In this document: positions 1 through 64,000 of the stretch, one piece after another
How the letters are laid out: every line of letters begins with the position of its first letter
Numbering within the stretch: the stretch's first letter is position 1
Assembly: GCA_041738615.1 (NCBI GenBank)
Contig: JBGSPL010000001.1
Span: forward strand, 10,706 to 74,705
From: Patescibacteria group bacterium
Lineage (GTDB): Bacteria > Patescibacteriota > CPR2 > UBA1875 > CAIMLA01
Direction of reading: 5' to 3'
Length of the DNA stretch: 64,000 nucleotides
Notes under the pieces: generated by a model
Seen by the model: only the letters and a program-made list of their open reading frames with translations
Databases searched by the model: none
What the model was told of the DNA's origin: nothing
Made by a program: the position numbers and the translations under genes

Positions 1-1511
1 GCGGCATTTACACCGTAGGCGTAGTCGGCACGGTGAATAAAATCAATCCACTGTTTATTCAGAACGACTCTGAAAGAGCGGCGAGCGCCTTGATCTTCTC
101 CGGTCTTACAAGGGTAGAAAATGGTAATCAGGTAATTCCAGATGTCGCTAAGTCCTGGGAGGTGAAGGACGATGGGAAAACTTATCTTTTTAAACTCAAG
201 GATAATGTAAGGTGGCATGACGGGACTAAACTTACAGTAGAAGATATTATTTACACCGTAGAGTTGTTGCAGAATCCAGATACAAAGACCGGACTCGAAA
301 GTGTTTGGAAGGGCGTGAAGGCAGATAGGGTTGCAGAAAATGAGGTGAAATTTACCCTTCCGGCATCCTATCCAGGTTTCCTTTCGGTGGCAAGCCAAGC
401 TATACTTCCAAAACACCTACTCGGGGCGATTGATCCGAAAAATATAAAGATTGCGGAGTTCAACAATAACCCTGTTGGTACCGGGCCTTACGAGTTTGTC
501 CGTTTTGACCAGCTAGGGAGTCAGCAGGAAGTGATACTCAGAAAGAACGAACATTTTGCTATAGCAAAACCGTACCTCGATCAAGTAAAGATAGTGATGT
601 ACGAGAATGAGACCAAAGCCTACCAGGGCTTATCGCGTAAACAGATAGATGGTGTTTTTACCATTTCGGCAAATGACTTCAAAAACCTCGCTCAGATTAG
701 TGGGTCGAGTGTAGTGGAAAAGAAGCTCCTACCAGAGTATCAAATGGTTTACTTTAACCTGAAAAATACGATTTTGTCAGATAAGGATCTGCGCCTCGCT
801 TTAACGGGAGCCGTTGATAGGCAAGAAATTATCGACAAAGTTTTGCTCGGAAACGGGGAGAAGCAGGTAGGGATGTTGCTTCCTGGTCAGCCTGGATATA
901 ACCCTAAGATCAAGGGCACCGAATATAATCCGGAAGCCAGCAAGGCGGCCCTGGACAAGCTGGGATGGGTAGCGGGGGCAGACGGCATCAGGACAAAGGA
1001 AGGAAAGAAACTGAGCCTTAGGTTAGTTTATTCGGACATGTATGAAGAGCGAGAAGACGCAAAACTTCTTAAGTCGGAGCTTATGAAGGTGGGAGTGAGT
1101 TTGCAGCTCGAGGCTGTCAGTGAAGAGAAGATCGGCTCAAATTATATAAAACCACGCAACTTTGATCTGCTTCTAGTAACACAAAACGTAGGCTACACCA
1201 ATGATTGGTATAGTCTATGGGACTCGAGTCAGATTGCCACCCCAGGAATAAATATTAGCGGTTTTAGTGACAAGTCACTCGATAGGTTTGTGCAGCAAGT
1301 CCGTAAAAGCACAGATAAGAAGTATATTGCCGATAGGCTAAAGCAAGCTGAGCAGATCGTTATCGATCAGGCACCAGTGTTCTACATCTATCGACCAACG
1401 CACCTGTCTGCCCAGTCCCCACAGCTAAAGGGCTATGCCCAAACCAAGCTTGCGCTACCAACAGACGCACTGAGCAATGTTTATCGGTGGTATCTGAACG
1501 TAAAAAGCTAA
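1..1511 (+). CDS. ABC transporter substrate-binding protein, family 5 (peptide/nickel/oligopeptide type); 5' end cut by the window edge
   Basis: ORF 33..1511 stays open in frame back to nt 3. The spacing of the SWEVKDDGKTYLFKLKDNVRWHDG and GTGPYEFVRF motifs is typical of DppA/OppA-like family-5 SBPs. Confidence 0.8.
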   Translation, partial: GIYTVGVVGTVNKINPLFIQNDSERAASALIFSGLTRVENGNQVIPDVAKSWEVKDDGKTYLFKLKDNVRWHDGTKLTVEDIIYTVELLQNPDTKTGLESVWKGVKADRVAENEVKFTLPASYPGFLSVASQAILPKHLLGAIDPKNIKIAEFNNNPVGTGPYEFVRFDQLGSQQEVILRKNEHFAIAKPYLDQVKIVMYENETKAYQGLSRKQIDGVFTISANDFKNLAQISGSSVVEKKLLPEYQMVYFNLKNTILSDKDLRLALTGAVDRQEIIDKVLLGNGEKQVGMLLPGQPGYNPKIKGTEYNPEASKAALDKLGWVAGADGIRTKEGKKLSLRLVYSDMYEEREDAKLLKSELMKVGVSLQLEAVSEEKIGSNYIKPRNFDLLLVTQNVGYTNDWYSLWDSSQIATPGINISGFSDKSLDRFVQQVRKSTDKKYIADRLKQAEQIVIDQAPVFYIYRPTHLSAQSPQLKGYAQTKLALPTDALSNVYRWYLNVKS

Positions 1512-1531
1512 AAGTCGCGTTTGATAAACAA

Positions 1532-1560
1532 TTGACTATTGGGCGCCATTCGAGTATAAT
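1532..1560 (+). promoter_or_regulatory. sigma70-like promoter for the tRNA cluster (TTGACT-17 nt-TATAAT)
   Basis: TTGACT at 1532-1537, a 17-nt spacer, and TATAAT at 1555-1560, about 23 nt upstream of the first tRNA. Confidence 0.6.
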
Positions 1561-1582
1561 TTTCCATGCGAATCAGGGGTCT

Positions 1583-1669
1583 GCGGACGTGGCGGAATTG
1601 GTATACGCGCTAGCATGAGGGGCTAGTGGCCGCAAGGCCTTGGAGGTTCAAGTCCTCTCGTCCGCACCA
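1583..1669 (+). tRNA. tRNA-Leu(GAG)
   Basis: Hand-folded cloverleaf: acceptor GCGGACG/CGTCCGC, anticodon stem CTAGC/GCTAG with loop ATGAGGG (anticodon GAG), long variable arm, encoded CCA. Confidence 0.85.
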
Positions 1670-1682
1670 AATTTTACTTTGT

Positions 1683-1759
1683 GGGTGATTAGCTCAGCTG
1701 GTTAGAGCATCTCGTTTACACCGAGAGGGTCGGGGGTTCGAATCCCTCATCACCCACCA
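1683..1759 (+). tRNA. tRNA-Val(TAC)
   Basis: Acceptor GGGTGAT/ATCACCC, D-arm AGCTCAGCTGGTTAGAGC, anticodon loop TTTACAC (TAC), TPsiC arm GGTTCGAATCC, encoded CCA. Confidence 0.85.
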
Positions 1760-1773
1760 TATTATTACCACGC

Positions 1774-1849
<76 letters not shown>

Positions 1850-1897
1850 AAAACATTTACAATCTGGTTAATCCCACTCGTAGGGAATGCATTACGA

Positions 1898-1972
1898 GCG
1901 AGAGTAGCTTAGCGGTAGAGCGCAACCTTGCCAAGGTTGAGGTCGCGGGTTCGATCCCCGTCTCTCGCTCCA
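1898..1972 (+). tRNA. tRNA-Gly(GCC)
   Basis: Acceptor GCGAGAG/CTCTCGC, anticodon stem CAACC/GGTTG with loop TTGCCAA (GCC), encoded CCA. Confidence 0.85.
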
Positions 1973-1985
1973 TTATTGTTTATAC

Positions 1986-2059
1986 GGCCTGATGGCGGAG
2001 TGGTTACGCAGCGGTCTGCAAAACCGCGTACCCCGGTTCAATTCCGGGTCAGGCCTCCA
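1986..2059 (+). tRNA. tRNA-Cys(GCA)
   Basis: Acceptor GGCCTGA/TCAGGCC, anticodon stem GCGGT/ACCGC with loop CTGCAAA (GCA), encoded CCA. Confidence 0.85.
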
Positions 2060-2085
2060 ATTTAGAACAATAATTATCACTATTC

Positions 2086-2171
2086 GCCCGGGTGGTGGAA
2101 TGGTATACACGAAGGACTTAAAATCCTTTGATCTCACGATCTTGCGGGTTCGAGTCCCGCCCCGGGCACCA
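2086..2171 (+). tRNA. tRNA-Leu(TAA)
   Basis: Acceptor GCCCGGG/CCCGGGC, anticodon loop CTTAAAA (TAA), long variable arm, encoded CCA. Confidence 0.85.
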
Positions 2172-2243
2172 GAAAAGGCACTTTCAAGGTGTCTTTTCTT
2201 TATTGATATTGGTTAATCTTGTACTACAAAAGTAAATCTTTCG

Positions 2244-2708
2244 GTGTATAATGTTCTCATGAGTGAAAAAAGTGAAAGTCAGCTATCTGACGAATTCAAA
2301 AAAGACATTAACGAAAAACGAAAAAGTAATAATTTTCTAGGTACAGTGATAGCCTTTCTGGCAATCGCCCTGGTTTTTGGCACAGTGGGTGTCGCCGGAT
2401 ATCAGATGCTGGTTCGACCAGAATCGATAGAGAGCAAGAGTGCATCCGAGAAAATAGAGTCTAGACCAGCAGAGAAAAAAGAAGTTAAGACAGAGACACC
2501 ATCCACACCTGCGGCCACAACGCCTGCCCCGACTACACCCGCACCCGCTGCTACTACTTCGGAAACCACCTATACTGTAAAATCTGGAGACACCTGGAGC
2601 ACGATCGCAAACGCCAACGGTATCTCTTCTGCTAAACTGATGGAGTATAATGGTACTACCAGCGAAGATCTGCAGATAGGTCAAACTGTAAAATTACCAA
2701 AGAGTTAA
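2244..2708 (+). CDS. LysM peptidoglycan-binding domain protein with N-terminal TM anchor and a Pro/Thr/Ala-rich linker
   Basis: C-terminal YTVKSGDTWSTIANANGISSAKLMEYNG...LQIGQTVKLP matches a LysM domain. A hydrophobic segment sits near the N-terminus, followed by a PAATTPAPTTPAPAATT linker. Confidence 0.8.
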   Translation: MYNVLMSEKSESQLSDEFKKDINEKRKSNNFLGTVIAFLAIALVFGTVGVAGYQMLVRPESIESKSASEKIESRPAEKKEVKTETPSTPAATTPAPTTPAPAATTSETTYTVKSGDTWSTIANANGISSAKLMEYNGTTSEDLQIGQTVKLPKS

Positions 2709-2756
2709 GCAATAAATAAGCCTCTGCCGCAGTAGGACAGAGTATAGGAGAAGAAT

Positions 2757-3302
2757 ATGATTACTTGGGTCGTACTTGGAATCGTCGTTTTGGTAGCTGT
2801 AGTGGCTGTCGGGACTTACAATGGACTTATTACTCTTAAAAATCGTGTGCAGGAAGCGGCAAGCGACATAGACGTACAGTTGAAGCGTCGTTACGAGCTT
2901 ATTCCAAATTTAGTTAGCACAGTCAAGGGTTATGCAACTCACGAAAAAGAATTGCTTACCAAGGTTACTGCGGAACGCGCGGGTCTAATGAAGGGTTCAG
3001 CTAGTGATAAGATAGCGGCTAGCAATCAGATGACGGAAACTTTGAAATCTCTATTTGCGGTAGCAGAGAATTACCCAGACTTAAAAGCAAATACTAACTT
3101 TCTGCAGCTACAAGCCGATCTTACTGATACTCAGGACAAAATCATGGCCGCACAGCGTTTCTATAACGGTAATGTCCGTGATTTCAACACCAAGCTCCAG
3201 GTTTTCCCAACGAATCTTTATGGCCAGAGCCTAGGCTTTAAACCATACGAATTTATAGAGGCAGCTGAAGGCGAAAAGGCAAACGTCGAAGTAAACTTTT
3301 AG
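2757..3302 (+). CDS. lemA: LemA family protein
   Basis: N-terminal TM segment and conserved LemA blocks (YNGLITLKNRV, QLKRRYELIPNLV, AENYPDLKAN, RRFYNG, VRDFN). Confidence 0.85.
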   Translation: MITWVVLGIVVLVAVVAVGTYNGLITLKNRVQEAASDIDVQLKRRYELIPNLVSTVKGYATHEKELLTKVTAERAGLMKGSASDKIAASNQMTETLKSLFAVAENYPDLKANTNFLQLQADLTDTQDKIMAAQRFYNGNVRDFNTKLQVFPTNLYGQSLGFKPYEFIEAAEGEKANVEVNF

Positions 3303-3311
3303 TAGGGACAA

Positions 3312-4205
3312 GTGGCGACAACTTACACAAATATTACCGACAATAAGGTAAAAACGATTTTTTGGATTACCTTTTTTGTGGCTTTCATTATTGCTTTTGG
3401 TTACATCCTCTCAAAAGCCCTAGATATCGTCTGGCTTTTTCCTCTGGCGATAGGAATTGCCAGTTTTCAGGCAATATCCTCTTACTGGTGGAGCGACAAG
3501 ATAGCACTCGCAGTGAGTGGGGCCCAAGAAGTCGACAAGGCGGCTGATCCAGTCCTTTATCGTACGGTTGAAAATCTCTCCATAGCGGCGGGGTTACCAA
3601 TGCCGAGAGTCTACATTATAGAAGACGCGGCACCGAATGCCTTCGCCACAGGGAGAAACCCCGCGCATGCTGCCATCGCGGTAACTAGGGGATTACTAGA
3701 GAAGCTGACGAAGCCCGAGCTAGAGGCAGTGTTGGCGCATGAATTTTCACATATCGGGAATGATGACATCTTATTGTCTACAGCAATTGTGGTACTTGTA
3801 GGGGTTGTCGTAATGGTCTCGGACTGGTTTTTGCGAATTAGTTTCTGGGGAGGAGATGACGATAACAGGAATCCCTACATGATGCTTGTCGGGGTTTTGC
3901 TTGCATTACTGTCACCTCTATTCGCAACTTTGGTTCAGCTCGCTATCTCGCGAAAAAGAGAATTCCTCGCAGACGCAAGCGGGGCGTTACTTACCAGAAA
4001 CCCGGGTGCACTTGCCGACGCATTGGGGAAGATATCGGCAGATCAGGTGCCACTAAAACGCGCCGGTAAAGCTACTGCTCATCTCTATATTTCAAATCCC
4101 ATGAAGGAACATAAGGGGTCCACAAGAGGCTTGTTTGCTGGACTCTTTAGTACGCATCCCGACACAGAGGAGAGAGTACAGCGCTTACGCGAAATGGCAA
4201 TGTAA
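3312..4205 (+). CDS. htpX: M48-family zinc metalloprotease HtpX-like
   Basis: HEFSHI (HExxH) zinc motif, four hydrophobic segments, and the usual LemA-HtpX gene pairing. Confidence 0.8.
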   Translation: MATTYTNITDNKVKTIFWITFFVAFIIAFGYILSKALDIVWLFPLAIGIASFQAISSYWWSDKIALAVSGAQEVDKAADPVLYRTVENLSIAAGLPMPRVYIIEDAAPNAFATGRNPAHAAIAVTRGLLEKLTKPELEAVLAHEFSHIGNDDILLSTAIVVLVGVVVMVSDWFLRISFWGGDDDNRNPYMMLVGVLLALLSPLFATLVQLAISRKREFLADASGALLTRNPGALADALGKISADQVPLKRAGKATAHLYISNPMKEHKGSTRGLFAGLFSTHPDTEERVQRLREMAM

Positions 4206-4224
4206 ATAACAAAAAGGAGGATAT

Positions 4225-4839
4225 ATGGACGAGAACGAGCAAAAACCAGAAAAGGTACATTTTAGCCTGAAGCGGTTGGCTATGACCACACTCATTGTGG
4301 TTGTTACCGCTGGCGTGGTGTTTGGTATTACTTGGTTTATCCTGGACAAAATGACCAATGAAAACGAGGAAGCCAGTGATAAGCTTCGAATCGAGTTGCA
4401 AAAGCAAATCGATGAGCTCAGAGTGAAACTCAAGAAGGATGTGTCTTCGGCGGCCGCTACTGACCCGCTCGTATATGTTAATGACAAGTATAGTTTCCAG
4501 GTGACCTTCCCTACAGATTGGACAGGGTATAAACTACTGGAGAAGAATATTGAGGGATCTATGCAAACTTGGTATGTGGAGCTTCCCACAAAAGATTCAG
4601 CATGGGCAAAGGCGTCTTCCACAAATGATGCAGGACATGTAAGTCTGTTTGCTATTAGTGCATATACCGAACAGCAATGGAGCGACGTAAATTCCAATGA
4701 GAATAATACGAACACATTTATCAAGAAGATTGGTAGTTACACCTTTGCTTACTCTCACGCGCAGGCAGCGGCTTCAGACATAACTCAGTCCCAATCCGGC
4801 GAGGTCAAATCGATCATCTCTACATTTAAGGAAATCTAG
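4225..4839 (+). CDS. hypothetical membrane-anchored or secreted protein
   Basis: ORF with an AAGGAGG RBS and one N-terminal TM helix. I see no recognisable catalytic motif. Confidence 0.5.
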   Translation: MDENEQKPEKVHFSLKRLAMTTLIVVVTAGVVFGITWFILDKMTNENEEASDKLRIELQKQIDELRVKLKKDVSSAAATDPLVYVNDKYSFQVTFPTDWTGYKLLEKNIEGSMQTWYVELPTKDSAWAKASSTNDAGHVSLFAISAYTEQQWSDVNSNENNTNTFIKKIGSYTFAYSHAQAAASDITQSQSGEVKSIISTFKEI

Positions 4840-4844
4840 TAAAA

Positions 4845-4866
4845 GGCCCCAGAAGGGGCCTTTTTT
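4845..4866 (+). terminator. rho-independent terminator
   Basis: GGCCCC-AGAA-GGGGCC hairpin followed by TTTTTT. Confidence 0.8.
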
Positions 4867-4868
4867 GA

Positions 4869-6878
<2,010 letters not shown>

Positions 6879-6879
6879 T

Positions 6880-7152
6880 CTAATGCAAATTTCTAACTAG
6901 GTGACAATTCTTTTTCAGTTCGTCTTGTATGCCGTCATAGGTCTTTTGAGTCACTTCAAGGACTGGCCTTCCGGCGTACGGACCACTTGTTTCTGGTATT
7001 GGGTTTAAATTTCCAATCTCTCCATCGGGAATGATTCTGATTAGAGTAACTGATGATTCTTCCAGATATCTTTCTGCTGTCTCGTTCCCGTGTGCTCCTC
7101 GAATCACATCTGCAAAATCATGGCGGTCTCCCGCAGAATTTTCTGGTCCCAT
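6880..7152 (-). CDS. hypothetical small protein (90 aa), opposite strand to its neighbours
   Basis: Intact ORF with an AAGGAAG Shine-Dalgarno 5 nt before the ATG. No family recognised by eye. Confidence 0.4.
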   Translation of the reverse strand: MGPENSAGDRHDFADVIRGAHGNETAERYLEESSVTLIRIIPDGEIGNLNPIPETSGPYAGRPVLEVTQKTYDGIQDELKKNCHLVRNLH

Positions 7153-7208
7153 ATTCTTCCTTAAATTACGCTTAAATGTTATACTGATTTGGTAATTTAG
7201 GCAAACAG

Positions 7209-7499
7209 ATGAGCAAAATCACAGTAGAAGAAGTAGAAGCGCTTGCAAAACTTGCTCGAGTAGGACTTACGGACGAGGAAAAACGCTCTCTGGCGGCACA
7301 AATGTCAGAGATTCTTGATTATGCAAGAGCGCTCGATGAAGTCGACGTTCAGGATATAGCTCCTACGAGTCAGGTCACAGGACTTACTAATGTTTATCGT
7401 CAGGACATAATAGTCAGATCAGAGCTTTCTCGAGAAGAACTTCTTGCCAACGCCCCAGAATCCGAGGGTGGCTCCATCAAAGTAAAGGCGGTTCTGTAA
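7209..7499 (+). CDS. gatC: Asp-tRNA(Asn)/Glu-tRNA(Gln) amidotransferase subunit C
   Basis: About 96 aa, VEALAKLARVGLTDEE...LDYARALDEVDV pattern of GatC, translationally coupled to gatA. Confidence 0.85.
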   Translation: MSKITVEEVEALAKLARVGLTDEEKRSLAAQMSEILDYARALDEVDVQDIAPTSQVTGLTNVYRQDIIVRSELSREELLANAPESEGGSIKVKAVL

Positions 7500-8956
7500 T
7501 GAAGAATCTGCACGACATCCATAGTGAATTTGTAAAAGATAGTAAGTCCGTAGTTGCTCATACACAGGAATATTTGTTGCGCATGGACGAAGTAGAAGAT
7601 ACGTTGAATGCACTCGTTAGTGTAGTTGGTAAAGGGGCCCTGTCTTCTGCTCAAGAATCGGCCGAGAGATATAGTAACGGAAAGTCACTTTCTTTAGCAG
7701 ACGGTTCCGTAGCGACCATCAAGGATGTTTTCTGTACCAAGGGTGTCCGAACAACAGCGTCTTCCAAGATGCTCGAGGATTTTGTTCCACCTTATGATGC
7801 AACCGTGGTCTCCAAGCTGAAAGCCGCTGGCGTCGTCATAGCAGGTAAAAACAACTGCGACGCCTGGGCTCACGGTGCGAGTACCGAGAATTCTGATTTT
7901 GGTGTTACGGCAAATCCATATGATTTATCCAGAGTTTCGGGCGGATCATCTGGTGGCTCTGCCGCCGCGGTGGCCGCAGGGGAGTGCGATTTTTCCATTG
8001 GCTCTGACACGGGTGGCTCCATTCGGCAGCCGGCTAGTTTCTGCGGTGTTGTAGGACTCAAGCCCACCTATGGACGAGTATCCAGGTACGGCCTTATTGC
8101 CATGTCATCCTCGCTCGATTGTGTAGGCCCCATCGCCCGGTCTACTGCTGACATCGCGGCAATAATGGAGATTATTTCAGGACCAGATGAGAGAGATTCG
8201 ACCACGGTAGAGGTCGCAGTCCCAAACTACACGGAAGAGCTCGATAAACCCCTCAAGGGCAAGAAAATTGGCTGGGCAAAAGAGTTCTTTGAACTTGGAC
8301 TAAACGAGGAAATCAAGGCAGCAATTACCGCGGCTAGAGATGAATTTGTAAAGTTGGGGGCCAAGTTCGTTGAAATTAGCTTACCGAATCTCAAGTACGG
8401 CGTCCCTGTTTACTACCTTATCCAGCCGGCAGAGGTGAGCTCCAATCTGGGTCGTTTCGACGGGGTAAAGTATGGTTATAGCGCTACCGAAAGCGACAAT
8501 CTGATTGATAACTACTTCCGCTCGAGAAGCGAGGGCTTTGGTGCCGAGGCAAAGAGACGTATCATGCTTGGAACATTTGTACTCTCAGCCGGATATTATG
8601 ACGCGTATTATCTAAAAGCAATGAAGGTCCGCACCCTTATCAAGCAGGACTTCGAGGAGGCACTAAGCAAGGTAGACGTGATTCTGTCACCGGTTTCACC
8701 TGGCACCGCCTTTAAGATTGGTGAGAAGACCGAGGACCCTCTGGAGATGTATCTGGCGGATGTTTATACAGCCGCTGTGAATCTTGCAGGGAATCCAGCG
8801 ATTGCGCTACCTTGCGGTTTTGATAGCAACAAGTTGCCTATAGGGATGCAGCTCATCGGTCGCTATTTTGAGGAAGGTACGATAATGAATTTCTCGCACC
8901 AATATGAACAAACAACAAAGGGAGCCGGCTGGCGAAAGAATAAGGTGGTTATCTAA
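7499..8956 (+). CDS. gatA: Asp-tRNA(Asn)/Glu-tRNA(Gln) amidotransferase subunit A
   Basis: Amidase signature [12 protein letters not shown] and the catalytic Ser/Lys context. Confidence 0.95.
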
Positions 8957-9702
8957 TGGGTAAAAACCAGAGGTTAAAAGAACAGCGTAAAGTAGAGGGA
9001 TTGCAAAAGGAGTTAAAGAAAGAAGCTAGATGGAAGCTTACGCGTTCGATCGTAAGTGGCATCTCGGTAGGAATAATCCTTGGCTCTGCAGCATTCCTTG
9101 GAGTGAAAACCATGAATATAAAATTATTTCCTGCAAAGAAAACCGAAACGACCGCGAAAAGCTATAAGACCGGTGACCACAAATATTCCAAGGCGCCAGA
9201 TATGCAGATTGACACGGATAAAAGCTATCTTGCGAAATTCGAGACTGGACAGGGCACCTTTGAGGTGACCCTAGCCGCGAAGGATGCCCCAAAGACGGTA
9301 AACAACTTCGTGACGCTGGCTCGCGATAAATATTATGACGGTCTAACATTCCATAGAATTGTGAAGGACTTCATGATCCAGGGCGGCGACCCTGACGGCA
9401 CAGGTTCCGGAGGGCCAGGGTACAAGTTTGATGATGAAAAAGTAGTCGGTGACTATGCTCAAGGAACTATTGCGATGGCCAACAGCGGTAAGAACACCAA
9501 TGGTTCACAATTCTTTATCATGACAGGGGATTACTCTGGAGGAAAACTGCCAAAGGATTATGTGATTTTTGGCAAGGTAACTTCGGGCATGGACGTGGTG
9601 TCTAAGCTCAACCAGACTGCGACCGAGGACAACGGTTCTGGCGAAAGCTCTAAGCCCCTAGAGAAAGTTATGATAAGTAAGGTAACCATAGAGACAAAAT
9701 GA
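8956..9702 (+). CDS. cyclophilin-type peptidyl-prolyl cis-trans isomerase with an N-terminal membrane anchor
   Basis: [15 protein letters not shown] and GTIAMANSG...GSQFFI cyclophilin blocks. Start and stop codons overlap those of the neighbouring genes. Confidence 0.85.
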
Positions 9703-10154
9703 GCGCACTTGTAGTAATTTTAGCCCTTGCAGTGCTCGTAGCCCTAATTGTTGCGATCCCGATACTTGGCGGCAGTTTTGGCAAAAAGGGTAAAGTAGTA
9801 AAGCACGGTAGCGGCGTATCTTTGGATAAAAAATTTGTTCAAAGTAAATGGGCAGAAATTGAAACCACTTTTTCTCTTGGTGGCGCGTCTCATTTAAAAA
9901 GCGCCATTATGGAAGCGGACAAGCTCGTGGATCACGTACTGAAATCCAAGGGTTTACCAGGGCAAAGCATGGGGGAGAGGCTCAAGGGGGCCAAGAAGTA
10001 TTTCGCCCATTACGCTGACTATGATAATTTATGGTTCGCCCATAAAGTCCGGAATAATATCGCCCATGAAGCTGGGCATGACCTCAATGGCGGAGAAGCA
10101 AAGAGGGCAATGGACTATTTCAAAAAAGCATTGAAGCACCTAGGAGCACTGTAA
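9699..10154 (+). CDS. hypothetical membrane-anchored protein, possibly HEPN-like (Rx4H motif)
   Basis: N-terminal TM helix. [12 protein letters not shown] resembles the HEPN Rx4-6H motif. ATGA overlap with the upstream gene and TAATG overlap with gatB. Confidence 0.4.
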
Positions 10155-11629
10155 TGAATAAATACGAAGTTGTAATCGGATTAGAGGTTCATGTTCAACT
10201 AAAGACTGTGAGCAAGATGTTTTGTGGCTGCGACAACAAGTCAGTTAATGCCGAACCAAATATGAACGTTTGCCCAGTCTGCCTAGGGATGCCTGGGATG
10301 TTACCAGTAGCAAACAAGAAAGCTATAGAATGGACGTATCTCTTGGGTATGGCTCTCGGAGGCGAGATCTCGGATTACTGGAACTTCGAACGCAAAAATT
10401 ATTTTTACCCAGACCTCCCAAAAGCGTATCAGATTACCTCAGCTACAAATCCTCCTGTCATAGGTGGTGGTCTCACGGTTGTTGCCGACGGTACGGAGAG
10501 ACAAGTACGAATCCATCACATTCACCTAGAGGAGGATGCGGGTAAACTGGTACATCCTAGTGGTAAGCAGTACAGCTTGGTTGATCTAAACAGGGCCGGT
10601 ACCCCACTGATGGAAATTGTTACAGAGCCTGATCTACGTAGTGCTAGTGAGGCACGGATATTTATGCAGGACTTACAGTCGATTTTGCGTTACCTCGGCA
10701 TCTCAGATGCAAATCTAGAACAGGGAAATATGCGCTGCGATGCCAACATTAGCCTACGACCCGTAGGCCAAAAAGAATATGGCACTAGAGCTGAAATCAA
10801 GAATATCAATTCCTTCAAGATGGTGGAGAGGGCAATCAATTACGAAGTAGAACGTCAGACAGAGATTCTAGATGCTGGAGAAAAAGTGAAGCAGGAAACT
10901 CGAGGCTGGGATGACAACAAGGGGAAGACCCTCCCTCAACGTAGCAAGGAAGAGGCAAACGATTACCGATACTTTCCAGAACCCGACTTGCCTCCAGTCA
11001 AACAGGGCGGGGGGAGTATAATTGACATAGAAGCTATTGGGTCCATGCTGCCCGAGCTGCCCAAGGAAAAGGCTAGTAGGTTCCTTTCTGATTACGGTTT
11101 GTCTACTATCGACGCCGAGACCATAACCAGCGACCTTGAAACAGCGCGTTACTTTGAACAAGTATTAGAGGAAATGCCGGAAATCGCAGGCAATTCGGAA
11201 CTCGCCAAAACAAAGGCGAAAAAGGTTTCCAATTGGCTTCTTTCGGAGCTCATTGCAAAGCTAAACGAAGCCTCTACCGGTATAAGTGACACTAAGATTA
11301 ACCACAAGGATTTTGCAGCGCTCATTACACTGATTGACTCAGGGGATATTAGCGGTAAGATAGCCAAAGAAGTCTTTGCGGAAATGTTTGAGAGCGGCCA
11401 GAGTCCTGAGGCTATTGTGAAGGAGAAGGGACTGGTTCAAATCAGTGACACGGGTGCAATCGCAAAGATTGTCGAAGAGGTTGTGGCCGTTAATGAAAAA
11501 TCAGTCTCTGATTTTCGCGAAGGGAAACAACAGGCGTTCGGTTACCTAATAGGTCAGGTTATGGCAAAAACACGGGGCCAGGCAAACCCTAAGCTTGTAA
11601 ACGAAATATTACGTGAGAAACTAAAATAG
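10154..11629 (+). CDS. gatB: Asp-tRNA(Asn)/Glu-tRNA(Gln) amidotransferase subunit B
   Basis: GatB/GatE catalytic N-domain (EVVIGLEVHVQL, FCGC...C) and C-terminal YqeY-like tail. Confidence 0.95.
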   Translation: MNKYEVVIGLEVHVQLKTVSKMFCGCDNKSVNAEPNMNVCPVCLGMPGMLPVANKKAIEWTYLLGMALGGEISDYWNFERKNYFYPDLPKAYQITSATNPPVIGGGLTVVADGTERQVRIHHIHLEEDAGKLVHPSGKQYSLVDLNRAGTPLMEIVTEPDLRSASEARIFMQDLQSILRYLGISDANLEQGNMRCDANISLRPVGQKEYGTRAEIKNINSFKMVERAINYEVERQTEILDAGEKVKQETRGWDDNKGKTLPQRSKEEANDYRYFPEPDLPPVKQGGGSIIDIEAIGSMLPELPKEKASRFLSDYGLSTIDAETITSDLETARYFEQVLEEMPEIAGNSELAKTKAKKVSNWLLSELIAKLNEASTGISDTKINHKDFAALITLIDSGDISGKIAKEVFAEMFESGQSPEAIVKEKGLVQISDTGAIAKIVEEVVAVNEKSVSDFREGKQQAFGYLIGQVMAKTRGQANPKLVNEILREKLK

Positions 11630-11637
11630 GAGTCTAT

Positions 11638-12165
11638 ATGGATATTATTGCAGAGTACATTGCCGCCTTGGTAAAATTTTCAAAGATACTCCCATGGGCG
11701 ATTATTGGCCTAGTCCTCGGCTGGATTATAATCAGAATAATCATTCATTTTTTGAAACGTGCACTCAAAATTACTCGAGTTCACGCCGATCTAAGAGGTG
11801 TTATCATTACGGTCGCAAGGTTCGTGCTATGGATAGTACTTGTTATAACGATAGCGCAGGGACTTGGATTTGGAGGGCTCGCAGTCGCTTTGTCTGGTTC
11901 GGCGGCAGTTGTTGCCTTCTTTCTTTCCGCTAGTGTGGGGCCATTGCTCTCCAATCTATTCGCAGGGTTGTTTCTCGTGAGTGACCCAGATATCAAAGTA
12001 GGGATGAGAGTTACCACCAACGATGGCAAAACCACGGGCACCATCCGAGGTATAGATATGCGGAAAGTTCGAATTGAAGACGACAAAGGACTTCTGCACG
12101 TAGTCCCAAACTCATTAGTTGAAGGTACTGAGTGGATTATCTTGGATAGAAAAGACCAGAAATAG
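11638..12165 (+). CDS. small MscS-family mechanosensitive channel
   Basis: Three TM helices followed by an MscS beta-domain-like segment (GMRVTTNDGKTGTIRGIDMRKVRIEDDKG). Confidence 0.6.
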   Translation: MDIIAEYIAALVKFSKILPWAIIGLVLGWIIIRIIIHFLKRALKITRVHADLRGVIITVARFVLWIVLVITIAQGLGFGGLAVALSGSAAVVAFFLSASVGPLLSNLFAGLFLVSDPDIKVGMRVTTNDGKTTGTIRGIDMRKVRIEDDKGLLHVVPNSLVEGTEWIILDRKDQK

Positions 12166-12792
12166 ATGAGAGCGATAAGCCAAAAACCAACCGACCTTTG
12201 GAAAGAGGTCGAGCGAGCACTCGCTGAGCACACAGCCAGTGGGTATAAGATGGCGTGTATCGAAGCAGAAAAAGCTTTTTACTATAAACTGCGTGAAAGA
12301 GGGTATCCAACCAAGAACATAAAACAGGTACTGACTCTTTTTGGGTGGAAACTTTCGAATAAGGAGTCTCTTGCAAAAGCGCTGGAAAAGACCGAGCAGA
12401 TAAAGAACACTTTTGAGTACACTCTCTCTAGCTTTGAGGCAGAAGATATCGTGGCGGCATTCAAGGGTGCGGTTGATGACTTCAGTCACGCAAAAGCACT
12501 TTCCTGGCAGCGCAAACTCACGGTTTTTTGGGATAACTATGTCTCTTACAAGTCATCTTTTGCCAAAATGGCTTCGGTATCTCTTCTCCTATTTTTTCTG
12601 TCAGTGAAGTTTCTATCGTCAACCGGGATAGGCCGTCAGCTTGTCGGCGGTGTTGTGGGGATCGCAGACTTTATCTTTTCTTGGTTTCTTTTGCTACTTG
12701 CCGCTGGAGGAATAGTGGCACTACTTGCCGCCAGTGGTGTAACTTGGTTTGAGAAGCGACAGATTAAGCTAAAAGATTTAAACAATGAATAA
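12166..12792 (+). CDS. hypothetical membrane protein
   Basis: ORF in tight operon context. Soluble N-terminal part and two or three C-terminal hydrophobic helices. Confidence 0.45.
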   Translation: MRAISQKPTDLWKEVERALAEHTASGYKMACIEAEKAFYYKLRERGYPTKNIKQVLTLFGWKLSNKESLAKALEKTEQIKNTFEYTLSSFEAEDIVAAFKGAVDDFSHAKALSWQRKLTVFWDNYVSYKSSFAKMASVSLLLFFLSVKFLSSTGIGRQLVGGVVGIADFIFSWFLLLLAAGGIVALLAASGVTWFEKRQIKLKDLNNE

Positions 12793-13258
12793 ATTTAATT
12801 ACAAACAGCCATTTATTGTGGTGGGCGTATTGGCGGAACGAGACGGAAAGTTCCTATTTGTGCAGGAGGCTGACGGCCCCGACGCAGGTAAATGGAATAT
12901 TCCAGGCGGAACCCTTGACCCAGGGGAGACTCTAGCAGAAGGGGCTGTACGTGAGTTTTGTGAAGAAACAGGGCACGAGGTATCAATAGACGGGATATTG
13001 GGACTATACTACATCACTAAAGAGTATCCAGAGTGGGAAAGTAATGCCCTTCGGGTAGTATTTCGCGGCGTCGTGGGCGAGAAAACTTCTCAACCGTCTG
13101 AGGATATCATTCAGACAAGGTGGGTGGATAGCAAGGAAGTCCAGGGGGCGCTAAGAGACGAGATTAGAAGCAAAGACATAACGGTAATGGTTAAGGATTT
13201 TCAGGAAGATAAGATACTTCCTCTGGATATCATCAATTACCACAAGGAGAAGGCATGA
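12785..13258 (+). CDS. NUDIX hydrolase
   Basis: Nudix box GGTLDPGETLAEGAVREFCEETG. Confidence 0.9.
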   Translation: MNKFNYKQPFIVVGVLAERDGKFLFVQEADGPDAGKWNIPGGTLDPGETLAEGAVREFCEETGHEVSIDGILGLYYITKEYPEWESNALRVVFRGVVGEKTSQPSEDIIQTRWVDSKEVQGALRDEIRSKDITVMVKDFQEDKILPLDIINYHKEKA

Positions 13259-13803
13259 TCCATTTTATTACAGGGAATCCAGGAAAACTAAAAGAAGTAA
13301 GGGAAATACTTGGTAATATCCAGATAGAACAGTTGGACATTGACCTACCAGAGATTCAGGAGCTTGATCCGCACAAAGTAATTGCCGCCAAGCTTGCAGA
13401 GGCTCGTAAACATCACAAGGGTGAGATGATAGTAGAGGACACTTCGCTATATCTCGACGCTTTGGGTGGGAAATTACCTGGTCCATTTATCAAGTGGTTT
13501 CTGGAAAGTTTGGGAGCCGAGGGTATTGCAGAGATTGCTACCAGGTACGGAATTCACGGGGCTAAGGCAACCAATCTACTTGGCTACATGGATGCCAATG
13601 GAAACGTAAAGTTTTTTGAGGGTAGCATCAAAGGGAACGTGGTTTATTCTCGCGGAGCCAATGGTTTTGGTTGGGATCCTATATTTCAGCCAGATAAATA
13701 TATCAAGACTATGGCCCAGCTCACAGGCGAAGAGAAGAATAAGATTAGTCATAGACGAATTGCGCTAGAAAAACTTAGGGAGTACCTCGGTGGCAGACGC
13801 TAG
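13255..13803 (+). CDS. rdgB: non-canonical purine NTP pyrophosphatase (RdgB/Ham1 family)
   Basis: ITGNPGK, EDTSL, FGWDPIF and SHR motifs of the Ham1 family. Confidence 0.9.
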   Translation: MIHFITGNPGKLKEVREILGNIQIEQLDIDLPEIQELDPHKVIAAKLAEARKHHKGEMIVEDTSLYLDALGGKLPGPFIKWFLESLGAEGIAEIATRYGIHGAKATNLLGYMDANGNVKFFEGSIKGNVVYSRGANGFGWDPIFQPDKYIKTMAQLTGEEKNKISHRRIALEKLREYLGGRR

Positions 13804-14116
13804 GTATTTAGTTGTTGAGACGACAGTCGATTCGGCCGCAGAAGCAGATAAATTAGCTTTATTGGTGCTGGATTTTCGTTTGGGTGCATGCGTGCAGGTA
13901 ATTCCTGGGGTCAGTAGTAAGTACTTCTGGAAAGATAAAATTGAGGAAGCGGGTGAGTTTATTCTACGAATAAAGAGTCGGGAAGATAAATATGACGCCT
14001 TAGAGACGTTGATTCTCGCTAATCATCCATATGAAATACCAGAAATAATTGCCGCAAAGGTAAAGAAAATTTCAAAAGGCTACGCCAACTGGCTAGACAC
14101 CGAACTAGACCGCTAA
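13790..14116 (+). CDS. cutA: divalent-cation tolerance protein CutA
   Basis: About 108 aa, HPYEIPEII CutA1 signature. Confidence 0.8.
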   Translation: MADARYLVVETTVDSAAEADKLALLVLDFRLGACVQVIPGVSSKYFWKDKIEEAGEFILRIKSREDKYDALETLILANHPYEIPEIIAAKVKKISKGYANWLDTELDR

Positions 14117-14257
14117 AACAACACAAAAACCGCACTTAATCAAGACTTGTTAGCCCCTAAATAAGGGGCTAAAATAGGTATAGATTTGAGGTGTTCACAC
14201 TACTTTGTAGGGGAACCTTTTATCATAATGGTTCTATTTTTTGTATAAGGGGGAATA

Positions 14258-17200
14258 TTGTCCGCAGCTAAGCCAAAATTTGTTCATTTGCACGTTCATA
14301 CTCATTACTCTCTCCTCGACGGGATGGGCAAAATTCCCGACTACTTGGATCGGGCGAAGGCGCTTGGTATGCCGGCGATGTCTATTACCGACCACGGTGT
14401 TATGTACGGTGCAATCGAGTTCTACAAAGAGGCCAAGAAGCGCGATATCAAACCAATCATTGGATGCGAGTGCTACGTTGCTCCACGGACACTTCACGAT
14501 AAAGAAGCCAGAATCGATAATAGGCCACACCATTTGGTACTACTTGCCAAGAATAACACCGGCTACAAGAATTTGATGAAGCTGGTTACCATCGCCCATA
14601 TCGATGGCTACTATTACAAACCGAGGATCGATAAGGATACTCTGCGGCAGCACTCGGAGGGCCTAATCGGGATGTCTGCATGTCTCAACGGGGAACCTGC
14701 GCGAAATGTTATGAATGGGGATTACGAAAAGGCAAAGGCAGCAGCTCTAGAATACGAAGAAATCTTCGGTAAAGACCACTATTATTTGGAGCTTCAGGAT
14801 CAGCCAGGTGCAGAAGAGCAAACGAGAGCCAACGAGGGCCTCAAGAAGATTGCCAAAGAAACAGGGATTGGACTTGTCGTTACAAATGATGTTCACTACG
14901 TGAACAAAGATGACGCAGAGGCTCAAGACATCCTGCTCTGCGTACAAATGGGCAAGACAGTAAACGACGAAGATCGCATGAAAATGACGATGGACAACAG
15001 TATGCGTACTTACGAGGACCTGTTGGAAGCATTTCCAGACGTTCCCGAGGCTTTCGAAAATACGGTGAAGATAGCTGAAATGTGTGATGTCAGTATAGAG
15101 CTTGGGGGCATCCTGATTCCTGACTACCCAGTCCCAGCAGGTTTCACGGTTAGTGCCTATCTGGAAAAACTTGTAAACGAGGGGGTTTCAAAACGCTACA
15201 AGGAGCGCACACCGGAGCTTGAGGAGCGTTTGAAGTACGAGCTTGGCGTGATAGAACGTATGGAATACCAGGGCTATTTCTTGATAGTTCAGGATTATGT
15301 GAACTGGGCCAAAGACCAAGGAATCATTGTAGGCCCAGGCCGCGGATCAGCGGCTGGATCAGTAGTGGCATACGCGCTAGGGATTGTAGATCTCGAACCG
15401 ATGCAGTATGACCTCCTTTTCGAGAGATTCCTAAATCCAGACCGTATATCCATGCCTGACGTAGATATGGACTTTGCGGATGACAGACGCCATGAGGTAA
15501 TCTCTTATGTAACGGAGAAGTATGGCCAGGATAAGGTGGCACAAATCATAACCTTTGGAACGATGAAGGCTCGCAATGCAATTCGCGATGTAGGACGAGC
15601 ACTCGGTATGGTTTATGGTGATGTGGACCGAGTGGCAAAGATGGTTCCTGAGGTCCTCAACATTCGTCTCAAGGAAGCCCTAGAGACAGGACCAGAGCTG
15701 AGGAAGGCATATAACGAAGAGCCGGAGATCAAGCACCTTATTGATCTAGCGATGAGACTCGAGGGTGTAGCGCGTCATAGTTCTACCCACGCTTGTGCTG
15801 TTGTGATTTCTCGTGACCCCCTGGTCGAGTATGCTCCTCTGCAAAAGGCAACCAAAGGTGATATCGCCATCAATACACAATACGAGATGCACGCGATTGA
15901 AGATCTTGGTCTGCTCAAAATGGACTTCCTGGGTCTTTCCAACCTGACTGTCCTAAACAATGCGATGCGCATAGTCCGCAAGGTATATGGCGATGAGATA
16001 GACCTTTATACCTTACCGACCGACGATAAGAAGACGTATCAACTGCTTTCAAAAGGAGAAACTACTGGTGTTTTCCAATTGGAATCTGCAGGGATGAAGC
16101 GATATATCAAAGAACTAAAGCCTACGGTTTTTGAAGATATCATAGCGATGGTTGCTCTGTATCGCCCAGGTCCTATGGAGAACATCCCTGAGTTTATTGC
16201 TCGTAAGCATGGTAAAAAAGCGATTAAGTATCAGCATCCATTGATGGAGACGGCGCTCAAGAATACTTATGGAATTACCGTATATCAGGAACAGGTCATG
16301 CAGATTTCGAAGGATCTGGGCGGGTTTACTGGGGGACAGGCAGATACTTTGCGTAAGGCTATTGGGAAAAAGATCTCAAAACTGCTCAAGCAGATGCGCA
16401 CAGAATTCGTAGACGGTGCAAAACGTGAACACGATGTACCGCCAAAACTAGGCAACGAGATCTTTGACGGTTGGGAAGCCTTTGCTTCTTACGCTTTCAA
16501 TAAATCTCACGCTGCTTGTTATGCCCTGATTTCATATTGGACAGCGTATCTGAAGGCACACTATCCGGCAGGCTTTATGGCTGCACTGATGACCTCTGAT
16601 TATGGAAATATGGATCGCATTACCATAGAGATCGACGAGTGTCAAAGAATGGGGATCGAGGTTCTTCCCCCCGATGTGAATGAATCATTTGCCGAGTTTG
16701 GCGTCGTTAAAGATACGGGTAAGATTCGTTTTGGTCTCATGGCTGTAAAGAACGTGGGTAAAGGCCCTATAGAAGCTATCCTTGCAGCTCGCGAGGAGGG
16801 TGGCAAATTTGTCTCGATTGAGGATTTTGCCCGACGTGTTCATACGTCAGAGGTCAACAAAAAGATGTTGGAGTCACTCATCAAGTGCGGTGCCATGGAT
16901 TGCCTGGGAGATCGAGGTACATTACTTTCCAATATGGAACGTATCCTAATGTTTAGTACTAAATCGCAAGGCAGCGCCGCAAGCGGGCAGATAGACCTTT
17001 TTGGTGGTCAGGGGATAGAGATGCCACCGCTCAAGCTAGAGCCAGCGCCACGGAAGCTGACAACTCGGGAGCTTCTAGGCTGGGAAAAGGAACTCCTCGG
17101 CATCTATATATCGGCGCACCCCATAAACGAGTACAAAGAGATTTTAATAAAAAATAACATTACCCCGATAGTAGAGCTCACAGAAGAAATGAATAATCAG

Positions 17201-17728
17201 ACCGTTCGGATAGGTGGAATTCTCGTTACCTTGCAGAAGATACAGACCAGAAATAAGCAAACTATGTTTTTTGCGGGATTCGAAGACCACACTGGAAAGA
17301 CAGAGCTGATTGTGTTCCCGAAAATTATCGAAGAAGACGGGATGGACAACTGGGTGATTGGAAAGGCGCTGCTTGTCAGAGGTAAGGTAAGCACCAAAGA
17401 TGCGATGGTAAAGGTAATTGTAGACAAGGCATTAACACTGGAGGGGAGCAATATGATAGGAGAAGACGTTCAGGTGGTGGACCCGCTAATCAATCAATCA
17501 GTTCAGATGGATTCAGATGGGACTGTAAGTATCTATATTCCACGGGGAACGGTGAACGAGGCTTTAAATGACATCAAATATAAGCTAGCAGCTAACAAGG
17601 GAGAAACCCCGGTCGTTGTTTATGTACCAAATGGCGCCACTGGACCCAAGAAGGTGAAGCTACCATTCGGAATCGCCTATAGTGAGAAGCTAGCTGAATC
17701 GATAAGAAAACGATTAAACGCGAACTAA
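14258..17728 (+). CDS. dnaE: DNA polymerase III alpha subunit DnaE (TTG start)
   Basis: PHP domain HLHVHTHYSLLDG, polymerase core, and an OB-fold near the C-terminus. GGGGG SD 4 nt upstream of the TTG. Confidence 0.95.
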   Translation: MSAAKPKFVHLHVHTHYSLLDGMGKIPDYLDRAKALGMPAMSITDHGVMYGAIEFYKEAKKRDIKPIIGCECYVAPRTLHDKEARIDNRPHHLVLLAKNNTGYKNLMKLVTIAHIDGYYYKPRIDKDTLRQHSEGLIGMSACLNGEPARNVMNGDYEKAKAAALEYEEIFGKDHYYLELQDQPGAEEQTRANEGLKKIAKETGIGLVVTNDVHYVNKDDAEAQDILLCVQMGKTVNDEDRMKMTMDNSMRTYEDLLEAFPDVPEAFENTVKIAEMCDVSIELGGILIPDYPVPAGFTVSAYLEKLVNEGVSKRYKERTPELEERLKYELGVIERMEYQGYFLIVQDYVNWAKDQGIIVGPGRGSAAGSVVAYALGIVDLEPMQYDLLFERFLNPDRISMPDVDMDFADDRRHEVISYVTEKYGQDKVAQIITFGTMKARNAIRDVGRALGMVYGDVDRVAKMVPEVLNIRLKEALETGPELRKAYNEEPEIKHLIDLAMRLEGVARHSSTHACAVVISRDPLVEYAPLQKATKGDIAINTQYEMHAIEDLGLLKMDFLGLSNLTVLNNAMRIVRKVYGDEIDLYTLPTDDKKTYQLLSKGETTGVFQLESAGMKRYIKELKPTVFEDIIAMVALYRPGPMENIPEFIARKHGKKAIKYQHPLMETALKNTYGITVYQEQVMQISKDLGGFTGGQADTLRKAIGKKISKLLKQMRTEFVDGAKREHDVPPKLGNEIFDGWEAFASYAFNKSHAACYALISYWTAYLKAHYPAGFMAALMTSDYGNMDRITIEIDECQRMGIEVLPPDVNESFAEFGVVKDTGKIRFGLMAVKNVGKGPIEAILAAREEGGKFVSIEDFARRVHTSEVNKKMLESLIKCGAMDCLGDRGTLLSNMERILMFSTKSQGSAASGQIDLFGGQGIEMPPLKLEPAPRKLTTRELLGWEKELLGIYISAHPINEYKEILIKNNITPIVELTEEMNNQTVRIGGILVTLQKIQTRNKQTMFFAGFEDHTGKTELIVFPKIIEEDGMDNWVIGKALLVRGKVSTKDAMVKVIVDKALTLEGSNMIGEDVQVVDPLINQSVQMDSDGTVSIYIPRGTVNEALNDIKYKLAANKGETPVVVYVPNGATGPKKVKLPFGIAYSEKLAESIRKRLNAN

Positions 17729-17747
17729 AATCAATCTATATTTTTGG

Positions 17748-17768
17748 GAGCCCGCGAGGGCTCTTTTT
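17748..17768 (+). terminator. rho-independent terminator after dnaE
   Basis: GAGCCC-GCGA-GGGCTC hairpin followed by TTTTT. Confidence 0.8.
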
Positions 17769-17779
17769 GGATAAAAGTC

Positions 17780-17808
17780 TTGTGCAAAGAGGGGATTTGT
17801 GTTATAAT
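17780..17808 (+). promoter_or_regulatory. promoter with extended -10 (TTGTGC-17-TGtTATAAT) driving GC-rich cassette 1
   Basis: TATAAT at 17803-17808 preceded by TGn. Weak -35 TTGTGC 17 nt upstream. Confidence 0.5.
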
Positions 17809-17932
17809 CTTTTTTGTCAATCTGTACCCAAACCAATCGATTGGAGGATGAGGCCGATGCCTCACGATGCAAGTCCGTAGGATGGTCCTGCCCAAAGAGG
17901 GGACCAGAAACTACGGAAGTAATAGGGGAACC

Positions 17933-18139
17933 ATGTTCCAGACGGAAGATGAGCGGCGTATGTCGCTCGAACAGGCGCTTCGTGAAGTCGAGTACTTCAT
18001 CGCCAAGGGCGAAGCCTATATTAGGGAGCACGTTGATCACCTGGTGAAGGTTCTTACCCCGCATCACGAGGAGCCGGCTATCCAGGAGTTCGTCTCCAAC
18101 TACCAGATCGAGCTTGCAACCGAGACCGTCGAGTCGTAG
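17933..18139 (+). CDS. hypothetical small protein (68 aa) in GC-rich cassette 1
   Basis: AGGGGAA SD, then ATG at 17933. The predicted protein has helical character (MSLEQALREVEYFIAKGEAYIREHVDHLVKV...). The ORF-track start at 17867 lacks an SD. Confidence 0.45.
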   Translation: MFQTEDERRMSLEQALREVEYFIAKGEAYIREHVDHLVKVLTPHHEEPAIQEFVSNYQIELATETVES

Positions 18140-18157
18140 CCGAAAGGAACTGTAGTC

Positions 18158-18376
18158 ATGACGGGGTCCACTTGCACTGAAAGCACGCATGTCCCGCTTG
18201 CAGAGGCTGATCCGCTCACCCTCGCGCGTCGCATGATGCGACACTACGTGGAGGGTGAACACAACCGTCCGATGTCGGACATCTGCAAGCGAGTCTACGC
18301 AGGCTGGATGCGTGATCACGTCAGTGATCCCGACATCGCCGCCTTCGTGGAACTTCACGGTCTTCAGGCTGCCTAG
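18158..18376 (+). CDS. hypothetical small protein (72 aa) in GC-rich cassette 1
   Basis: AAAGGAA SD upstream of the ATG, 18 nt after the previous stop. No family recognised. Confidence 0.4.
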   Translation: MTGSTCTESTHVPLAEADPLTLARRMMRHYVEGEHNRPMSDICKRVYAGWMRDHVSDPDIAAFVELHGLQAA

Positions 18377-18527
18377 CGGTCTGATCGATTAGGTTTACTG
18401 ACTTCCAGGCAACCCGTGATGGGTCCCTGAGGAAGATAGAGGTTGGTAAGGTGGAATACACTGTCCCGTAGGTGATTGTTCCGAGCTTTCGGAGCATGAT
18501 ATGGCGCAGTCCCACCCGACCCATTAT

Positions 18528-18561
18528 GAGCACAAATGCGAAAGAGCGTTTGTGCTCTTTT
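18528..18561 (+). terminator. rho-independent terminator closing cassette 1
   Basis: GAGCACAAA-(12 nt loop)-TTTGTGCTC hairpin followed by TTTT. Confidence 0.7.
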
Positions 18562-18578
18562 CGTTATAGACAAAATGA

Positions 18579-18607
18579 TTGACTATCGGCCAATATTTAG
18601 CTATAAT
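18579..18607 (+). promoter_or_regulatory. sigma70-like promoter for rplS (TTGACT-17-TATAAT)
   Basis: TTGACT at 18579-18584 and TATAAT at 18602-18607. Confidence 0.6.
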
Positions 18608-18665
18608 AGTTCTCGCGTATTTAGTCCGCGAACAACCATAAATTTCGAACGGACAGGGAGTAGTT

Positions 18666-19340
18666 ATGAAAGCAATCGAAGCTATGAATCAGAAAATGTT
18701 GAAGAACGTACCAGAGCTAAAGCCTGGTGATACTGTTCGCGTACACACCAAGATCATCGAGGGTAGCAAGGAACGTATCCAGGTATTTGAGGGAGTTGTA
18801 CTTAGGGTAAAGGGTGGTGGAATCAATCAGACTTTCACTGTTCGTAAGCTTTCGTATGGTATTGGCGTAGAGCGTACTTTCCTTATTCAGTCACCAAAGG
18901 TAGCAAAGATCGAAATAAAGAAGAGAGCCAACGTTCGTCGTGCATATCTTACTTATCTACGCGCACTTCGTGGTAAGGCAGCCAAGCTTAAGGACCTCAA
19001 GTTTGACGCCCTGGCAGCAAACTATGTAGAACCAGAGCTTACAGCAGAGGATCTCGCGCCAGCAGCTGAGGAAATTACCGACGAGGCAATCACAGAGATT
19101 ATTGCGGAGGAGGCAGCAGAGGAAGCTGTTATTTCAGAAGAGGTTTCTACTGAAGACATCGCAGAAGCTGAGAATAGCGAAGAGGCCAAGGATGAGCCCA
19201 CTGACGCCGCTGAGACAGATCACCAGGTTGCCCAGGAAGAGGAAGTAGAGGCTGGAATTGAAAAAGCCGAAGCAGACCTTGAAAAGGGTAAGGATGGTGA
19301 AGGAGCCACAGCCGAGAAAACAGTCGAAGACGTACAATAA
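18666..19340 (+). CDS. rplS: 50S ribosomal protein L19 with a roughly 110-aa acidic C-terminal extension
   Basis: The N-terminal ~115 aa match L19 ([22 protein letters not shown]...). The C-terminus is E/A/D-rich and low-complexity. Confidence 0.9.
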
Positions 19341-19355
19341 TTATTACTTTAAAAA

Positions 19356-19377
19356 GAGCCCAGACGGGCTCTTTTTT
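19356..19377 (+). terminator. rho-independent terminator after rplS
   Basis: GAGCCC-AGAC-GGGCTC hairpin followed by TTTTTT. Confidence 0.8.
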
Positions 19378-19394
19378 GATGGTATAATCAATCT

Positions 19395-20015
19395 ATGAAA
19401 AGACCCAACCTCAAAAGAGAAAAACAGCTTTGGTCGGAAGGCATACTAAATATTGGGGGTATTGACGAAGCGGGGCGTGGTGCCTGGGCAGGACCAGTAG
19501 TCGCGGCCGTGGTCGTGCTACCAGAAGGCCACAAGCAGCACCGTAAGGTCGCTGATTCTAAGTTGCTCTCTGCCGCACAAAGAGCCGAGCTTTATGAATT
19601 TATTACAGACAACGCGCTAGACTTTGGAATTGGTATTGTCTCGCACCAAGTTATTGACGAGATAGGGATCCTAGCTGCCACGAAACTTGCAGCAAAACAG
19701 GCAGTCGAAATGCTAAGAGACCCGCCAGAATACTTGCTTTGTGACGCATTAGATCTAAATCAACAGATATCAGTGAGCCAGGAAGCTATCATAAAGGGTG
19801 ATCAAAAGATTTATTCAATTTCTTGTGCTTCTATTCTAGCTAAGGTTACCAGAGATAATCTTATGTCTTCCTTAGGCGGAGAGTATGATTGTTATGAATT
19901 CTCCAGGCATAAAGGCTATGGGACCAAGTTGCATCGGGAGAATCTACGCAAATACGGGGTTTCAGACATACATAGACTTAGCTATAAGCCAGTGAAGGCG
20001 CTTCTCGGTGAGTAG
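19395..20015 (+). CDS. rnhB: ribonuclease HII
   Basis: GIDEAGRGAWAGPVVAA catalytic motif. Confidence 0.9.
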   Translation: MKRPNLKREKQLWSEGILNIGGIDEAGRGAWAGPVVAAVVVLPEGHKQHRKVADSKLLSAAQRAELYEFITDNALDFGIGIVSHQVIDEIGILAATKLAAKQAVEMLRDPPEYLLCDALDLNQQISVSQEAIIKGDQKIYSISCASILAKVTRDNLMSSLGGEYDCYEFSRHKGYGTKLHRENLRKYGVSDIHRLSYKPVKALLGE

Positions 20016-20361
20016 AGAGGCGGGAAACATAGGCGAAGACGAGGCAGTGATTGTCCTTCAGAATGCTGGCTATCAGATACTAGAGAGAAATTTCTTTGCC
20101 CGGGTAGGTGAGATTGACGTAGTTGCACTGGACGGGAAGACAGTTTGTTTTGTTGAGGTTAAGAAACGTGCCTATGATAGTTTTGGTGGCGGTGCAGCGG
20201 CCATTAGTAAAACAAAAATTCAGAAGATTCTGAAATCGGCAAAAAGATATCTGTACAACAATAACTTGCTAGATAGGGATTATCGCCTGGACGCAGTAAT
20301 TATTAGTGGTAGCACGGAGCCGGAGATTATCAAGAATATCTATACCGAGGGGATGTCCTAA
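20008..20361 (+). CDS. yraN: YraN/UPF0102 family endonuclease
   Basis: GEIDVVALDGKTVCFVEVKKR core. Confidence 0.8.
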   Translation: MSREAGNIGEDEAVIVLQNAGYQILERNFFARVGEIDVVALDGKTVCFVEVKKRAYDSFGGGAAAISKTKIQKILKSAKRYLYNNNLLDRDYRLDAVIISGSTEPEIIKNIYTEGMS

Positions 20362-20362
20362 C

Positions 20363-20391
20363 TTGACAAGACCAAGTCTTTCACGTAGAAT
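20363..20391 (+). promoter_or_regulatory. sigma70-like promoter upstream of nusA (TTGACA-17-TAGAAT)
   Basis: Perfect -35 at 20363-20368 and TAGAAT at 20386-20391. Confidence 0.6.
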
Positions 20392-20409
20392 ATTTAGGTA
20401 CAGAGATTT

Positions 20410-20440
20410 GTCGGGTTCCGTAGCGGAATGCGACTTTTTT
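20410..20440 (+). terminator. intrinsic-terminator-like hairpin plus T6 in the nusA leader (candidate attenuator)
   Basis: GTCGGGTTCCG-TAG-CGGAATGCGAC followed by TTTTTT, about 20 nt downstream of the promoter and 60 nt before the nusA ATG. Confidence 0.5.
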
Positions 20441-20498
20441 GTTCAAAAGAGGAAAATTAAATAATATGGCCCAATAAAGGGCTAAGAAGGAGAGACCC

Positions 20499-21917
20499 AT
20501 GAATGCAGGTTTTGCAGATGCAATAAAACAAATATGTGAAGAAAAGAATATTTCGCAAGAAGTTGTGATGGAAACTATAGAGGCAGCTCTTGCGGCAGCT
20601 TATAAAAAAGATTTTGGTAGTAAGGAGCAAGAGGTTCGAGTAGAGCTAAATGCCGATACTGGCGAAGTCGTAGTATTTATCCAGAAAGAAGTTGTTGACG
20701 AGGTAGAGAACGAAGCCACTCAGATTGAGGTGACGAAGGCTAACATGTTCAAAAAAGGTGCCGTAGTCGGAGATACGATTGAGATAAAGGATCTTCCATC
20801 GGATTTTGGACGAATTGCTGCGCAGACTGCGAAGCAAGTTATTATTCAGCGTATTCGCGAGGCAGAGCGTGATATGGTCTTTGGCGAATACAAAGACAAA
20901 GAAGGCGAAGTTGTAAACGGTTCTGTTCAGAGGGTAGAGGGCAATAACGTCATTGTCGATATGGGTAAAGCCGCTGGGATTCTTTTTCCAAACGAGCAGA
21001 TTCAAGGCGAGCGTTACTATGCCGGCCAAAGGCTCAAGTTCTTTGTAGTCCGTGTCGAGCAAACAAACAAGGGGCCTCAGATTGTAATATCACGTTCTCA
21101 CCCTGGTTTGGTAAAGCGCCTTTTTGAGTTAGAAGTGCCAGAAATCCTTTCAGGAATTGTTGAGATCAAAGCGATTGCACGTGAGGCCGGGCAGAGGACC
21201 AAGATGGCTGTAGTCAGCAACCAAGAGGGCGTAGACCCCGTTGGTTCTTGTGTTGGTCAGCGTGGGGTTCGTGTACAGGCCGTTATGAATGAGATCGGTG
21301 ATGAGAAAATCGATATCATTCTCTGGGATGAAGACGAAAAAACCTTTATTTCAAACGCGCTTTCACCAGCCAAGGTAAACAAGATCGAGCTCAATGAAGA
21401 TGACAAAAAAGCCGAAGTTACAGTACCAGAGGATCAACTTTCTCTTGCTATCGGTAAGAGCGGTCAAAATGTCCGTCTTGCAGCTAAGCTTACGGGTTGG
21501 AATGTTGACATCAAGGGAGCTGATGATTCTGGTGTAGAGGCTGCAGCAAATGTACTTCGTCCAGTTGAAGATAAACGCGATCTAGAGGCAGAGCTACTAA
21601 AAGCCGTAGAAGGAGTTGAGGCACCCACATCTGACGTCGTTACAGAAGCTTCCGAAGAGGTAATTGAAACACCCGAGATAGCTGAAAGCAGCGAGCCTAC
21701 AGCCGGGTCAGAGATGATTACCGAGGATTCTATGGAAGACAACGCTGAGAATCCAGAAGTTTCTGCAGTTACCGAAGAACCTGCTATCGAAGATGTGGCG
21801 AGCGAACCCGTAGCAGAAGATATAACTCCACCTGTGGTAGAACCCGAAAATGGTGTGGATGAAATAGCTGAGCTGCTAGAAGAAGAAAAAGTCGAAGAGG
21901 CAGCGAAGCCAGAATAA
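20499..21917 (+). CDS. nusA: transcription termination/antitermination factor NusA with an acidic C-terminal tail
   Basis: S1 and KH1/KH2 regions (GVDPVGSCVGQRGVRVQAV). The C-terminal ~100 aa are E/A/P-rich. Confidence 0.9.
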   Translation: MNAGFADAIKQICEEKNISQEVVMETIEAALAAAYKKDFGSKEQEVRVELNADTGEVVVFIQKEVVDEVENEATQIEVTKANMFKKGAVVGDTIEIKDLPSDFGRIAAQTAKQVIIQRIREAERDMVFGEYKDKEGEVVNGSVQRVEGNNVIVDMGKAAGILFPNEQIQGERYYAGQRLKFFVVRVEQTNKGPQIVISRSHPGLVKRLFELEVPEILSGIVEIKAIAREAGQRTKMAVVSNQEGVDPVGSCVGQRGVRVQAVMNEIGDEKIDIILWDEDEKTFISNALSPAKVNKIELNEDDKKAEVTVPEDQLSLAIGKSGQNVRLAAKLTGWNVDIKGADDSGVEAAANVLRPVEDKRDLEAELLKAVEGVEAPTSDVVTEASEEVIETPEIAESSEPTAGSEMITEDSMEDNAENPEVSAVTEEPAIEDVASEPVAEDITPPVVEPENGVDEIAELLEEEKVEEAAKPE

Positions 21918-21989
21918 ATAGTATTCCTCGGAGTTGAAGTTTGGGTATCCAAACCGCAGTACAGTGATTTGCGAAAACAGGGAGGAAAA

Positions 21990-24476
21990 ATGAACAACCA
22001 ATTTGATAGATTCTCGGAAGATGCCAGACAGGCGATGATTCTCGCTCAAGAGTATGCGCAGTCTAGCGGTATTCGAGTAATCGATACTGCGTATATGTTG
22101 CTTGGATTTTCTAAAATCAAGGAGTCGGTAGCGGGCGAGATACTTGCAGAATTTGGGCTCAGTCCAGAAGTAGTTGAGAGTATAATCGTTCCAGGCAACA
22201 AGGTTGTCACGGGAGCAGAGGTGCAGACCGGCCTTTCCTATAGTGCACAGAAAACTTTAGAACTGGCCTTTACAATTGCCATGAAGTACGGGGACAACTT
22301 TATCGGTACCGAACATATCCTGATGGCCATGCTGGGCCAGGACAACTCGGAGGCCTACCTTCTAATGCGCAGAATCGGGCTGGAACCAGAAGCGATTCTG
22401 GCTCGAGTAAAAGAATATTTTGCCAGCGACAATACGGATTACTCGGACGAAATGGCAGATCTTATGGGCTACTCTCAGCCAAAGTCCAAAGAAGCTAACA
22501 AGAAAGAGTCAATCCTCGAGCAGTACAGCGTAAATCTGACACAGAAGGCAAAGAACGGGGAGCTAGATCCAGTGATCGGCCGCGAAAAAGAAATTTCTCG
22601 TCTGACCTCAATCCTGAATCGAAGAACGAAGAACAACCCGGTGCTTATTGGGGAGCCAGGAGTAGGGAAGACTGCGATAGTCGAAGGTCTAGCCCAAAGG
22701 ATTGCCGATGAAAGTGTCCCTGATTTACTCTCTGGCAAGCAAGTCCTGATTTTGGACCTACCGGGTGTGGTCGCGGGTACAAAGTTTCGCGGTGAGTTCG
22801 AGGATAGACTGATCAAGATTGTTGCAGAAGCAAAGAAGAACAAGGAAGCAATTCTCTTTATTGACGAGATCCACAATCTCGTTGGTGCTGGAGCCGCAGA
22901 GGGCGCAATAGATGCCGCGAATATTCTGAAACCAGCTCTTTCTAGAGGTGAGGTCCAGGTTATTGGTGCTACCACCCTGAATGAGTACAGGAAGTATATC
23001 GAGAAGGATTCGGCACTGGAGCGACGCTTCCAGCCCATTATCGTGCCCGAGACTACCGAGGAGGAAACATATCAAGTTCTCATGGGGCTACGTCCAAAGT
23101 ATGAGGATTTTCATCATGTGAAGATTACCGATGGAGCTATCGGTGCTGCGACGAAGCTCGCGAAAAGATATATTAGCGATAGATTTCTACCAGACAAGGC
23201 GATCGACCTCATTGATGAGGCGGCTTCTCTTATGAAGATCCAAAAGGGGAAGCTTCCCAGTACGATTGCAAAGCTAGAACGGGAAATTAAGTCGATTACT
23301 CAGAAAAAGGAAGAGGCAGCCATAGCGGAGGATTTCGCCAGGGCCGCAGAGCTCAAACAAAAAGAGGCGATTTTGGAAACTAAGCTGCGGAACACCAAGG
23401 AGAGAGAGGGGGTTTCCGAAGATAAGCGCCCAGTGATCACTGAAGATAATATTGCCGAGGTAATATCCATTTCTACGGGCATTCCGCTCACAAGGCTCGT
23501 CCAAAAAGAGTCAGAAAGTTTGTTGCGCCTAGAAGAGAGATTGCAAAAGCAGGTCATAGGGCAGGACGAGGCAGTAAAGATCATCGCCAGTGCTATCAGG
23601 AGAGCCCGTACTGGGGTTTCAGATGCAGGTAGACCCATCGGGTCATTTGTTTTCTTGGGTCCCACTGGTGTCGGTAAAACAGAGCTCGCTAGAGTTCTCG
23701 CCAAGGAAATGTTTGGTGATGTAGAAGCCTTGGTAAAAATTGATATGTCTGAGTTTATGGAGAAGCATAATGTTTCACGCCTGGTCGGAGCACCAGCGGG
23801 ATACGTAGGCTACGAGGAGAGCGGGCAACTGACCGAAAAGATCAGACGTAGACCATATTCTGTGATTTTGCTCGATGAGATAGAAAAGGCGCATCCAGAT
23901 GTTTTCAACCTTTTACTACAGATATTTGAGGACGGATACCTTACAGATGCCAAGGGTACTCGCGTTGATTTCCGCAATACCGTCATCATCATGACGAGTA
24001 ACATCGGTGCCCACTGGCTTGGTAAGGAGGCTAAGCTTGGCTTTACTGCTACTTCTGCTTCCGCCGCGAGACAATTAGAGGAAACCCATGAGAAGAATGT
24101 GGGGCTGATATTTGACGATATGAAAAAACACTTTAAACCGGAGTTTCTGAATAGGCTGGACAAGGTAGTGGTCTTTAGAACGCTTACCACGAAGAGCATT
24201 AAAAAAATTGTTAATCTTCAACTTGCGGAGCTTGCTGGGCGGCTGAAGCAAAAGAACATTACGGTTAATGTCGCCGAGAATGCCAAGAAATTTCTAGTGG
24301 AGAAGGGCTATGACGCAGAGAATGGGGCGCGACCTTTGGCTCGAGTGATTCAGAATCTGATAGAGGACCCGCTAGCAAACGGCTTACTTTCCGGCGAGTT
24401 TAGAGACGGAGACACAATCTCCATCCTGCGAGAAGGCAAGGAAATCAGGTTGTACGTGCTAGAAACGGTCCGTTAA
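21990..24476 (+). CDS. clpC: ATP-dependent Clp protease ATP-binding subunit ClpC-like
   Basis: Clp_N repeats and two AAA+ modules (GEPGVGKT, GPTGVGKT). GGAGG SD before the ATG at 21990. The ORF track's earlier TTG lacks an SD. Confidence 0.9.
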   Translation: MNNQFDRFSEDARQAMILAQEYAQSSGIRVIDTAYMLLGFSKIKESVAGEILAEFGLSPEVVESIIVPGNKVVTGAEVQTGLSYSAQKTLELAFTIAMKYGDNFIGTEHILMAMLGQDNSEAYLLMRRIGLEPEAILARVKEYFASDNTDYSDEMADLMGYSQPKSKEANKKESILEQYSVNLTQKAKNGELDPVIGREKEISRLTSILNRRTKNNPVLIGEPGVGKTAIVEGLAQRIADESVPDLLSGKQVLILDLPGVVAGTKFRGEFEDRLIKIVAEAKKNKEAILFIDEIHNLVGAGAAEGAIDAANILKPALSRGEVQVIGATTLNEYRKYIEKDSALERRFQPIIVPETTEEETYQVLMGLRPKYEDFHHVKITDGAIGAATKLAKRYISDRFLPDKAIDLIDEAASLMKIQKGKLPSTIAKLEREIKSITQKKEEAAIAEDFARAAELKQKEAILETKLRNTKEREGVSEDKRPVITEDNIAEVISISTGIPLTRLVQKESESLLRLEERLQKQVIGQDEAVKIIASAIRRARTGVSDAGRPIGSFVFLGPTGVGKTELARVLAKEMFGDVEALVKIDMSEFMEKHNVSRLVGAPAGYVGYEESGQLTEKIRRRPYSVILLDEIEKAHPDVFNLLLQIFEDGYLTDAKGTRVDFRNTVIIMTSNIGAHWLGKEAKLGFTATSASAARQLEETHEKNVGLIFDDMKKHFKPEFLNRLDKVVVFRTLTTKSIKKIVNLQLAELAGRLKQKNITVNVAENAKKFLVEKGYDAENGARPLARVIQNLIEDPLANGLLSGEFRDGDTISILREGKEIRLYVLETVR

Positions 24477-24526
24477 CTCTTGATTAATCCTATCTTTGGC
24501 CACAAAATGAAATAATAGGAGACCAG

Positions 24527-25474
24527 ATGGATTCAGTAATATTTATAATATTTGTTCTTGTCGCGATGGTCGCCAGTATTTTCTTGTTGCTTGAAGTTTT
24601 TTCGCGGCCACCGCTCAAGCATATCTTTTTTGGTCTAGTCTCTGTCATCCTCGGTCTGATTGTCGGCACGCTTCTAGCAGACCCACTTTCGAAATTGCCG
24701 TCTTTTTGGGGAGAATATTTGCCACTAGCAGTCAGTCTTGCTTTTGCGATTGCAGGACTTTTGCTCTACCGAAAGCTTGTCCCGACCATTGACCACTGGA
24801 TTGATTCTATTGTGGAGATGTTTGGTATTGGTGGTCTGGCCGCAGCTCTGGGTGTCGGACAGCACCGTTCACTAGCAAATGATGTGGTTGTTGATACATC
24901 CGCGATCATAGACGGCCGAGTCCTTTGCATCGCTAGACTTGGCTATTTGCCGCAAAAAGTCGTTGTGCCGCGATTCGTGCTTTCAGAAATACAGAATATC
25001 GCGGATTCGAAAGATTCCGATCGAAGAAACAAGGGCAAACGAGCACTCTTGGTAGTGGAGGAGCTCAAGGGGATCAAGGGCGTTCTCTTCAGAGTTGCAG
25101 ATGATGATTTTACTCAGATCCAAGAGGTAGATACAAAATTAGTTTTACTTACCAAAAAACTTCATGCGCAGCTTATGACAACTGATTACAATCTAAATAA
25201 GGTCGCAGCGGCCGAGAACATCAAAGTGTTAAACGTGAACGAACTCGCCCAACAATTACGAGCCCAGTTACTTCCTGGGGACGAGATTACGATACGTTTG
25301 GTTCATTTGGGTAAGGATAAATCCCAGGCCGTTGGGTATTTGCCCGACGGTACAATGGTAATTGTTGAGAACGCGGGTAATATGCTCGACAAGGAAGTTA
25401 CCGTGAAGATTGTTAGGGCAATCCAGACAGCTGCAGGAAAGATGTATTTCTCTAAACTAAGGAATAAAAAATGA
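24527..25474 (+). CDS. membrane-anchored PIN + TRAM domain protein (YacL-like)
   Basis: Two or three N-terminal TM helices, a PIN-like core (VVDTSAIIDGRV...), and a C-terminal TRAM-like beta domain. Confidence 0.65.
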   Translation: MDSVIFIIFVLVAMVASIFLLLEVFSRPPLKHIFFGLVSVILGLIVGTLLADPLSKLPSFWGEYLPLAVSLAFAIAGLLLYRKLVPTIDHWIDSIVEMFGIGGLAAALGVGQHRSLANDVVVDTSAIIDGRVLCIARLGYLPQKVVVPRFVLSEIQNIADSKDSDRRNKGKRALLVVEELKGIKGVLFRVADDDFTQIQEVDTKLVLLTKKLHAQLMTTDYNLNKVAAAENIKVLNVNELAQQLRAQLLPGDEITIRLVHLGKDKSQAVGYLPDGTMVIVENAGNMLDKEVTVKIVRAIQTAAGKMYFSKLRNKK

Positions 25475-26334
25475 TTCAGATACAAGAAAATGTAGCTCTA
25501 GCAAAATATACAACTCTGGGTGTCGGCGGCGATGCGGACTATCTTGCCGTTGTAGAGTCCCGCGACGAGGTTTTGGAAGCTCTGGATTACGGGTATCGAC
25601 AGAAAATCAAATCTGTTGTCTTGGGGGGTGGTAGTAACGTTTTGGTTTCCGATAAAGGTTTTGCAGGACTAGTGATAATTAATAAGGCTACACAGCATGC
25701 ACAGAAGGGCGAAATACTGTACGCAGAAAGTGGGGCTAGTCTTACCAAGGTTGCTAGTCAGACTCTCGATAATGGTTACTTAGGGTTTGAGTTTGGAATA
25801 GGGATCCCGGGTACCATTGGCGGTGCAGTGGCGGGGAATGTTGGCACAAAAATAGGGAATGTTTCGGATATTTTAGTTTCCGCGGAGGTGTGGCACGACG
25901 GCAAGATTGAGAACTTACCCGGGGATAGTTTTGATTTCGATTATCGGTATTCAAGCATCAAAGGCAAACCCGAATACGTTGTCTTGTCGGCAAAATTTCG
26001 GCTGCAAGAAGGCGATACCCATGCCGCCAAAGAGCAAGTGCGAACGGAAATCACGAGGAGAGCAGGCTCCTACAAGGGCAAAACTGCAGGTAGCTACTTT
26101 AAGAATCCAGAAGGAGACAAGAGCGCTGCCGAGCTCATTGACTCACTTGGTCTTAAGGGTTATAGAATCGGTGGAGCAGAAGTTAGTACCAATCATGCAA
26201 ACGTATTTCGCAATATAGAGAATGCAACGGCAAAGGATTTTTTCGAGCTTGAACATTATGTTGTTCGAAAGGTTCAAGATAAATTCGGCGTTCTATTGGT
26301 TCCGGAAGTTATAAAAATAGGGGACTTTAAATAA
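25471..26334 (+). CDS. murB: UDP-N-acetylenolpyruvoylglucosamine reductase MurB
   Basis: FAD-binding N-domain (LGGGSNVLVSD), MurB C-domain, ATGA overlap with the upstream gene. Confidence 0.85.
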   Translation: MIQIQENVALAKYTTLGVGGDADYLAVVESRDEVLEALDYGYRQKIKSVVLGGGSNVLVSDKGFAGLVIINKATQHAQKGEILYAESGASLTKVASQTLDNGYLGFEFGIGIPGTIGGAVAGNVGTKIGNVSDILVSAEVWHDGKIENLPGDSFDFDYRYSSIKGKPEYVVLSAKFRLQEGDTHAAKEQVRTEITRRAGSYKGKTAGSYFKNPEGDKSAAELIDSLGLKGYRIGGAEVSTNHANVFRNIENATAKDFFELEHYVVRKVQDKFGVLLVPEVIKIGDFK

Positions 26335-26642
26335 AACAAGGAGTCACCTTGGGCATGTGTTCGCGAAAACACATGGTTCCTCACTGACTCCGACACAGCT
26401 AGAGCCTATTTAGGGCAACTAGCGAAACGCATCTCTCCTTTGTTTGACCATCCGTACTCACTTGGGGTCCGTAACTCTCAATGTTTCTAACATTGGCTTT
26501 TTGTATTCACCAATGTTTTCCGCATCAAGTCGAGCTCGTGGCTCCAGCCTTGGCAAATAAGACCTCCAGTCAAACCGGGAGAAGTTTACCAACCATTTGA
26601 TTGGCAAGCCACTCACGGCAACTGAAAGTATTTTAACATAAA

Positions 26643-26681
26643 AAACAAAGTGGCGTCATGCATATTTGCGCCACTTTGTTT
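26643..26681. terminator. 13-bp-stem hairpin between convergent genes (candidate bidirectional terminator)
   Basis: AAACAAAGTGGCG-(13 nt)-CGCCACTTTGTTT, flanked by A-run and T-run. Confidence 0.55.
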
Positions 26682-26701
26682 CGCTTGCCTTGATCAAGGG
26701 C

Positions 26702-29374
26702 CTAGCTGACCGTTATCGTAATTGTAGCTGTGGTGGATTTACCATTACTGTCTGTGACCACTGCCTTCACCTTTTTACTGCCTGCGGTTACAGCTGTGAA
26801 TTTAGCCGTATAGGTAGATCCAGAAGGGGCAGCGTCTACAGTGGTGCCGTCAATTGTAACCTGGGCAGTCTTCACTGTTGCTTGCGTATCTATAGTGAGG
26901 ACTACATCTACCTTTGGACCCACTACTACCTGTCCTTCGGTCGGCGATTTGATTACAACAGTCGGCGCCACTGATACAACCTCACAGGTGTCTGTTGCAA
27001 TGGTACCAGGGTCGGTAGAGAAGCCGCTGGCAGCGGCCCAAGCTGCTATAGGAGCAAACCAACGGGAGTATGCCCCATCTGTTGATGGAATCTCCGCAGT
27101 CACAGCTCCGACAGTCCTAGTCTCGATATCGCCAGCAGCTGGTGGACAAGTATCGTTAATTCTCTTCCCAGTAAGTTTATTGATTTTAATCTCGGATGAG
27201 CCTCCAGAATATTCTGGAATTTTATACCAGGAAGGGAAGATGTCAGTAGCTGTTTTGCCGCCAGTACCAGACTTGCGTCCAGTGATAGCATCAATCGTAA
27301 CTGTCTTTATGCCACTTGGTCTACTGAATTGTTCTACTGTCGATCCGGCAAGAGCTTTGGTCATAAAGTCGTGCCAGATAGGAGCCGCTGCAAAGGCACC
27401 ACCACCAGAAGTCATCGGGGTGCCATCGTTATTACCGGACCAGACACCAGCCACAAGGCTTGGGGTATACCCCATAGTCCAGGCGTCTTTGTAGCTGTTT
27501 GTTGTACCGGTTTTGGCTGCTGCTGGCCTACCACTGAGGGATAGGGCACTTCCAGCCCCAAAAGTTCTGGCACGAGTGGCGTCGTCAGAAAGTACATTGT
27601 TCATGAGGTACGCGACTTGTGGGTCTAGCACTGTCTTCCCGGATTTTTGTTTGTACTCGTCAAGCACTTTCCCTCTGCTGTCCTCGATGCGGACAAACCA
27701 CGAAGGATCTTGTTTTACTCCGTTGTTTGCAAATACACCATAAGCATTTGTCATATCGAGGAGCTTTACCTCACCAGCCCCAAGCACTAGTGAAAGGCCG
27801 TACTGGCTAGGGTCGTTGAGAGTGGTGATGCCCATGGCGTGCGCTGTATCGATCGTCTCTTTCATGCCGCCGACATAAAGTGTCTTTACCGCCGGGATAT
27901 TCAATGAGTTTTGTAGTGCAGTCCTCATCGTTACCGGGCCCCAGAAACCACCGCTGTAATTCTGCGGGATGTAACCGCCTCCAAAGTCCGTCTGGACGTC
28001 GTATAGGATGCTTCCAGGTCCCCAATTTGCTCCCTTCCAAGCGGTGGCATAAGCAAATGGTTTGAATGAAGAGCCTGGTTGTCTATCGGATGTGGCGATG
28101 TTTACTTGCCCGTCAATCTCTTGGTTGAAGTAGTCTCTGCTCCCGACCATGGCCAGAATCTGTCCAGTCTTTGGGTCCATAGCAACGAGCCCTGCATTGG
28201 TAGCCCCGTAATTGCGTTTGTTTTTGTCGACGTTGATAGCTATCGCTTCCTCGGCTGCTTTCTGTTTCTCTATGTCGAGACTGGTGTAGACCTTGAGCCC
28301 GCCGGTATTGACGACGTTTTCACCGTATTTTGCAACGAGCTGTTCTTTTACATACATTACAAAGTGAGGTGCCTCGATCGAGCCGTATGGGTTATTCGAG
28401 AAGTTTAGTTTCTCAGCCTTGGCGGCTTTACCTTCATCTTTGGTAATGTATTTTTGCTCAACCATCAGGTCGATAATTAGATCTTTCCTAGCCATCAATG
28501 CATCTAGGTGTGTGCCAAAAGGAGAGTAGTAGGTAGGCGCATTTGGGAGCGCAGCAAGGGTCGCACTTTCTGCGATAGTTAGATCCTTCATGTCCTTGTT
28601 GAAGAAAGTTTTGGAAGCCACCTTGATACCGTATGCATTGGAGCCATAAGGAATTTCATTAAGATACATTTTGAGGATGTCGTCTTTCTTGTACATCTGC
28701 TCGATTTCCATCGAGAGAATTAGCTCCTTGATCTTACGGGTAAAGGAGTACTCGTTGGTGAGAATCGCGTTCTTTACGAACTGTTGTGTGATGGTAGACC
28801 CACCACCACTGCCAGACTTGTGAGTAAGCACACCGGTAAAGGCACGACCGATTCCAAAGATGTCGAAGCCGCCGTGTTTGTAAAAATTCTTATCCTCTAT
28901 GGAGAGGGTAGCGTTCTTTACGGACTTTGGAATCTCATCCCAGCTGGCAAGAATTCTGTTCTGGTCACCATGAATTTCGAAAAGTAGCTTGCCGTTGCGG
29001 TCAAATATCTGGGTCGATTGAGCCGACATTTTGGCATTTATTTTGTCAGGACTTGGTAGGTCCTTGGAGAACCAGAGGAACATTGCACAGAGAAGCGCAA
29101 AACCGATAAGGGCTGCAAAGCCAACCTTCTTCAGCCCTTCACGGGTAGTAAAAAGGTATTTTATATAGTTTTTTACTTTTTTAAAATCAAAATTCTTAAA
29201 AACCCCAGCTAGGCTCATATGTTTCGGAGTAGACCCACCTCTCGTTGGTCTGTTCTTTGTCCCTTGAGGCTTCGAGAAAGTATTTGCTACTGCCTTTCTT
29301 GCGCTGCGCGCTTTCTTGGGCATAATGTTGTACTTTTGGCTTGAGAATCTAGAACTTCGTTTGCCGAATGGCAT
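26702..29374 (-). CDS. class A penicillin-binding protein (glycosyltransferase + transpeptidase) with a C-terminal Ig-like extension
   Basis: GT51 motif EDKNFYKHGG. TP motifs SSFKP, SLN, KTGTT. AAGGAG SD 7 nt before the ATG. The last ~150 aa are Thr/Val-rich beta-strand repeats. Confidence 0.9.
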   Translation of the reverse strand: MPFGKRSSRFSSQKYNIMPKKARSARKAVANTFSKPQGTKNRPTRGGSTPKHMSLAGVFKNFDFKKVKNYIKYLFTTREGLKKVGFAALIGFALLCAMFLWFSKDLPSPDKINAKMSAQSTQIFDRNGKLLFEIHGDQNRILASWDEIPKSVKNATLSIEDKNFYKHGGFDIFGIGRAFTGVLTHKSGSGGGSTITQQFVKNAILTNEYSFTRKIKELILSMEIEQMYKKDDILKMYLNEIPYGSNAYGIKVASKTFFNKDMKDLTIAESATLAALPNAPTYYSPFGTHLDALMARKDLIIDLMVEQKYITKDEGKAAKAEKLNFSNNPYGSIEAPHFVMYVKEQLVAKYGENVVNTGGLKVYTSLDIEKQKAAEEAIAINVDKNKRNYGATNAGLVAMDPKTGQILAMVGSRDYFNQEIDGQVNIATSDRQPGSSFKPFAYATAWKGANWGPGSILYDVQTDFGGGYIPQNYSGGFWGPVTMRTALQNSLNIPAVKTLYVGGMKETIDTAHAMGITTLNDPSQYGLSLVLGAGEVKLLDMTNAYGVFANNGVKQDPSWFVRIEDSRGKVLDEYKQKSGKTVLDPQVAYLMNNVLSDDATRARTFGAGSALSLSGRPAAAKTGTTNSYKDAWTMGYTPSLVAGVWSGNNDGTPMTSGGGAFAAAPIWHDFMTKALAGSTVEQFSRPSGIKTVTIDAITGRKSGTGGKTATDIFPSWYKIPEYSGGSSEIKINKLTGKRINDTCPPAAGDIETRTVGAVTAEIPSTDGAYSRWFAPIAAWAAASGFSTDPGTIATDTCEVVSVAPTVVIKSPTEGQVVVGPKVDVVLTIDTQATVKTAQVTIDGTTVDAAPSGSTYTAKFTAVTAGSKKVKAVVTDSNGKSTTATITITVS

Positions 29375-29528
29375 ATTATGGCTCCTTGCCGAGTCGGTAT
29401 TCGCCGACTGATCGGCTTAATCTTTGATTTTATCTATAAAAAGTGTGTATAATTACTGCGTGAAGCTACCTAAGTAGGCTGAACAAATTATACTTAATTT
29501 ACGAACAAACTGTCAAGGAAGGTATAGG

Positions 29529-30713
29529 ATGAAAGAATTCGAAGAACTACTTACCCGTGGGGTTGGGGAAGTCTTTGTAAAAGCCGAGCTCGAAAAGGCT
29601 CTCAAGCTTGGGAAGCCGTTACGCATTTATTATGGAGTAGATCCTTCTGGTCCGATGATCCATCTCGGGCACGCAGTACATCTACGCAAGCTTGCACTCT
29701 TACAGAAGCTTGGGCACAAAATCATTTTTCTTATCGGCGATTTTACGGGGATGATTGGGGACCCAACCGACAGGAATGCAGTTCGGCAGCCACTCACGCG
29801 CGAACAGGTACTCGAGAATGCCGCTACCTACCAAAGACAAGTGGAGAAGTTTCTTGATTTCGGTGGCAAGAATCCAGTGGAGGTCCGATTCAATAGCGAG
29901 TGGAATGACGCCCTGGGATTCAAGGACCTTATCCAGCTTTCTAGCGGCTTTACAGTGCAGCAGCTTTTAGAGCGCGACATGTTTCAAAATAGACTTAAGG
30001 AGCAGAAACCCATCGGCCTTCATGAGTTTCTCTACCCTGTAGTTCAGGGCTATGACGCCGTGATGCTCGATGCGGATGTTCAGATAGGCGGAACCGATCA
30101 GACTTTCAACATGCTTCAGGGGAGGCAGCTGATGCGTTCGATGAGAAACAAGCTCCAGATGGTGATGACTCTTACTTTGCTCGAAGGAACCGATGGACGC
30201 AAAATGAGTAAAAGCTTCAATAATGTCATCGCCGTAGAGGATGCACCAAACGAGATGTTCGGTAAGGTAATGTCTCTTAAAGACGAGCTAATCATCCAGT
30301 ACTTCACGCTTACAACCGACGTTGTACTCTCAGAGGTGAAGAAAATCGAGAAGCAGCTTGCCGAGGGAATGAACCCAAGAGATGCCAAGGTAAAGCTTGG
30401 GAAAGAGATTGTGAAGCTATACCACAGTGAAAAGGAGGCCGAGGAGGCTTACCTAGCTTTTCAACAGGTTTTTGTAAAAAATGAGCTCCCTGACGAGATG
30501 GAAGAAGTAGAGGTTCTGGATAAGAATTGGCCACTTGCTGAGCTCCTTCATCACGCGGATCTCGTGTCCTCGAAGACCGAGGGACGCAGAATGATAGAGC
30601 AGGGCGGTGTACGTGTCGACGGCGCCGTCATTGGTGATCGTGAAGCAACGGTACGACCAAAGTCGGGTACGGTATTTCAGGTTGGTAAGCGAAAGTTCAT
30701 AAAGATAAAATAA
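29529..30713 (+). CDS. tyrS: tyrosine--tRNA ligase
   Basis: HLGH and KMSKS motifs, C-terminal S4-like domain. Confidence 0.95.
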   Translation: MKEFEELLTRGVGEVFVKAELEKALKLGKPLRIYYGVDPSGPMIHLGHAVHLRKLALLQKLGHKIIFLIGDFTGMIGDPTDRNAVRQPLTREQVLENAATYQRQVEKFLDFGGKNPVEVRFNSEWNDALGFKDLIQLSSGFTVQQLLERDMFQNRLKEQKPIGLHEFLYPVVQGYDAVMLDADVQIGGTDQTFNMLQGRQLMRSMRNKLQMVMTLTLLEGTDGRKMSKSFNNVIAVEDAPNEMFGKVMSLKDELIIQYFTLTTDVVLSEVKKIEKQLAEGMNPRDAKVKLGKEIVKLYHSEKEAEEAYLAFQQVFVKNELPDEMEEVEVLDKNWPLAELLHHADLVSSKTEGRRMIEQGGVRVDGAVIGDREATVRPKSGTVFQVGKRKFIKIK

Positions 30714-32876
30714 ATGGATCTAAAGACGCCAATAGTTGAAGTAGCTGGTATCGGCGAGGGTCATGCGAAGCTCCTCGCTGCTCTTGGCATAGAAACTATC
30801 GAGGATTTGCTTTGGCATTTGCCTCGTCGTTGGGATGACTACTCCAACGTACTGCCGATAAACCAAATCAAGCCAGGTGTAGCGGTGAGTGTTCGTGGTA
30901 AGGTAGCGCAAATAGAGAATCGACGAATTCGGGGTGGCAAATACCTTACCCAAGCCTTGATTTCTGACGGCACTGGTCTGCTAAAAGCGGTTTGGTTCAA
31001 TCAGCCGTTCTTGACGAAAAATATTCACGTGGACGACGACATCTTTCTTGCAGGAGTCGTAGAGTTTAGTTTTGGCAGTATCCAGATGCAAAGCCCAAGC
31101 TACGAGAAGATGAGCGCTGAAGATGGCGAGACAATCCACGTGGGCCGCATCGTACCCGTATATCCAGAGACCGCAGGAGTTACTAGTAAGTGGCTGCGCA
31201 ATAAGATTCAGCCACTGATGAAATATATGTATAGCATCAAGGATTATCTCCCCGAAAGCGTAAAGACCGAGGAGAAGCTTATTGACCTGCCAGCAGCAGT
31301 ACGACAAATGCATTTTCCGGAAAACGAGGAGCAGCTTGCAAAAGCCCGGGAACGCATCGATTTTGATGAGATGTTTCTTTTACAGGCGGCAGTACTCGGC
31401 AGCAAAAAGAACCTCAAAAAAGAGCGCGCAATTGCAGTACCTTTTGATGAAGAATTGATCAAAAAATTTGTTCAAAATTTGGGATTCGAGCTCACGGTGG
31501 CACAAAAGAAATCGGCTTGGGATATCCTTCGCGATGTTGCTAAGGGGGAGCCCATGAATAGGCTGCTCCAGGGAGATGTCGGGAGTGGTAAGACAGTGGT
31601 GGCGGCCATGGCGATGCTCGATGTCGCAGCGTCTGGTTCTCAGGCAGCTTTACTTTGCCCCACTGAGATACTAGCGAAACAGCACTATGCCAAGATCTCC
31701 GAAATGTTAAAGCCCTTCGAGATGGAATGTGTGCTCCTTACTGGTAGTACTCCCAAAGAGGAGCGAATCGAGATTCTTACCAAGATTCGAGATGGGGAAG
31801 TGAAGGTCATCATCGGTACCCATGCGATATTGGAAAAGAAAGTCGAATTTTGGCGACTTGCACTGGCTATAGTGGACGAACAGCATCGATTTGGTGTGGC
31901 ACAACGGGCTGCCCTCAAGAAGGAGAACGCGAATAGTAGCACCATTCCTCACTTTCTAGCAATGACAGCAACACCAATTCCTCGCACACTTTCACTTACT
32001 GTTTATGGAGACCTAGACGTTTCTATTATTTACGAATTACCCCCTGGGAGACAGAGGGTGCTCACTAGACTGGTCCCAGAGGCGAAGCGAAATGATAGCT
32101 ACGAGTTTATTCGCAAAGAAGTAGAGTCTGGTAGGCAAGTTTATGTTGTGTGCCCGCTAGTGCAGGAGAAGGAAACCCTAGAGGTTAACAATTTGCCTTC
32201 AGATGAGGCAGAGGTTGAGAAAGAAGGTGGCCTCATGCTTTTTGGGAAAGACGAAGCCCCGGCCGTTTCTGGAGCAGAATTATCAGAAAAAGAACGCAAA
32301 TCAGTGATGAATGAGTATGAGAAGCTCTCTCGAAATGTTTTTCCACAAATGAAAGTTGATTACATTCATGGTCAGCTGAAAACAGCAGAGAAAGAGTTGG
32401 CAATGAGCCGTTTTATATCGGGCGAAACGAAAATCCTTGTCTCTTCTTCGGTTATTGAGGTGGGAGTTGACGTTCCAAATGCCACTATTATTGTTATTGA
32501 GGATGCCGAACGCTTCGGTCTTTCCCAGCTACATCAGTTTCGGGGACGGGTAGGTCGCGGTGCGCATCAGTCGTACTGCCTCCTTTTCACGAAGTCCAAG
32601 AGTGACATAGCTCAGCGAAGATTGGAGGCACTAGTGCACACCGATAATGGTTTCAAGCTAGCAGATACTGATCTTGAGATGCGCGGTCCCGGGGATTTCA
32701 TTGGCGGTAGACAACATGGGTTACCCGACATTAGTATGAGAAACCTGATGAATACGGAGCTGATTAGTCGATGTCGCGAAGCGGCAAAGAGATTTTATAC
32801 TCATGCAGATCTATCCGAATACCCATTACTTGCGGCAAGATCAGCTAAGTATACCAGTGTATTAACCCTGGAGTAG
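30714..32876 (+). CDS. recG: ATP-dependent DNA helicase RecG
   Basis: Wedge domain plus helicase motifs (GDVGSGKT, DEQHRFG). Confidence 0.9.
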   Translation: MDLKTPIVEVAGIGEGHAKLLAALGIETIEDLLWHLPRRWDDYSNVLPINQIKPGVAVSVRGKVAQIENRRIRGGKYLTQALISDGTGLLKAVWFNQPFLTKNIHVDDDIFLAGVVEFSFGSIQMQSPSYEKMSAEDGETIHVGRIVPVYPETAGVTSKWLRNKIQPLMKYMYSIKDYLPESVKTEEKLIDLPAAVRQMHFPENEEQLAKARERIDFDEMFLLQAAVLGSKKNLKKERAIAVPFDEELIKKFVQNLGFELTVAQKKSAWDILRDVAKGEPMNRLLQGDVGSGKTVVAAMAMLDVAASGSQAALLCPTEILAKQHYAKISEMLKPFEMECVLLTGSTPKEERIEILTKIRDGEVKVIIGTHAILEKKVEFWRLALAIVDEQHRFGVAQRAALKKENANSSTIPHFLAMTATPIPRTLSLTVYGDLDVSIIYELPPGRQRVLTRLVPEAKRNDSYEFIRKEVESGRQVYVVCPLVQEKETLEVNNLPSDEAEVEKEGGLMLFGKDEAPAVSGAELSEKERKSVMNEYEKLSRNVFPQMKVDYIHGQLKTAEKELAMSRFISGETKILVSSSVIEVGVDVPNATIIVIEDAERFGLSQLHQFRGRVGRGAHQSYCLLFTKSKSDIAQRRLEALVHTDNGFKLADTDLEMRGPGDFIGGRQHGLPDISMRNLMNTELISRCREAAKRFYTHADLSEYPLLAARSAKYTSVLTLE

Positions 32877-32877
32877 T

Positions 32878-33294
32878 ATGGAAACAAATCTAGAGGAAGC
32901 AAAGAAGTCTAAGATTCGCGAACAGGTCGGGATTTTGTTGGTTTGTTTGGTACTTGCTGGAAGTGGGGTGCTCCTGCTCAAGGAAAAACCAGAATCTGGG
33001 ACTATGAGCTTTTCTTCTGGCAATGGCAAGGTTTTGGAAGCCAATTCGAACGCATCTACGAAATCATCAGCCAATTCCTCAGCAGCTGAGCCAGCAATTT
33101 CGACGAAGATAAATATAAACACGGCTTCGCTCGAAGATTTAGATAAACTCCCCGGGGTTGGTCCAGCAACGGCACAGAAAATAATCGATTATCGAAACCA
33201 GAACGGACTGTTTCCGAGCATTGAGGCTATTGATGGCGTCTCTGGTATTGGCCCCTCGAAGTACTCACAAATGAAAGACATGATAAGTATTTAG
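32878..33294 (+). CDS. comEA: ComEA-family helix-hairpin-helix DNA-binding protein
   Basis: TM anchor plus HhH motif INTASLEDLDKLPGVGPATAQKIIDYR. Confidence 0.85.
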   Translation: METNLEEAKKSKIREQVGILLVCLVLAGSGVLLLKEKPESGTMSFSSGNGKVLEANSNASTKSSANSSAAEPAISTKININTASLEDLDKLPGVGPATAQKIIDYRNQNGLFPSIEAIDGVSGIGPSKYSQMKDMISI

Positions 33295-33305
33295 CTAGAT
33301 ATTAC

Positions 33306-33334
33306 TTGAAATAATTCCATTTTTGGCTTAGAAT
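33306..33334 (+). promoter_or_regulatory. sigma70-like promoter (TTGAAA-17-TAGAAT) for the PurH-domain cassette
   Basis: TTGAAA at 33306-33311 and TAGAAT at 33329-33334. Confidence 0.55.
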
Positions 33335-33368
33335 GCCCTCACGCTGTCAGCTGGAGGGAGGGTTGTTA

Positions 33369-33971
33369 ATGGAAAAGCGACATGCGTTGCTCTCTGTCTT
33401 TGACAAGACGGGGATTGTTGAGTTCGCAACTGGACTCGTGAGTTTCGGTTTCGTGTTGATTGCCTCAGGGGGTACTGCGGCGGTTTTGCGCGAGGCTGGG
33501 CTCGAAGTGATTGATACGGCCGACCTTGTTGGTGGCCCGATTCTCGGGCATCGTGTCGTCACGCTGTCTCGCGAGATTCACGCCGGTATCCTGGCCAAGG
33601 ACAACGAGGAGGACCGAGCGGAGCTTGCACGGCTCGGCATCAACTTCATCGATCTCGTGGGGGTAGACCTTTACCCGCTCGAAGGTATGGTCGAGAAGGA
33701 AGGGGTCACAGAGGCGGAGGTCATCGAGATGACTGATGTCGGTGGTCCGACGATGCTACATGCGGCCGCAAAGGGTCGCCGCATTGTGGTCACACCTCAG
33801 GACTACGATGAGGTCCTCGACTGGCTCGGTCAGGACGAGCCTGACCCTGTCGAGTTCCGGCGGAATCTGGCCTTCGTGGCAGAACTCACGGCACTGGAGC
33901 ACCTCGAAGCCTCGGCTGCGTACATCGCCAAGGTTGCGGGGATCGAATTCGTCGACGACGAGGAGGACTAG
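33369..33971 (+). CDS. stand-alone PurH-type IMP cyclohydrolase (MGS-like) domain protein
   Basis: Clear similarity to the N-terminal domain of bifunctional PurH (ALLSVFDKTGIVEFA, ASGGTA, GGPILGHRVVTL..HAGIL, VDLYPLE, DVGGPTMLHAAAKG). GGAGGGAGGG SD 5 nt before the ATG at 33369. No AICAR-transformylase domain follows. Confidence 0.75.
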   Translation: MEKRHALLSVFDKTGIVEFATGLVSFGFVLIASGGTAAVLREAGLEVIDTADLVGGPILGHRVVTLSREIHAGILAKDNEEDRAELARLGINFIDLVGVDLYPLEGMVEKEGVTEAEVIEMTDVGGPTMLHAAAKGRRIVVTPQDYDEVLDWLGQDEPDPVEFRRNLAFVAELTALEHLEASAAYIAKVAGIEFVDDEED

Positions 33972-34000
33972 TCCGCGTCAGAACGTGCAACTGCACGACC

Positions 34001-34036
34001 GGGTCCGCTATACCCCTAGCGGACCCTCTTCATTTT
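34001..34036 (+). terminator. hairpin terminator after the PurH-domain gene
   Basis: GGGTCCGCTA-TACCCC-TAGCGGACCC (10-bp stem) followed by TCTTCATTTT. Confidence 0.6.
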
Positions 34037-34043
34037 GATACTG

Positions 34044-34072
34044 TTGAAAAGAGCAGAGAATTATAGTAAAAT
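34044..34072 (+). promoter_or_regulatory. promoter for tRNA-Leu(TAG) (TTGAAA-17-TAAAAT)
   Basis: TTGAAA at 34044-34049 and TAAAAT at 34067-34072, about 20 nt upstream of the tRNA. Confidence 0.5.
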
Positions 34073-34093
34073 AGTCCAAGTCTCACGTACCGT

Positions 34094-34178
34094 GCCTCGG
34101 TGGTGAAACTGGTATACACGCTAGTTTTAGGAACTAGTGCCGCAAGGCGTGGAGGTTCGATTCCTCTCCGAGGCACCA
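34094..34178 (+). tRNA. tRNA-Leu(TAG)
   Basis: Acceptor GCCTCGG/CCGAGGC, anticodon stem CTAGT/ACTAG with loop TTTAGGA (TAG), long variable arm, encoded CCA. Confidence 0.85.
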
Positions 34179-34312
34179 CTTTTACGACAAATATCTTCGA
34201 TTTTTGTGGGGACGAGGGAAACAGAGAGAAGATAATGGGGCCGTTTGGGCCTTTTTTCATTACTTCCTAGATATGGTATTATTTATAGCAGAATAACCAA
34301 AGGAGAACTGAA

Positions 34313-34624
34313 GTGGGTGAATTTGACCAACCAGATGGAAGTGATTTTGTAGCAGCGCCAGTGGAGTTAGCAGAAGTTAGTGACTCATCAGAGACAGTTA
34401 GACCAGAGCCCTTGTTTGGCAAGCAAAACGTTGTTGACTTTGCGCTTGATGGTAATCCAACGGAAGATTTTCAAAAAGTTGGAGCTATAGATACGTATCA
34501 TTTTGATGAAACAACCAGCTCCTGGAAATATAATATCAAGGAGGAGGGCACAGGGACTTTACACTTAGATGTAGATGAATCGCTGATATATATTGAGGAT
34601 CTGGGAATTGAGAGGAGCAAATAA
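34313..34624 (+). CDS. hypothetical acidic protein (103 aa)
   Basis: ORF with an AAGGAG SD and a GTG start. Its stop codon overlaps the trxA start. No family recognised. Confidence 0.45.
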   Translation: MGEFDQPDGSDFVAAPVELAEVSDSSETVRPEPLFGKQNVVDFALDGNPTEDFQKVGAIDTYHFDETTSSWKYNIKEEGTGTLHLDVDESLIYIEDLGIERSK

Positions 34625-34941
34625 TGCTTACACTAACAGATGAGAATTTTGAAGCAGAAGTTTTGCAGAGCAAAACGCCAGTAATAGTTGACTTTTTTGC
34701 AGAATGGTGCGGACCTTGCAAGATGATGGGGCCTATCTTCGAAGAGGTTGGCGCAAAATATGAAGGCAAAGTGAAATTTGTGAAGGTTAACGTAGACGAA
34801 GCACGTGAGACTGCCATGAAATATGGTGTGATGAGCATCCCCACGGTAATTACATATAGGGGCGGGGAAGTCGCTGAGACCATGGTAGGGCTTCAGGACG
34901 AAACCGCACTAGCTGCTAAGGCAGAGGAACTGCTAAGGTAA
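34624..34941 (+). CDS. trxA: thioredoxin
   Basis: WCGPC active site, about 105 aa. Confidence 0.95.
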   Translation: MLTLTDENFEAEVLQSKTPVIVDFFAEWCGPCKMMGPIFEEVGAKYEGKVKFVKVNVDEARETAMKYGVMSIPTVITYRGGEVAETMVGLQDETALAAKAEELLR

Positions 34942-34952
34942 ATTAAATTCTA

Positions 34953-35000
34953 GGAATGCAGGAACCCCTTCCTGTCATTCCGACCGGAGTGGAGGAATCT
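34953..35000. repeat. composite hairpin repeat of the GTCATTCC...GGAATC family (member R5)
   Basis: GGAATGCAGGAA-CCCC-TTCCTGTCATTCC-GACCGGAGTGGA-GGAATC, immediately after the trxA stop. Confidence 0.6.
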
Positions 35001-35061
35001 CGGTAAAAGAGATCTTTCGACTACGCTCGAGATGACATAAGGGGTTTTGTGAAGGAGAAAG

Positions 35062-36348
35062 ATGAACGTAACACGAGAAAATCTAAAAGACGGTAAAGTA
35101 AAACTAACCATCGAGGTTGAGGCAGGGAAGATTGTTCTGGCGTCCGACCAGGTGTATGCAAAGCTAGCACCTACAGTAAAAGTAGCGGGTTTCCGTCCTG
35201 GTAAAGCCCCAAAGAACATCGTCGAGAAAGAAATTGGTACAGAGCGATTTGAAGCTGAAATTTTGGATATCCTCCTTCCTCAGACTTATTACGAAGCAGT
35301 GATGCAGGAGAAGCTAGAGGTTGTTGGCGCTCCCGAGGTAAAACTTGTGAAGTTTGTACCTACAGACGGCCTTACCTATGAGGCAGTGGTTGAGATTATG
35401 CCAGAAATCGTGATTCCAGAACTCAAGAAAGTTTCTGTCAAAAAGCAAAAAGTAGAAGTGAAAAAAGAGGAAGTTCAGGAAGTTCTTGCCGACCTTGCAA
35501 AGCAGCTTCAGAAATTTCAAGTGGTCGAGCGCGTTGCCAAGAAGGGCGACCGCGTAGAAATCGACTTTGATGGCTACCTCAAAGGGCTACCTTTTGACGG
35601 TGGTAAGAGCCAGAATCATCCTCTAGTACTAGGTTCAGGTTCTTTTATCTATGGATTTGAGGAGCAGCTCGAGGGGGTTAAGGCCAATGACGAAAAAGAT
35701 GTCGAGGTCACATTCCCCAAGGATTATCACGCCGAAAATCTAAAGGGTGAGAAAGTCACCTTTAAGGTCAAGGTTCATACAGTAGAAGAAATTATCCTTC
35801 CAGAAATCAATGATGCTTTTGCCAAGGAGGTTGGAACATTCAAGGACCTGGATACCTTAAAGGCAGATATCGAGAAGCAACTTCTCTTTACTAAAGAAAC
35901 TCAGGAGAGGCATCGTCTCGAGGACGAAATCCTGACTGCAATTGCCGAAAAGGCGAAGTTTGCAGTACCTCAGGGGCTAGTTACTCAGGAACAGCATCGT
36001 TTGATGCACGATGCCGAAAACAACTTGGCGCAGCAGGGGATGCAGATGGCGCAGTACCTCGAAATGATCAAGAAAACTCCAGAAGAGGTCGAAGCCGAGA
36101 TGAAGCCAGAGGCAGAGAAACGGGTGAAGGTCGGAATGATTCTGACTCAAGTGGCCAAAGATGGTGGATACAAGGCTACCGAGGTAGAGATTGCAAAAGC
36201 TGTAGAGGATCGTATCAAGTCACATCCAGAAGCCCAGGCCGAGGAAGCACGTAAATACTATGAGTCTCATGACGGTCAGCACGCTCTAGAGAATGCGATT
36301 ATAGGGACGAAAGTTCTGGATTACCTATTAGAAACCTGCAGTAAATAA
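35062..36348 (+). CDS. tig: trigger factor
   Basis: Ribosome-binding N-domain, central FKBP-like PPIase domain and C-terminal arm. Confidence 0.9.
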   Translation: MNVTRENLKDGKVKLTIEVEAGKIVLASDQVYAKLAPTVKVAGFRPGKAPKNIVEKEIGTERFEAEILDILLPQTYYEAVMQEKLEVVGAPEVKLVKFVPTDGLTYEAVVEIMPEIVIPELKKVSVKKQKVEVKKEEVQEVLADLAKQLQKFQVVERVAKKGDRVEIDFDGYLKGLPFDGGKSQNHPLVLGSGSFIYGFEEQLEGVKANDEKDVEVTFPKDYHAENLKGEKVTFKVKVHTVEEIILPEINDAFAKEVGTFKDLDTLKADIEKQLLFTKETQERHRLEDEILTAIAEKAKFAVPQGLVTQEQHRLMHDAENNLAQQGMQMAQYLEMIKKTPEEVEAEMKPEAEKRVKVGMILTQVAKDGGYKATEVEIAKAVEDRIKSHPEAQAEEARKYYESHDGQHALENAIIGTKVLDYLLETCSK

Positions 36349-36363
36349 ACATAACTATCCAAA

Positions 36364-36392
36364 GAAGCCGTATATAAGTGCGGCTTCTTTTT
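36364..36392 (+). terminator. rho-independent terminator after tig
   Basis: GAAGCCG-(10 nt)-CGGCTTC followed by TTTTT. Confidence 0.75.
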
Positions 36393-36436
36393 GCTTGTGG
36401 TAAAATATTACTACTCGAATACGAAAGGGGAACACC

Positions 36437-37039
36437 ATGAACGAAAGAAACCAAATCCTGATACCGACTGTGATTCAGAAAACCTCGCTAGGGGAGAGGG
36501 CTTACGATATTTATAGCAAGCTTCTCGAGGATCGCATCATTTTTCTCGGGACGGGGATAGACGACACTGTCGCAAATATAGTAATAGCTCAGCTTCTTTA
36601 TCTTGAGAGCGTCGACACCAAGAAGGACATCACGATGTATATCAATAGCCCCGGTGGAAGCGTCAGCTCTGCTATGGCCATCCTGGATACTATGAATTTT
36701 GTTGGCCCAGATGTTTCTACCGTCTGTATCGGTATGGCAGCTAGTGCAGCAGCGGTACTTCTCTCGGCTGGTAAGAAGGGGAAGCGCTTTACCTTGCCAA
36801 ACTCCAGGGTTCTTATACACCAACCTCTTGTAGAAGGTATGGGCGGACAAGCAACTGATATAGAGATACATACCAAGGAGCTGCTTCGTATCAAGAAAGA
36901 GCTTGCAACTATTCTGTCCAATAATACCGGGCAGTCTATGACGAAGATTAATAACGATGTGGAGCGCGACTATATTCTCTCAGCTGAGGAAGCGAAGAAG
37001 TATGGCCTAGTAGACGAAATAATTAGAAAGAGGAAATAG
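36437..37039 (+). CDS. clpP: ATP-dependent Clp protease proteolytic subunit ClpP
   Basis: Catalytic Ser context [11 protein letters not shown] and His/Asp blocks. Confidence 0.95.
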
Positions 37040-37999
37040 ATGAAACTTCGAGAGATTTACGAGCTTTTTGTCGAAAAGGGTATACAGAACGACCCCCGTG
37101 AAGAGACACGGATAGAGAAGCTACTCGCAAGCGAGAAGAAGAAATACGACAAGTTGGAGAAGGACGAGGAACAGTATTATGACAAAGAACGTCTGGTAAA
37201 TCCATTTGCGGATACGCGCATTCTTACAGGTGACGAAAACACCGACGTAAAGCGCATTTTGGTTGGCGTCGATATGGAAGTAGGGGAAGTCCTGCTTGCC
37301 GACCGACTTACCGAGAAAGGGCAACAGATTGACCTAATTTTGGCACACCATCCAGAGGGTACCGCCCTGGCTGCGCTTAGCGATGTTATGAATATCCAGT
37401 CGGATGTCTTGAATCTTTATGGCGTCCCTATCAATGTGGCAGAGGGGACCATCGCAGGTAGGATCTCCGAGGTATCCCGTGGTATTGCTCCAGTGAATCA
37501 CCAACGAGCCGTGGACGCAGCTAGACTGCTCGGTTTCCCTATGATGTGCTCGCATACTGTGGCTGACAACATGGTGTACACCTTTGTTAAAGACATTATG
37601 GAAAAGAAAAAACCCGATACGGTGGGTGAGGTGTTAGATCTACTTATGGAAATACCGGAGTATCGGGAAGGCAAGAAGCTAGGCGCAGGTCCACGGCTAT
37701 TTACGGGAAACAAGGAGAATAGAGCGGGTAAGATCGCAGTTACCGAGATGACAGGCGGTACTAGTGGTGCTAAGGAAATGTTTGAGAAGATGTCACACGC
37801 CGGAATCGGAACCATCATCGGGATGCACATGGGCGAGGAACACCGCAAAGAGGCCGAGAAGAATCACCTGAACGTAGTTATCGCTGGACACATGGCCTCT
37901 GATTCTCTCGGCATGAACCTACTTCTCGACGAAATCGAGAAAAAGGGAGTGGAAATTGTCCCAGTTTCTGGGCTGCTTAGAGTAAGTCGAAATAGTTGA
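37040..37999 (+). CDS. Nif3-like dinuclear metal centre protein (GTP cyclohydrolase 1 type 2 homologue), tentative
   Basis: LILAHHPEG and VIAGHMASDSLGMN resemble the HH.. and AGHxxSE metal-binding motifs of the Nif3/YbgI/YqfO family. N-terminal coiled-coil-like extension. Confidence 0.5.
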   Translation: MKLREIYELFVEKGIQNDPREETRIEKLLASEKKKYDKLEKDEEQYYDKERLVNPFADTRILTGDENTDVKRILVGVDMEVGEVLLADRLTEKGQQIDLILAHHPEGTALAALSDVMNIQSDVLNLYGVPINVAEGTIAGRISEVSRGIAPVNHQRAVDAARLLGFPMMCSHTVADNMVYTFVKDIMEKKKPDTVGEVLDLLMEIPEYREGKKLGAGPRLFTGNKENRAGKIAVTEMTGGTSGAKEMFEKMSHAGIGTIIGMHMGEEHRKEAEKNHLNVVIAGHMASDSLGMNLLLDEIEKKGVEIVPVSGLLRVSRNS

Positions 38000-38024
38000 C
38001 ATCGCGCCCCTTTTAGTGTAAATT
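37996..38024 (+). promoter_or_regulatory. promoter for rpoBC (TTGACA-17-TAAATT)
   Basis: Perfect -35 at 37996-38001 and TAAATT at 38019-38024, followed by a ~140-nt leader containing the inverted repeat AAAAGAAAA...TTTTCTTTT. Confidence 0.5.
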
Positions 38025-38166
38025 TTGTAGTACAGCTTAACGGAATAAAAGAAAAACGGGAGTCGAAAATACCGATTCCTTGCTCTTTTCTTTTATGGGC
38101 ACTACAACGAGAATAACGAATTACCCTTATATATAAGTAAAATCATTAATTAAGGAGCGAGCTTTT

Positions 38167-41100
38167 ATGGCCAAAAAATCGCTAGAATTCGCGTCATCGT
38201 CAAAGACGGGTCGCAAATATCTCAACCCATCCCCGGACGTTCTGCAGCTACCAAACTTGACAGAAGTCCAAACAGACAGCTTCAACTGGTTCATTCGAGA
38301 GGGACTAGCAGAGCTGTTCGAAGAGGTTTCACCTCTAGACGACTACACCGGCAAGCTAATGTCCATCTCTTTCAAGGACTACTGGCTTGGCGACCCCAAG
38401 TACTCAGAGCTAGTCTCTAAGGAGAAGAAAGTTACCTACGAAGCACCTCTAAAGGCAAACGTAGAGCTTACGATCAAAGAGACCGGCAAAAAGAAAATCC
38501 AAGAAGTTTTTCTTGGTGATATGCCCGTGATGACAGGTCGCGGTACTTTTATTATTAATGGTGTAGAGCGCGTTGTCGTTTCACAGCTAGTACGTTCCCC
38601 AGGAGTTTACTTCACCTCAGAAGAGCTCACAGCGGGAACTTTTTTTGGCGCCAAGGTTATTCCTGGACGCGGTGCATGGCTCGAAATCGAGACAGCGCCT
38701 CAGGATGGCATCTACGCCAAGATCGATCGCAAGCGTAAGATTCCTATTACCACATTACTTCGTGCTTTCGGTTACTCTACTGACGAGGAAATTAAAGCTC
38801 TGTTCCATGATGTAAACACCAACAAAGAGCGTGACTACATCGCAAACACTCTCGAAAAGGATCCTTCACGCAATCAGGGTGAGGCATTCGTAGAAGTTTA
38901 CAAACGTATTCGTCCAGGGGATTTGGCCACCGTGGAGAATGCTCGCAGCTTTATCGAAGGTATGTTCTTCGACGTGAAGAAATATGACCTCTCTCGTGTT
39001 GGTCGTTACAAGACCAACAAACGTCTTGGCGTTGACATCAAGAATGTTCGTGCCAACCGTGCCTTCCGCAAGGAAGACTTAGTCGCTATCGTTAAGGAAA
39101 TTATTCGTTTGAACAATGAAGGTGGCGTCGCTGACGACATCGACCATATGGGTAACCGTCGTGTTCGTACTGTTGGAGAACTTATCCAGCAGAAGTTCCG
39201 CATCGGTCTGACTCGTACCGAACGTAACATAAAAGATCGTATGTCTATCTATGACACCGAGACAGTTACGGCGTCTCAACTTATCAATGTGCGTCCAATC
39301 GTCGCATCGGTTCGCGAGTTCTTTGCTAGTTCACAGCTTTCACAGTTTATGGACCAAACAAATCCTCTTACAGAGCTCGCTCACAAGCGTCGTCTGTCCT
39401 CTCTGGGGCCAGGCGGACTCTCACGTGAACGTGCTGGTTTTGAGGTTCGTGACGTTCACAAGACTCACTACGGTCGCATCTGTCCTATTGAGACTCCAGA
39501 AGGACCGAACATTGGTCTTGTAAACTCACTCGCATCATTTGCAAAGATCAACAGCTATGGCTTCATCGAGACTCCATATCGAGTGGTTGAGAAGGACAAA
39601 AATGGCAAGCCTTGCGCTACTGGCAAGATTGTTTACCTTGCTGCCGATGATGAGGAAAACAGCATTATCGCTCAGGCTACTACACTAGTAGATGAAAAAG
39701 GTCATTTTGTTAGCGCTACTGCTATTGCTCGTCGACACGGGGAAGCGGACGAAGTCCCTGTCGCCGAAGTTGACTATATCGACGTCGCTACAGAGCAACC
39801 AGTAAGCATCTCGACCTCATTGATTCCTTTTGTAGAACACGATGATGCACGTCGCGCGCTGATGGGTGCCAACATGCAACGTCAGGCTGTTTCGGTTGTG
39901 AAGCCACAGGCTCCAATCGTTGGTACTGGTAACGAAGCTAAGGTAGCGGAAGACTCTGGACAGATTGTTCAGGCAAAAGCTGCAGGTGAAATCGTTGCTG
40001 TATCTGCGGACACAATCAAGATTAAATATACAGACGGCAAGGAAGAAATTATCCTTCTGAACAAGTTTGCCCAGACCAATTCCGATACTTGTATCAATCA
40101 ACATCCACGCGTTGCGACAGGCCAGAAAGTAAAGAAGGGTGACCTTCTTGCTGACGGCGCTGCTACCGAAGGTGGTGAGCTAGCACTGGGACAGAATGTG
40201 CTGGTTGGTTACATGACTTGGCAGGGTAACAACTTCGAGGATGCTATCGTCCTTTCACAGAGACTAGTGGAAGATGATCGTTATACATCTATCCATCTAG
40301 AAGAGTTCCACATCGACGTGCGCGACACTAAGCTCGGGCCAGAGGTTATCACTCGTGATATCCCAAATGTTGGTGATGAGGCACTTCGCGACCTAGACGA
40401 AGAGGGTATTATCCGTGAAGGCGCCGAAGTCGTTGCTGGTGACATTCTAGTTGGAAAGATTACACCAAAGGGAGAGACCGAGCTTACAGCAGAGGAGCGC
40501 CTATTGCGTGCTATCTTCGGTGAGAAGGCTCGTGACGTAAAAGATAGCTCACTTCGTGTTCCACCTGGAGTACACGGCAAGATCATAAGCATTGGCACCA
40601 AGTCTCGCGACAAGGGTGACGAGCTTCCAGCCGGTGTTATCACTCAGGTTTATGTCATGATTGCTCAGATGCGCAAGATTGCGGTCGGAGACAAGATGGC
40701 AGGACGTCATGGTAACAAGGGCGTTATCGCGCGTATTCTTCCTATCGAAGATATGCCATACCTAGAGGACGGCACTCCACTAGATGTGCTTCTAAATCCA
40801 CAAGGTATTTCATCTCGTTTGAACTTTGGCCAGGTGCTCGAAACTCATCTTGGTTGGGCTGCAGCTGCGCTTGGTATCACCATCGCGTCTCCAGTATTCA
40901 ACGGAGTAAAAGTAGATCAGATCAAGCAGCTTCTAGGCGAGGCCGGACTAGCAGAGGACGGTCGTTCACAGCTTTACGACGGACGTACTGGCGAACCATT
41001 TGCAGAACGTACTGTTGTTGGTTACAAATACTTCTTGAAGCTTCTTCACCTAGTCGAAGACAAGATTCACGCTCGTTCTATCGGGCCGTACGCTATGGTT

Positions 41101-41562
41101 ACTCAGCAGCCACTTGGTGGTAAAGCTCAGTTTGGTGGCCAGAGATTCGGTGAGATGGAAGTATGGGCACTTGAGGCATATGGTGCCGCTCATACCCTAC
41201 AAGAAATTCTGACTATCAAATCCGACGATGTTATCGGCCGTTCCAAGGCTTACGAGTCTACGATCAAGGGTGAGGACATCAAGGAGCCACGAGTTCCAGA
41301 GTCCTTCAACGTTCTTGTAAAAGAGCTTCAGGGCTTGGGTCTAGAAGTAGACCTCATCCAAGAGGACAAGACAGGCGACGTTGCCATAGAAGCAGAGAAG
41401 CTTATCGAAGAGAGCTACGAAGAGAATATCAGGGAGCTCAAAGGACAGCCCCTAATGGTAGGGGACCGTGCCGAGGACGAGTTACCTGCAGTTGATGTCG
41501 ATGCCGACAAAGCGATAGACGACTTTGAAGTACTAGAAGAAATGCCTCAGGGCGAGAAATAG
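38167..41562 (+). CDS. rpoB: DNA-directed RNA polymerase subunit beta
   Basis: Conserved beta-subunit blocks along the full length ([20 protein letters not shown] and others). Confidence 0.97.
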
Positions 41563-41576
41563 GCGAGGAGAGAAAA

Positions 41577-44500
41577 GTGATATTACAAGAAACAAGAAAC
41601 GAGAACTTCAAGGCGATTAAGCTTTCGATAGCTTCTCCAAAACACATTCTCGATTGGTCACACGGCGAAATTACGAAGCCTGAGACTATTAACTACCGCA
41701 CACTAAAGCCAGAAAAGGACGGCCTTTTCTGCGAAAAGATTTTCGGCCCTGCAAAGGACTGGGAATGTTACTGTGGTAAGTACAAAAGAATCCGCTACAA
41801 AGGCGTAATCTGCGATCGTTGTGGAGTCGAGGTTACTCGCTCTATCGTTCGACGTGAGCGCATGGGCCACATCAAGCTTGCAGTGCCAGTAACCCATATC
41901 TGGTTCCTCCGTGGTGTACCTTCATCAATCGGTCTTACTCTCAATCTCTCAGCCCGCGACCTCGAGAAGGTGGCTTACTTTGCAAATTACATTATTCTCA
42001 CAGTGGATGATGATGCAAAACAGGCAGCGAAAAAGAAGATCGACGAAGAGTTCAAGGCTCGTAAGGCCGAGATCGAAGCAACCGAAAAGGATGCCGAAGC
42101 TCGTCAGCAGCAGATTGATGATCTAGAACAGTTCCGTACTACAGCACGCGATGATCTAAACCAGATTAGTCCGCTCGAGATTATCTCCGAATCTAAATAT
42201 CGTGATTTCTCACTGAAATTTGGCGAAGTATTTACTGCAAGTATCGGTGCCGAAGCTATCAAGACTCTACTGGAGAAGGTTGATTTAGATAAACTTGTAG
42301 AAACACTACGTATAGAAGTCGATGCCTCACAGGGTGTAAAACGCAAGAAAGCGATCAAGCGCCTCAAGCTTATCGAGGGATTTGTAAGCGCCGGGATTAG
42401 GCCTGAGTGGATGATTATGACTGTAATGCCAGTAATTCCACCAGATCTTCGCCCTATGGTTCAGCTCGACGGTGGTCGTTTTGCGACATCTGACCTAAAC
42501 GACCTTTATCGTCGTGTTATCAACAGAAATACTCGTCTCAAGAAACTACTCGACATGGATGCCCCTGAGGTTATCTGCCGCAACGAGAAGCGCATGCTTC
42601 AAGAGGCAGTAGATGCCCTTATCGACAACTCTGCACGTCGCGACAAGAACGTTTCTATGGCTACAAACCGCAAGAAACTACGTTCACTCGCAGACATGCT
42701 CAAGGGTAAACAGGGTCATTTCCGCCAGAACCTACTAGGGAAACGTGTGGACTACTCTGGCCGTTCGGTTATCGTAGTTGGTCCTCATCTAAAGCTAGAC
42801 CAGTGTGGTCTACCAAAGATGATGGCCCTCGAGCTCTTCAAGCCATTTGTTATCAGTAAGCTTATCCTTGACGGGATTGCACACAATGTAAAGAGTGCAA
42901 GTCGTATGATAGAGCGTAGTCGCACCGAAGTTTGGGATGCCCTAGACTCAGTGATTACTGGCAAGTACGTGCTCCTAAATCGTGCTCCTACCTTGCACCG
43001 TCTCGGTATTCAGGCTTTCAAGCCAGTACTGATCGAAGGTAAGGCTATCCAGATTCATCCGCTAGTTTGTTCGGCTTTCAACGCCGACTTCGACGGAGAC
43101 CAAATGGCGGTTCACGTTCCTTTGTCTGCAAAAGCACAAAAGGAAGCCGCTGAAATCATGCTTTCTACGAAGAACCTACTGAAGCCAGCCGCTGGTGAGC
43201 CAGTCGTAAAGCCTTCTCAGGATATCGTACTCGGTATCTACTGGATGACAGTAGATGTAGCTGAGGACCGTGCAGTAAAGGCCTACTCTTCAAAAGAAGA
43301 GGTTATCTCGGCATTTGACCTTGGCGAGCTAAGGGTTCGCAGCAAGGTGAAGCTAATGATCGACGGCGTTCTCACTGAGACAACTGTCGGCCGTATCTTC
43401 TTCAACGAAATTCTCCCAGTAGGTTTTGGCTTCATGAATGAAGAAATGACCTCCAAGAAACTAACAGCCGTTATCGAGCGTATCTTCGTAGATTACGGTT
43501 CAGACGAGACTGTAAAGTTCGTAGACAAGATGAAGGACCTCGGATTTGAGTTTTCGACGCTGTCTGGTATCTCTATGTCGATGGACGATTTCCAAATTCC
43601 AGAGTCCAAGGGCGCAATTCTTGCTAAGTTTGAAGAGAAGGAAAAGCAAGTCTTTGCTCAGTACAGTCAAGGTATGATTACTGGCGATGAGCGCTATGCC
43701 AAGATTCTAGAAATCTGGATGGAAGCTCGTGACGAAGTCATGAAAGCCATGGCTAAAGACATGGATCAGGCCAGCTCTGCTGCCGTCATGATGAATTCTG
43801 GTGCTCGTGGTAACCTCTCTCAGATGGCTCAGATGGCCGGCATGAAGGGTCTCGTGGTGAACGCTTCCGGTCGTACAATCGAGTTCCCAATCAAGTCCAA
43901 CTACAAGGAAGGTCTTTCTTCTCTAGAATACTTCTCATCAACACATGGCGCACGTAAAGGTCTTTCCGATACGGCCCTTAAGACTTCTGACTCTGGATAC
44001 CTCACTCGTCGTCTGGTAGACGTTTCTCAGGAAGTCGTTGTTACCGAGAAGGACTGTGGTACTAAGAATGGTACTGTAATCACCAAGACAGAATCTAAGA
44101 AAATTGGTGAAGATTTCTCCGCTCGCGTTATCAGCCGCGTACTTGCAAAAGAAGCCGTGGATGAGAAAACTGGTGAGATTATCCTGAAGAAGGGGACTCT
44201 TATCGGTACCGACGAGTTCGCCAAGCTAGATAACGCTCAGATTACAGAAGTTACTATCCGTTCTGCGCTCACTTGTGAGTCAGAGTGGGGCATCTGCCAA
44301 CACTGCTACGGTTCCGACCTGGCACGTGGTGGTCTTATCGCTCTCGGTGAAGCGGTCGGCATTATCGCTGCGCAATCTATCGGCGAGCCTGGAACTCAGC
44401 TAACGATGAGAACGTTCCATGCAGGTGGTATCGCTGGCGTTGATATTACCCAGGGTCTACCTCGTGTAGAGGAGCTTTTCGAGGCTCGTCAGCCAAAGGG

Positions 44501-45323
44501 ACAGGCAATCCTTGCCGAGATCTCTGGCAAGATTGTGATCACAAACGCCAATGGTAAACACAAGATTGACATCGTCTCAGACGTACTTTCAGAGGATGTT
44601 TATGACATGACTGGTCTGACACCAGAGGTCAAGAACAATCAAACTGTTGCCATCAAGGACGTTCTTGCTACCAAGGACGGTAAGAAGCCTGTAAAGGCCA
44701 AGAACGCTGGTATCGTCAAAATCAAAGATGGCGCACTACGCGTAGTCCGCGACGCTGAGATCAAGAGCTACGAAGTCCCTCAGCAAGTTGGCGTTTACGT
44801 CAAGGATGGCGACTCTGTAGAGGTTGGTCACCAGATTACCGAAGGTTCTTGGAATCTACAAGACGCTCTGAAGCTGATGGGTGAAAACGCTGTCGAGCGC
44901 TACATCATGACCGAAGTTCAGCAGACCTATGCTTCACAAGGTCAGACGATCAACGACAAGCACATCGAAATTATCATCCGTCAGATGTTCTCACGTTGCC
45001 GCATCGACGAGGCAAACGACACTAGCTTCATTGCTGGCGAAATCGTTTCTCGTTCTGCTATGCAGCGTACGAACAACAAGACAAAGAAAGAGAAGAAGAA
45101 GATCGCCGAGTTTACTAACCTTCTGCTCTCAATCACCAAAGTATCCATTACTACCGATAGCTTCCTCTCCGCTGCTTCCTTCCAGGAAACTAGCAGGGTA
45201 CTTATTAGCGCCGCTGTAGCCGGCAAGGTCGACGAACTCAAGGGTCTTAAAGAGAATGTGATTATTGGTAAGCTGATTCCAGCCGGAACGGGCTTTGCTC
45301 AATCATTGCAAAAGAACAAATAA
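41577..45323 (+). CDS. rpoC: DNA-directed RNA polymerase subunit beta'
   Basis: Zinc-binding CxxC..CxxC, catalytic NADFDGDQM, trigger loop and jaw regions. Confidence 0.97.
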   Translation: MILQETRNENFKAIKLSIASPKHILDWSHGEITKPETINYRTLKPEKDGLFCEKIFGPAKDWECYCGKYKRIRYKGVICDRCGVEVTRSIVRRERMGHIKLAVPVTHIWFLRGVPSSIGLTLNLSARDLEKVAYFANYIILTVDDDAKQAAKKKIDEEFKARKAEIEATEKDAEARQQQIDDLEQFRTTARDDLNQISPLEIISESKYRDFSLKFGEVFTASIGAEAIKTLLEKVDLDKLVETLRIEVDASQGVKRKKAIKRLKLIEGFVSAGIRPEWMIMTVMPVIPPDLRPMVQLDGGRFATSDLNDLYRRVINRNTRLKKLLDMDAPEVICRNEKRMLQEAVDALIDNSARRDKNVSMATNRKKLRSLADMLKGKQGHFRQNLLGKRVDYSGRSVIVVGPHLKLDQCGLPKMMALELFKPFVISKLILDGIAHNVKSASRMIERSRTEVWDALDSVITGKYVLLNRAPTLHRLGIQAFKPVLIEGKAIQIHPLVCSAFNADFDGDQMAVHVPLSAKAQKEAAEIMLSTKNLLKPAAGEPVVKPSQDIVLGIYWMTVDVAEDRAVKAYSSKEEVISAFDLGELRVRSKVKLMIDGVLTETTVGRIFFNEILPVGFGFMNEEMTSKKLTAVIERIFVDYGSDETVKFVDKMKDLGFEFSTLSGISMSMDDFQIPESKGAILAKFEEKEKQVFAQYSQGMITGDERYAKILEIWMEARDEVMKAMAKDMDQASSAAVMMNSGARGNLSQMAQMAGMKGLVVNASGRTIEFPIKSNYKEGLSSLEYFSSTHGARKGLSDTALKTSDSGYLTRRLVDVSQEVVVTEKDCGTKNGTVITKTESKKIGEDFSARVISRVLAKEAVDEKTGEIILKKGTLIGTDEFAKLDNAQITEVTIRSALTCESEWGICQHCYGSDLARGGLIALGEAVGIIAAQSIGEPGTQLTMRTFHAGGIAGVDITQGLPRVEELFEARQPKGQAILAEISGKIVITNANGKHKIDIVSDVLSEDVYDMTGLTPEVKNNQTVAIKDVLATKDGKKPVKAKNAGIVKIKDGALRVVRDAEIKSYEVPQQVGVYVKDGDSVEVGHQITEGSWNLQDALKLMGENAVERYIMTEVQQTYASQGQTINDKHIEIIIRQMFSRCRIDEANDTSFIAGEIVSRSAMQRTNNKTKKEKKKIAEFTNLLLSITKVSITTDSFLSAASFQETSRVLISAAVAGKVDELKGLKENVIIGKLIPAGTGFAQSLQKNK

Positions 45324-45364
45324 TCTGTTAAAATCTATAAGATTTTCAAAGGAAAAGGGAAAAT

Positions 45365-45772
<408 letters not shown>

Positions 45773-45877
45773 TTAAACTATAAATAAATGCAGTGCTATT
45801 AGCTGCTCCGCCACGTAGAGAGCAGCTAAAGTATTCATCGAGAGCAGGGCAAATCCTGACTCTTACGAAGGAGAAGT

Positions 45878-46354
45878 ATGCCAAGAGATCCTAGAAAAGT
45901 AGAAAAAAGAATCCTGTTACCAGACGCAAAGTATGGTAGCGTTATCGTGTCTAAATTCATCAATAAGGTAATGCTCGACGGCAAGAAAAGCCTAGCCCAG
46001 AATCTAGTGTATGGCGCTATGGAAGAAGCCGAGAAGAAAGTTGGTAAGCCAGCTCTAGAAATCTTCGAGACTGCAGTCAAGAATGTTTCGCCAGTGGTTC
46101 AAGTAAAGTCTCGCCGTATTGGGGGCGCAACTTATCAGGTGCCTATGGAAGTGAAGGGTGATCGTCGTATGCACTACGGCTTTAGCTGGATTCGTGACGC
46201 TGCCCGCAACCGAAAGGGGATGGACTTCTCAAAGGCACTCGCCCTTGAACTTGTTGATGCCTACAACAGCATCGGTATCGCCATGAAGAAAAAGGAAGAT
46301 ACTCACCGTATGGCAGAAGCCAACAAGGCCTTTGCTCACTTTGCACGTTACTAA
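45878..46354 (+). CDS. rpsG: 30S ribosomal protein S7
   Basis: Conserved S7 sequence, in str operon order. Confidence 0.95.
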   Translation: MPRDPRKVEKRILLPDAKYGSVIVSKFINKVMLDGKKSLAQNLVYGAMEEAEKKVGKPALEIFETAVKNVSPVVQVKSRRIGGATYQVPMEVKGDRRMHYGFSWIRDAARNRKGMDFSKALALELVDAYNSIGIAMKKKEDTHRMAEANKAFAHFARY

Positions 46355-46360
46355 GTAACC

Positions 46361-46396
46361 TATTTGTCATTCCCGTGGAAGCGGGAATCTATAAAA
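46361..46396. repeat. hairpin repeat R1 (tGTCATTCCcg-TGGAAG-cgGGAATCtataaaa)
   Basis: ATTCCCG/CGGGAAT stem starting 7 nt after the rpsG stop. Confidence 0.6.
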
Positions 46397-46420
46397 CAAA
46401 CTAAATGAAATTGGAGGCGT

Positions 46421-48511
46421 ATGCCTAGAGAATATTCACTCGAAAACACAAGAAACATCGGAATTGCCGCTCATATCGATGCTGGTAAAACCACTGTAAC
46501 CGAGCGTATCCTATACTATACTGGTCGTACTCATAAGATCGGTGAAGTGCACGAGGGTGCAGCTACTATGGACTGGATGGAGCAGGAGCAGGAGCGTGGT
46601 ATTACTATCACATCCGCAGCGACTACTTGTTTTTGGGCTGGTCATCGTATCAACATTATTGACACACCAGGTCACGTAGACTTTACCGTAGAGGTAGAGC
46701 GTTCTTTGCGCGTATTAGACGGTGCGGTCGTAGTATTTGACGGTAAAAATGGTGTAGAGCCTCAGTCCGAGACTGTATGGCGCCAGGCCGATAAATATCA
46801 TGTTCCACGTATCGCTTTTGTAAACAAACTTGACGCTATCGGCGGCGATTTCTATATGTCGCTGGAATCTATCAAGGAACGTCTCGGTGCCAATGCAGTT
46901 GCTATGCAGCTGCCTATCGGTATGGAGTCTGGCTTCTCTGGTGTTGTAGACCTCATGGAGATGCGTTCGATCAACTACGGTAACGAGGATATGGGCAAAG
47001 AGCAGCATATCGCCGAGATTCCTGCTGACATGCTCGACAAGGCCAATGAATATCGCGCTATTATGGTAGAGAAAATTGCCGAAACCGACGACGCTCTTCT
47101 CGAGAAGTTCTTCGACGGCAAGGAAATCACTGTACCAGAACTCAAGGCTGCGCTTCGCAAGGCTACTATCGCCAACGAAATCGTGGGTGTTTTTGCCGGT
47201 ACTGCGCTTAAAAACAAGGGTGTTCAGCCAATGCTTGACGCCGTTATCGATTATTTGCCAAACCCGCTCGAGGTTCCTGCCGCTCATGGTGAGGACCCAA
47301 AGACTGGCGAGGAAGTAGCAGTAGAGAGTACCGATGATGGTCCTTTCTGTGGTCTTGTTTTCAAGATTGCTGCCGACCCATTCGTCGGTAAGCTTGCTTT
47401 CTTGCGTGTTTATCGTGGTCGCCTTGCTTCTGGAAGTTACGTTCTAAACGTAGCCACTGGGGAGAAAGAGCGTATCGGACGTATCGTTCGCATGCACGCC
47501 AACACCCGCGAAGAAGTGAGTGAAGTTTTCTCAGGCGAGATCGCTGCTGCAGTAGGTCTCAAGAATACTCTTACCGGTAACACTATTTGTGATCCTACCC
47601 ACCCAGTATTGCTCGAGAATATTACTTTCCCAGAGCCTGTGATTCAGGTTGCCATCGAGCCAAAGACCAAGGCCGACCAAGAGAAGATGGGCATCGCCCT
47701 CTCTCGTCTCGCCGAGGAAGATCCTACTTTCCGCGTCCATACCGATGAAGAAACAGGCCAGACTATCATAGCTGGTATGGGTGAGCTTCACCTCGACATT
47801 CTTGTCGACCGTATGAAACGCGAGTTCAAGGTAGAAGCAAACGTAGGTAAACCTCAGGTTGCTTACCGTGAGTCTATCAAGGGCAAGGTTAAACAGGAAG
47901 GTAAGTTCGTACGTCAATCTGGTGGACGTGGTCAATATGGTCATGTTTGGATCGAGATTGAGCCTAACGAAGAAGGTCTAGGATTCGAGTTCATCAATAA
48001 GATTGTTGGTGGCGCGATTCCAAAGGAATACATCAATCCAGTACAGAACGGTATCCGTGAAGCACTAGACAACGGTGTTATTGCTGGTTATCCAGTAGTA
48101 GACGTCAAGGTTACTCTCTATGACGGTTCATTCCACGAGGTAGACTCGAACGAAATGGCCTTCAAGATTGCTGGTTCCATGGCGCTTCAGGAGGGTGTCC
48201 GCAAGGCGACTCCTATTATTCTAGAACCAATTATGAAGGTAGAAGTTACCGTACCGGAAGAGTATATGGGTGATATTATGGGAGACCTCAACTCGAAGCG
48301 TGGACGCATTCAGCAGATGTCGGACCGCGGCAATGCCAAGATCGTAGACGCTTTCGTCCCACTAGCTGAGATGTTTGGCTACGCTACAAACTTGCGTTCT
48401 ATGACTCAGGGTCGTGGCACTAGTACAATGGAATTTGACCACTACGAAGAAGTTCCAGGAAACGTGGCTGCTGAGATTATCGCGAAGCGTGGTAAGAAAC
48501 AGGCAGAATAA
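46421..48511 (+). CDS. fusA: elongation factor G
   Basis: G-domain motifs [18 protein letters not shown], and domains II-V. Confidence 0.97.
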
Positions 48512-48518
48512 CCCCCAT

Positions 48519-48555
48519 CACGTCATTCCGGACCTGATCCGGAATCTATACAAAA
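48519..48555. repeat. hairpin repeat R2 (cGTCATTCCgg-ACCTGAT-ccGGAATCtatacaaaa)
   Basis: ATTCCGG/CCGGAAT stem starting 8 nt after the fusA stop. Same flanks as R1. Confidence 0.6.
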
Positions 48556-48580
48556 AGACCTCAGAAATGAGGTCTTTTTG
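48556..48580 (+). terminator. rho-independent terminator after fusA
   Basis: AGACCTCA-GAAA-TGAGGTCT followed by TTTT. Confidence 0.8.
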
Positions 48581-48590
48581 ATATCTAGTA

Positions 48591-48625
48591 TATTTGTCGT
48601 TCCTGGTCGTAAGCCAGGGATCCTC
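48591..48625. repeat. hairpin repeat R3 (tatttGTCgTTCCtgg-TCGTAAG-ccagGGAtCC)
   Basis: About 30 of 34 positions match R4 at 52078..52108. Confidence 0.55.
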
Positions 48626-48659
48626 CCCTTGGCTTGCCTTGCTAAAGCAAGGCATTCAC

Positions 48660-48689
48660 GATACTTTTGTCCATAGTCACAAAAGTATC
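48660..48689. repeat. perfect 11-bp-stem hairpin GATACTTTTGT-(8 nt)-ACAAAAGTATC
   Basis: Perfect inverted repeat. Sister element at 52214..52241. Confidence 0.6.
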
Positions 48690-48878
48690 CAAAAAGACAT
48701 TATAAATGCGGCGGTCTGAGGACCTTCGCAGCGGACAGTCATGCCTGAGCGGCTTGGGTTTAGTCAAATTGCGATCTCTCACAAATCTATAGGATTGGCC
48801 GTTGTAGTACACGCATTTTATTAATCTCACGTCCTAGGCCCTCCAGACACGTTACAGGGCAAGTTAACGTCAAAATCA

Positions 48879-48907
48879 TTGATTATTGCTCTATTTTGGC
48901 ATATAAT
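48879..48907 (+). promoter_or_regulatory. near-consensus promoter (TTGATT-17-TATAAT) at the head of GC-rich cassette 2
   Basis: TTGATT at 48879-48884 and TATAAT at 48902-48907. Confidence 0.6.
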
Positions 48908-48960
48908 CGCGGTCAGTAGTTTACAGAGCATGGGTTGACTTGCCCAGAGAGGGGAATCGT

Positions 48961-49131
48961 ATGCCGCAAGAAACTGCTGCTCCGGCTTGGATCGGATGGG
49001 TGCTCCTTCTAATCCCCACCGCCATGATCTTCATTGGACCCATGGCGTACAAGAGGCGCGATGACGTAAGAGCTTCGTGGCAAAGGCCGTCAGAGGATGA
49101 GATTAACCGATCGATTGGGTATCGCGGTTAG
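48961..49131 (+). CDS. small hydrophobic protein (56 aa, one TM helix), cassette 2
   Basis: GAGAGGGG SD 7 nt before the ATG at 48961. Sequence WIGWVLLLIPTAMIFIGPMAY followed by a basic tail. Confidence 0.4.
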   Translation: MPQETAAPAWIGWVLLLIPTAMIFIGPMAYKRRDDVRASWQRPSEDEINRSIGYRG

Positions 49132-49196
49132 CCCCGTCTGATAGGTAGTCAAAGGCGAGCGCGCCCCCCGGTGCGCACCTGACGAGAAGAGGGGAC

Positions 49197-49328
49197 ATGA
49201 AGAGGATACTGAGTGATTTGTGGTGGACCTTGGTGGTCTACCTGGTCTGCTCCATTGTCTGGGCCGTTTGTGGCCTGGCTTCGGTCGGGATCGTTCCTGA
49301 CCAGATTGGCGCCGACGAAGGCGCCTAG
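49197..49328 (+). CDS. small hydrophobic peptide (43 aa, one TM helix), cassette 2; not in the ORF track
   Basis: ATG at 49197 after AAGAGGGG. MKRILSDLWWTLVVYLVCSIVWAVCGLASVGIVPDQIGADEGA. Confidence 0.35.
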   Translation: MKRILSDLWWTLVVYLVCSIVWAVCGLASVGIVPDQIGADEGA

Positions 49329-49347
49329 CGCCAGAATGGAGTAGACC

Positions 49348-49593
49348 GTGAGTAAGGTCATAGTCTCCCTGCCGGGAGGTAAGGCGATATTCACAGAGGA
49401 GCTTCCTCGGGAAGCAACGACGGTTTCCGTCGAGTATGCCCAGAGGCTCGTGGATCAGCTCGGGAAGACCGACGGGAGGAACTACCAGCTGTGCACTAAG
49501 CCTCAAGTCGCGAGCGACGAGGACGAGGAGCGCAATCTGCTTCCTGGAGATGTTCTCATCAGCATCGCCGATTTTGGTCCTCGTACAAACTGA
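49348..49593 (+). CDS. hypothetical protein (81 aa, GTG start), cassette 2
   Basis: GGAG SD 6 nt before the GTG. No family recognised. Confidence 0.4.
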   Translation: MSKVIVSLPGGKAIFTEELPREATTVSVEYAQRLVDQLGKTDGRNYQLCTKPQVASDEDEERNLLPGDVLISIADFGPRTN

Positions 49594-49658
49594 GGCCGTC
49601 CACGGCACATCCAAACGCATGTTGGGATGTCGCCGGTGGCGGCCTCTCAACATATATA

Positions 49659-49687
49659 TTGTCAAGAATGCTTATCCATAGTAAGAT
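49659..49687 (+). promoter_or_regulatory. candidate internal promoter (TTGTCA-17-TAAGAT)
   Basis: AT-rich 60-nt spacer inside the GC-rich cassette. Moderate match to consensus. Confidence 0.35.
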
Positions 49688-49753
49688 ATCGCCATCGACG
49701 TTAGTGTCACTTGTGTGCGCCTAGCGGCGTGCACCTACCAAGGGGGGGCGGGG

Positions 49754-50233
49754 ATGATGAAACGCTGGTTACTCGACGGCTTGCAAGTGCTTGTGTTGTC
49801 AGCCGTACTGACAGCGGCTTGTTACGCGCCGGTTTTTGCCGGCATCTGGCTCTACGGGGTCATCGGGGGCTTGAACCTGTTCGTACTGTTCCTGGCTGTG
49901 GCTGTTGTGGCCATTCGCATCGCACTCTCACCACATGGTTTCGTTGAGCGTTCAGCGGACCTGTGGCTTGCAGCTGTGGGCATGTCGCTCGCGGCGCTTG
50001 AGATGTGGAAGCCGCTTCTCACTACAGTCGTCTGCTGCGAGTACTTCATGTTCATGGCAGTGCTCGGCTACGGTGCTCCAGTCTGGTTGCTCGGACTTCC
50101 GGTCGCGATTTGGCCGGTACTGCCACTGCTGGTTTTGGCCAGCACGTTGCTTCTCGGGATGTTCATCATGCTGGAGGCAGAGGGCGACGAATTCTCCGAC
50201 ACCAGCGAGCTGGCGCGGTCGTTCGGCCACTAG
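49754..50233 (+). CDS. hypothetical polytopic membrane protein (about 159 aa, 4-5 TM helices), cassette 2
   Basis: AGGGGGGG SD before the ATGATG at 49754. Strongly hydrophobic with an acidic C-terminus. Confidence 0.5.
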   Translation: MMKRWLLDGLQVLVLSAVLTAACYAPVFAGIWLYGVIGGLNLFVLFLAVAVVAIRIALSPHGFVERSADLWLAAVGMSLAALEMWKPLLTTVVCCEYFMFMAVLGYGAPVWLLGLPVAIWPVLPLLVLASTLLLGMFIMLEAEGDEFSDTSELARSFGH

Positions 50234-50304
50234 GGACACCAGTGTCTCAGGTTCCGGAGGTCCTGCAACGTAGGTTGTGGGGCCTCCGGAAGAGAGAAAA
50301 ATAC

Positions 50305-50333
50305 TTGCACAAAGTAGTGATATATAGTAATAT
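50305..50333 (+). promoter_or_regulatory. promoter for tuf (TTGCAC-17-TAATAT)
   Basis: TTGCAC at 50305-50310 and TAATAT at 50328-50333, with a 110-nt AT-rich leader. Confidence 0.45.
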
Positions 50334-50444
50334 TTGTAAGCCAAATGAATACATATCCACCACGTCACGAAGGACGGGGGGATTTAAAGTGTATTACAAG
50401 AATATTAAACAAAATTAACAAAGTAAAACTTACAAGGAGACCAA

Positions 50445-51620
50445 ATGGCTGAAGTTTATAAGAGAGACAAGCCCCATGTAAACGTTGGTACTATCGGACA
50501 CGTTGACCATGGTAAGACAACCCTGACCGCTGCAATTACATCGGTACTTGCAAAGAAAGGCCTAGCTACCGCTAGAAAGTTTGCCGACATCGACAACGCT
50601 CCAGAAGAGCGAGAACGTGGTATTACTATTGCTACTTCTCACCAAGAGTACGAGACAGAGAAGCGTCATTATGCGCACGTTGACTGTCCTGGACATGCCG
50701 ACTACGTAAAGAACATGATCACTGGTGCTGCACAGATGGACGGCGCTATCTTGGTTGTGGCAGCTACTGACGGTCCTATGCCTCAGACTCGTGAGCACAT
50801 CCTACTTGCTTACCAAGTTGGTGTTCCACAGATTGTAGTTTACATGAACAAATGTGACATGGTTGATGATGCAGAGATGCTTGACCTCGTCGAGATGGAA
50901 ATTCGTGAGCTTCTTACTAAGTACAAATATGATGGTGACAACACACCTATCATTCGTGGTTCAGCCCTCAAGGCGCTTGAAGGCGATGCTAAGTACGAAG
51001 AGTCAATCATGGAGCTTATGAACGCTCTTGATACATACATCCCAGAGCCTACTCGTGATACCGACAAACCTTTCATGATGGCTGTAGAGGACGTTTTCTC
51101 TATCAAGGGTCGTGGTACAGTTGCTACTGGTCGTATCGACCGTGGTGTTGTTAAGATCAACGACGAAGTAGAAATCATTGGTATTAAGCCTACTCGCAAG
51201 ACTGTTGTTACTGGTATCGAGATGTTCAAGAAACAGCTCGAGCAGGGACAAGCTGGTGACAATGCTGGTTTGCTACTACGCGGTATTGAAAAGAACGACA
51301 TTGAGCGTGGTATGGTTCTAGCAAAGTCTGGTTCTATCACACCTCATACAGAGTTTGACGCTGAAGTATACGTTCTTACCAAAGAAGAAGGCGGACGACA
51401 TACTCCTTTCTTCAAGGGTTACAAACCTCAGTTCTACATCCGTACAACTGACGTAACTGGTGAGATCGAATTCGAAGGCGAAATGGTTATGCCTGGCGAT
51501 AACGTCAAGATGGCCGTTAAGCTTATCCAGCCAATCGCTATCGAAGAGGGTCTTCGCTTCGCAATCCGCGAAGGTGGCCGTACAGTTGGCGCTGGTGTAG
51601 TTACCAAGATCAAGAAATAG
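50445..51620 (+). CDS. tuf: elongation factor Tu
   Basis: [18 protein letters not shown] motifs and domains II/III. Confidence 0.97.
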
Positions 51621-51629
51621 ATTCACACA

Positions 51630-51651
51630 GATCCCCGCGCAAGCGGGGATC
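51630..51651. repeat. GC-rich hairpin R6 (GATCCCCGC-GCAA-GCGGGGATC) after tuf
   Basis: 9-bp perfect stem followed by TTATAATAAC and no U-run. Flanks resemble R1/R2. Confidence 0.5.
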
Positions 51652-51713
51652 TTATAATAACTAAAACTTATAGATAGCAGGGCACTTTGACCCTGGGAAC
51701 TAGAAGGAGACAC

Positions 51714-52034
51714 ATGGCTGAGAAAAACGAAAAACAGAGGATCCGAATCAAACTAAAGGCGTACGACAACAAGATTATCGACCAGTCGACAACACAGATA
51801 ATCGAGACAGCAGTGCGCAGTGGTGCTAAGGTGGCGGGACCTATCCCACTACCAACAGATAGGACTCCTATCACTGTAAACCGCGCGAGCAACGTCAACA
51901 AGAACGCACGAGAACAGTTTGAGATGCGGGTGCACAAGCGCCTCATAGATATCACTGACTTCACAGCGAAGACAGTGGACAGTCTGATGAGTCTCTCACT
52001 TCCAGCCGGAGTAGACATCGAAATCAAAATGTAA
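51714..52034 (+). CDS. rpsJ: 30S ribosomal protein S10
   Basis: GAAGGAGA SD before the ATG at 51714. S10 signature [11 protein letters not shown]. The ORF-track start at 51687 lacks an SD. Confidence 0.95.
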
Positions 52035-52043
52035 TAGTAAAAA

Positions 52044-52064
52044 AGCCCCTTCGGGGGCTTTTTT
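52044..52064 (+). terminator. rho-independent terminator immediately after rpsJ
   Basis: AGCCCC-TTCG-GGGGCT followed by TTTTT. Confidence 0.8.
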
Positions 52065-52077
52065 GATTACCGGTATA

Positions 52078-52108
52078 TTGTCATTCCTGGTAGTAAGTCA
52101 GGGACCCA
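52078..52108. repeat. hairpin repeat R4 (tGTCATTCCtgg-TAGTAAG-tcagGGAcCC)
   Basis: Near-identical to R3. Confidence 0.55.
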
Positions 52109-52118
52109 GCCTTTCCAA

Positions 52119-52146
52119 CGTCATTGCGAGCGAAGCGCGGCAATCT
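52119..52146. repeat. hairpin repeat R8 (cGTCATTgCgagc-GAAGC-gcgGCAATCtccc)
   Basis: Same architecture, with ATTGC/GCAAT replacing ATTCC/GGAAT. Confidence 0.45.
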
Positions 52147-52153
52147 CCCTGTC

Positions 52154-52178
52154 CGTCATTCCATCGTAGACTGGAATC
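52154..52178. repeat. hairpin repeat R7 (cGTCATTCCatc-GTAGAC-tGGAATCc)
   Basis: ATTCCA/TGGAAT stem. Confidence 0.55.
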
Positions 52179-52213
52179 CATTACTAGCGGATTAATCTTA
52201 GCGTTATTCCTTC

Positions 52214-52241
52214 GATACCTTTCTCTTGAAAGAAAGGTATC
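52214..52241. repeat. perfect 11-bp-stem hairpin GATACCTTTCT-CTTGAA-AGAAAGGTATC
   Basis: Perfect inverted repeat with the same GATAC...GTATC ends as 48660..48689. Confidence 0.6.
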
Positions 52242-52379
52242 CCAAAGTTCAAGAAAAATCGAACTCCCTCGTCTCTGTACGAAATTTTACTGAGCAAGCT
52301 CGCAATAATTTCTAGCATTCGACGATAGCCGGGCGCGCGGCACCGAGCGATTTTTCGGGGGAGTTGGAAGCGAATATTA

Positions 52380-52408
52380 TTGACAAAACGGCAATTTAGT
52401 ATTAAATT
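52380..52408 (+). promoter_or_regulatory. promoter at the head of GC-rich cassette 3 (TTGACA-17-TAAATT)
   Basis: Perfect -35 at 52380-52385. The TAAATT -10 is identical to the rpoB promoter -10. Confidence 0.5.
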
Positions 52409-52482
52409 ATAGTGTCGTCATAGCCCCGATGGCTATTTCGACGCACGTTGACGTTAATTCACGACACCAGGAGGTGTTTGCG

Positions 52483-52935
52483 GTGCCAAACGCTGGTCCT
52501 CGCACCGAAAAGACGGCCGGCGTGAAGCGGCCGAACTGTTTTTGGGTGGCTGTCTTCGAGGTGCTTACCGGTGGGAAGAAGTACCGCGTTGATTTCGCGG
52601 TGAGTCGTTCACAGAAGGACGCCTATCTGGCGGATGGTCACGATTCCTCTGTCGATCGCAACTACTCTCATCTGATATGCGCAAAGCTCAGGGATGAGCA
52701 CGGAGTTATCGTTGAGATTCTTGCACCGAGCCAGTTTCGCTTGATTGAGTTCCATTCACGCGATGCCGGTTCGATGTCCACCGAGGAGTTGGCCCGAATC
52801 ATGCGACGGACCGAGAAGAACACCGCCGAGACTGCTGCAATCGTGGCTGCTCACAACGATAAGAAGGCGGCCAAAGAGAAGGCTAAACGCCAGAGGATAA
52901 CCCGTACTGGAGATGGGCAAGCCGAGCTCTTCTAG
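52483..52935 (+). CDS. hypothetical protein (150 aa, GTG start), cassette 3 gene A
   Basis: AGGAGG 8 nt before the GTG at 52483, in frame with the ORF-track ORF 52429..52935. Lys/Ala-rich C-terminus. No family recognised. Confidence 0.45.
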   Translation: MPNAGPRTEKTAGVKRPNCFWVAVFEVLTGGKKYRVDFAVSRSQKDAYLADGHDSSVDRNYSHLICAKLRDEHGVIVEILAPSQFRLIEFHSRDAGSMSTEELARIMRRTEKNTAETAAIVAAHNDKKAAKEKAKRQRITRTGDGQAELF

Positions 52936-53010
52936 CCTTTGGCTCGCGCTCACAAGGATTTGCGTTTAGGGATGTGCCCAAACGTGAAACAGCACAGAGA
53001 GGGGAGTCGC

Positions 53011-53334
53011 GTGAACGAGCTGGAGCAGTTCTACGCGCATTTGCGGTTCTTCATCCGTGAAGGGCCGAAGTACGTCGTTCCTGGCAAGGAGAGTTGCCCC
53101 GAGGTTACCCTCGACACTCTCGTAAGGCAGGGCATGGAGCTCGAGCCTGAGCTTTGGGGCAATGAGACACAGACTCGCGAGATCATCTTTGGACTTCGCG
53201 GCATGGACCTCGCAGCCTGGGAGGTTTTTGCTCGCAAGAATCCCGAGGGTTTCAAGCGGCTCAAGTCGGCCTACGACTACGAGGAGGCGTTCCATATCGC
53301 GATGTCTCGCGAAGAGGCCGCCAAGAAACGCTAG
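53011..53334 (+). CDS. hypothetical protein (107 aa, GTG start), cassette 3 gene B
   Basis: GAGGGGAG SD 4 nt before the GTG at 53011, in frame with ORF 52939..53334. No family recognised. Confidence 0.4.
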   Translation: MNELEQFYAHLRFFIREGPKYVVPGKESCPEVTLDTLVRQGMELEPELWGNETQTREIIFGLRGMDLAAWEVFARKNPEGFKRLKSAYDYEEAFHIAMSREEAAKKR

Positions 53335-53344
53335 TGACGTCAAC

Positions 53345-53393
53345 GTCGACGACCGTGGGCGGTGGGGGAAACCCCGCTGCCCACGTCGACCAA
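53345..53393. repeat. 49-bp GC-rich hairpin-forming direct repeat, copy 1
   Basis: GTCGACGACCGTGGGCGGTGGGGGAAACCCCGCTGCCCACGTCGACCAA. GTCGACG/CGTCGAC outer stem, imperfect inner stem around a GAAA loop. Confidence 0.8.
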
Positions 53394-53460
53394 TTTAATA
53401 CTCTATATGGTACGAACAGTGCCACCAACGACGTCAAACCCCAGGAAGGGGTGTGGCTTT

Positions 53461-53883
53461 ATGACTGCAGGAATCGAGGAACTCATCCGAATCATCAACG
53501 ATTCGCGTGAGGGCAAGCATTTCGAGCTGACGTCACTGACTGTGATGTTGCTTACCGAAGGTAAACCGGACGGGGTCTTCTCTAGCTCGGTTCCCTTCCG
53601 CTACATCATCGAGTGCCTTCTCGACGGGTTTGAAGGCGCTTGGGTCAACGTACTCAGCGAGCGTCACCTCGACGAGGGGTACCAGGAGCTGTTGGCCCTG
53701 ACACCGTTTGGTGGTAAGCAGCTGCTCTTTGCCACTCACACTTCAGTGGGCCTTTCTTTGGAAGGGTTCGAGTTCCTGATGTGGGACGACGAGGGACACC
53801 TGCGGACACCCGAACGGGTAAAGGCTCAGTTCGGCAACGATGCCCTGGGTTGGCTTGAAGCCTGGGTTTACGAAGCTTCCTAG
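53461..53883 (+). CDS. hypothetical protein (140 aa), cassette 3 gene C, bracketed by the 49-bp repeats
   Basis: AGGAAGGGG SD about 10 nt before the ATG at 53461. Acidic. No family recognised. Confidence 0.45.
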   Translation: MTAGIEELIRIINDSREGKHFELTSLTVMLLTEGKPDGVFSSSVPFRYIIECLLDGFEGAWVNVLSERHLDEGYQELLALTPFGGKQLLFATHTSVGLSLEGFEFLMWDDEGHLRTPERVKAQFGNDALGWLEAWVYEAS

Positions 53884-53889
53884 CTTGAC

Positions 53890-53938
53890 GTCGACGACCG
53901 TGGGCGGTGGGGGAAACCCCGCTGCCCACGTCGACCAA
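53890..53938. repeat. 49-bp GC-rich hairpin-forming direct repeat, copy 2
   Basis: 49 of 49 identical to copy 1. Ends 5 nt before the rplC promoter -35. Confidence 0.8.
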
Positions 53939-53943
53939 AATAG

Positions 53944-53972
53944 TTGACATTTGTGAGTATTTTATATACAAT
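53944..53972 (+). promoter_or_regulatory. promoter for the rplC-led S10/spc block (TTGACA-17-TACAAT)
   Basis: TTGACA at 53944-53949 and TACAAT at 53967-53972, followed by a ~120-nt leader. Confidence 0.55.
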
Positions 53973-54090
53973 TGTTCTTGCGTAAAAAGATATATTCGCA
54001 AAAAACCATCGGGGGATGGGCAAGTCTACACAAGGTTGTAGAAACTGTCTGTCTGTCGAATAGTATTATATTGATTAAAAAGGATGAACA

Positions 54091-54714
54091 ATGAAGGCAT
54101 TGATCGGTAAGAAAATCGGAATGACTCACATCTTTGACGAGAAGGGTACTGTTGTACCCGTGACCGTTGTAGAGGCGGGTCCATGTACTGTTGTTCAGGT
54201 GAAAACACCAGAAGTTGACGGCTATAGCGCTGTTCAGCTCGGTTTTGGCTTGGACAAACGTATCAACAAGCCACTGGCCGGGCACGTCAAGAGCTCTGGC
54301 GCAGTGCCAAAAGTGCTTCGCGAGTTTGACCTCGTAGAGGTAGCTCCCGAGGGGGAAGAAGCGGTAACCATCAAGGTTGGCGACGTTATTGGCGTCGATA
54401 CCTTCGAAGTTGGCCAGCTTCTAGCTGCTACAGGGACTTCTAAAGGCAAAGGTTTCGCAGGTACTGTAAAGCGTCACAACTTTACGACCGGACCAAAGAC
54501 TCATGGCTCACACAACTATCGTGCGCCAGGATCAATCGGTGCTGGTTACCCACAACACGTCATGAAGGGCATGCGTATGGCAGGCCACATGGGTGCCGAG
54601 AAGGTAACTGTGAAGAACCTAGAAATTATTAGTATCGATAAAGAAAACAATACACTTGCGATTAAGGGAGCTATTCCTGGTCCACGCAAGGGGATTGTGG
54701 TGCTGAGAGGTTAA
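54091..54714 (+). CDS. rplC: 50S ribosomal protein L3
   Basis: L3 signature and operon position. Confidence 0.95.
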   Translation: MKALIGKKIGMTHIFDEKGTVVPVTVVEAGPCTVVQVKTPEVDGYSAVQLGFGLDKRINKPLAGHVKSSGAVPKVLREFDLVEVAPEGEEAVTIKVGDVIGVDTFEVGQLLAATGTSKGKGFAGTVKRHNFTTGPKTHGSHNYRAPGSIGAGYPQHVMKGMRMAGHMGAEKVTVKNLEIISIDKENNTLAIKGAIPGPRKGIVVLRG

Positions 54715-55331
54715 TGATGAAGATTGCAGTATACGATACAAAAGGCACAAAACAGGCAGACAAGGACGTAAAAGTCACTTTATTTGATGCTCCAGTAAAT
54801 CCAGCTCTTATTCACGAAGTTGTTACCGCACAGCTTGCAGCACGTCGTGCCGCTAGCGCCAAGGTAAAGACTCGCGCCGAAGTTTCCGGTGGTGGTAAGA
54901 AGCCTTATGCCCAGAAGGGTACAGGCCGCGCTCGTACTGGTTCTATCCGCAACCCGCTATGGCGTGGTGGTGGTACAACCTTCGGACCTACAGGGATTCA
55001 GAATTTCACTCTCAAGGTTCTCAAGAAGAAGCGCTCTGGCGCCGTACTTTCCTCACTTGCAACACGCAAGGACAATTCTGTAGTCCTAGATAAGTTTGAG
55101 TTTACAAAGACCAAGGATTTCGCCCTAGCAATCGAGAAAATCGCTACTGGCAAGAAGCTCGTCGTCATGACTGGCCTTACCGAGCAGGCAATCTTGGTGT
55201 CACGTAATCTTTCAAACGTTCGCGTATGTGATTACCGTAACCTAAATGTTTATGACATTCTCTGGTCCGACACAATTGTTTTTGTGGCTGATGCACTAGA
55301 GAAGACAAACGAAGTATTGGGGGCCAAATAA
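54714..55331 (+). CDS. rplD: 50S ribosomal protein L4
   Basis: L4 signature and operon position. Confidence 0.95.
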   Translation: MMKIAVYDTKGTKQADKDVKVTLFDAPVNPALIHEVVTAQLAARRAASAKVKTRAEVSGGGKKPYAQKGTGRARTGSIRNPLWRGGGTTFGPTGIQNFTLKVLKKKRSGAVLSSLATRKDNSVVLDKFEFTKTKDFALAIEKIATGKKLVVMTGLTEQAILVSRNLSNVRVCDYRNLNVYDILWSDTIVFVADALEKTNEVLGAK

Positions 55332-55615
55332 TGAAACAGTTAAGCGTCCTAAAGCGACCAGTAATCTCAGAAAAAAGCTTTGCCTCGGCAGACCTCGGCA
55401 AGTACGTATTTGTAGTTGATATTGACGCTACAAAGACCGAAATCGCTCAAGCCGTTGAGAAGGCTTTCTCGGTTCATGTTATTGCCGTAAATACCGTTAT
55501 TATCGCTGGTAAGATCAAGAAGTTTGGTAAGTCTTTCGGTAAGAGAAGTGATTTTAAAAAAGCTATCGTCACCATCAAAAAGGGTGAAACGATAGAGGAC
55601 TTTAAGGGAATTTAG
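55331..55615 (+). CDS. rplW: 50S ribosomal protein L23
   Basis: L23 signature and operon position. Confidence 0.9.
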   Translation: MKQLSVLKRPVISEKSFASADLGKYVFVVDIDATKTEIAQAVEKAFSVHVIAVNTVIIAGKIKKFGKSFGKRSDFKKAIVTIKKGETIEDFKGI

Positions 55616-55617
55616 AG

Positions 55618-56457
55618 ATGGGTATCAGATTAGTAAAACCAACTAGCAACGCAAGACGCGGCATGTCCGTCGACGATTTTGCCGATATTACAAAAAAGAG
55701 CCCCGAGAAGTCACTGACATTCGGCCTCAAAAGCCAAGCTGGCCGTAACTCTCAGGGCAAGATTACCGTTCGTCACCGTGGTGGTGGTGTAAAGCGCCTT
55801 TATCGCTTTATCGACCTAAAGATGCTGGGCAACACTACTGTTACTGTAGAGTCTATCGAGTACGATCCAAATCGTTCCGCTCGTATTGCTCTTGTGACCC
55901 GCGAAGATGGCAAGAAAGCCTACATCGTTGCACCTATCGGAGTGACTGTGGGTGCCAAGCTTGCATTCGGTGAAGACGCAGAAATCCGCACAGGAAACCG
56001 CAAGGTACTTCGCGACATCCCAGTCGGTACCATCGTTTATGCAGTAGAGATGCAGCCTGGCAAAGGCGCACAGCTCGCTCGCTCCGCAGGTACCAAAGCT
56101 CAAATTATGGCGAAAGAAGCAGGAATGGTTCAGATCAAGTTGCCTTCTGGCGAAATCCGTCTTGTTTCTGAGAATTGTGGTGCTTCTATCGGTACTGTAT
56201 CAAATTCAGATCATAGTAACATCAAGGTTGGTAAGGCTGGACGTACTCGTCACATGGGTTTCCGTCCTTCCGTCCGTGGTAAGGCTATGAACCCTGTAGA
56301 CCACCCACATGGTGGTGGTGAGGGTGGTACTTCGATCGCGCTTATGGGCGGACCAAAGACACCTTGGGGTGCTAAGGCTCTGGGTCTAAAGACTAGAAAT
56401 AAGAAGAAATTATCAAGTAAGTATATTGTTAAAGGCCGCAAAAAGGGCCGAAGGTAA
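55618..56457 (+). CDS. rplB: 50S ribosomal protein L2
   Basis: Conserved L2 sequence (GRNSQGKITVRHRGGG, HPHGGGEG). Confidence 0.97.
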   Translation: MGIRLVKPTSNARRGMSVDDFADITKKSPEKSLTFGLKSQAGRNSQGKITVRHRGGGVKRLYRFIDLKMLGNTTVTVESIEYDPNRSARIALVTREDGKKAYIVAPIGVTVGAKLAFGEDAEIRTGNRKVLRDIPVGTIVYAVEMQPGKGAQLARSAGTKAQIMAKEAGMVQIKLPSGEIRLVSENCGASIGTVSNSDHSNIKVGKAGRTRHMGFRPSVRGKAMNPVDHPHGGGEGGTSIALMGGPKTPWGAKALGLKTRNKKKLSSKYIVKGRKKGRR

Positions 56458-56466
56458 GGGGTAAAG

Positions 56467-56739
56467 ATGTCTAGATCACTGAAAAAAGGTCCATATATAG
56501 ACGAACGCCTCGTGCGTAAGGTTGATGCTCTCGGGAACGACAAAAAGGTTATCAAGACCTGGTCTCGTGCCGCTGTCATCATTCCTGAGTTTGTAGGCCA
56601 CACTTTTGCGGTTCACAACGGCAAAGAGCACACACCGGTTTTCGTTTCTGAAAACATGGTAGGTCATCGTCTCGGTGAATTTTCACCAACACGTAAGTTC
56701 CGTGGTCACGGTGGTAAGCTCGCGAAGGGGAAGAAGTAA
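56467..56739 (+). CDS. rpsS: 30S ribosomal protein S19
   Basis: S19 signature. Confidence 0.95.
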
Positions 56740-57155
56740 TGGAAGTACGCGCAGTAGAGAAATATATTCGTATCTCCCCAAAGAAAGCTCGTTTGGTTGC
56801 TGATATTGTTCGTGGGCAGAATGCAGTTTCTGCGATGACCACACTGAAGTTCACACCAAAGAAAGCCGCTGGGATTATCAGCAAAGCTATCAATTCTGCA
56901 GTTGCAAACGCAGTCAACAACTTTGGTCTAGTTCGTGAAGAGCTAGTAATCACCAAGCTTACAGTTGACCAAGGCCCAAGCCTAAAGCGTTTCCGACCAC
57001 GTTCAAAGGGTATGGCTTCACCGCTTCTAAAGCGCACTAGCCACATCATCGTCGTGGTTTCTGGAGCTGAGGCAAAAGAAGTGAAAAAGGCAGCCAAGGC
57101 TGAAGCTAAAGAAGTGAAGAAAGCTGTCAAAGCTACTCCAGAGGAGGTCAAGTAA
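56739..57155 (+). CDS. rplV: 50S ribosomal protein L22 with a Lys/Ala/Glu-rich C-terminal tail
   Basis: L22 core plus an AKEVKKAAKAEAKEVKKAVKA tail. Confidence 0.9.
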   Translation: MEVRAVEKYIRISPKKARLVADIVRGQNAVSAMTTLKFTPKKAAGIISKAINSAVANAVNNFGLVREELVITKLTVDQGPSLKRFRPRSKGMASPLLKRTSHIIVVVSGAEAKEVKKAAKAEAKEVKKAVKATPEEVK

Positions 57156-57820
57156 TGGGACATAAAGTAAATCCAATCAGTTTCCGTCTACAAGTTAGTA
57201 AGAATTGGTCTTCTCGTTGGTTTTCCAAACGTGACTATGCAAAACTTCTACTCGAAGACATCATGATTCGTCGTTTTATCCTCAAAGAGCTTGGAATGCG
57301 TGCCGGTATTGCAAATGTTGAGATTGAGCGTAATGCCAATCAGGTTAGCATTAGCATTCACACTGCAAAGCCAGGGGTTGTTATCGGTCGTGGTGGCGCA
57401 GGGGCTACAGAGCTTAAAGCAAAGCTTGCCAAGCTTACAACTGGCAAAATCAAAGACATCAATGTTTTTGAAGTCAAGAACCCAGATACCAACGCTCAGA
57501 TTATTGCAGACAATATTGCACAGCAGCTAGAGCGTCGTATCGCCTTCAAGCGCGCAATGCGTCAGGCAGTAGAGAAGGCACAACGTGCCGGAGTAAAGGG
57601 TGTCAAGATCATGGTTGGCGGACGTTTGAACGGTGCTGAGATTGCTCGCTCTGAGTTTGTTATCAAGGGTAAGATCCCACTAGCTACTATTGACGCTGAT
57701 ATCAAATACGCTACCAGTCGCGCCAAGACCACTTACGGTATCATCGGTGTCAAAGTTTGGGTTTTCACTGGAATGATCGAAAAGAAGAAGAAATCGGAGG
57801 CTACTGATGTTACAGCCTAA
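57155..57820 (+). CDS. rpsC: 30S ribosomal protein S3
   Basis: KH and S3-C domains. Confidence 0.95.
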
Positions 57821-58238
57821 GAAAACCAAGTATCGCAAGATGCAGAAAAATCCTCAAACCGGAAAAGCCGGGAGAGGGACCAACATCGACTTTGGTAAGT
57901 ACGCAATCAAGGCTCTAGAGCCAGCCTGGATTACCTCACGTCAGATAGAAGCCGCTCGTCGCGCAATGACTCGTTATATCAAACGTGGTGGCAAGATCTG
58001 GATCCGAATTTTCCCAGACAAGCCTATCACCAAGAAACCAAACGAAGTCCGCATGGGAAGTGGTAAGGGTAATATCGACCACTATGCAGCCGTCGTGAAG
58101 CCAGGAAGAATCCTCTTCGAGATGGATGGTGTATCACCAGAAATCGCTCGCGAAGCACTACGCCTCGCAAAACATAAGTTACCAATCAAAACCAAGATTA
58201 TTGTGAAAGATTCTGGGGGAGATAGCGATGAAAGCTAA
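57807..58238 (+). CDS. rplP: 50S ribosomal protein L16
   Basis: L16 signature. Confidence 0.95.
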
Positions 58239-58476
58239 AGAACTAGTAGAAAAGGACGTAAAAAGCCTACAAAAATTGCTAGCCGATACTGAGGCTAAGC
58301 TCCTAAAGGATCGTTTCGCTATCGCTGGTCGGGAGCTCACAAACGTGAGCGAGGTTGCAAAAAGCCGAAAGCTTATCGCTCAGATCAAAACCGTTCTACG
58401 TGAGCGCGAGATCTTTGAAGTAGAGAAAGCTAATCAGCCTTCGCATGAAGCTACGGCTGACAAGGGGGAGAAGTAA
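58228..58476 (+). CDS. rpmC: 50S ribosomal protein L29
   Basis: Size and position. Helical, Lys-rich. Confidence 0.85.
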
Positions 58477-58477
58477 G

Positions 58478-58729
58478 ATGAAAAGAACACTAACAGGTAA
58501 AGTTGTTTCAGACAAGATGGAGAAGACTATTGTTGTTCTCGTTGATCGCGTCAAAGAACACCCGCTTTACAAGAAAAAATATAGCGTTTCTACTAAGTTC
58601 GCTGCTCATGACGAGGCTGGTAAGGCCAAAACAGGGGACATGGTCGTGATTGAAGAATCCCGTCCATTATCCGCGACCAAACGTTGGTCACTTGTGAAAG
58701 TCCTGACGGAGAAGGATTTGGAGAAATAA
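58478..58729 (+). CDS. rpsQ: 30S ribosomal protein S17
   Basis: AGGGGGAG SD before the ATG at 58478. S17 core [15 protein letters not shown]. The ORF-track start at 58445 would overlap rpmC by 32 nt. Confidence 0.9.
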
Positions 58730-58730
58730 G

Positions 58731-59099
58731 ATGATTCAGCATATGACAAGATTAAAGGTTGCTGACAACACTGGCGCGAAAGAAGTTCTTTGCATCAAGG
58801 TTCTCGGTGGCTCCAAGAGACGTTACGCAAGACTTGGGGACATTATCACATGTTCCGTCAAGTCCGCACTTCCTGGTGGAAACGCCAAGAAAAAGGAAGT
58901 TTGCAAGGCGGTAGTAGTTCGGATCAGTAAAGATTTTATCCGCAAAGACGGAAGTACCATCAAGTTTGATGACAATGCAGTAGTCCTGATTGATAAGAAT
59001 AACCAGCCTAGAGGTACTCGTATCTTCGGCCCAGTTGCTCGCGAGCTTCGCGAGAAGGGCTACATGAAGATCGTTTCTCTAGCGCCAGAAGTATTGTAG
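58731..59099 (+). CDS. rplN: 50S ribosomal protein L14
   Basis: [17 protein letters not shown] signature. Confidence 0.97.
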
Positions 59100-59107
59100 G
59101 AACGAAT

Positions 59108-59422
59108 ATGAAGATTCAAAAAAACGACAAAGTATACATTACTGCCGGTAAGGACAAGGGTAAGACCGGTGAAGTTAGCAAGGTCCTCGTTCGTGATAAC
59201 AAGGTAATAGTTGCTGGTATCAATCTAGTCAAGAAGGCTGTTAAGCCAAGCAAGAAAAACGCTGCTGGTGGAATCCTGGAGATTGCCAAGCCTCTCTCAC
59301 TTTCCAATGTAGCACTTGTTTGTCCGAAGTGCGGCAAGCCTGCACGCATCGGCTATAGTATCGCTAAAGACGGCAAAAAGGCACGTTTGTGCAAGAAATG
59401 CCAAGCGATTGTGAAGGAGTAA
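59108..59422 (+). CDS. rplX: 50S ribosomal protein L24
   Basis: KOW motif and operon position. Confidence 0.9.
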   Translation: MKIQKNDKVYITAGKDKGKTGEVSKVLVRDNKVIVAGINLVKKAVKPSKKNAAGGILEIAKPLSLSNVALVCPKCGKPARIGYSIAKDGKKARLCKKCQAIVKE

Positions 59423-59425
59423 CAG

Positions 59426-59965
59426 ATGGCACGAATGAAAGATTTATATAAAGACAAGGTTGCCGCTCTTCTTCAGACCGAATTCGGCTACAAGAATGTC
59501 AACATGATCCCCAAGGTCACTAAGGTAGTTATCAATGCCGGCGTTGGCCGTGCATCCGCTGACACCAAGGCCCTAGACCCAGTAATCGCTGGCCTTACCA
59601 AGATTGCAGGGCAAGCACCTGTTATCAACAAGGCACGCAAGTCTATCGCTGGATTCAAGATTCGTGAAGGTATGAATATTGGTGCCAGCGTCACCCTACG
59701 TGGAGAGCGTATGTACGAGTTCCTAGATCGCCTAGTAAACGTTACGTTGCCTCGTGTTCGCGACTTCCGCGGTATCAAAGGTAACGCTTTCGACGGACAT
59801 GGTAATTACTCACTAGGTATCAAAGAGTATGGTGTATTCCCAGAAATTAGCTTCGAAGAAGCCGTAAACACCTTTGGACTACAGGTAAATGTAGCCACTA
59901 GCGCAAAAACAGACGCTGAAGGCAAGGCCCTACTGACTAAACTTGGTTTTCCATTTAAGGATTAG
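59426..59965 (+). CDS. rplE: 50S ribosomal protein L5
   Basis: L5 signature. Confidence 0.95.
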   Translation: MARMKDLYKDKVAALLQTEFGYKNVNMIPKVTKVVINAGVGRASADTKALDPVIAGLTKIAGQAPVINKARKSIAGFKIREGMNIGASVTLRGERMYEFLDRLVNVTLPRVRDFRGIKGNAFDGHGNYSLGIKEYGVFPEISFEEAVNTFGLQVNVATSAKTDAEGKALLTKLGFPFKD

Positions 59966-59974
59966 AGGATAGAG

Positions 59975-60160
59975 ATGGCAAAGAAATCGTTAATCGCAAA
60001 AGCAAAGAAAACGCCAAAGTTTTCAAGCAGATCTTATACCCGTTGTGCACTATGTGGTCGTCCACACGGATATCTGCGCAAATTCGACATGTGTCGTATT
60101 TGTTTTAGAGAGCTAGCAAGCAAGGGAGAAATCCCTGGTGTAACCAAATCAAGCTGGTAA
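59975..60160 (+). CDS. rpsZ: 30S ribosomal protein S14 type Z (zinc-binding)
   Basis: 61 aa with a CxxC...CxxC motif. Confidence 0.95.
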
Positions 60161-60171
60161 GGAGTAACATT

Positions 60172-60549
60172 ATGGCAACAACAGATCCAATTGCAGATAT
60201 GCTGACACGTATCCGAAATGCACGAATGGTGCACAAGGAAAGCGTTGTTATTCCTGCATCAAAGCTAAAAATCGAGATCCTAAAGGTCTTAAAAACTGAA
60301 GGTTATATCGGTGAATTTTCACTTGAGAACAGCGGCGCAACTATCCTCGCGAATATCATGGGCACAGATACCAAGAAATTGGTGCGTGTTTCCAAGCCAG
60401 GTCGTCGTGTATACGTCGGCAAGGAAGAGATTCCAAGAGTACTTCAGGGTCATGGTTTGGTCATCATCTCTACCTCAAAGGGAGTTATGAGCGGCAAATC
60501 GGCCAAAAAGCTCGGTCTCGGTGGCGAATTAATCTGTAAAGTTTGGTAG
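60172..60549 (+). CDS. rpsH: 30S ribosomal protein S8
   Basis: [13 protein letters not shown] signature. Confidence 0.97.
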
Positions 60550-60558
60550 GAGAGTAAT

Positions 60559-61095
60559 ATGTCAAGAATAGGAAGATTACCAATTACGTTACCAAGCGGT
60601 GTTTCAGTCGAGATTAGTGGACAGAGCATCAAAGTTACTGGCCCTCGCGGCGAGCTTTCATATGAGTACAGCGACAAGATTGCGGTTACTCAGAATGAAA
60701 ACACACTCTTAGTTACCAGAACCGTTGAGGACCCTACAAGCGCTGAGCTTTATGGTTTAGTTCGAACACTTATCAACAACATGGTTGTTGGTGTTTCTGA
60801 GGGCTTCAAGAAGGAACTTGAGATTAATGGTATCGGTTATCGTGCCGCAGTTTCTGGTTCCAAGCTTACCCTGAACCTTGGCTACTCACATCCAATCGAG
60901 TTTATTGCTCCAGCCGGCATTACAATTGCCGTGGAGAAGAACATTGTTACTGTATCTGGCGTTGACAAGCAACTTGTCGGCCAGACTTCAGCTGAAATCA
61001 GGGCATTTCGTAAACCAGAGCCTTACAAAGGTAAGGGCGTTAAATATGTAACCGAGACTATCAGGCGCAAGGCTGGTAAGACGGGTGCGAAGTAA
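60559..61095 (+). CDS. rplF: 50S ribosomal protein L6
   Basis: L6 signature. Confidence 0.95.
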   Translation: MSRIGRLPITLPSGVSVEISGQSIKVTGPRGELSYEYSDKIAVTQNENTLLVTRTVEDPTSAELYGLVRTLINNMVVGVSEGFKKELEINGIGYRAAVSGSKLTLNLGYSHPIEFIAPAGITIAVEKNIVTVSGVDKQLVGQTSAEIRAFRKPEPYKGKGVKYVTETIRRKAGKTGAK

Positions 61096-61101
61096 GGAGC
61101 T

Positions 61102-61449
61102 ATGATGCTAGAGAGATTTATAAAGAAAGATCGTCGCAAAAATCGTATTCGTAGCAAGATATTCGGTACGGCTCTTCGCCCACGTTTATCCGTAAGCGTT
61201 AGTAACCTGCACATCATTGCTCAGGTTATAAATGATGAAGCCGGAAACACCATAGCTTATACAAGCGATTTACTGCTAGCCGCTAAGGGTACAAAAACCG
61301 AGAAAGCTGCGGCTGTTGGTGCTGCTATCGCAGAGCTAGCAAAGAAAGCCAAGATCAAGTCAGTGGTTTTTGATCGCGGTGGTAAGCTATATCACGGTAG
61401 GGTAAAGGCTCTTGCCGAAGCAGCGCGTACTAACGGGCTAGAATTTTAG
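61102..61449 (+). CDS. rplR: 50S ribosomal protein L18
   Basis: L18 signature. Confidence 0.9.
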
Positions 61450-61454
61450 GAGTT

Positions 61455-61991
61455 ATGATGAGAGATACAAACCCAAGAGACAGAAAAAATCAGGAATTTG
61501 GTGAAGCACCAGAGTTCGAAGAAAAGGTAGTTTCTATCGACCGTGTTACTCGCGTAGTAAAGGGCGGACGTAGACTACGTTTCCGCGCGACTGTAGTTGT
61601 TGGAAACAAAAAGGGCAAAGTCGGAGTTGGTGTAGACAAGGGTAACGAAGTTATGACAGCAGTCCAAAAGGCTGTAGCACGTGCAAAACGTGACATGATC
61701 GAGGTAAACCTAACAGGTACTACTATCGCTCATGAGCTTTCCGCTCGTAAGGGTGGGGCGTATGTTTTCCTAAAGCCAGCTTCTGAAGGTACCGGAGTTA
61801 TCGCCGGTGGGGCCGTTCGTGCCGTACTGGAAGCCGCTGGAGTCCGTGATATCCTATCCAAAATGATTGGCTCAAATTCCAAAATCAACAATGCATATGC
61901 CACAATTTTGGCACTTAAAGACCTAAAGGCTACACCGGTTTCTTCGAAGACAAAAGTCGAGAAGGTTGTAGTAGAAGACGAGGCCAAATAA
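61455..61991 (+). CDS. rpsE: 30S ribosomal protein S5
   Basis: S5 dsRBD and C-domain. Confidence 0.95.
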
Positions 61992-62449
61992 TGAAATTAG
62001 AATCACTTTTTGGAAATATCAAGCAAGATAATAAGCGCGTAGGTCGCGGTATTGGTTCCGGTAAGGGTAAGACCGCTGGTCGTGGTACCAAGGGTCAGCT
62101 TTCCCGAACTGGTAAAAAGATTCGTCCCGGTTTCGAGGGTGGACAGCTTCCACTTGCACAGCGCGTGCCAAAGAAGCCTGGTTTCAAGGCTCTTACAGCC
62201 AAGGCTACTACCTTGCCTCTTGATAAGTTCAATCACCTAAAGAAGGGGAGCAAAGTTACTGTTGAGACCCTGGTTGCCGAAGGCATGATTGCAAATATTC
62301 GCGCAAGGTACAAGGTTGTCCTTAGCACTAAATACACTAATGAACTTGTTTTCGATCTAGAAAAAATGAGTGAAGCCGCAAGACTTGTTGCTACACCAGT
62401 GAAGAAGACCGAAAAGGTTGCCGAAAAAGCCACTACTGATAAAAACTAA
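61991..62449 (+). CDS. rplO: 50S ribosomal protein L15, directly after S5 with no L30 gene between them
   Basis: L15 signature [19 protein letters not shown]. Confidence 0.95.
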
Positions 62450-62478
62450 ACCTCATATTTGAGGAAGGGGGATATCTG

Positions 62479-63789
62479 ATGGGCTACTTAAAGAAAATAT
62501 TTGCGAGTCGTGATCTACTCAAGAAGATTGCCTATGTTATGGGTCTTCTGCTCGTATATCGCGTTATTTCGCATATTCCAATTCCTGGTCCAGATCCAGC
62601 TCTGGTACGTCAGTTTCTCTCGACGACTTTCTCTAGTAACGCAGTGCTCTCTTTTCTCGACATCTTTTCCGGAGGGAGTATAAGCCGTTTTTCTATTGCC
62701 ATGCTGGCCGTAGGCCCATACATCACGGCTTCTATTATTATGCAGCTTCTCACTATTATCGTCCCTAGCTTTGAAAGCCTTTCGAAAGAGGGGGAGCAGG
62801 GACGCAACAAGATCAATCAATACTCACGACTTATTGCGATTCCGATCGCTCTAGTAGAGGGCTTTGGTATGATTAGGCTCCTTCAGAGTGCGAGTAGCGG
62901 TGCAAACCTTACATTCTTAAACAACCTTAGTATTTGGCAGTGGTCGATAATGCTTACTAGTATCACCGCTGGTACCATGCTTCTTATGTGGCTCGGCGAG
63001 CTCATTACAGAGAAGGGGATTGGTAATGGAATCAGTATGATTATCTTTGCCGGTATCATCGCTAGGCTACCACAGACTATCGGTCAACAGATTCAAAAGC
63101 TTTTTATCGGCGAATTCCAAAGCACCGAACTAGTGAAAATTTTGGCTGTTGCAGTACTGGCAGTGGTAGTTATCGGTCTCATCGTACTAATTACCGAGGC
63201 GCTGCGCAAAATTCCGATTTCCTATGCCAAAAAGATGCGTGGCGATAAGCTCTACGGTGGTATCGACACTTTTTTGCCACTCCGGCTCAATATGTCAGGA
63301 GTTATCCCAATCATTTTCGCGAGCGCTTTTATGAATGTGCCTTCTATGATTGGCTTCCTGTCTAGTGCTAAGACCGCGTGGCTTGCCAGCAGTGCCAAAT
63401 GGATTCAGACGACATTTGCACCAAGTACAAACCCCTACGCAGTGGCGCTATTTCTCCTGGTATTTACCTTTACGTTCTTTTCTACCTTTATCTACTTTAA
63501 GCCCAACGAGGTAGCAGAGAATCTACAAAAACAAGGAGGATTTATCCCAGGCATTCGTCCAGGGACTCAGACCGAGAAGTACCTAAACTTTATGATCAAC
63601 CGTATTACACTATGGGGCGCAATGTTCCTATCGCTCATCGCGGTACTCCCATTTGCCCTAAAACCACTCACAGGTGACGCCAATCTGACAGTAGGCGGCA
63701 CAGGGGTCCTGATTGTAGTGGGTGTTGCTATCGAGATCAAGAATCAACTTGATGCGCAGCTAATCACTAGAAGCTACGATGAGTTCTAG
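62479..63789 (+). CDS. secY: protein translocase subunit SecY
   Basis: Ten TM segments and conserved SecY blocks. Confidence 0.95.
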   Translation: MGYLKKIFASRDLLKKIAYVMGLLLVYRVISHIPIPGPDPALVRQFLSTTFSSNAVLSFLDIFSGGSISRFSIAMLAVGPYITASIIMQLLTIIVPSFESLSKEGEQGRNKINQYSRLIAIPIALVEGFGMIRLLQSASSGANLTFLNNLSIWQWSIMLTSITAGTMLLMWLGELITEKGIGNGISMIIFAGIIARLPQTIGQQIQKLFIGEFQSTELVKILAVAVLAVVVIGLIVLITEALRKIPISYAKKMRGDKLYGGIDTFLPLRLNMSGVIPIIFASAFMNVPSMIGFLSSAKTAWLASSAKWIQTTFAPSTNPYAVALFLLVFTFTFFSTFIYFKPNEVAENLQKQGGFIPGIRPGTQTEKYLNFMINRITLWGAMFLSLIAVLPFALKPLTGDANLTVGGTGVLIVVGVAIEIKNQLDAQLITRSYDEF

Positions 63790-63860
63790 AAAACTCTTGT
63801 CAAAAGGCCCCAAGATGTGTATAATTTATAACTGTCACGAGAAGGACATAGTAAACAGTA

Positions 63861-64000
63861 ATGAGTGAAACAAAGGAAGTAATTGAACTGACAGGAACCG
63901 TCCTTGAGACCCTTCCGAACGCAATGTTTCGGGTAGAGCTAGAGAACGGGCATGTTATTTTAGCGCATATTTCAGGAAAAATGAGAATGCACTATATAAA
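63861..64000 (+). CDS. infA: translation initiation factor IF-1, 3'-truncated by the window edge
   Basis: [31 protein letters not shown] matches the S1-like IF-1 fold. No adk, map or rpmJ lies between secY and infA. Confidence 0.85.

Follow-up and report, generated by a model that had tools for sequence, protein, structure and literature searches.

What kind of module is formed by two small, adjacent genes that lie between dnaE and rplS in a Candidatus Saccharibacteria genome? The pair sits within a 64,000-nt stretch of DNA (hereafter, the window). An earlier note described it as a compact unit with its own promoter and terminator, and likened it to toxin-antitoxin or phage-derived addiction pairs. 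Here, we compare the locus with its relatives and weigh several explanations as the evidence for each arises. The reading that we favor, and consider reasonably probable, is that the module is a real bicistronic operon that is restricted to its lineage and inherited vertically; its products would form a heterodimeric protein-binding factor, and its leader would be regulatory. Five aspects of this reading have direct support: the anatomy of the module, its coding status, the paralogy of its genes, its narrow distribution, and its fixed position.

A search of species-representative genomes with the DnaE C-terminus returned only Candidatus Saccharibacteria/Patescibacteria metagenome-assembled genomes. 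The main comparator among them, GCA_964501135.1 (loci L001 and L002), has the same gene order as the window, i.e., NUDIX-Ham1-CutA-dnaE-[2 ORFs]-rplS-rnhB-UPF0102-nusA-clpB, with ORFs of 63 and 77 aa in the dnaE-rplS gap. An identical sequence was recovered independently from a Logan assembly (run ERR3839025). Hence, the pair, which the earlier note had suggested seeking as a conserved neighborhood, recurs as the same two ORFs in the same synteny in a second genome. The window and the comparator do not represent close strains. Their DnaE proteins are 97.5% identical, but identity at the 4-fold degenerate sites of the gene is only 36%, and the other flanking genes have 37–51% identity at such sites. 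Neutral positions are essentially saturated and, therefore, conservation at the nucleotide level between these two genomes reflects selection.

The segment is organized as a free-standing transcription unit (Table 1). All the elements that had been picked out in the earlier note (the dnaE terminator, the extended −10 promoter, the two ORFs preceded by Shine-Dalgarno sequences, the module terminator, and the rplS promoter) are present, approximately where it had placed them. The terminator hairpin of dnaE is absent from the list produced by a terminator consensus scan, probably because a G-T extension of the stem consumes part of the T run. At the same site, the comparator has a hairpin of different sequence, GGAAGTCC..GGACTTCC followed by T5, indicating that the stem has been preserved by compensatory change. 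The module promoter was overlooked by the promoter scan because its weak −35 element matches the consensus at only three of six positions. Nevertheless, TTGTG and TGTTATAAT are invariant in the comparator, while the spacer around them diverges and neutral sites are saturated. The transcript is predicted from the promoter to start near G17816; it would extend for ~745 nt and end at the strong intrinsic terminator. This terminator is identical in the comparator, and a similar hairpin is found in a more distant relative (L004). The rplS promoter/leader, which lies outside the module, is conserved in the comparator, in L004, and in two metagenome contigs described below (L010 and L011).

Table 1. 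Features of the dnaE-rplS segment, and two further G+C-rich islets, in window positions
Feature	Position	Strand	Description
dnaE	14258-17728	+	stop TAA at 17726-17728
dnaE intrinsic terminator (upstream boundary of module)	17748-17768	+	GAGCCC-GCGA-GGGCTC (17748-17763), then T5 (17764-17768); read from sequence
Module promoter	17780-17808	+	−35 TTGTGC (17780-17785), 17-nt spacer, extended −10 TGtTATAAT (17800-17808); read directly
5′ leader, non-coding, conserved	17816-17932	+	~117 nt
ORF1	17933-18139	+	68 aa; preceded by RBS AGGGGA (17924-17929)
ORF1 end / ORF2 RBS GAAAGGA (18143-18149) / ORF2 start	18119-18163	+	conserved at nucleotide level
ORF2	18158-18376	+	72 aa
3′ UTR	18377-18527	+	~150 nt
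Module intrinsic terminator	18528-18561	+	12-bp stem (18528-18557), 6-nt loop, T tract TTTTCGTT; terminator scan
rplS promoter and leader (downstream boundary, outside module)	18579-18665	+	TTGACT-17-TATAAT (18579-18607), 11/12 matches
rplS	18666-19340	+	
fusA-tuf islet	48512-50444		G+C-rich run of orphan ORFs
rpsJ-rplC islet	52035-54090		G+C-rich run of orphan ORFs

The way in which the two ORFs have diverged from their counterparts in the comparator bears on whether they encode proteins. Identity at the first, second, and third codon positions is 0.82/0.85/0.53 for ORF2 and 0.59/0.59/0.39 for ORF1. The indels are all multiples of three (9 and 6 nt in ORF1; 12 and 3 nt in ORF2), as opposed to non-triplet indels of 1 and 2 nt in the leader. 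Both frames are open in both genomes, even though the ORF1 proteins are only 35% identical. These patterns indicate that ORF1 and ORF2 are protein-coding genes under purifying selection, which acts strongly on ORF2 but weakly on ORF1. The earlier note had also considered that the region might instead encode a structured RNA. On this view, the ORFs would be incidental to a large, G+C-rich non-coding RNA in an A+T-richer genome. Such an RNA would account for a G+C-rich region with its own promoter and terminator, for the plus-strand minimum free energy z-score of −4.3, for the conserved blocks in the leader and 3′ UTR, and for a GUGA-loop hairpin that is found again in relatives, in their 3′ regions. 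However, it would not account for 3-periodic substitution and exclusively in-frame indels across the central 440 nt, or for ORF bodies that are the least conserved part at the nucleotide level and yet stay open in both genomes; moreover, folding of the minus strand is nearly as favorable (z-score of −3.6). A search of positions 17000-19400 on both strands against Rfam 15 gave no match even at E ≤ 1, and at gathering thresholds the whole 64-kb window yielded only tRNAs. Third-position divergence and in-frame indels thus argue for coding, and we regard the RNA alternative as extremely improbable.

The start of ORF1 requires comment. In the public annotation, ORF1 is a 90-aa protein (P0001) that begins at an ATG at 17867, but this codon is AAG in the comparator; therefore, the conserved start is that of the 68-aa version, which is the start that had been chosen in the earlier note. 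We also considered an ORF of 214 aa on the minus strand (17714-18358). In the comparator, it is split into ORFs of 122 and 81 aa, and we interpret it as a shadow cast by the G+C-rich genes of the plus strand.

ORF1 and ORF2 have different degrees of conservation. The ORF1 ortholog in the comparator is 63 aa long and 35% identical, with conserved ends. ORF2 is 69–74% identical to its ortholog there (P0003) and 44% identical to each of two metagenome proteins (P0005 and P0006), and by these alignments ORF2 is the better-conserved family member. The two proteins also resemble each other: they share a C-terminal [DH]PxIxAFxxx[HY] motif and can be aligned along most of their sequence (P = 0.003 with hhalign). 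HMMs were run against a set of 2507 ORFs, comprising every six-frame ORF in the window and the fetched loci. For the ORF2-family HMM, the first match outside the family was ORF1 of the comparator (E = 1.9e-4), and the top matches of the ORF1 HMM were the ORF2 homologs of L010 (E = 1.3e-5) and L011 (E = 0.01). Sequence comparison therefore identifies ORF1 and ORF2 as paralogs of each other. In L010 and L011, there is a single family copy, preceded by a different, Cys-containing ORF and followed by a 45-aa membrane ORF. The single copy in these loci implies that the pair in the window and the comparator arose by tandem duplication: a single ancestral gene would have given rise to two paralogous cistrons, with other relatives retaining one copy.

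The family is rare. When 5.8e9 proteins were searched through a word index, neither ORF1 nor ORF2 nor an ORF1 profile detected anything beyond the window itself and the comparator. Two more proteins emerged when the ORF2 pair was used for an exhaustive HMM search of 1.8e9 representatives: P0005 (E of 1e-6) and P0006 (E of 4e-5). They come from short JGI metagenome contigs (L010 and L011) and, in both cases, are encoded directly upstream of rplS. Hence, there are four distinct family members among 1.8 billion representatives, and all of them lie directly upstream of rplS. A metagenome scan with the ORF2 profile returned nothing; no other contig on record encodes a protein identical to the ORF2 or S10 protein of the window; and the literature searched contains nothing specific to the module. 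The family is lineage-restricted: it occupies a single, fixed place in the chromosome of a few related Saccharibacteria. ORF2 third-position identity between the window and the comparator (0.53) equals that of the flanking genes (0.48–0.58), which indicates that the pair has co-diverged with the genome.

With regard to what the proteins are, the earlier note had recognized no family for either, and this holds: searches of Pfam, NCBIfam, PHROGs, and PADLOC with both ORFs and all six family members gave no match beyond noise (E ≤ 1), and PDB sequence searches with both proteins were likewise empty. The structural comparison that it had proposed gave predicted three-helix proteins for both ORF1 (pLDDT of 81, with a core above 90) and ORF2 (pLDDT of 75), using AF2 with input alignments of only six sequences. 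A Foldseek search of the two models against PDB and BFVD found no neighbor with E < 1, and the fold class thus yields no functional lead. The products are ~8 kDa each, with pI values of 4.7 (ORF1) and 5.9 (ORF2) and GRAVY scores of −0.56 and −0.37; all six family members are acidic (pI 4.7–6.0) and hydrophilic. We infer that the products are acidic, cytoplasmic three-helix bundles. The ORF1 and ORF2 proteins would pair with one another, as paralogous helical proteins often do, and the assembly would then bind another protein. A protein target is suggested over nucleic acid because all family members are net negative. The evidence for this functional inference is limited to the predicted fold class and the charge.

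A type II toxin-antitoxin or addiction module would consist of one toxin and a second protein that neutralizes it and autoregulates the operon. The compact shape of the module, with two genes and their own promoter and terminator, is suggestive of such a system, as is its foreign-looking composition. In addition, an ORF in the dnaE-rplS gap of one relative (L008) matches Pfam VAPB_antitox below threshold (E = 0.007; 17.5 bits versus a cut-off of 27.9), and this match overlies an SDIxKxxY motif that is shared weakly with ORF2. However, the partners are paralogs of one another rather than a toxin and an antitoxin; both are acidic, making a DNA-binding antitoxin unlikely; Pfam, NCBIfam, PHROGs, and PADLOC are empty; L010 and L011 carry a single family copy; and the position is fixed and vertically inherited, with no copies elsewhere. 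We did not see a patchy, multi-copy, mobile-element-linked distribution: the four members in 1.8e9 representatives are all beside rplS. Two narrower candidates were rejected. The SDIxKxxY motif prompted a comparison with ribbon-helix-helix/CopG-like antitoxins, but hhalign to CopG gave P = 0.69 and the proteins are acidic. Type I systems pair a short hydrophobic membrane peptide with an antisense RNA, and both ORFs are hydrophilic; L003, L010, and L011 do encode an extra membrane ORF, described below. The description of a compact module with its own promoter and terminator and two coding genes therefore stands. The toxin-antitoxin or phage addiction reading does not, given the acidic paralogs, the lack of a toxin-antitoxin, defense, or phage match, and the one fixed locus; we consider it very unlikely.

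The base composition of the module is unusual. As had been noted from the sequence, G+C content is higher than in either neighbor (55.6% for ORF1 and 59.8% for ORF2 versus 47.1% for dnaE and 47.6% for rplS). Segment 17770-18565 is ~56% G+C, compared to 47% for the whole 64-kb window. The peak over 400 nt is 58%, which is ~3 standard deviations above the window mean (47.4%, sd 3.5%); the module is one of eight regions in the 64 kb with such an excess. For ORF1, G+C by codon position is 0.65/0.28/0.74, and the genes of the module have a third-position G+C content (GC3) of 0.67–0.77 versus 0.42–0.50 in neighboring genes. GC3 is near 0.7 in both the window and the comparator orthologs, despite third-position divergence at the level of housekeeping genes. 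The anomaly must therefore be old and maintained, rather than a recent import that is being ameliorated. Candidate causes are biased gene conversion linked to recombination, selection acting on the structure of the mRNA, and repeated exchange with an unsampled, G+C-richer pool. A simple model of ordinary, vertically inherited genes leaves the foreign-looking G+C and GC3 unexplained.

Another explanation is that the module is a horizontally acquired or exchangeable cassette. The dnaE-rplS gap would then be a variable slot into which Saccharibacteria bring small, G+C-rich genes in exchange for others, with a phage, a host actinobacterium, or other Saccharibacteria as possible outside sources. 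The content of the gap in other relatives speaks for this idea. In four relatives whose DnaE C-termini are 78% (L004), 72% (L005), 43% (L006), and 43% (L008) identical to that of the window, the gap is 840–1170 bp long and contains one or two small plus-strand ORFs; in L003, such a module follows dnaE, but rplS is not adjacent. The small ORFs in these five relatives differ from those of the module and have no detectable homology to them. Their GC3 is 0.50–0.77 versus 0.27–0.50 in flanking genes, for all but L008, and none matches a known family. Comparisons of the module family with the slot ORFs of L003, L004, and L005 using hhalign were not significant; the match to the 92-aa slot ORF of L008 was marginal (P = 0.0025). 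If L008 does encode a very distant homolog, fast divergence in place would be favored over replacement. Further evidence against a cassette comes from the orthologs in the window and the comparator: their divergence matches that seen genome-wide, and there has thus been no recent transfer. No donor emerged from searches of phage, plasmid, viral-contig, metagenome, and 1.8-billion-protein collections; phage, plasmid, and viral-contig searches gave no significant match, the best being an actinophage in a tblastn search (E = 0.5). Similarly, no border repeats or target duplications flank the module, and the 937-bp dnaE-rplS gap has no recombinase or integrase ORF. On this evidence, we consider a cassette unlikely.

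Separately, the two slot ORFs of L004 appear to be interrelated, sharing R-x-G-[LI]-x-[LI]-x-WSGN.

Other loci in the window have a similar composition, which is a further point in favor of exchangeable cassettes. G+C-rich islets of orphan genes also occupy the fusA-tuf and rpsJ-rplC gaps (Table 1); fusA and tuf, like rpsJ and rplC, are neighbors in most bacteria. The two islets have in common a repeated hairpin (GTCATTCCTGG..CAGGGA), located at the 5′ edge of each, that is not found in the dnaE-rplS module. Conceivably, all three gaps belong to a set of “expression slots” of Saccharibacteria genomes, adjoining or separating genes for translation and replication, in which a conserved scaffolding of promoter, RBS, and terminator holds fast-evolving or exchangeable, high-GC3 orphan genes, although we are doubtful of this. 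If it were true, GC3 kept high while synonymous sites became saturated would imply an active process, for example recombination-driven biased gene conversion, cassette exchange, or selection on mRNA structure, and the slot genes could serve the host interaction of these epibionts.

Returning to the favored reading of a bicistronic operon, three non-coding or partly non-coding blocks are conserved at the nucleotide level. First, 30-nt blocks of the leader are 90% identical to the comparator despite saturation at 4-fold sites. The leader includes a GAGGC-CGAU-GCCUC hairpin (17850-17863) and a nested hairpin, UCCGUAG[UGGUCC...GGACCA]CUACGGA (17874-17917), that is predicted in both genomes. In the consensus fold, GUACCC (17823-17828) pairs with the GGGGAAC of the RBS region of ORF1. 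The leader, RBS included, probably governs the rate of translation or the stability of the mRNA. A more specific version, compatible with the operon reading, is that the leader is a riboswitch-like RNA that senses a ligand or protein and sequesters the ORF1 RBS. The 90% identical blocks with their non-triplet indels, the nested hairpin common to both genomes, and the predicted pairing of GUACCC with the RBS region are all consistent with such an RNA. Conversely, there are only two distinct sequences; of 21 predicted pairs, one has a compensatory change, one has a one-sided change, and the rest are invariant. Thermodynamic z-scores are weak (−2.0 and +0.06), and the leader has no Rfam match. 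The window, the fetched loci, and metagenomes scanned with a DNA pattern yielded no further copies, and the leaders of other slot modules lack significant similarity to it apart from the GAGGGGAA context of the RBS. We consider a sensing role of this kind unlikely.

Second, the block that spans the end of ORF1 and the start of ORF2 (Table 1) is 87–97% identical to the comparator, synonymous sites included. The ORFs are separated by an 18-nt spacer that includes GAAAGGA, and a TCGTAG..GAAAG motif is also found ahead of the ORF2 homologs in L010 and L011. No stable conserved fold is predicted for this block, and it is most simply interpreted as a translation-initiation or coupling region.

Third, the first 50 nt of the 3′ UTR are conserved, including AGGTTTACTGACT at 18391-18403 and an ACCC-GUGAU-GGGU hairpin at 18412-18424; the middle of the UTR has diverged, and there is a UCCGA-GCUU-UCGGA hairpin at 18480-18493. 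This conserved portion is similar to the LLMTRxDLR segment of a membrane ORF of 43–45 aa, which lies downstream of the module in L003, L010, and L011. The window keeps only a short stretch similar to that ORF, without a start codon, and the block may be a remnant of it or an RNA element.

A long-range helix between the leader (17830-17841) and the 3′ UTR (18384-18396) was also considered. It is predicted with a probability of ~0.8–0.9 in both genomes, despite different sequences (AAUCGAU:AUCGAUU in the window and CCGGA:UCCGG in the comparator), and similar closures are predicted in L003, L004, and L005. However, shuffling tests of duplex energy were not significant (p of 0.1–0.7), and a 7-bp match is expected by chance when 117 × 100 nt are compared. 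We rejected the helix, keeping it as a weak lead.

The analysis adds one small orphan protein family, with two paralogs, to the uncharacterized lineage-specific genes of Patescibacteria, and removes a tentative toxin-antitoxin call. More unusual than the single locus is the recurrence of G+C-rich slots for orphan genes next to core genes of translation and replication. In this pattern, the slots would hold different genes in different relatives and would keep a foreign-looking codon composition over long divergence. If the pattern is confirmed and proves general, it would shed light on the ways in which new genes arise in, or are imported into, reduced, host-dependent genomes, and on the places where they are kept.

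Several known systems resemble the module in part. Type II toxin-antitoxin operons such as RelBE, VapBC, and ParDE likewise consist of two short, adjacent genes on the same strand with their own promoter, in a compact arrangement of atypical composition; the module differs in that its partners are paralogous, similar in size, acidic, without a family, and inherited vertically at a single locus, with single-copy relatives. The leader is reminiscent of ribosomal-protein and riboswitch 5′ leaders, being a conserved non-coding stretch of ~120 nt with nested hairpins and the RBS included, but it has no Rfam match, and two distinct sequences provide insufficient covariation. The θ subunit of Pol III, HolE, and the phage P1 protein HOT are small three-helix accessory proteins that act by binding partner proteins. 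They are similar to the ORF1 and ORF2 products in size (~70–76 aa) and in being three-helix bundles, and the module adjoins dnaE; this likeness is a lead only, since no sequence or structural similarity was detected (no PDB neighbor with E < 1 using Foldseek) and the module has its own promoter, rather than being co-transcribed with dnaE. Lastly, the module resembles the orphan small-protein genes of Patescibacteria/CPR, which are short, unannotated genes for “hypothetical proteins” that occur in a narrow clade only, lack a Pfam domain, and evolve fast (compare the 35% identity of ORF1 with 97.5% for DnaE). It differs from these genes in having an unusually complete set of conserved signals (extended −10, 117-nt leader, and strong terminator), a fixed slot beside dnaE and rplS, and GC3 ~20–30 points above that of the genome.

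The public annotation of ORF1, the upstream gene of the pair between dnaE and rplS, is a 90-aa protein (P0001; gene 17867-18139) that begins at an ATG that is not kept: the equivalent codon is AAG in L001, the locus of GCA_964501135.1 with the same ORF pair. The conserved start, with its ribosome-binding site, is at 17933, giving a protein of 68 aa. In four of four genomes, i.e., the window, L001, and the two metagenome contigs with a single ORF2 homologue upstream of rplS (L010 and L011), the ORF2 homologue shares one reading frame with the ORF that precedes it. In the window and L001, they are separated by a TAG stop codon and six sense codons; L010 and L011 have a second in-frame TAG between the two ORFs. 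The shared frame is probably due to chance, which would produce it in about one of nine cases, given two independent pairs.

Three relatives (L010, L011, and L003, a Saccharibacteria locus with different small ORFs after dnaE) have a conserved ORF 3' of the small-gene module that encodes a 43-45-aa membrane protein with a single helix and the pattern “..hydrophobic..L[LM]MTR[AT]DLR..WV..”. In the window (18391-18424) and L001, there is only a conserved stretch akin to the LLMTR..R part; it lacks a start codon and reads GLLT[SP]R, in frame downstream of the ORF2 stop codon. A second feature, a GUGAG-loop hairpin (ACGYCGUGAGRCGU) with CUAGGGGC/GCCCCUAG on its 3' side, recurs in several relatives just 5' of the module terminator, despite the differing ORFs. 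At this site, the window has a different hairpin, UCCGA-GCUU-UCGGA (18480-18493).

One short palindrome is found twice per genome in the window and L001, once in the leader and once directly 3' of the ORF2 stop codon, with sequences that are unlike each other in the two genomes. The palindromes could mediate pairing between the 5' and 3' parts of the RNA, or could be paired protein-binding sites; their occurrence is not statistically significant. The promoter spacer (17777-17795) and the leader hairpin (17885-17903) share a 19-nt direct repeat (16/19 identical; ..CAAAGAGGGGA). This repeat is not kept in L001, and therefore probably reflects chance similarity.

The downstream neighbor, ribosomal protein L19 (window 18666-19340), carries a C-terminal extension after its normal domain, which spans about 115 aa. 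The extension is long and highly acidic (E/D/A-rich), and brings the protein to 213-231 aa in the window, L001, L004, L005, L008, L010, and L011.

Elsewhere in the window, a G+C peak at 1601-2050 is due to six tRNA genes packed together on the plus strand. A gene of about 55-60% G+C (33333-33971), immediately 5' of a tRNA-Leu gene at 34094, encodes a protein of 212 aa in which Pfam identifies an MGS-like domain (E=4e-14); the gene's composition is atypical to the same degree as that of the islets, i.e., G+C-rich runs of orphan ORFs.

Coordinates of sequence features in the window and related loci
Feature	Location	Strand	Details
In-frame ORF pair	window 17933-18376; L001 5791-6234; L010 2-406; L011 1-405
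Membrane ORF	L003 6572-6703; L011 408-545; L010 ~410-590
GUGAG-loop hairpin	L001 ~6346-6370; L004 ~2932-2958; L003 ~6730-6750; L011 ~568-600
Leader/3' palindrome	window 17837-17844 and 18383-18390		ATCGAT(T)
Leader/3' palindrome	L001 5695-5699 and 6237-6241		CCGGA/TCCGG
tRNA cluster	window 1583-2171	plus	Leu-GAG, Val-TAC, Phe-GAA, Gly-GCC, Cys-GCA, Leu-TAA
G+C-rich islet	window 48512-50444		about 56-60% G+C; between fusA (46421-48511) and tuf (50445-51620)
Orphan ORF, fusA-tuf islet	48940-49131	plus	63 aa
Orphan ORF, fusA-tuf islet	49348-49593	plus	81 aa
Orphan ORF, fusA-tuf islet	49715-50233	plus	172 aa, multi-pass hydrophobic
G+C-rich islet	window 52035-54090		between rpsJ (51687-52034) and rplC (54091-54714)
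Orphan ORF, rpsJ-rplC islet	52429-52935		168 aa
Orphan ORF, rpsJ-rplC islet	52939-53334		131 aa
Orphan ORF, rpsJ-rplC islet	53362-53883		173 aa
GTCATTSC...GSAATC hairpins	window 48512-48550 and 52120-52180

Two such islets lie between translation genes. fusA and tuf are adjacent as a rule, and the three ORFs between them in the window have no matches in Pfam or PHROG. Similarly, the adjacency of rpsJ and rplC, the usual order in the S10 operon, is broken in the window by an islet whose three ORFs have no family match; a search of viral contigs found no relatives. The two islets have a repeated element in common: a palindromic repeat, GTATAT(T)TGTCRTTCCTGGTMGTAAGYCAGGGA, is positioned directly 3' of the fusA and rpsJ terminators (~48594-48620 and ~52078-52104), with 24/27 identity between the copies. 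Close to these repeats are additional GTCATTCC..GGAATC hairpins, which look like REP/MITE-like extragenic repeats.

Follow-up and report, generated by a model that had tools for sequence, protein, structure and literature searches.

A stand-alone PurH2-type IMP cyclohydrolase gene in a GC-rich cassette upstream of tRNA-Leu(TAG) in a member of the Patescibacteria: a probable recent horizontal gain

The window, that is, the whole 64-kb stretch of DNA that was analysed, carries at positions 33369–33971 (+ strand) an open reading frame of 200 amino acid residues corresponding to an unfused N-terminal domain of PurH (PurH2, IMP cyclohydrolase). The MGS-like domain (PF02142, E 3e-14) was the sole Pfam domain of the protein, and the match to the NCBIfam purH models (TIGR00355) extended only over positions 1–189 of 511. 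Against TIGR00355 and NF002049 the protein scored 162 and 153 bits, below the respective cut-offs of 528 and 402 for a bifunctional PurH. A PDB sequence search aligned it with residues 7–195 of human ATIC (E 1e-37), and its best solved relatives were the N-terminal IMPCH domains of human, avian, fungal and mycobacterial PurH/ATIC, together with the stand-alone ForH. No AICAR-transformylase domain (PF01808) was detected in the gene by Pfam or in the 64-kb window by tblastn, and tblastn searches with PurB, PurC, PurD, PurE, PurF-like, PurK, PurL, PurM and PurN sequences and with the PurH C-terminal domain gave no match within the 64 kb. These results are in agreement with a previous sequence-only reading of this DNA, in which a stand-alone cyclohydrolase domain gene of 200 codons without the transformylase half had been described and no other gene of de novo purine synthesis had been seen in the window.

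The gene is contained in a GC-rich unit of 740 bp (33307–34046, annotated without strand; GC 0.577), which blastn against the nearest relative, L101, showed to be specific to this genome at the slot concerned. A sigma-70-type promoter of the cassette, TTGAAA-17-TAGAAT, was located by consensus scan at 33306–33334 (+ strand), and a Shine-Dalgarno sequence, GGAGGGAGGG, was read at 33353–33362 (+ strand), 6 nt before the ATG. Position 33369 was assigned as the start codon because another ATG in frame, at 33333, shares bases with the −10 box and its counterpart in the related locus L001 reads into a stop codon. Downstream of the gene, a first 3′-UTR hairpin, CGTGC-AACT-GCACG, was predicted by folding at 33984–33997 (+ strand), and a terminator scan identified an intrinsic terminator at 34001–34036 (+ strand) consisting of a 10-bp stem, GGGTCCGCTA/TAGCGGACCC (34001–34026), and a T-run. 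The promoter, the ribosome-binding site and the terminator with its 10-bp stem proposed from inspection of the sequence were all recovered in this way. The 3′ region of the cassette folds with a z score of −5.5, and the leader of about 30 nt was without a significant RNA fold (z −0.2). A search of the leader against Rfam returned no riboswitch, ZTP (pfl) included, either with the gathering threshold applied or with E values of up to 1 admitted. Neither search nor fold score thus gave any sign of a riboswitch or structured leader controlling the gene.

The neighbours of the cassette are housekeeping genes. To the left lies comEA (32878–33294, + strand; HHH_3 domain by Pfam), and to the right tRNA-Leu(tag) (34094–34178, + strand; ARAGORN and Rfam), 122 bp downstream of the gene; the location of the gene directly upstream of the tRNA had been noted before. 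The tRNA gene has its own promoter, TTGAAA-17-TAAAAT (34044–34072, + strand; consensus scan), which is host sequence and forms the right border of the slot.

Comparison of the 200-residue protein with the IMPCH domain of bifunctional PurH/ATIC (human 1pkx, avian 1g8m, M. tuberculosis 3zzm) showed the same fold, the same SGGT phosphate loop, and conserved Arg64, Thr67, Tyr104, Asp125 and Lys137 (human numbering). In contrast to these enzymes, the protein has no AICAR-transformylase domain, and its mobile loop reads GHRVVTLSR instead of the canonical GGRVKTLHP, with human Lys66 replaced by Val and His69-Pro70 by Ser-Arg. The description of the alignment as motif for motif, made in the sequence-only reading, is therefore valid for most of the catalytic and binding residues but not for this loop or for Lys66. 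Four residues have been named as important for cyclohydrolase activity, Lys66, Tyr104, Asp125 and Lys137 (PMC3261824); the last three are present as Tyr102, Asp123 and Lys135, and the position of Lys66 is occupied by Val64. Replacement of Lys66, one of the four residues cited, occurs throughout the subfamily to which the protein belongs (see below); it counts against activity, yet it is shared by members encoded in pur operons, and key contacts to the ring are made by the backbone (PMC6797443). The position of Ser12 is occupied by Phe/Tyr, as it also is in fungi and M. tuberculosis (PMC9525906). Every invariant and nearly invariant column of the family is retained in the protein.

The AlphaFold model of the 200-residue protein was confident over the whole domain (pLDDT 93.5) and superimposed on human ATIC with bound XMP (1pkx_A) with a TM score of 0.87 and an rmsd of 1.7 Å over 191 columns, at 46% identity. 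Between the window gene and its orthologue in L001, dN was 0.235 and dS 1.28, giving a dN/dS ratio of about 0.18, which is approximate, dS being near saturation. Taken together, this ratio, the retained invariant columns and the confident whole-domain model indicate that the gene is maintained by selection. As judged from the residues kept and from the predicted structure, cyclisation of FAICAR to IMP is the most likely remaining activity of the protein.

An unfused PurH2 is an already known architecture. For the unfused PurH2 of Archaeoglobus fulgidus, AF1811, activity in vitro and complementation of an E. coli purH2 defect have been demonstrated (Hunter et al. 2019, PMC6797443), and the isolated human and staphylococcal PurH2 domains are active as well (PMC6797443, PMC3261824). 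Since isolated PurH2 domains are active in these other systems, the product of the window gene could be expected to convert FAICAR to IMP alone. AF1811 resembles it in being a naturally unfused PurH N-terminal domain of about 200 residues; however, AF1811 is archaeal, with the formate-dependent PurP as its presumed partner, whereas the window gene would be a horizontally acquired accessory cassette. Lys66 is kept in all archaeal PurH2 proteins (PMC3261824), AF1811 included, in contrast to the Val of the window protein.

Another stand-alone protein of the same fold is ForH, a chain of about 216 residues (TM 0.77–0.81). Its gene is part of a cluster for a C-nucleoside antibiotic, and its substrate is a pyrazole analogue of FAICAR. 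The solved ForH (PDB 6nko) is from Streptomyces kaniharaensis, a formycin producer, and differs in this gene context from the window locus, where no C-nucleoside antibiotic cluster is present.

The window protein is a member of a divergent, uncurated subfamily of PurH with the signature GHRVVTLSRE, referred to here as CPR-type. When a single genome of each GTDB species was scanned, 410 relatives were obtained, mostly from CPR (Saccharimonadales, Paceibacterota, Doudna-, Harrison-, Lipton- and Moranbacteria, and others), with some Nitrospirota and Actinomycetota MAGs carrying the subfamily too. Among the best 80 of the 410 loci, 74 encode full-length proteins (497–602 residues, MGS and AICARFT domains) and five encode truly short ones; the remaining protein, L058, with 291 residues, was considered as an intermediate form and rejected, being the product of a frameshifted full-length gene. 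Recurrent neighbours of subfamily members were purB (25 loci), purC (19), purE (12), purM (11), purD (10) and purN (8). The full-length members and their pur neighbours point to a real PurH subfamily engaged in purine synthesis. Over the N-terminal domain, full-length CPR-type proteins (for example L003, L015 and L021) share the signature and 51–61% identity with the window protein; unlike it, they continue into a C-terminal AICARFT domain, in which the KH catalytic pair is present, and are commonly encoded in pur clusters. De novo nucleotide synthesis is lacking in 93% of Patescibacteriota genomes, and its genes are phylogenetically scattered (bioRxiv 10.64898/2026.06.21.733656). The statement that CPR genomes generally lack the purine pathway is in this sense mostly true, but it has to be qualified for the 410 species, mostly CPR, which possess this PurH, often beside purB, purC, purE, purM, purD or purN.

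Full-length members of the subfamily score 280–368 bits against the NCBIfam purH models, whose cut-offs are 402 and 528, as compared with 823 and 909 bits for E. coli PurH; these low scores probably explain why several of them are named "hypothetical protein" in NCBI MAGs. Scans based on KO or equivalog assignments may miss genes of this uncurated subfamily, and missed CPR-type PurH proteins and stand-alone forms affect the calls of pathway completeness for Patescibacteria. In a neighbour-joining (NJ) tree the subfamily separated from canonical PurH with a bootstrap value of 100, and the window protein and that of L001 formed a pair (bootstrap 98) branching at its base. This pair retains two canonical-type residues which are altered in the rest of the subfamily.

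The first protein search, which returned almost exclusively proteins of about 200 residues, had suggested an inherently stand-alone family; this view was abandoned, as the genome scan and a search of 1.84 billion representatives showed the first list to be biased towards short proteins. Among the best 150 matches of the latter search, those with the CPR-type motif comprised 29 short proteins, of which some are probably fragments, besides 9 of intermediate length and 25 full-length ones. Seven short genes (L001, L002, L004, L050, L075, L079 and L082) have true stop codons just past the domain boundary and no C-terminal domain nearby. Clades composed of short forms only had bootstrap values of 74–99 in the NJ tree and a uniform protein length within each. 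The unfused form thus recurs in several CPR clades, where the cyclohydrolase-only gene would be a stable stand-alone form; a single origin was considered, and the NJ backbone, with bootstrap values near 0, leaves single and multiple origins undecided. Some short forms adjoin pur genes, namely purB-purE(-purC) in L002 and L004, purD in L079, pieces of purL in L089 and, nearby, a purF-like gene in L092; others (L090, L091, L082 and L050) are found in contexts without pur genes. The subfamily also includes, in another organism, a stand-alone gene that encodes AICARFT alone (P0214/L086), which makes a genuinely split PurH plausible in the CPR-type group. Bacterial PurH has been regarded as "nearly always fused"; it includes the large CPR-type subfamily, which has clades of stand-alone cyclohydrolases.

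The base composition of the gene departs from that of the window. Its GC content is 0.592 and its GC3 0.687, as compared with 0.463 (sd 0.019) and 0.458 (sd 0.041) for 53 core ORFs of the window, which corresponds to z values of 6.9 and 5.5, respectively, and upholds the earlier description of a GC-rich cassette. The boundaries of the cassette in GC content are sharp. The short purH2 gene of L001 is GC-rich as well, with a GC content of 0.55 against 0.30–0.36 in its flanks and a GC3 of 0.57 against 0.19–0.31. Two more GC-rich islands occur elsewhere in the same 64-kb window.

RpoB assigned the window to a CPR lineage; the nearest classified matches were to CPR2, Howlettbacteria and Saccharimonadia (61–64%), and further relatives were found at 72–99%. 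Five relatives (L001, L094, L097, L101 and L102) share the gene order recG-comEA-[slot]-tRNA-Leu(tag)-trx-tig-clpP...rpoB, with comEA orthologues flanking the slot in each of them. In the nearest relative, L101 (GCA_964501135.1; RpoB 99%, RecG 93% amino acid identity), the slot contains 190 bp of unrelated DNA. It is empty in L097 (RecG 81%) and in L094 (RecG 72%), and in L102 (GCA_964511435.1; RecG 75%) it holds a mazG-like gene only. The most distant of the five, L001 (RecG 55–57%), has in the slot mazG and an orthologous short purH2 whose product is 73% identical to the window protein. Homology with L101 in blastn ends at position 33306 of the window and restarts at 34047, the segment 34047–34178 being 98.5% identical; the borders of the cassette coincide exactly with promoter elements of the host, whose sequence is collinear on both sides. 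The promoter of tRNA-Leu is kept in all six related loci, with or without the cassette.

The signals surrounding the gene are also conserved in L001, an independent assembly from another sample (Logan SRR22388010) with the same gene in the same slot. Its promoter, TTGAAA-17-TAAAAT, is followed by a conserved leader, GCC(C/T)TCACGCTGTC, and the Shine-Dalgarno sequence is conserved too. The 3′ end again comprises two hairpins, the first of which is preserved by one compensatory base-pair change (CTTGC-TAGT-GCAAG). Neither an integrase ORF nor direct or inverted repeats bounding the 740-bp unit were found, and the unit is situated 5′ of the tRNA promoter rather than at the 3′ end of the tRNA, where a tRNA-associated island would be expected. 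A link of the cassette with the type of tRNA-Leu acceptor stem was considered and discarded, since the window-type stem also occurs in L101, from which the cassette is absent.

These data are best accounted for by an unfused CPR-type PurH2 which was recently gained by horizontal transfer as a self-sufficient cassette in a variable slot and still cyclises FAICAR to IMP, an interpretation to which we assign a probability of roughly two thirds. With its promoter, Shine-Dalgarno sequence, ORF and two-hairpin terminator, the 740-bp unit would be transcribed independently, and it is seated in an intergenic slot of variable content between comEA and the tRNA-Leu(TAG) promoter. Given that four clean losses would otherwise be needed, and that synonymous sites have not equilibrated in either of the two hosts, we infer that the cassette entered after the split from L101, with a related but separate acquisition, or an exchange, in the L001 lineage. 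The basal position of the window/L001 pair points to a source within the subfamily, a basal member as yet unsampled, presumably in a GC-richer organism, whose lineage the NJ backbone leaves unplaced. The most economical mechanism, and the probable route, would be uptake of DNA and its recombination with the conserved flanks, above all with the tRNA gene and its promoter. The suggestion of horizontal acquisition made from sequence features gains support from the absence of the cassette from the identical slot in L101, L097, L102 and L094 and its presence in the distant L001. On this interpretation the locus would represent a clean and datable case of an ultra-small genome, devoid of mobile-element machinery, gaining a gene-sized segment at an intergenic hotspot. 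Several observations count against it: Lys66 is replaced by Val, de novo nucleotide synthesis is lacking in 93% of Patescibacteriota genomes, the same insertion site is used in two distant hosts in the absence of an integrase or terminal repeats, and no pur gene or AICARFT domain, and hence no source of substrate, was found in the 64 kb of the window or in 3.6–23 kb of five loci of the same lineage.

The last of these observations would be expected if the genome lacked both the de novo purine pathway and an AICAR formyltransferase and the cassette were kept for another job, such as cyclisation of host-derived FAICAR-like compounds, turnover of some other nucleotide, nucleotide sensing or a function associated with the ribosome. 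We consider this unlikely, although several features would fit: the slot lacks the gene in the closest relatives, the cassette travels alone and is under purifying selection, short forms in L090, L091, L082 and L050 also lie in non-pur contexts, Lys66 is replaced by Val, and 93% of Patescibacteriota are without the pathway. In addition, PurH moonlights in M. acetivorans, where PurH-aEF2 is a dimerisation factor of the 50S subunit (PDB 9ou7; PMC12605026), which is the only precedent for a non-purine role of PurH. Nothing in the present data ties the window protein to a ribosome role of the PurH-aEF2 type. Against an orphan enzyme stand the occurrence of the Val64 signature in full-length pur-operon members, which deprives it of value as a marker of new activity, the location of several short forms next to purB/E/C, purD, purL or a purF-like gene, and the stand-alone AICARFT gene of the same subfamily (P0214/L086), by which a split PurH becomes realistic; moreover, no positive evidence for another substrate or partner emerged. 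A broader version, in which a single-gene cassette circulates among CPR without de novo purine synthesis and is selected for a role outside the pathway (conversion of host intermediates of the FAICAR/AICAR type to IMP, nucleotide sensing or a ribosome-associated function), appears rather unlikely, and a repurposed function is pure speculation. Should the remaining pathway truly be missing from the genome, the cassette would indicate that PurH2 has a role in salvage, or outside purine metabolism, that has so far gone unrecognised.

Explanations that dispense with a recent gain, or place its source elsewhere, agree less well with the data. Vertical inheritance of a split PurH from the common ancestor of the window genome and L001, followed by separate losses in L101, L097, L102 and L094, would explain the identical position and conserved architecture of the unit in the two hosts, the compensatory change in the 3′ hairpin, and a PurH2 identity (73%) in line with that of thioredoxin (71%). 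It is nevertheless quite improbable, as it requires four independent clean losses instead of one or two gains, the nearest relative (RpoB 99%) has unrelated DNA in the slot, and GC3 of the two genes is still 0.69 and 0.57 while host genes have re-equilibrated to about 0.46 and 0.19–0.31, respectively. Truncated or frameshifted purH genes do exist, L058 being an example, and the gene is dispensable in close relatives, so that a non-functional remnant of a PurH truncated by deletion, or a neutral hitch-hiker, might be envisaged. This is very improbable for a gene that ends exactly at the domain boundary with no C-domain remnant downstream, has an intact ORF, promoter, Shine-Dalgarno sequence and terminator, retains all family-invariant residues, gives a complete and confident model (pLDDT 93.5) and shows a dN/dS of about 0.18.

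An actinobacterial or other high-GC donor outside CPR, which the sequence-only reading had raised as a possibility, would be consistent with the GC-richness of the gene and with the presence of the subfamily in high-GC Actinomycetota/Thermoleophilia MAGs (L017, L020, L024, L029, L031 and L035). The phylogeny makes such an origin very unlikely indeed: the window/L001 pair branches at the base of a mostly-CPR subfamily separated from canonical PurH (bootstrap 100), and the Actinomycetota sequences form a clade of their own deep inside that subfamily (bootstrap 94) and are no closer to the window protein (57–58% identity) than those of Saccharimonadales (57–61%). Finally, sharp GC boundaries could also result from a GC-rich foreign fragment mis-joined into the contig. 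Such a chimera is scarcely credible, since the independent L001 assembly (SRR22388010) has the same gene, slot and signals, and since the junctions lie precisely at promoter elements of the host, between collinear host sequences.

A phage origin was likewise rejected: no member of the CPR-type subfamily was present in IMG/VR, and the phage matches were PurH/PurH2 proteins of the canonical type with 39–46% identity. The phrog_30501 profile did match the window protein (E 1e-33), which lies outside a viral genomic context. The PurH2 of cyanophage P-SSM7 (NC_015290, PSSM7_184; phrog_30501) is similar to the window protein in being a stand-alone product, of 194 residues, of a mobile accessory gene; it differs in having the canonical GRVKTLHP loop, in being phage-borne, and in a sequence only 45% identical. 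The P-SSM7 gene adjoins mazG, as does purH2 in L001. A functional pairing of mazG and purH2, for which this adjacency might speak, was weakened by the slot of L102, in which mazG stands alone.

The approximately 100-bp hairpin-rich element found downstream of fusA in the window (48634–48734) has a counterpart of 84% identity at 5694–5794 of the related locus L101, where it occupies exactly the slot between comEA and tRNA-Leu(tag) that holds purH2, the gene for the unfused IMP cyclohydrolase, in the window. A check in Rfam gave no match. The element resembles a short module of intergenic DNA that is repeated or mobile.

The interval between tRNA-Leu(tag) and trx contained a variable segment (34284–34606), which is a second small indel of the variable comEA/tRNA-Leu locus. 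A 103-aa ORF at 34313–34624, for which a family match was sought and none was found, was absent from L101 and from two further relatives, L097 and L094; at the same position the more distant relative L001 showed a 93-aa ORF of marginal similarity (46% over 24 aa). The tRNA-Leu(tag) gene itself was located at 34094–34178 in the window, at 1229–1313 in L097 and at 12656–12740 in L094. Its 71-nt interior showed no difference among the window, L101, L097 and L094, whereas its 7-bp acceptor stem was GCCTCGG/CCGAGGC in the window and L101 and GGGGATG/CATCCCC in L097 and L094. The two stem types are completely different, with perfectly compensated pairing.

Two other GC-rich stretches were observed in the window. 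The interval between fusA and tuf (49000–50250, GC 0.54–0.60) included a hydrophobic 172-aa ORF (49715–50233) with a GC3 of 0.73; similarity of this stretch to the L101 ORFs at the same position was weak (44–47% at the amino acid level), and the corresponding region of the relative L102 was different again. In the S10 operon, rpsJ and rplC are usually direct neighbours; in the window, rpsJ (51668–52027, + strand) and rplC (54091) flanked a 1.5-kb island (52429–53883) with a GC of 0.55–0.59 and a GC3 of 0.63–0.73, whose three ORFs were all without match in Pfam or PHROG. This island and the PurH2 cassette have a compositional signature in common.

In several other CPR genomes, full-length purH of the divergent, mostly CPR subfamily was far above its neighbours in GC at L028 (0.59 vs. 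0.39), L044 (0.58 vs. 0.47), L040, L043 and L080. Since full-length purH is GC-richer than the neighbouring genes in several genomes, these values hint at frequent purH transfer within the CPR group. A gene for a MazG-like pyrophosphatase was found directly upstream of stand-alone purH2 both in the T4-like cyanophage P-SSM7 (L103, 2082–3079) and in the CPR locus L001 (1698–2663). This adjacency is probably a coincidence, because in L102 the same slot holds mazG alone. Without any AICARFT domain, the 400-aa metagenomic protein P0363 was composed of two near-identical canonical PurH2 domains in tandem.

Follow-up and report, generated by a model that had tools for sequence, protein, structure and literature searches.

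What are the short hairpins that lie between genes in the 64,000 nucleotides of Patescibacteria DNA analysed here (called hereafter the window): regulatory structures in the transcripts of the genes that they follow, or DNA elements that move and recombine? The original prediction took them for a real dispersed, structure-constrained family, REP-like or MITE-like, which was borne out. We propose, with a probability of roughly 60%, that the hairpins belong to the dRS3/NTS-type ("Ssn-related motif", SRM) family, best known from Neisseria, and that they act as mobile or recombining intergenic DNA in an unclassified Patescibacteria lineage, most likely through recognition of the hairpin in single-stranded DNA, a part of the proposal that we infer.

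A pattern search of the window for TCATTCC-N4-30-GGAAT gave four matches, all on the plus strand (34975, 46367, 48523 and 52156). For GTCATTCC-stem-loop-stem'-GGAATC, the four matches compare with 0.22 expected, and none of 100 shuffles reached four, so that the predicted excess over chance holds within the window. GTCATTSC was found additionally at 52080 and 52120, and the looser copies are R3, R4, R8 and one on the minus strand. Every copy lies within non-coding DNA, which makes up about 8% of the window; unrelated control loci totalling 1.29 Mb contained the anchored ATTCC/ATTGC hairpin type only twice. The repeat unit is oriented, running from a pyrimidine-rich leader through GTC and a variable palindrome starting AT(T/C)C to a final C.

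Pairing of the stems is constrained. As had been claimed, compensatory changes preserve it: 94.4% of stem cells were paired and both-side changes were seen in six of eight pairs, values reached by none of 500 shuffles, with the reservation that the alignment was model-fitted and leans therefore toward pairing. The two strands are not equivalent, since all six wobble cells combined a 5' T with a 3' G and never the reverse; therefore, the GTCAT strand is the strand that folds. Chance palindromes in spacers of mixed AT and GC content, grouped by eye, are a highly improbable explanation. Taken singly, R4, R5 (in its first description), R7 and R8 are weak, and matches in a scan of a viral collection were close to the chance estimate (roughly 100, for an assumed collection size), but the enrichment, the covariation, the non-coding location of all copies and the near-identical motifs found beside the same module in relatives (module X, below) argue against it. 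Chance is rejected for the whole family and survives only for individual weak members.

R1 (46366..46391, GTCATTCCCGTGGAAGCGGGAATCTA; features are on the plus strand unless stated) begins 11 nt past the rpsG stop codon and forms an 8-bp stem with a GGAA loop (DNA −6.9 kcal/mol, z −3.9). R2 (48522..48546, GTCATTCCGGACCTGATCCGGAATC), 10 nt past the fusA stop and directly upstream of the fusA terminator, also has an 8-bp stem (DNA −7.6 kcal/mol, z −3.5). The intrinsic terminator of rpsL-rpsG-fusA (48552..48579, AAAAAGACCTCAGAAATGAGGTCTTTTT; read directly) is outside the repeat family, and the TATA[C]AAAA tail formerly attributed to the repeat at R2 is part of this conserved terminator. R3 (48596..48623, GTCGTTCCTGGTCGTAAGCCAGGGATCC) is of the R4 sub-type, its region sharing 82% identity over 49 nt with 52060–52107. 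Its RNA fold reaches −12.1 kcal/mol (z −3.6), and its DNA fold just −4.5, because it needs T-G (in RNA, G-U) pairs. Behind the rpsJ intrinsic terminator (52040..52064, AAAAAGCCCCTTCGGGGGCTTTTTT; likewise read directly) are found R4 (52080..52107, GTCATTCCTGGTAGTAAGTCAGGGACCC; weak fold, z about 0), R8 (52120..52145, GTCATTGCGAGCGAAGCGCGGCAATC), an ATTGC/GCAAT variant whose inner stem is GCG-AAG-CGC and which has the same architecture as GTCATCTCGACCGAAGCGGAGAGATC in locus L173, and R7 (52155..52178, GTCATTCCATCGTAGACTGGAATC), with a 6-bp stem. The stability of R4, R7 and R8 did not exceed that of shuffled sequence (z about 0 to −1.3). A position immediately after stop codons, as announced for the family, is correct for R1, R2 and R6 (9 nt past the tuf stop); R3 and R4 lie behind the fusA and rpsJ terminators, and R7 and R8 further in.

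R6 (51630..51651, GATCCCCGCGCAAGCGGGGATC) is very stable (DNA −12.5 kcal/mol, z −7.8), is devoid of the GTCAT head and matches the covariance model at positions 8–34 only (23.7 bits). Identical in two related loci (L081 and L082) and absent from three others (L192, L195 and L196), it is probably a fixed hairpin distinct from the family with which it had been grouped, or else a derived member. The R5 region (34953..34999; covariance model 19.4 bits) holds a strong hairpin overlapping a weak unit. The strong hairpin (34953–34981, GGAATGCAGGAA-CCCC-TTCCTG(T)CATTCC; −10.5 kcal/mol, z −7.7) uses GTCATTCC as its 3' arm, whereas the unit described initially, GTCATTCC...GGAATC (34974–34999), has 5 bp of pairing and −3.4 kcal/mol (z +0.3). 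The trxA|tig spacer also holds, arranged tail-to-tail with R5, a copy on the minus strand (35009..35036, GTCATCTCGAGCGTAGTCGAAAGATCTC; covariance-model match 35005–35040, minus, 14.1 bits), which resembles the L173 copy. The original prediction mis-described R5 and missed the minus-strand copy.

Could these be 3' UTR hairpins of highly expressed genes, stabilising mRNA against 3' exonucleases, or serving as processing sites or weak attenuators between cistrons, in the manner of REP? Known functions of REP include mRNA stabilisation and the binding of gyrase and IHF. Seven of the eight window copies are in sense orientation relative to the flanking genes, R1, R2 and R6 begin 9–11 nt past stop codons, the sense-strand wobbles are U-G only, R3 folds well just with RNA parameters, and R6 shows no difference in the nearest relative. 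Nearly all genes of the window, and its GC skew, point one way; because hairpin orientation is confounded with both, some room is left for a role at the RNA level. Such a role is nevertheless unlikely. The terminator behind R2 is complete and is present without R2 in L081, R1, R7 and R8 have no following U-tract, one window copy is antisense, R4, R7 and R8 are as stable as their shuffles, and related copies are found in-frame within coding genes (leuS in L010, and L178). In addition, copies come and go, and variants replace one another, at the same spacers despite identical RpsJ and RpsL. As a main reading, mRNA-stabilising or attenuating elements were thus unsupported.

This turnover was followed in close relatives. 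In L081, where RpsJ and RpsL are identical to those of the window, R1, R2, R3, R7 and R8 are missing or replaced. R1 is missing at the same spacer in L084 and L085 as well. R2 is gone from L081, the fusA terminator being retained there, and a different variant occupies its place in L196. In L081, R3 is missing, R4 is kept with changes (CCTGGTCGTAAGCCAGGAA), unrelated sequence is found at the R8 position, and the position homologous to R7 reads GTCATTCCCTTGAAGAAGGGAATC. Other hairpin variants take up these spacers in L192 and L196. Judging from these alignments, the hairpins are not conserved as regulatory RNAs; they behave like intergenic DNA that moves or recombines. Insertion is seen at a further site: in L084, a clean 229-nt hairpin-headed mosaic sits exactly between the stop codon of clpP and the ATG of nif3, and L177 has an insertion at the same site. 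The 229-nt mosaic belongs to a genome sharing identical RpsJ and RpsL; clpP and nif3 abut in the window.

Hairpins are also found beside variable gene cargo. Slot 1 (fusA|tuf, 48580..50300, R3 at its left border) is a GC-rich block (GC 0.575) with four small ORFs (48961–49131, 49197–49328, 49348–49593 and 49754–50233), none with a Pfam match, and promoter-like sites of its own at 48879 and 49659. Slot 2 (rpsJ|rplC, 52065..53940, R4 at its left border) runs from a repeat mosaic through a promoter-like site at 52380 to three GC-rich ORFs (52483–52935, 53011–53334 and 53461–53883), for which homologues were limited to 3 remote matches; a 58-nt terminator-bearing direct repeat is present twice (53336–93 and 53886–940). 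GC3 is 0.60–0.75 for the cargo, versus 0.42–0.57 for core genes. Slot genes differ in every relative examined (n = 5). Slot 1 cargo is different in L081, L192, L195 and L196; slot 2 holds two of the window's three ORFs in L081, radical-SAM, DegT, NUDIX and a 106-aa ORF in L192, and a single 119-aa ORF in L196. The proposed clustering at cassette borders applies to the left borders of both cassettes, and not to the right ones.

R7 heads a mosaic made of hairpin 2 (52214..52241, GATACCTTTCT-CTTGAAAG-AGAAAGGTATC) and module X (52245..52357). Other copies of hairpin 2 have the same loop and a different yet complementary stem (CCATTTTCT...AGAAAATGG). Module X, a dispersed structured repeat of about 113 nt (AAGTTCAAGAAAAATCGAAC...CGATTTTTCG), is 86% identical to L084 1522–1654 and has six more metagenomic copies; 37 pairs are predicted in its structure, compensatory in 10 cases, and no Rfam family corresponds to it. 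It is flanked by SRMs on either side in L177 and lies within an SRM array in L174. The hairpins head mosaics resembling the NIMEs of Neisseria, as defined by Bentley et al. 2007 (PMC1797815), module X being akin to their "RS" unit. As in NIMEs and minimal mobile elements (PMC1797815), hairpin repeats alternate with 50–150-bp modules; syntenic arrays vary in content between strains, as NIMEs do, and variable gene cassettes lie between conserved flanking genes, as for minimal mobile elements. In contrast to NIMEs, the arrays are short (1–5 hairpins) and the cargo slots lie within the str/S10 ribosomal-protein gene cluster, and, unlike RS units, module X folds into a secondary structure that is conserved and covaries. 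NIME arrays were unseen outside Neisseria according to the same authors (PMC1797815).

By sequence, the family is that of dRS3, NTS and SRM, whose definitions were taken from Chenal et al. 2025, Nat Commun (PMC11893778). R1 fits dRS3 (ATTCCC-N8-GGGAAT) exactly and shares 24 of the 28 positions of the NTS consensus; the copy of a close relative (L084, 1455) agrees with this 28-nt consensus at 27 of 28, and also follows the published SRM pattern. Under the strict published definitions, none of R1–R8 fits the SRM pattern, or NTS at ≤1 mismatch. The core GTC-ATTCCC-N8-GGGAAT-C, an orientation given by non-palindromic flanks, and an intergenic location in groups near variable genes are shared with the Neisseria repeats. 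The differences are the host, a Patescibacterium; the stems, far more varied than in NTS (ATTCC, ATTGC, ATCC, ATCTC and ATTCT heads); and the failure of most copies to fit the SRM pattern, with a cognate ssn gene that is putative at most. NTS-like repeats extend far beyond Neisseria, to Wolbachia and Rhizorhabdus (PMC11893778), and Patescibacteria are not mentioned in the main text of that article. The original prediction had not recognised the motif as dRS3/NTS ("Ssn-related motif").

Another view is that the hairpins are transposon footprints or non-autonomous derivatives, of MITE or REP/BIME type, moved not by an Ssn-type nuclease but by a Y1 transposase (IS200/IS605 or RAYT) or an IS110/Piv-type recombinase. 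[quoted passage not shown] The 229-nt insertion is a clean one that shows no obvious duplication of its target, and inverted pairs ending in GTCAT...ATGAC are found at three places, the trxA|tig spacer, L010 leuS and L178. We consider this origin distinctly unlikely, as the window and the related loci examined showed no gene for a transposase or recombinase, inverted pairs are few among mostly single hairpins, and the motif fits NTS/SRM and not the REP consensus. With the REP/BIME of enterobacteria, which have their RAYT transposases, the hairpins share short, imperfect, extragenic and structure-constrained palindromes, often right behind stop codons and sometimes in inverted pairs, but the consensus is unrelated and a RAYT gene was not encountered. 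Rickettsia palindromic elements (RPEs) are 100–150 bp long and found in-frame inside protein-coding genes. The L010 and L178 copies are similarly placed; unlike RPEs, however, the window copies are all intergenic, and the sequences are unrelated.

If the hairpins are dRS3/NTS-type DNA elements, how would they act? They accumulate only where a 92%-coding genome tolerates them, just past stop codons and in two terminator-to-promoter gaps, fusA|tuf and rpsJ|rplC, which double as slots in which foreign GC-rich cassettes are exchanged. The GTCAT strand would fold as single-stranded DNA, while transforming DNA is taken up or in the template of the lagging strand; a ComEA-like competence gene is present at 32878–33294 (from its translation). 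The folded strand would then be recognised by a hairpin-specific enzyme, which may be a recombinase or else an ssDNA nuclease of the Ssn type with a single GIY-YIG domain. In the window and related loci examined, nothing linked an Ssn-type nuclease to this lineage, and a GIY-YIG gene was absent from the 64 kb and from about 27 kb of the nearest relative. A candidate is the 84-aa single-domain GIY-YIG gene that follows the L174 array at a distance of about 130 nt and has the orientation of the array. The best solved relative of its family is UPF0213 BH0048, and any membership in cd10448 (Ssn proper) is putative. In the two other contexts examined (L183 and L185–191) the family had no such hairpins nearby, and it looks like a free-standing mobile endonuclease gene. 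The repeats represent a known element class in a new phylum, that of a candidate-phyla-radiation bacterium, where recognition of the hairpin by such an enzyme would let the copies spread and bias recombination in the flanking DNA.

Downstream of a tRNA cluster and of housekeeping genes, the window carries trxA, tig, clpP, a NIF3-like gene (nif3), rpoB, rpoC, rpsL, rpsG, fusA, tuf, rpsJ, rplC and the remaining S10/spc cluster to secY. Nearly all genes of the window are on the + strand, GC skew is positive across its whole length and about 92% of it is coding. By ribosomal protein L2, the nearest relatives with names were 'Patescibacteria group bacterium' MAGs, with identities of at most 76%. 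The rpsE gene is directly followed by rplO, with no L30 gene between them (61455-62449); this arrangement is typical of the candidate phyla radiation (CPR) and agrees with the names of the nearest L2 homologues. In the Rfam search, tRNAs alone exceeded the gathering score in the window, and nothing relevant was found at E ≤1 in the interval 48450-54150.

The original prediction of a structure-constrained, REP- or MITE-like family was borne out. In the window, the pattern TCATTCC-N4-30-GGAAT had four matches, all on the + strand, versus 0.22 expected, and four matches were reached in none of 100 shuffles. The family in its entirety cannot be put down to chance palindromes. Counted within the window only, the motif was enriched about 18-fold and 100% of its copies were non-coding. 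GTCATTSC starts two further units 3' of rpsJ. An anchored hairpin scan of 1.39 Mb of DNA revealed ATTCC/ATTGC-type units only in the window, its relatives and two unrelated loci; the negative control consisted of 1.29 Mb from the 80 loci of an EF-G scan (mixed phyla, identity 62-69%, no close relative). When 16 copies, taken from the window and from related loci, were aligned by the model, pairing was kept in 94.4% of cells, and both sides were changed at six of the eight stem positions, which bears out the claim of compensatory change. Shuffles and slid registers came nowhere near these values. A caveat is that the repeats are paralogues of one another and that the structure itself guided the alignment. 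Read on the GTCAT strand, every standard non-Watson-Crick pair had T on its 5' side and G on its 3' side, which designates this strand as the folding one.

Individual copies were of unequal quality. R1, after rpsG, and R2, after fusA, form clean 8-bp hairpins (z of -3.9 and -3.5 for the DNA fold, respectively). R3, the second repeat after fusA, folds well solely when T-G/U-G pairs are permitted, and R4, R7 and R8, all after rpsJ, fold at the level of shuffled sequences. R6, located after tuf, is very stable (z of -7.8), but the covariance model fits its stem and 3' flank only, and it has no GTCAT head. R5, in the trxA|tig spacer, did not hold up as described, for the proposed GTCATTCC/GGAAT pairing is limited to 5 bp and GTCATTCC is the 3' arm of a stable structure at 34953-34981. 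The covariance model, proposed at the outset as a check, revealed a second copy in this spacer, on the minus strand (GTCATCTCGAGCGTAGTCGAAAGATCTC, 35009-35036), so that R5 and the extra copy make a tail-to-tail pair.

Other identities for the repeats were tried and rejected. Intrinsic terminators were ruled out by the lack of U-tracts, no T-run being present 3' of R1, R2, R6, R7 and R8. Canonical terminators distinct from the repeats are found at 48552-79 and 52040-64; both were read from the sequence and a simple terminator scan did not list them. Integron attC sites were discarded, as there was no R'/R'' core and no integrase was seen. In TTGTCATTCC, TTGTCA is -35-like, but TATAAA is 20 nt away and the promoter scan called none there. 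A terminator-like hairpin upstream of nusA (TTTGTCGGGTTCCGTAGCGGAATGCGACTTTTTT, 20400-20440) has both its TTTGTC head and a TTCCG/CGGAA core in common with the repeats, possibly by coincidence. A scan of the viral collection with the hairpin pattern was uninformative (85 matches versus about 100 by chance, a rough estimate from an assumed collection size).

The original prediction missed the identity of the repeats with the dRS3/NTS/SRM family. NTS is an oriented hairpin of 28 nt, CGTCATTCCCGCGMAVGCGGGAATCYRG, of which the Neisseria dRS3 (ATTCCC-N8-GGGAAT) was redefined as the core (Chenal et al. 2025, PMC11893778). Its generalisation to several phyla gave the 'Ssn-related motifs' (SRMs), described by a pattern built by hand on 29 genomes of four phyla, HGTCWYN(0-2)YYVSBRHN(0-5)WNVSBRGN(0-2)RNCYNB (PMC11893778). 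SRMs are further characterised by many, mostly intergenic copies per genome, in excess of those in shuffled genomes, and by a small single-domain GIY-YIG gene (cd10448, Ssn) that usually has the motif at its flanks. The partner enzyme SsnA is a GIY-YIG protein of 94 aa with a single domain. It binds and cleaves the forward strand, and does so only when this strand is ssDNA; transforming DNA that bears NTS is integrated less as a result (PMC11893778).

Membership was examined with the exact 20-bp dRS3 pattern, with NTS CGTCATTCCCGCGMAVGCGGGAATCYRG at no more than one mismatch, and with the published SRM pattern. R1 (TGTCATTCCCGTGGAAGCGGGAATCTAT) matches dRS3 exactly at 46369-46388, versus 0.06 matches expected, and is the sole copy in the window to do so; the pattern was also matched in the two loci of the nearest relative, L081 (10545) and L084 (1459). 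R1 is also the window copy closest to NTS, with 24 of 28 positions (four mismatches). The closest relative has TGTCATTCCCGCGAAGGCGGGAATCTAG (L084 1455), which agrees with NTS at 27 of 28 positions and satisfies the published SRM pattern as well. Two NTS mismatches were counted in the comparison locus L010. GTCATTCCCGCGGAAGCGGGAATCCAG is present in a CPR locus from a Falkowbacteria MAG. Under the strict definitions, the SRM pattern was matched by none of the eight repeats R1 to R8, nor was NTS at one mismatch or fewer. R1 misses the SRM pattern by one position, and the lone match in the window (28132) is within a coding gene. The orientation of SRMs, with GTC 5' and C 3' of the palindrome, is shown by R1, R2, R7, R8 and the minus-strand copy; R3 and R4 have the GTC with a degenerate 3' end, and R6 is without GTC. 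The sequences place the repeats in the known family through clear resemblance and intermediate forms rather than through strict agreement with the published definitions, and the repeats occur in a phylum that the main text of the defining paper does not mention (PMC11893778).

The family was gained, lost and replaced over short evolutionary times. In GCA_964501135.1, the nearest relative (L081, L084), RpsJ and RpsL are identical to those of the window, yet the spacers differ. Between rpsG and fusA, the window has R1 in a 66-nt spacer, whereas the relative has an unrelated 111-nt spacer without R1, and likewise L085. R2 stands between the fusA stop and the terminator in the window and is absent from the relative, which retains the terminator and its A-tract. 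R3, at the left border of the fusA|tuf gap, is also absent. R4, after the rpsJ terminator, is retained in an altered form, and farther 3' of rpsJ R8 and R7 are replaced by other sequence and a different hairpin, GTCATTCCCTTGAAGAAGGGAATC. Only R6, after tuf, is identical. Conversely, the clpP stop and the nif3 ATG abut in the window (37039|37040), whereas in L084 a 229-nt element (1444-1672) is placed exactly between them. The insertion at clpP|nif3 is clean, with no obvious target duplication, and was seen in L084 and L177. A transposon or RAYT-type origin of the hairpins is a less likely possibility. More distant relatives, with L2 identities of 85-88%, have other variants in these spacers: L192 has GTCATCCTGAACTAGATTCAGGATCTC in the rpsG|fusA spacer, and in L196 GTTATTCTGAACTTGTTTCAGAATCTG separates the fusA stop from its terminator.

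The predicted link with stop codons and highly expressed genes was over-read, although the placement is real for some copies. Survivorship in a genome that is 92% coding is the most simple explanation for a position just after the stop codon. At clpP|nif3, no other insertion position would spare a gene. As repeat orientation is confounded with transcription, it is possible that the hairpins act at the RNA level, as stabilisers or attenuators. R6, kept in the nearest relative and without a GTC head, is the copy for which such a role is most plausible. Evidence against an RNA-level role comes from copies that turn over between near-identical genomes, from the independent terminator behind R2, from the antisense copy at 35009-36, and from copies placed in frame within genes (leuS in L010, an ELP3-like ORF in L178). 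The leuS copy is an SRM-headed element (L010 1469-1545) that adds 'VIPAEAGIQKTGSGLVKTGLKSGMT' to a Falkowbacteria LeuRS. The other, an inverted SRM pair (L178 6826-6900), falls in the ELP3-like ORF, of 564 aa, within a variable linker that is unrelated in the L181 orthologue. Both resemble in their behaviour the Rickettsia palindromic elements.

The 229-nt element of L084 is a mosaic, in which the near-perfect NTS is followed, after a spacer, by another hairpin (hairpin 2) and by a dispersed repeat of about 113 nt, called hereafter module X. Copies of module X are located at 52245-52357 in the window, at 1522-1654 in L084 (86% identical) and also after rpsJ in L081, and a metagenome scan with an invariant 20-mer gave six further true copies (L173, L174, L177, L178, L181 and L182). 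Module X is typically preceded by hairpin 2, with a constant loop CTTGAAAG and a covarying stem, and also by an SRM-type hairpin (GTCATCTC..., GTCATCC..., GTCATTCC...). In L177, the module X element occupies the same clpP|nif3 site with SRMs on either side, and in L174 module X is within an array where at least five GTCATYC units point the same way and a spacer recurs. The window and L081 do not have the same array after rpsJ. Hairpin repeats flanking families of 50-150-bp repeat modules, in syntenic arrays that vary with the strain, define the Neisseria intergenic mosaic elements (NIMEs), then thought to be Neisseria-specific (Bentley et al. 2007, PMC1797815). The same hairpin-module-hairpin build was found here, and so was the variation of syntenic arrays from strain to strain.

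A multi-stem fold of module X is supported by eight copies. It has three inner stems and a closing stem that does not vary (GAAAAATCG/CGATTTTTC), and 10 pairs were changed on both sides among the copies. The module, hitherto undescribed, matched no Rfam family, and as a probe it had no match in the viral collection. The genes 3' of it differ (nif3, gpsA-like, NrnA-like, cassette ORFs), so module X is not the leader of a single regulon.

The ribosomal-protein cluster is broken by two blocks of about 2 kb, at fusA|tuf (48512-50444, slot 1) and rpsJ|rplC (52035-54090, slot 2), and these are hypervariable cargo slots. The ORF parts of the blocks have a GC content of 0.57 and a GC3 of 0.60-0.75, versus 0.42-0.57 for the GC3 of core genes. 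Each gap runs from an intrinsic terminator to a promoter-like region that is conserved, and the contents differ among the genomes examined. Slots 1 and 2 hold, respectively, four and three small ORFs in the window (48580-50300 and 52065-53940); ORFs of 82, 106, 129 and 179 aa and of 154 and 107 aa in L081; a Yip1-like gene, and radical-SAM, DegT and NUDIX genes with a 106-aa ORF, in L192 and L193; ORFs of 100 and 130 aa, and the same content as L192, in L195; and ORFs of 103 and 82 aa, and one of 119 aa, in L196. The repeats had been proposed to cluster at the borders of these cassettes. This was true of the left border of both slots, where SRM hairpins adjoin the upstream terminator, but not of the right borders, which have none. 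In the left part of slot 1, a hairpin GATACTTTTGT-CCATAGTC-ACAAAAGTATC (48661-48690) has GATAC/GTATC ends in common with hairpin 2 of slot 2 (52214-52241) and a different interior.

No Pfam domain and no phage homologue was found for the window cargo proteins. A search of an index of 5.8 billion proteins with a cargo protein gave a self-match only, and full phmmer searches with the cargo proteins gave three remote matches. A 58-nt direct repeat with a hairpin GTGGGCGGTGGGGGAAACCCCGCTGCCCAC is located after the second and the third ORFs of slot 2 (53336-53393 and 53886-53940). L081 has one copy of it and is missing the third ORF, which suggests modular gain and loss of ORF-plus-terminator units. 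The two blocks also have a near-identical context ahead of a start codon, CAGAGAGGGGA(A/G)TCG (48945-48963 and 52997-53013), a hint that both came from the same foreign, GC-richer source.

By analogy with NTS and SsnA, the GTCAT strand would act as a hairpin of ssDNA and be the target of a nuclease or recombinase specific for such hairpins. This strand is the + strand in the window, which the positive GC skew would make the lagging-strand template. No GIY-YIG ORF was found in the 64-kb window nor in the 27 kb of the nearest relative (L081/L084). A candidate is present in L174, where the SRM array is followed, after about 130 nt, by an 84-aa single-domain GIY-YIG gene (5975-6226, minus strand; Pfam PF01541, E 2e-15). 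Its family had 2582 matches, in many CPR phyla and with identities of 75-82%, and no hairpins were found near close homologues in two other contexts (L183, with the gene at 10001-10255, and L185-191, with that of L185 at 4001-4255). The family has its own conserved leader, TTTACCCTGTTAAATAATTTTAAATTT, before the ATG, and in L183 the gene interrupts a Bro-N gene beside a DGR-like RT/bAvd pair. The family resembles mobile genes of the homing type. A PDB search with an SsnA consensus found no SsnA structure or sequence. The link from the hairpins to this candidate enzyme is weak. A gene for a ComEA-like helix-hairpin-helix DNA receptor, recognised from its translation only (32878-33294), fits a competence lifestyle and is of relevance here, given that transforming ssDNA is what the hairpins act on in Neisseria.

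Taken jointly, these elements may belong to one Neisseria-like system of hairpin repeats, mosaics and cargo slots, run by a CPR lineage inside its ribosomal cluster, a reading to which we give roughly one chance in four. At fusA|tuf and rpsJ|rplC, NTS-type ssDNA hairpins and the structured module X would mark and promote the exchange of foreign cassettes, which would proceed by natural transformation, with the ultra-conserved flanking genes as homology arms. Module X would then have a function of its own, as a new RNA or ssDNA element, rather than being an inert spacer.

If the hairpins are merely selfish repeats, they would still be useful for annotation, and may account for recurrent spurious 'VIPA.AGI'-type ORFs and for assembly breaks. 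The cargo slots offer a practical landmark for strain typing and for engineered insertion sites. As two hypervariable slots within the genome's most conserved gene cluster, they are also a place to study gene acquisition by streamlined symbionts. By sequence resemblance, the dRS3/NTS/SRM family, whose partner enzyme was identified only in 2025, now extends to the candidate phyla radiation. Patescibacteria have tiny genomes and are thought to rely on DNA uptake. The function of the Neisseria repeats, which modulate the integration of transforming ssDNA, would therefore be directly relevant to them.

Follow-up and report, generated by a model that had tools for sequence, protein, structure and literature searches.

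Type I toxins and other small membrane proteins, such as Hok, TisB, Fst, AcrZ and KdpF, consist of one hydrophobic helix and a charged tail. YukD and EsaB of type VII secretion, small proteins with a ubiquitin-like β-grasp fold, have their genes next to those of membrane components. At the level of gene order, accessory multigene insertions are known at operon junctions of the rpoBC-str-S10-spc cluster (Brandis, Cao & Hughes 2019, PMC6735719). The 64-kb stretch of DNA analysed here (the window), from an uncultured bacterium of the Patescibacteria (CPR), carries a cassette of similar position: accessory genes lie at a transcription-unit junction in some lineages, while close relatives lack them. 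In contrast to the described insertions, it is the classical str operon itself that is interrupted here, between fusA and tuf, and the genes concerned are ORFans that bring along a conserved promoter and leader module. Evidently, a terminator and a tuf promoter divide the str operon in Patescibacteria.

Such a gap had been considered anomalous when the window was read on its own. This did not hold: among 67 species of Patescibacteria the median fusA-tuf spacer is 629 bp, with 38 spacers of at least 400 bp and 28 of at least 1 kb. The long spacers hold unrelated contents, and HicA/HicB and Phd toxin-antitoxin genes are found in equivalent spacers of other Patescibacteria. On comparison of these loci, the gap between the terminator and the tuf promoter appears to be a permissive site. 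In Saccharibacteria, tuf and rpsJ promoter/terminator regions function as independent expression elements (PMC10633639).

The spacer of the window measures 1,933 bp. Its GC content is 0.57-0.60 across 48950-50300 versus about 0.44-0.51 in the remaining window, and GC3 is 0.60-0.75 in the four cassette ORFs versus 0.38-0.54 in most of 15 further genes measured in the window (the exception being the GC-rich MGS gene at 33333-33971, with 0.69). The insert is compositionally foreign. The fusA terminator borders it on the left and the tuf promoter block on the right (Table 1), and a repeat search of 48400-54200 revealed no direct or hairpin repeats flanking 48880-50298. The terminator-to-promoter position, the atypical composition and the presence or absence among relatives fit a lineage-specific accessory islet. 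The sequence-only reading had described a GC-rich insert with a fusA terminator followed by hairpins, an own promoter, a second candidate promoter and a dedicated tuf promoter and leader; coordinates and features were confirmed and all of these elements are present in the window. Relatives of the first REP-like hairpin occur at other intergenic sites of the window.

Table 1. Features of the fusA-tuf region (window coordinates)
Feature	Coordinates	Strand	Characteristics
fusA (EF-G)	46421..48511	+	left flank
REP-like hairpin	48525..48546	+	CATTCCGGA..TCCGGAATC
fusA intrinsic terminator	48551..48583	+	AAAAAGACCTCA-gaaa-TGAGGTCTTTTT, hairpin and T-run
Three more REP-like hairpins	48597..48689	+	48601-48620, 48637-48652, 48660-48689
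Cassette promoter P1	48879..48907	+	TTGATT-17-TATAAT, 10/12
p56	48961..49131	+	candidate single-pass peptide, AGAGGGGA Shine-Dalgarno
Leader hairpin 1	49154..49180	+	GCGCGCC-CCCC-GGTGCGC, then ACC
p43	49197..49328	+	single-pass membrane peptide, G-rich SD
p81	49348..49593	+	soluble acidic protein, GTG start
GC hairpin directly 3′ of p81	49592..49646	+	very stable, -38.4 kcal/mol, z -5.9
Candidate promoter P2	49659..49687	+	TTGTCA-17-TAAGAT, 9/12
Leader hairpin 2	49713..49734	+	GTGTGCGCC-TAGC-GGCGTGCAC
p159	49754..50233	+	polytopic membrane protein
Terminal GC hairpin of cassette	50252..50291	+	-38.3 kcal/mol, z -8.1
tuf promoter/leader block	50299..50444	+	conserved
tuf (EF-Tu)	50445..51620	+	right flank

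Two sister species, L002 and L003, have GC-rich inserts at this fusA-tuf site that are homologous to the one in the window. p43 and the C-terminal half of p159 are common to the window genome and L002, and p81 is also found in both sister species. Gene content differs between species, and the order of the genes is kept. L004 and others lack the cassette; in L004 the spacer measures 181 bp and has the same tuf promoter (a similar TTGCAS-17-TAAWWT and leader ahead of tuf). The cassette dates back at least to the ancestor shared by the window genome, L002 and L003; its foreign-looking, GC3-rich composition has been retained and genes turn over at its edges. On the left side, the fusA terminator is 97% identical in L002, and most of 48583-48807 is missing there. 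Cassette genes of all three species have a GC3 of 0.63-0.80; slow amelioration is no full explanation for such high values at a dS of about 1 or more.

As only three species carry the cassette, estimates of purifying selection are noisy, above all for the 43-codon p43: dN/dS is 0.33 for p43, 0.26 for p81 and 0.54 for p159, compared with 0.01-0.02 for the flanking genes. The cassette is under much weaker but real purifying selection. dS is 0.90-0.96 for p43 and p81 and 1.23 for p159, with 0.19-0.84 in the backbone (12 segments): p43 and p81 thus reach or slightly exceed the highest synonymous divergence seen in flanking genes. A hypervariable cassette, with dS 4-5 times that of the backbone, was considered and discarded as the main explanation, as this figure stemmed from tuf and rpsL only.

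These comparisons bear on two alternatives. The source is a metagenome-assembled genome, and p56 and the antisense ORFs resemble chance ORFs; the whole might be a chimeric assembly or non-coding GC-rich junk. However, over 48670-50741, across the cassette-tuf junction, the window is matched at 100% identity by an independent Logan assembly of SRR28170474, and the interior of the L002 cassette is matched by a Logan contig from ERR3839025. Moreover, syntenic homologues exist in the two other species, which come from other assemblies, selection is frame-specific, and promoter and leader are conserved. This explanation is effectively refuted. The second alternative is a hypervariable island swapped by recombination under diversifying selection (e.g. 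surface, host-contact or phage-receptor functions), in which natural transformation would replace alleles, the conserved fusA and tuf providing the homology arms. Saccharibacteria are indeed naturally transformable (PMC10633639). Nucleotide identity to L002 steps from 45% to 99% at 50298/50299, and fusA itself is a recombinant mosaic, its residues 436-696 being 98.9% identical to L002 and its residues 1-435 closer to other lineages. The p159 dS above the backbone range, the still higher dS of c2_168 in the neighbouring islet and the differing gene content point the same way. The dS of p43 and p81, however, lies just above the top of the backbone, and therefore the core can be explained without replacement; all dN/dS values are below 1, and gene order is conserved. 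The sharp boundary, at which homology restarts exactly at 50299 (L002 99%, L003 77%), is explained by the strong constraint on the tuf promoter/leader. We give recombinational swapping a small share of the probability.

A promoter scan found 5 promoter-like sites versus 1.6 expected. One copy of the pattern TTGATT-N13-GGCATATAAT lies in the window, two lie in L002 and one in L003, and 78 other loci have none; when searched in metagenome contigs, the pattern gave five matches, all unrelated chance promoters, which were rejected. The second promoter is missing from L002, whose homologues of p81 and p159 overlap. Leader hairpin 1 lies 8-17 nt upstream of the p43 SD, and the same element lies ahead of L002 p45 and of a 103-aa TM ORF of L003. 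Leader hairpin 2 is located 25 nt past the P2 -10 box, ahead of the G-rich SD of p159. The underlying motif, GCGCC-N4-GGYGYGCAC, has exactly 2 copies in 64 kb versus 0.01 expected, both ahead of TM-protein genes; outside the window it was found only in the L002 and L003 cassettes. Polytopic proteins of 103-179 aa are also preceded by this leader. P1 and the GC hairpin leader before membrane-protein genes are cassette-specific and conserved. The leader hairpin does not sequester the SD, and its covariation amounts to one compensatory pair. Pairing of the C-rich hairpin loop with the anti-SD was considered and dropped, as it is not conserved between species.

The window cassette probably comprises two transcription units, each closed by a very stable GC hairpin. 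Unit 1 would run from P1 through p56 (if a gene), a leader hairpin, p43 and p81 to the hairpin at 49592-49646, its likely end, and unit 2 from P2 through a leader hairpin and p159 to the terminal hairpin, in the place of which L002 and L003 carry different hairpins. The near-consensus promoters would provide constitutive transcription independent of the ribosomal genes. The conserved 5′ GC stem-loop before each membrane-protein gene may stabilise the mRNA or tune translation; alternatively, as a DNA palindrome, it could be bound by a regulator.

We then considered the products. Like Hok, TisB, Fst, AcrZ and KdpF, p43 and p56 are peptides of 43-56 aa with one hydrophobic helix (a single TM segment by Kyte-Doolittle) and a charged tail. 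The sequence-only reading had taken both as single-TM peptides with an SD, similar to type I toxins or membrane-active peptides. The TM segments stand for both, but p56 has no homologue in L002, L003 or the other fetched loci, and its sequence is absent from the protein collection. Since its codon periodicity is also weak, p56 is regarded as a candidate gene only. p43 is 58% identical to L002 p45, with conservation of a LSDLWWT motif and a DEGA tail, neither of them hydrophobic.

In a type I-like module, p43 and/or p56 would depolarise the membrane and a cis-antisense RNA would restrain them. Short single-pass peptides with strong SDs behind a strong promoter, the structured 5′ leader ahead of p43 and the toxin-antitoxin genes of equivalent spacers are all compatible with it. 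However, p43 shows neither sequence relation to type I toxins nor an antisense partner, and it is the upstream gene of a tightly spaced pair with p81 (19 nt) in two species, co-operonic with soluble and polytopic proteins. The minus strand showed neither a promoter nor a terminator that is conserved, its sole promoter candidate (49710-49683, 9/12) lying in a spacer absent from L002, and there was no Rfam match. The minus-strand ORFs are GC artefacts, as had been suspected: their frames have pN/pS of about 1 or higher, or stops in relatives; the antisense RNA that had been envisaged together with them finds no counterpart in these data. Besides, the leader leaves the SD free and is shared with polytopic proteins, and p56 is not conserved. 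We therefore judge a type I module improbable. Given its operon context and the absent RNA antidote, p43 would be better described as a small accessory subunit than as a toxin controlled by RNA.

A different addiction scheme would treat the cassette as built from a self-contained, duplicating expression module (near-consensus promoter, 19-25 nt, GYGCGCC-N4-GGYGYGCAC stem-loop, G-rich SD, membrane-peptide gene) with p81, forming a new membrane-toxin/immunity or addiction system. Four to five instances of the module are present across the three species. Persistence would result from lodging between undeletable translation genes, and the palindromic leader would act as the switch. This, too, we hold to be rather unlikely.

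p81 is the core gene and occurs in all three species, with 65% and 54% identity to the homologues of the two relatives. It had been proposed as a GTG-initiated 81-aa protein, and selection on it is frame-specific: across the three species, no stop interrupts the sense frame, for which pN/pS is 0.38-0.44, and the other frames have values of about 1 or contain stops. No TM segment was predicted (Kyte-Doolittle). The AF2 model of p81 is confident (pLDDT 88, pTM 0.74) and suggests a β-grasp-like domain with a predicted ββ-α-β..β topology; in fold searches, β-grasp domains of the ubiquitin-like, MucBP or streptokinase type matched it best. A soluble protein of about 80 aa of this predicted fold, adjoining membrane-protein genes, recalls YukD and EsaB, a likeness to be taken as a lead only. 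The C-terminal Gly-Gly of the Ub/ThiS/MoaD class is absent, the conserved C-terminus being ADFGPR, after which the residues vary. Among 1.84 billion representatives searched exhaustively, the L003 protein was the only homologue. A further hit, P0007, was rejected: it is a 531-aa tandem-repeat protein matching only profile positions 27-54, in nine repeats. The p81 profile had no relative in JGI metagenome contigs, PDB sequences gave no match, and neither did a BFVD fold search (E >= 0.048).

Concerning p159, the 4-5 TM helices announced by the sequence-only reading correspond to four hydropathy peaks by Kyte-Doolittle. Over the C-terminal half it shares 41% identity with L002 p179, and charged residues inside hydrophobic stretches are conserved; p159 is otherwise an ORFan, and the single-sequence AF2 model is poor (pLDDT 71, pTM 0.44). 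A paralogy of p43 and the conserved half of p159 through [SA]D[LF]W was discarded (hhalign probability 1.6% over 8 columns), as was the lipobox-like LTAAC of residues 19-23, not conserved in L002.

No model of Pfam (scan of seven ORFs of the two islets), NCBIfam, PHROG or PADLOC matches the cassette proteins: the best PHROG E was 0.044, and no PADLOC defence model reached E <= 0.1 for any of 10 proteins. The earlier impression that the four ORFs belong to no recognised family thus agrees with profile and remote-homology searches. A decayed mobile element or prophage remnant next to tuf, for instance a holin-like lysis or superinfection-exclusion cassette, would account for the foreign base composition, the small membrane proteins with charged tails and the gene turnover between species, and a gene of the neighbouring islet is bracketed by perfect 51-nt hairpin repeats. 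Besides the lack of PHROG, PADLOC and BFVD matches, no relative was found in IMG/VR (p81 and two neighbouring-islet proteins tested) and no DNA match in phage and plasmid collections; the cassette ORFs matched no integrase or transposase model, no direct repeats flank the insert in 48400-54200, and purifying selection is retained across three species. Such a remnant is in our view unlikely. Integron cassettes also resemble the insert, being short, promoter-proximal, compositionally odd ORFan genes, a likeness extended by the hairpin-bracketed ORF between rpsJ and rplC. In contrast to them, the fusA-tuf cassette has its own promoters (including the conserved P1) and no flanking recombination hairpins; bounding sites of the RYYYAAC/GTTRRRY type of attC are missing, and the three species have dissimilar terminal hairpins. 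Neither an attI nor, in the Pfam scan of the seven islet ORFs, an integrase was seen.

The explanation we favour, with somewhat better than even confidence, is an anciently acquired and vertically inherited lineage-restricted accessory operon in a permissive gap, one of few such places in a compact genome, that probably encodes a small membrane complex. From gene adjacency and predicted topology we infer a complex of p43, p81 and p159: p43 would be oriented N-in/C-out, polytopic p159 would contribute its conserved intramembrane charges, and the acidic β-grasp-like p81 would be the cytoplasmic partner of this small envelope-embedded assembly. It would serve a niche-specific envelope function, neither acting in translation nor forming a toxin-antisense pair.

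The cassette as such overturns no expectation. If the favoured explanation is true, three uncharacterised families (p43, p81 and the p159 C-terminal domain) join the CPR "dark matter", with purifying selection and expression signals, and the fusA|tuf and rpsJ|rplC junctions would be routine landing sites for accessory genes in Patescibacteria. This would bear on ribosomal-operon synteny as a tool for binning and phylogeny, on neutral integration sites and strong promoters for new Saccharibacteria genetic tools, and on the annotation of small membrane proteins in Patescibacteria genomes. Finally, at the second of these junctions, the two 51-nt hairpin repeats around the one ORF of the rpsJ-rplC islet are identical and have GTCGAC arms without a GTTRRRY core, and c2_168 of this neighbouring islet exceeds p159 in dS.

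The gene order of the window is rpoB, rpoC, rpsL, rpsG, fusA, tuf, rpsJ, then rplC onward, and fusA and tuf are separated by 1,933 bp. In this spacer the sequence-only reading had listed a terminator, hairpins, two promoter-like sites and four ORFs (p56, p43, p81 and p159), all of which were confirmed at their places (table below). GC content of the spacer was 57–60% versus about 44–51% elsewhere in the window, and GC3 was 0.60–0.75 in its ORFs versus 0.38–0.54 in most of 15 other window genes measured. The source is a 293-kb NCBI MAG contig. A Logan assembly of run SRR28170474 proved 100% identical across 48670–50741, which covers the whole cassette and the tuf junction, and the interior of the homologous insert of a sister species (L002) was matched by a Logan contig from ERR3839025. 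The cassette is real, selectively maintained and expressed-looking. The best-supported account sees it as an accessory islet that was acquired long ago, comprises two small transcription units, is inherited vertically in a narrow clade and lies where insertion does no harm.

Features of the fusA–tuf region and of the islet between rpsJ and rplC (dN and dS against L002, Nei-Gojobori; TM segments by hydropathy)
Feature	Position	Details
fusA	46421–48511	
REP-like hairpin	after fusA stop	upstream of terminator
fusA intrinsic terminator	48551–48583	
Three further hairpins	after fusA terminator	
P1 (promoter)	48879–48907	TTGATT-17-TATAAT, 10/12
p56	48961–49131 (+)	1 TM
Leader hairpin 1	49161–49178	before p43
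p43	49197–49328 (+)	1 TM; dN 0.32, dS 0.96, dN/dS 0.33
p81	49348–49593 (+)	0 TM; dN 0.24, dS 0.90, dN/dS 0.26
Very stable hairpin closing unit 1	49592–49646	-38.4 kcal/mol, z -5.9
P2 (promoter-like)	49659–49687	9/12
Leader hairpin 2	49717–49734	before p159
p159	49754–50233 (+)	4 TM; dN 0.66, dS 1.23, dN/dS 0.54
Very stable hairpin closing unit 2	50252–50291	-38.3 kcal/mol, z -8.1
tuf	50445–51620	
Islet 2 promoter-like site	~52381	TTGACA-17-TAAATT
Islet 2 ORF	53011–53334	Shine-Dalgarno AGAGGGGA

By tblastn, p81 had homologues in both sister species (L002, 65%; L003, 54% identity) and p43 in L002 (58%), and the C-terminal 73–85 residues of p159 matched L002 at 39–41%. The flanking genes showed dN/dS of 0.01–0.02. 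No homologue of p56 was detected in L002, L003 or other fetched loci; its GC1/2/3 is 0.54/0.51/0.60, and it stands as an unverified candidate gene. In an ungapped 237-nt alignment of p81, the sense frame alone was free of stops in every one of the three species and gave a pN/pS of 0.38–0.44; the long antisense ORF's frame gave 0.97–1.41. This marks the antisense ORFs as artefacts of GC-rich DNA, which the sequence-only reading had already thought probable. The accompanying idea that the tiny TM peptides resemble a type I toxin module was not borne out: its defining antisense component is missing and the operon context is at odds with it, and we rank it below the accessory islet.

Searches of Pfam, PHROGs, PADLOC and NCBIfam gave no match for the cassette ORFs of the window or for three L002 ORFs, in keeping with the sequence-only reading, which had recognised no family; a PDB sequence search returned zero matches. 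Among 5.8 billion clustered proteins, p159 retrieved its own entry alone, and p81 its own entry and the L002 homologue. Exhaustive profile search with p81 of 1.84 billion representatives added only the L003 homologue and one repeat protein, rejected as spurious. For an origin from a phage or mobile element there was no positive evidence. A confident AlphaFold2 model of p81 from a two-sequence alignment (pLDDT 88, pTM 0.74) has the order ββ-α-β-loop-β and matched mostly ubiquitin-like domains by Foldseek against PDB and BFVD. Because these matches were weak (E ≥ 0.025, TM < 0.45), the modelled p81 is called β-grasp-like, nothing further. It carries conserved EELP and ADFGPR motifs and no C-terminal Gly-Gly. 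Conservation in p43 covers a basic N-terminus, the motif LSDLWWT and an acidic ..G.DEGA tail; by the positive-inside rule, the two termini suggest that it is oriented N-in/C-out. In p159, the conserved half has charged residues within hydrophobic stretches and an AP.WLL..P.A.WP motif.

Alignment of the promoter block from the three species showed a -35 TTGATT and a -10 TATAAT preceded by GGCA. TTGATT-N13-GGCATATAAT had single occurrences in the window and in L003, two in L002 and none in 78 other loci. Ahead of a G-rich Shine-Dalgarno, by 8–17 nt, is a leader GC hairpin with the sequence GYGCGCC-N4-GGYGYGCAC and then C(T)ACC. This motif was found exactly twice in the 64-kb window (0.01 expected) and, outside it, only before L002 p45 (the p43 homologue) and a 103-aa TM ORF of L003; the first TM ORF of L002 has a variant of it upstream. 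Wherever a promoter adjoins (L003, L002 twice, window P2), the distance from the -10 box to the hairpin start is 19–25 nt, and the hairpin is predicted to sit at the 5′ end of the mRNA. Stability of the leader hairpins is moderate (-15 to -20 kcal/mol, z -1.9 to -5.2), and one base pair shows a compensatory A-U/G-C change. Constitutive promoters would drive the units, and the 5′ stem-loop may stabilise or tune each membrane-protein mRNA; p43, p159 and perhaps p56 could form a small membrane assembly, with p81 as cytoplasmic partner.

In the L002 insert the cassette promoter is duplicated (3666–3694 and 4675–4703 of that locus), each time with a GC hairpin leader and then a TM-protein gene downstream. 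The two units are separated by an intrinsic terminator (about 4645–4672), an arrangement suggesting that promoter-leader-gene units were duplicated as modules. Separately, a REP-like hairpin family (GTCRTTCC-N-GGRAY) occurs in the window at 34974, 46366, 48522, 48596, 52080 and 52155, always intergenic and on the + strand. Copies cluster after gene ends and lie on the upstream side of both islets; the end of the SRR28170474 Logan contig at 48670 adjoins them.

Scanning species-representative genomes for EF-Tu yielded 80 loci, most titled Patescibacteria/CPR and a minority labelled Gammaproteobacteria, Acidobacteriota or Bacillales. Nearest to the window were L002 (CAZCRI010000003.1, 99%), L003 (CAZEFH010000008.1, 95%) and L004 (86%). 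At the fusA–tuf junction L002 and L003 likewise carry GC-rich inserts (2,524 bp, GC 0.54; 1,281 bp, GC 0.52), and the L004 spacer is just 181 bp. Gene content differs among species: L002 has an extra upstream unit with its own promoter copy and terminator (a TM ORF listed at 82 aa, about 78 aa from the likely ATG, an 82-aa ORF and a 106-aa Cys-rich ORF), and in L003 a 103-aa two-TM ORF replaces p43 and a 60-aa CxxC..CxxC ORF replaces p159. The Cys-rich small ORFs occupy variable positions (L003 5565–5747, CPEC..CWKC; L002 4281–4601, several CxxC-like pairs) and have no Pfam match.

In a sliding comparison, nucleotide identity to L002 was 88–99% in the backbone versus 45–77% in the cassette. 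It leapt from 45% to 99% precisely at 50298/50299, where L003 homology also restarts; at this boundary the tuf promoter and leader begin, which are under strong constraint. The drop was first read as hypervariability, a reading abandoned since backbone dS is heterogeneous (rpsL 0.19, tuf 0.23; rplC, rplD and the 55618 ORF 0.38–0.46; rpsG, rpsJ, the 57155 ORF and the fusA C-terminal part 0.73–0.84) and nearly reaches core values. As core dS (0.90–0.96) barely exceeds this range, vertical descent with weak protein-level constraint accounts for the core. Recombinational swapping of the cassette finds some support in fusA itself, which by its sequence affinities is a recombinant mosaic, but is superfluous for the core. 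The C-terminal third of fusA (47726–48511) is 98.9% identical to L002; residues 1–435 (46421–47725) are nearer to distant loci (L010, L014, L015, L012) than to L002 and L003, at 92% versus 88% for residues 1–135 and 64–68% versus 58% for residues 136–435 (dN 0.37, dS saturated). Although dS is about 1 or higher, GC3 is 0.63–0.80 in all cassette genes of the three species, which would fit, without being fully explained by, old acquisition from a much GC-richer donor and partial amelioration.

Across 67 species with both genes on one locus, the fusA–tuf spacer had a median of 629 bp, reaching at least 400 bp in 38 and at least 1 kb in 28; tuf–rpsJ and rpsJ–rplC spacers behaved similarly. In the 80 loci (L002–L081) these three junctions often carry unrelated genes, amounting to 0.4–4 kb. 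Enlarged spacers contained 203 ORFs of 60 aa or longer, which formed 166 clusters with miscellaneous Pfam content (GpsA, GNAT, GH18, CarS, the toxin-antitoxin genes HicA/HicB and Phd, and others); thus the junction is a general landing site. A GC-rich insert was present only in the clade of the window, L002 and L003. One 15-member family recurs in the fusA–tuf gap of a Doudnabacteria-like group. In Saccharibacteria, tuf and rpsJ promoter/terminator regions served as independent expression elements (PMC10633639), in agreement with a split of fusA, tuf and rpsJ into separate units, and insertions between operons of the same supercluster are known in Proteobacteria (PMC6735719). The cassette brings new orphan families, placed in a kind of genomic setting that is already known.

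Other GC-rich stretches were observed in the window. An islet at ~17800–18450 (GC 0.57), between dnaE (14258–17728) and rplS (18666–19340), holds two small ORFan ORFs (17867–18139 and 18158–18376) with no Pfam match. An MGS-like domain gene at 33333–33971 (PF02142, E 3.8e-14; GC 0.59, GC3 0.69) was, by its composition, probably also acquired horizontally. Islet 2 (52380–53940, GC 0.55–0.58) lies between rpsJ (51687–52034) and rplC (54091–54714); two of its ORFs, 52429–52935 and 53011–53334, are conserved in L002 (56–64% amino acid identity, dN/dS 0.19–0.28) and match no family. Perfect 51-nt direct repeats (53343–53393 and 53888–53938), each a GC hairpin with no canonical attC core, bracket ORF 53461–53883, an ORFan of 140 aa with no database match other than itself. 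In L002 there is one copy of the hairpin and the bracketed ORF is lacking, which reflects either a hairpin-bounded gain in the window genome or, in L002, a loss through recombination between repeats.
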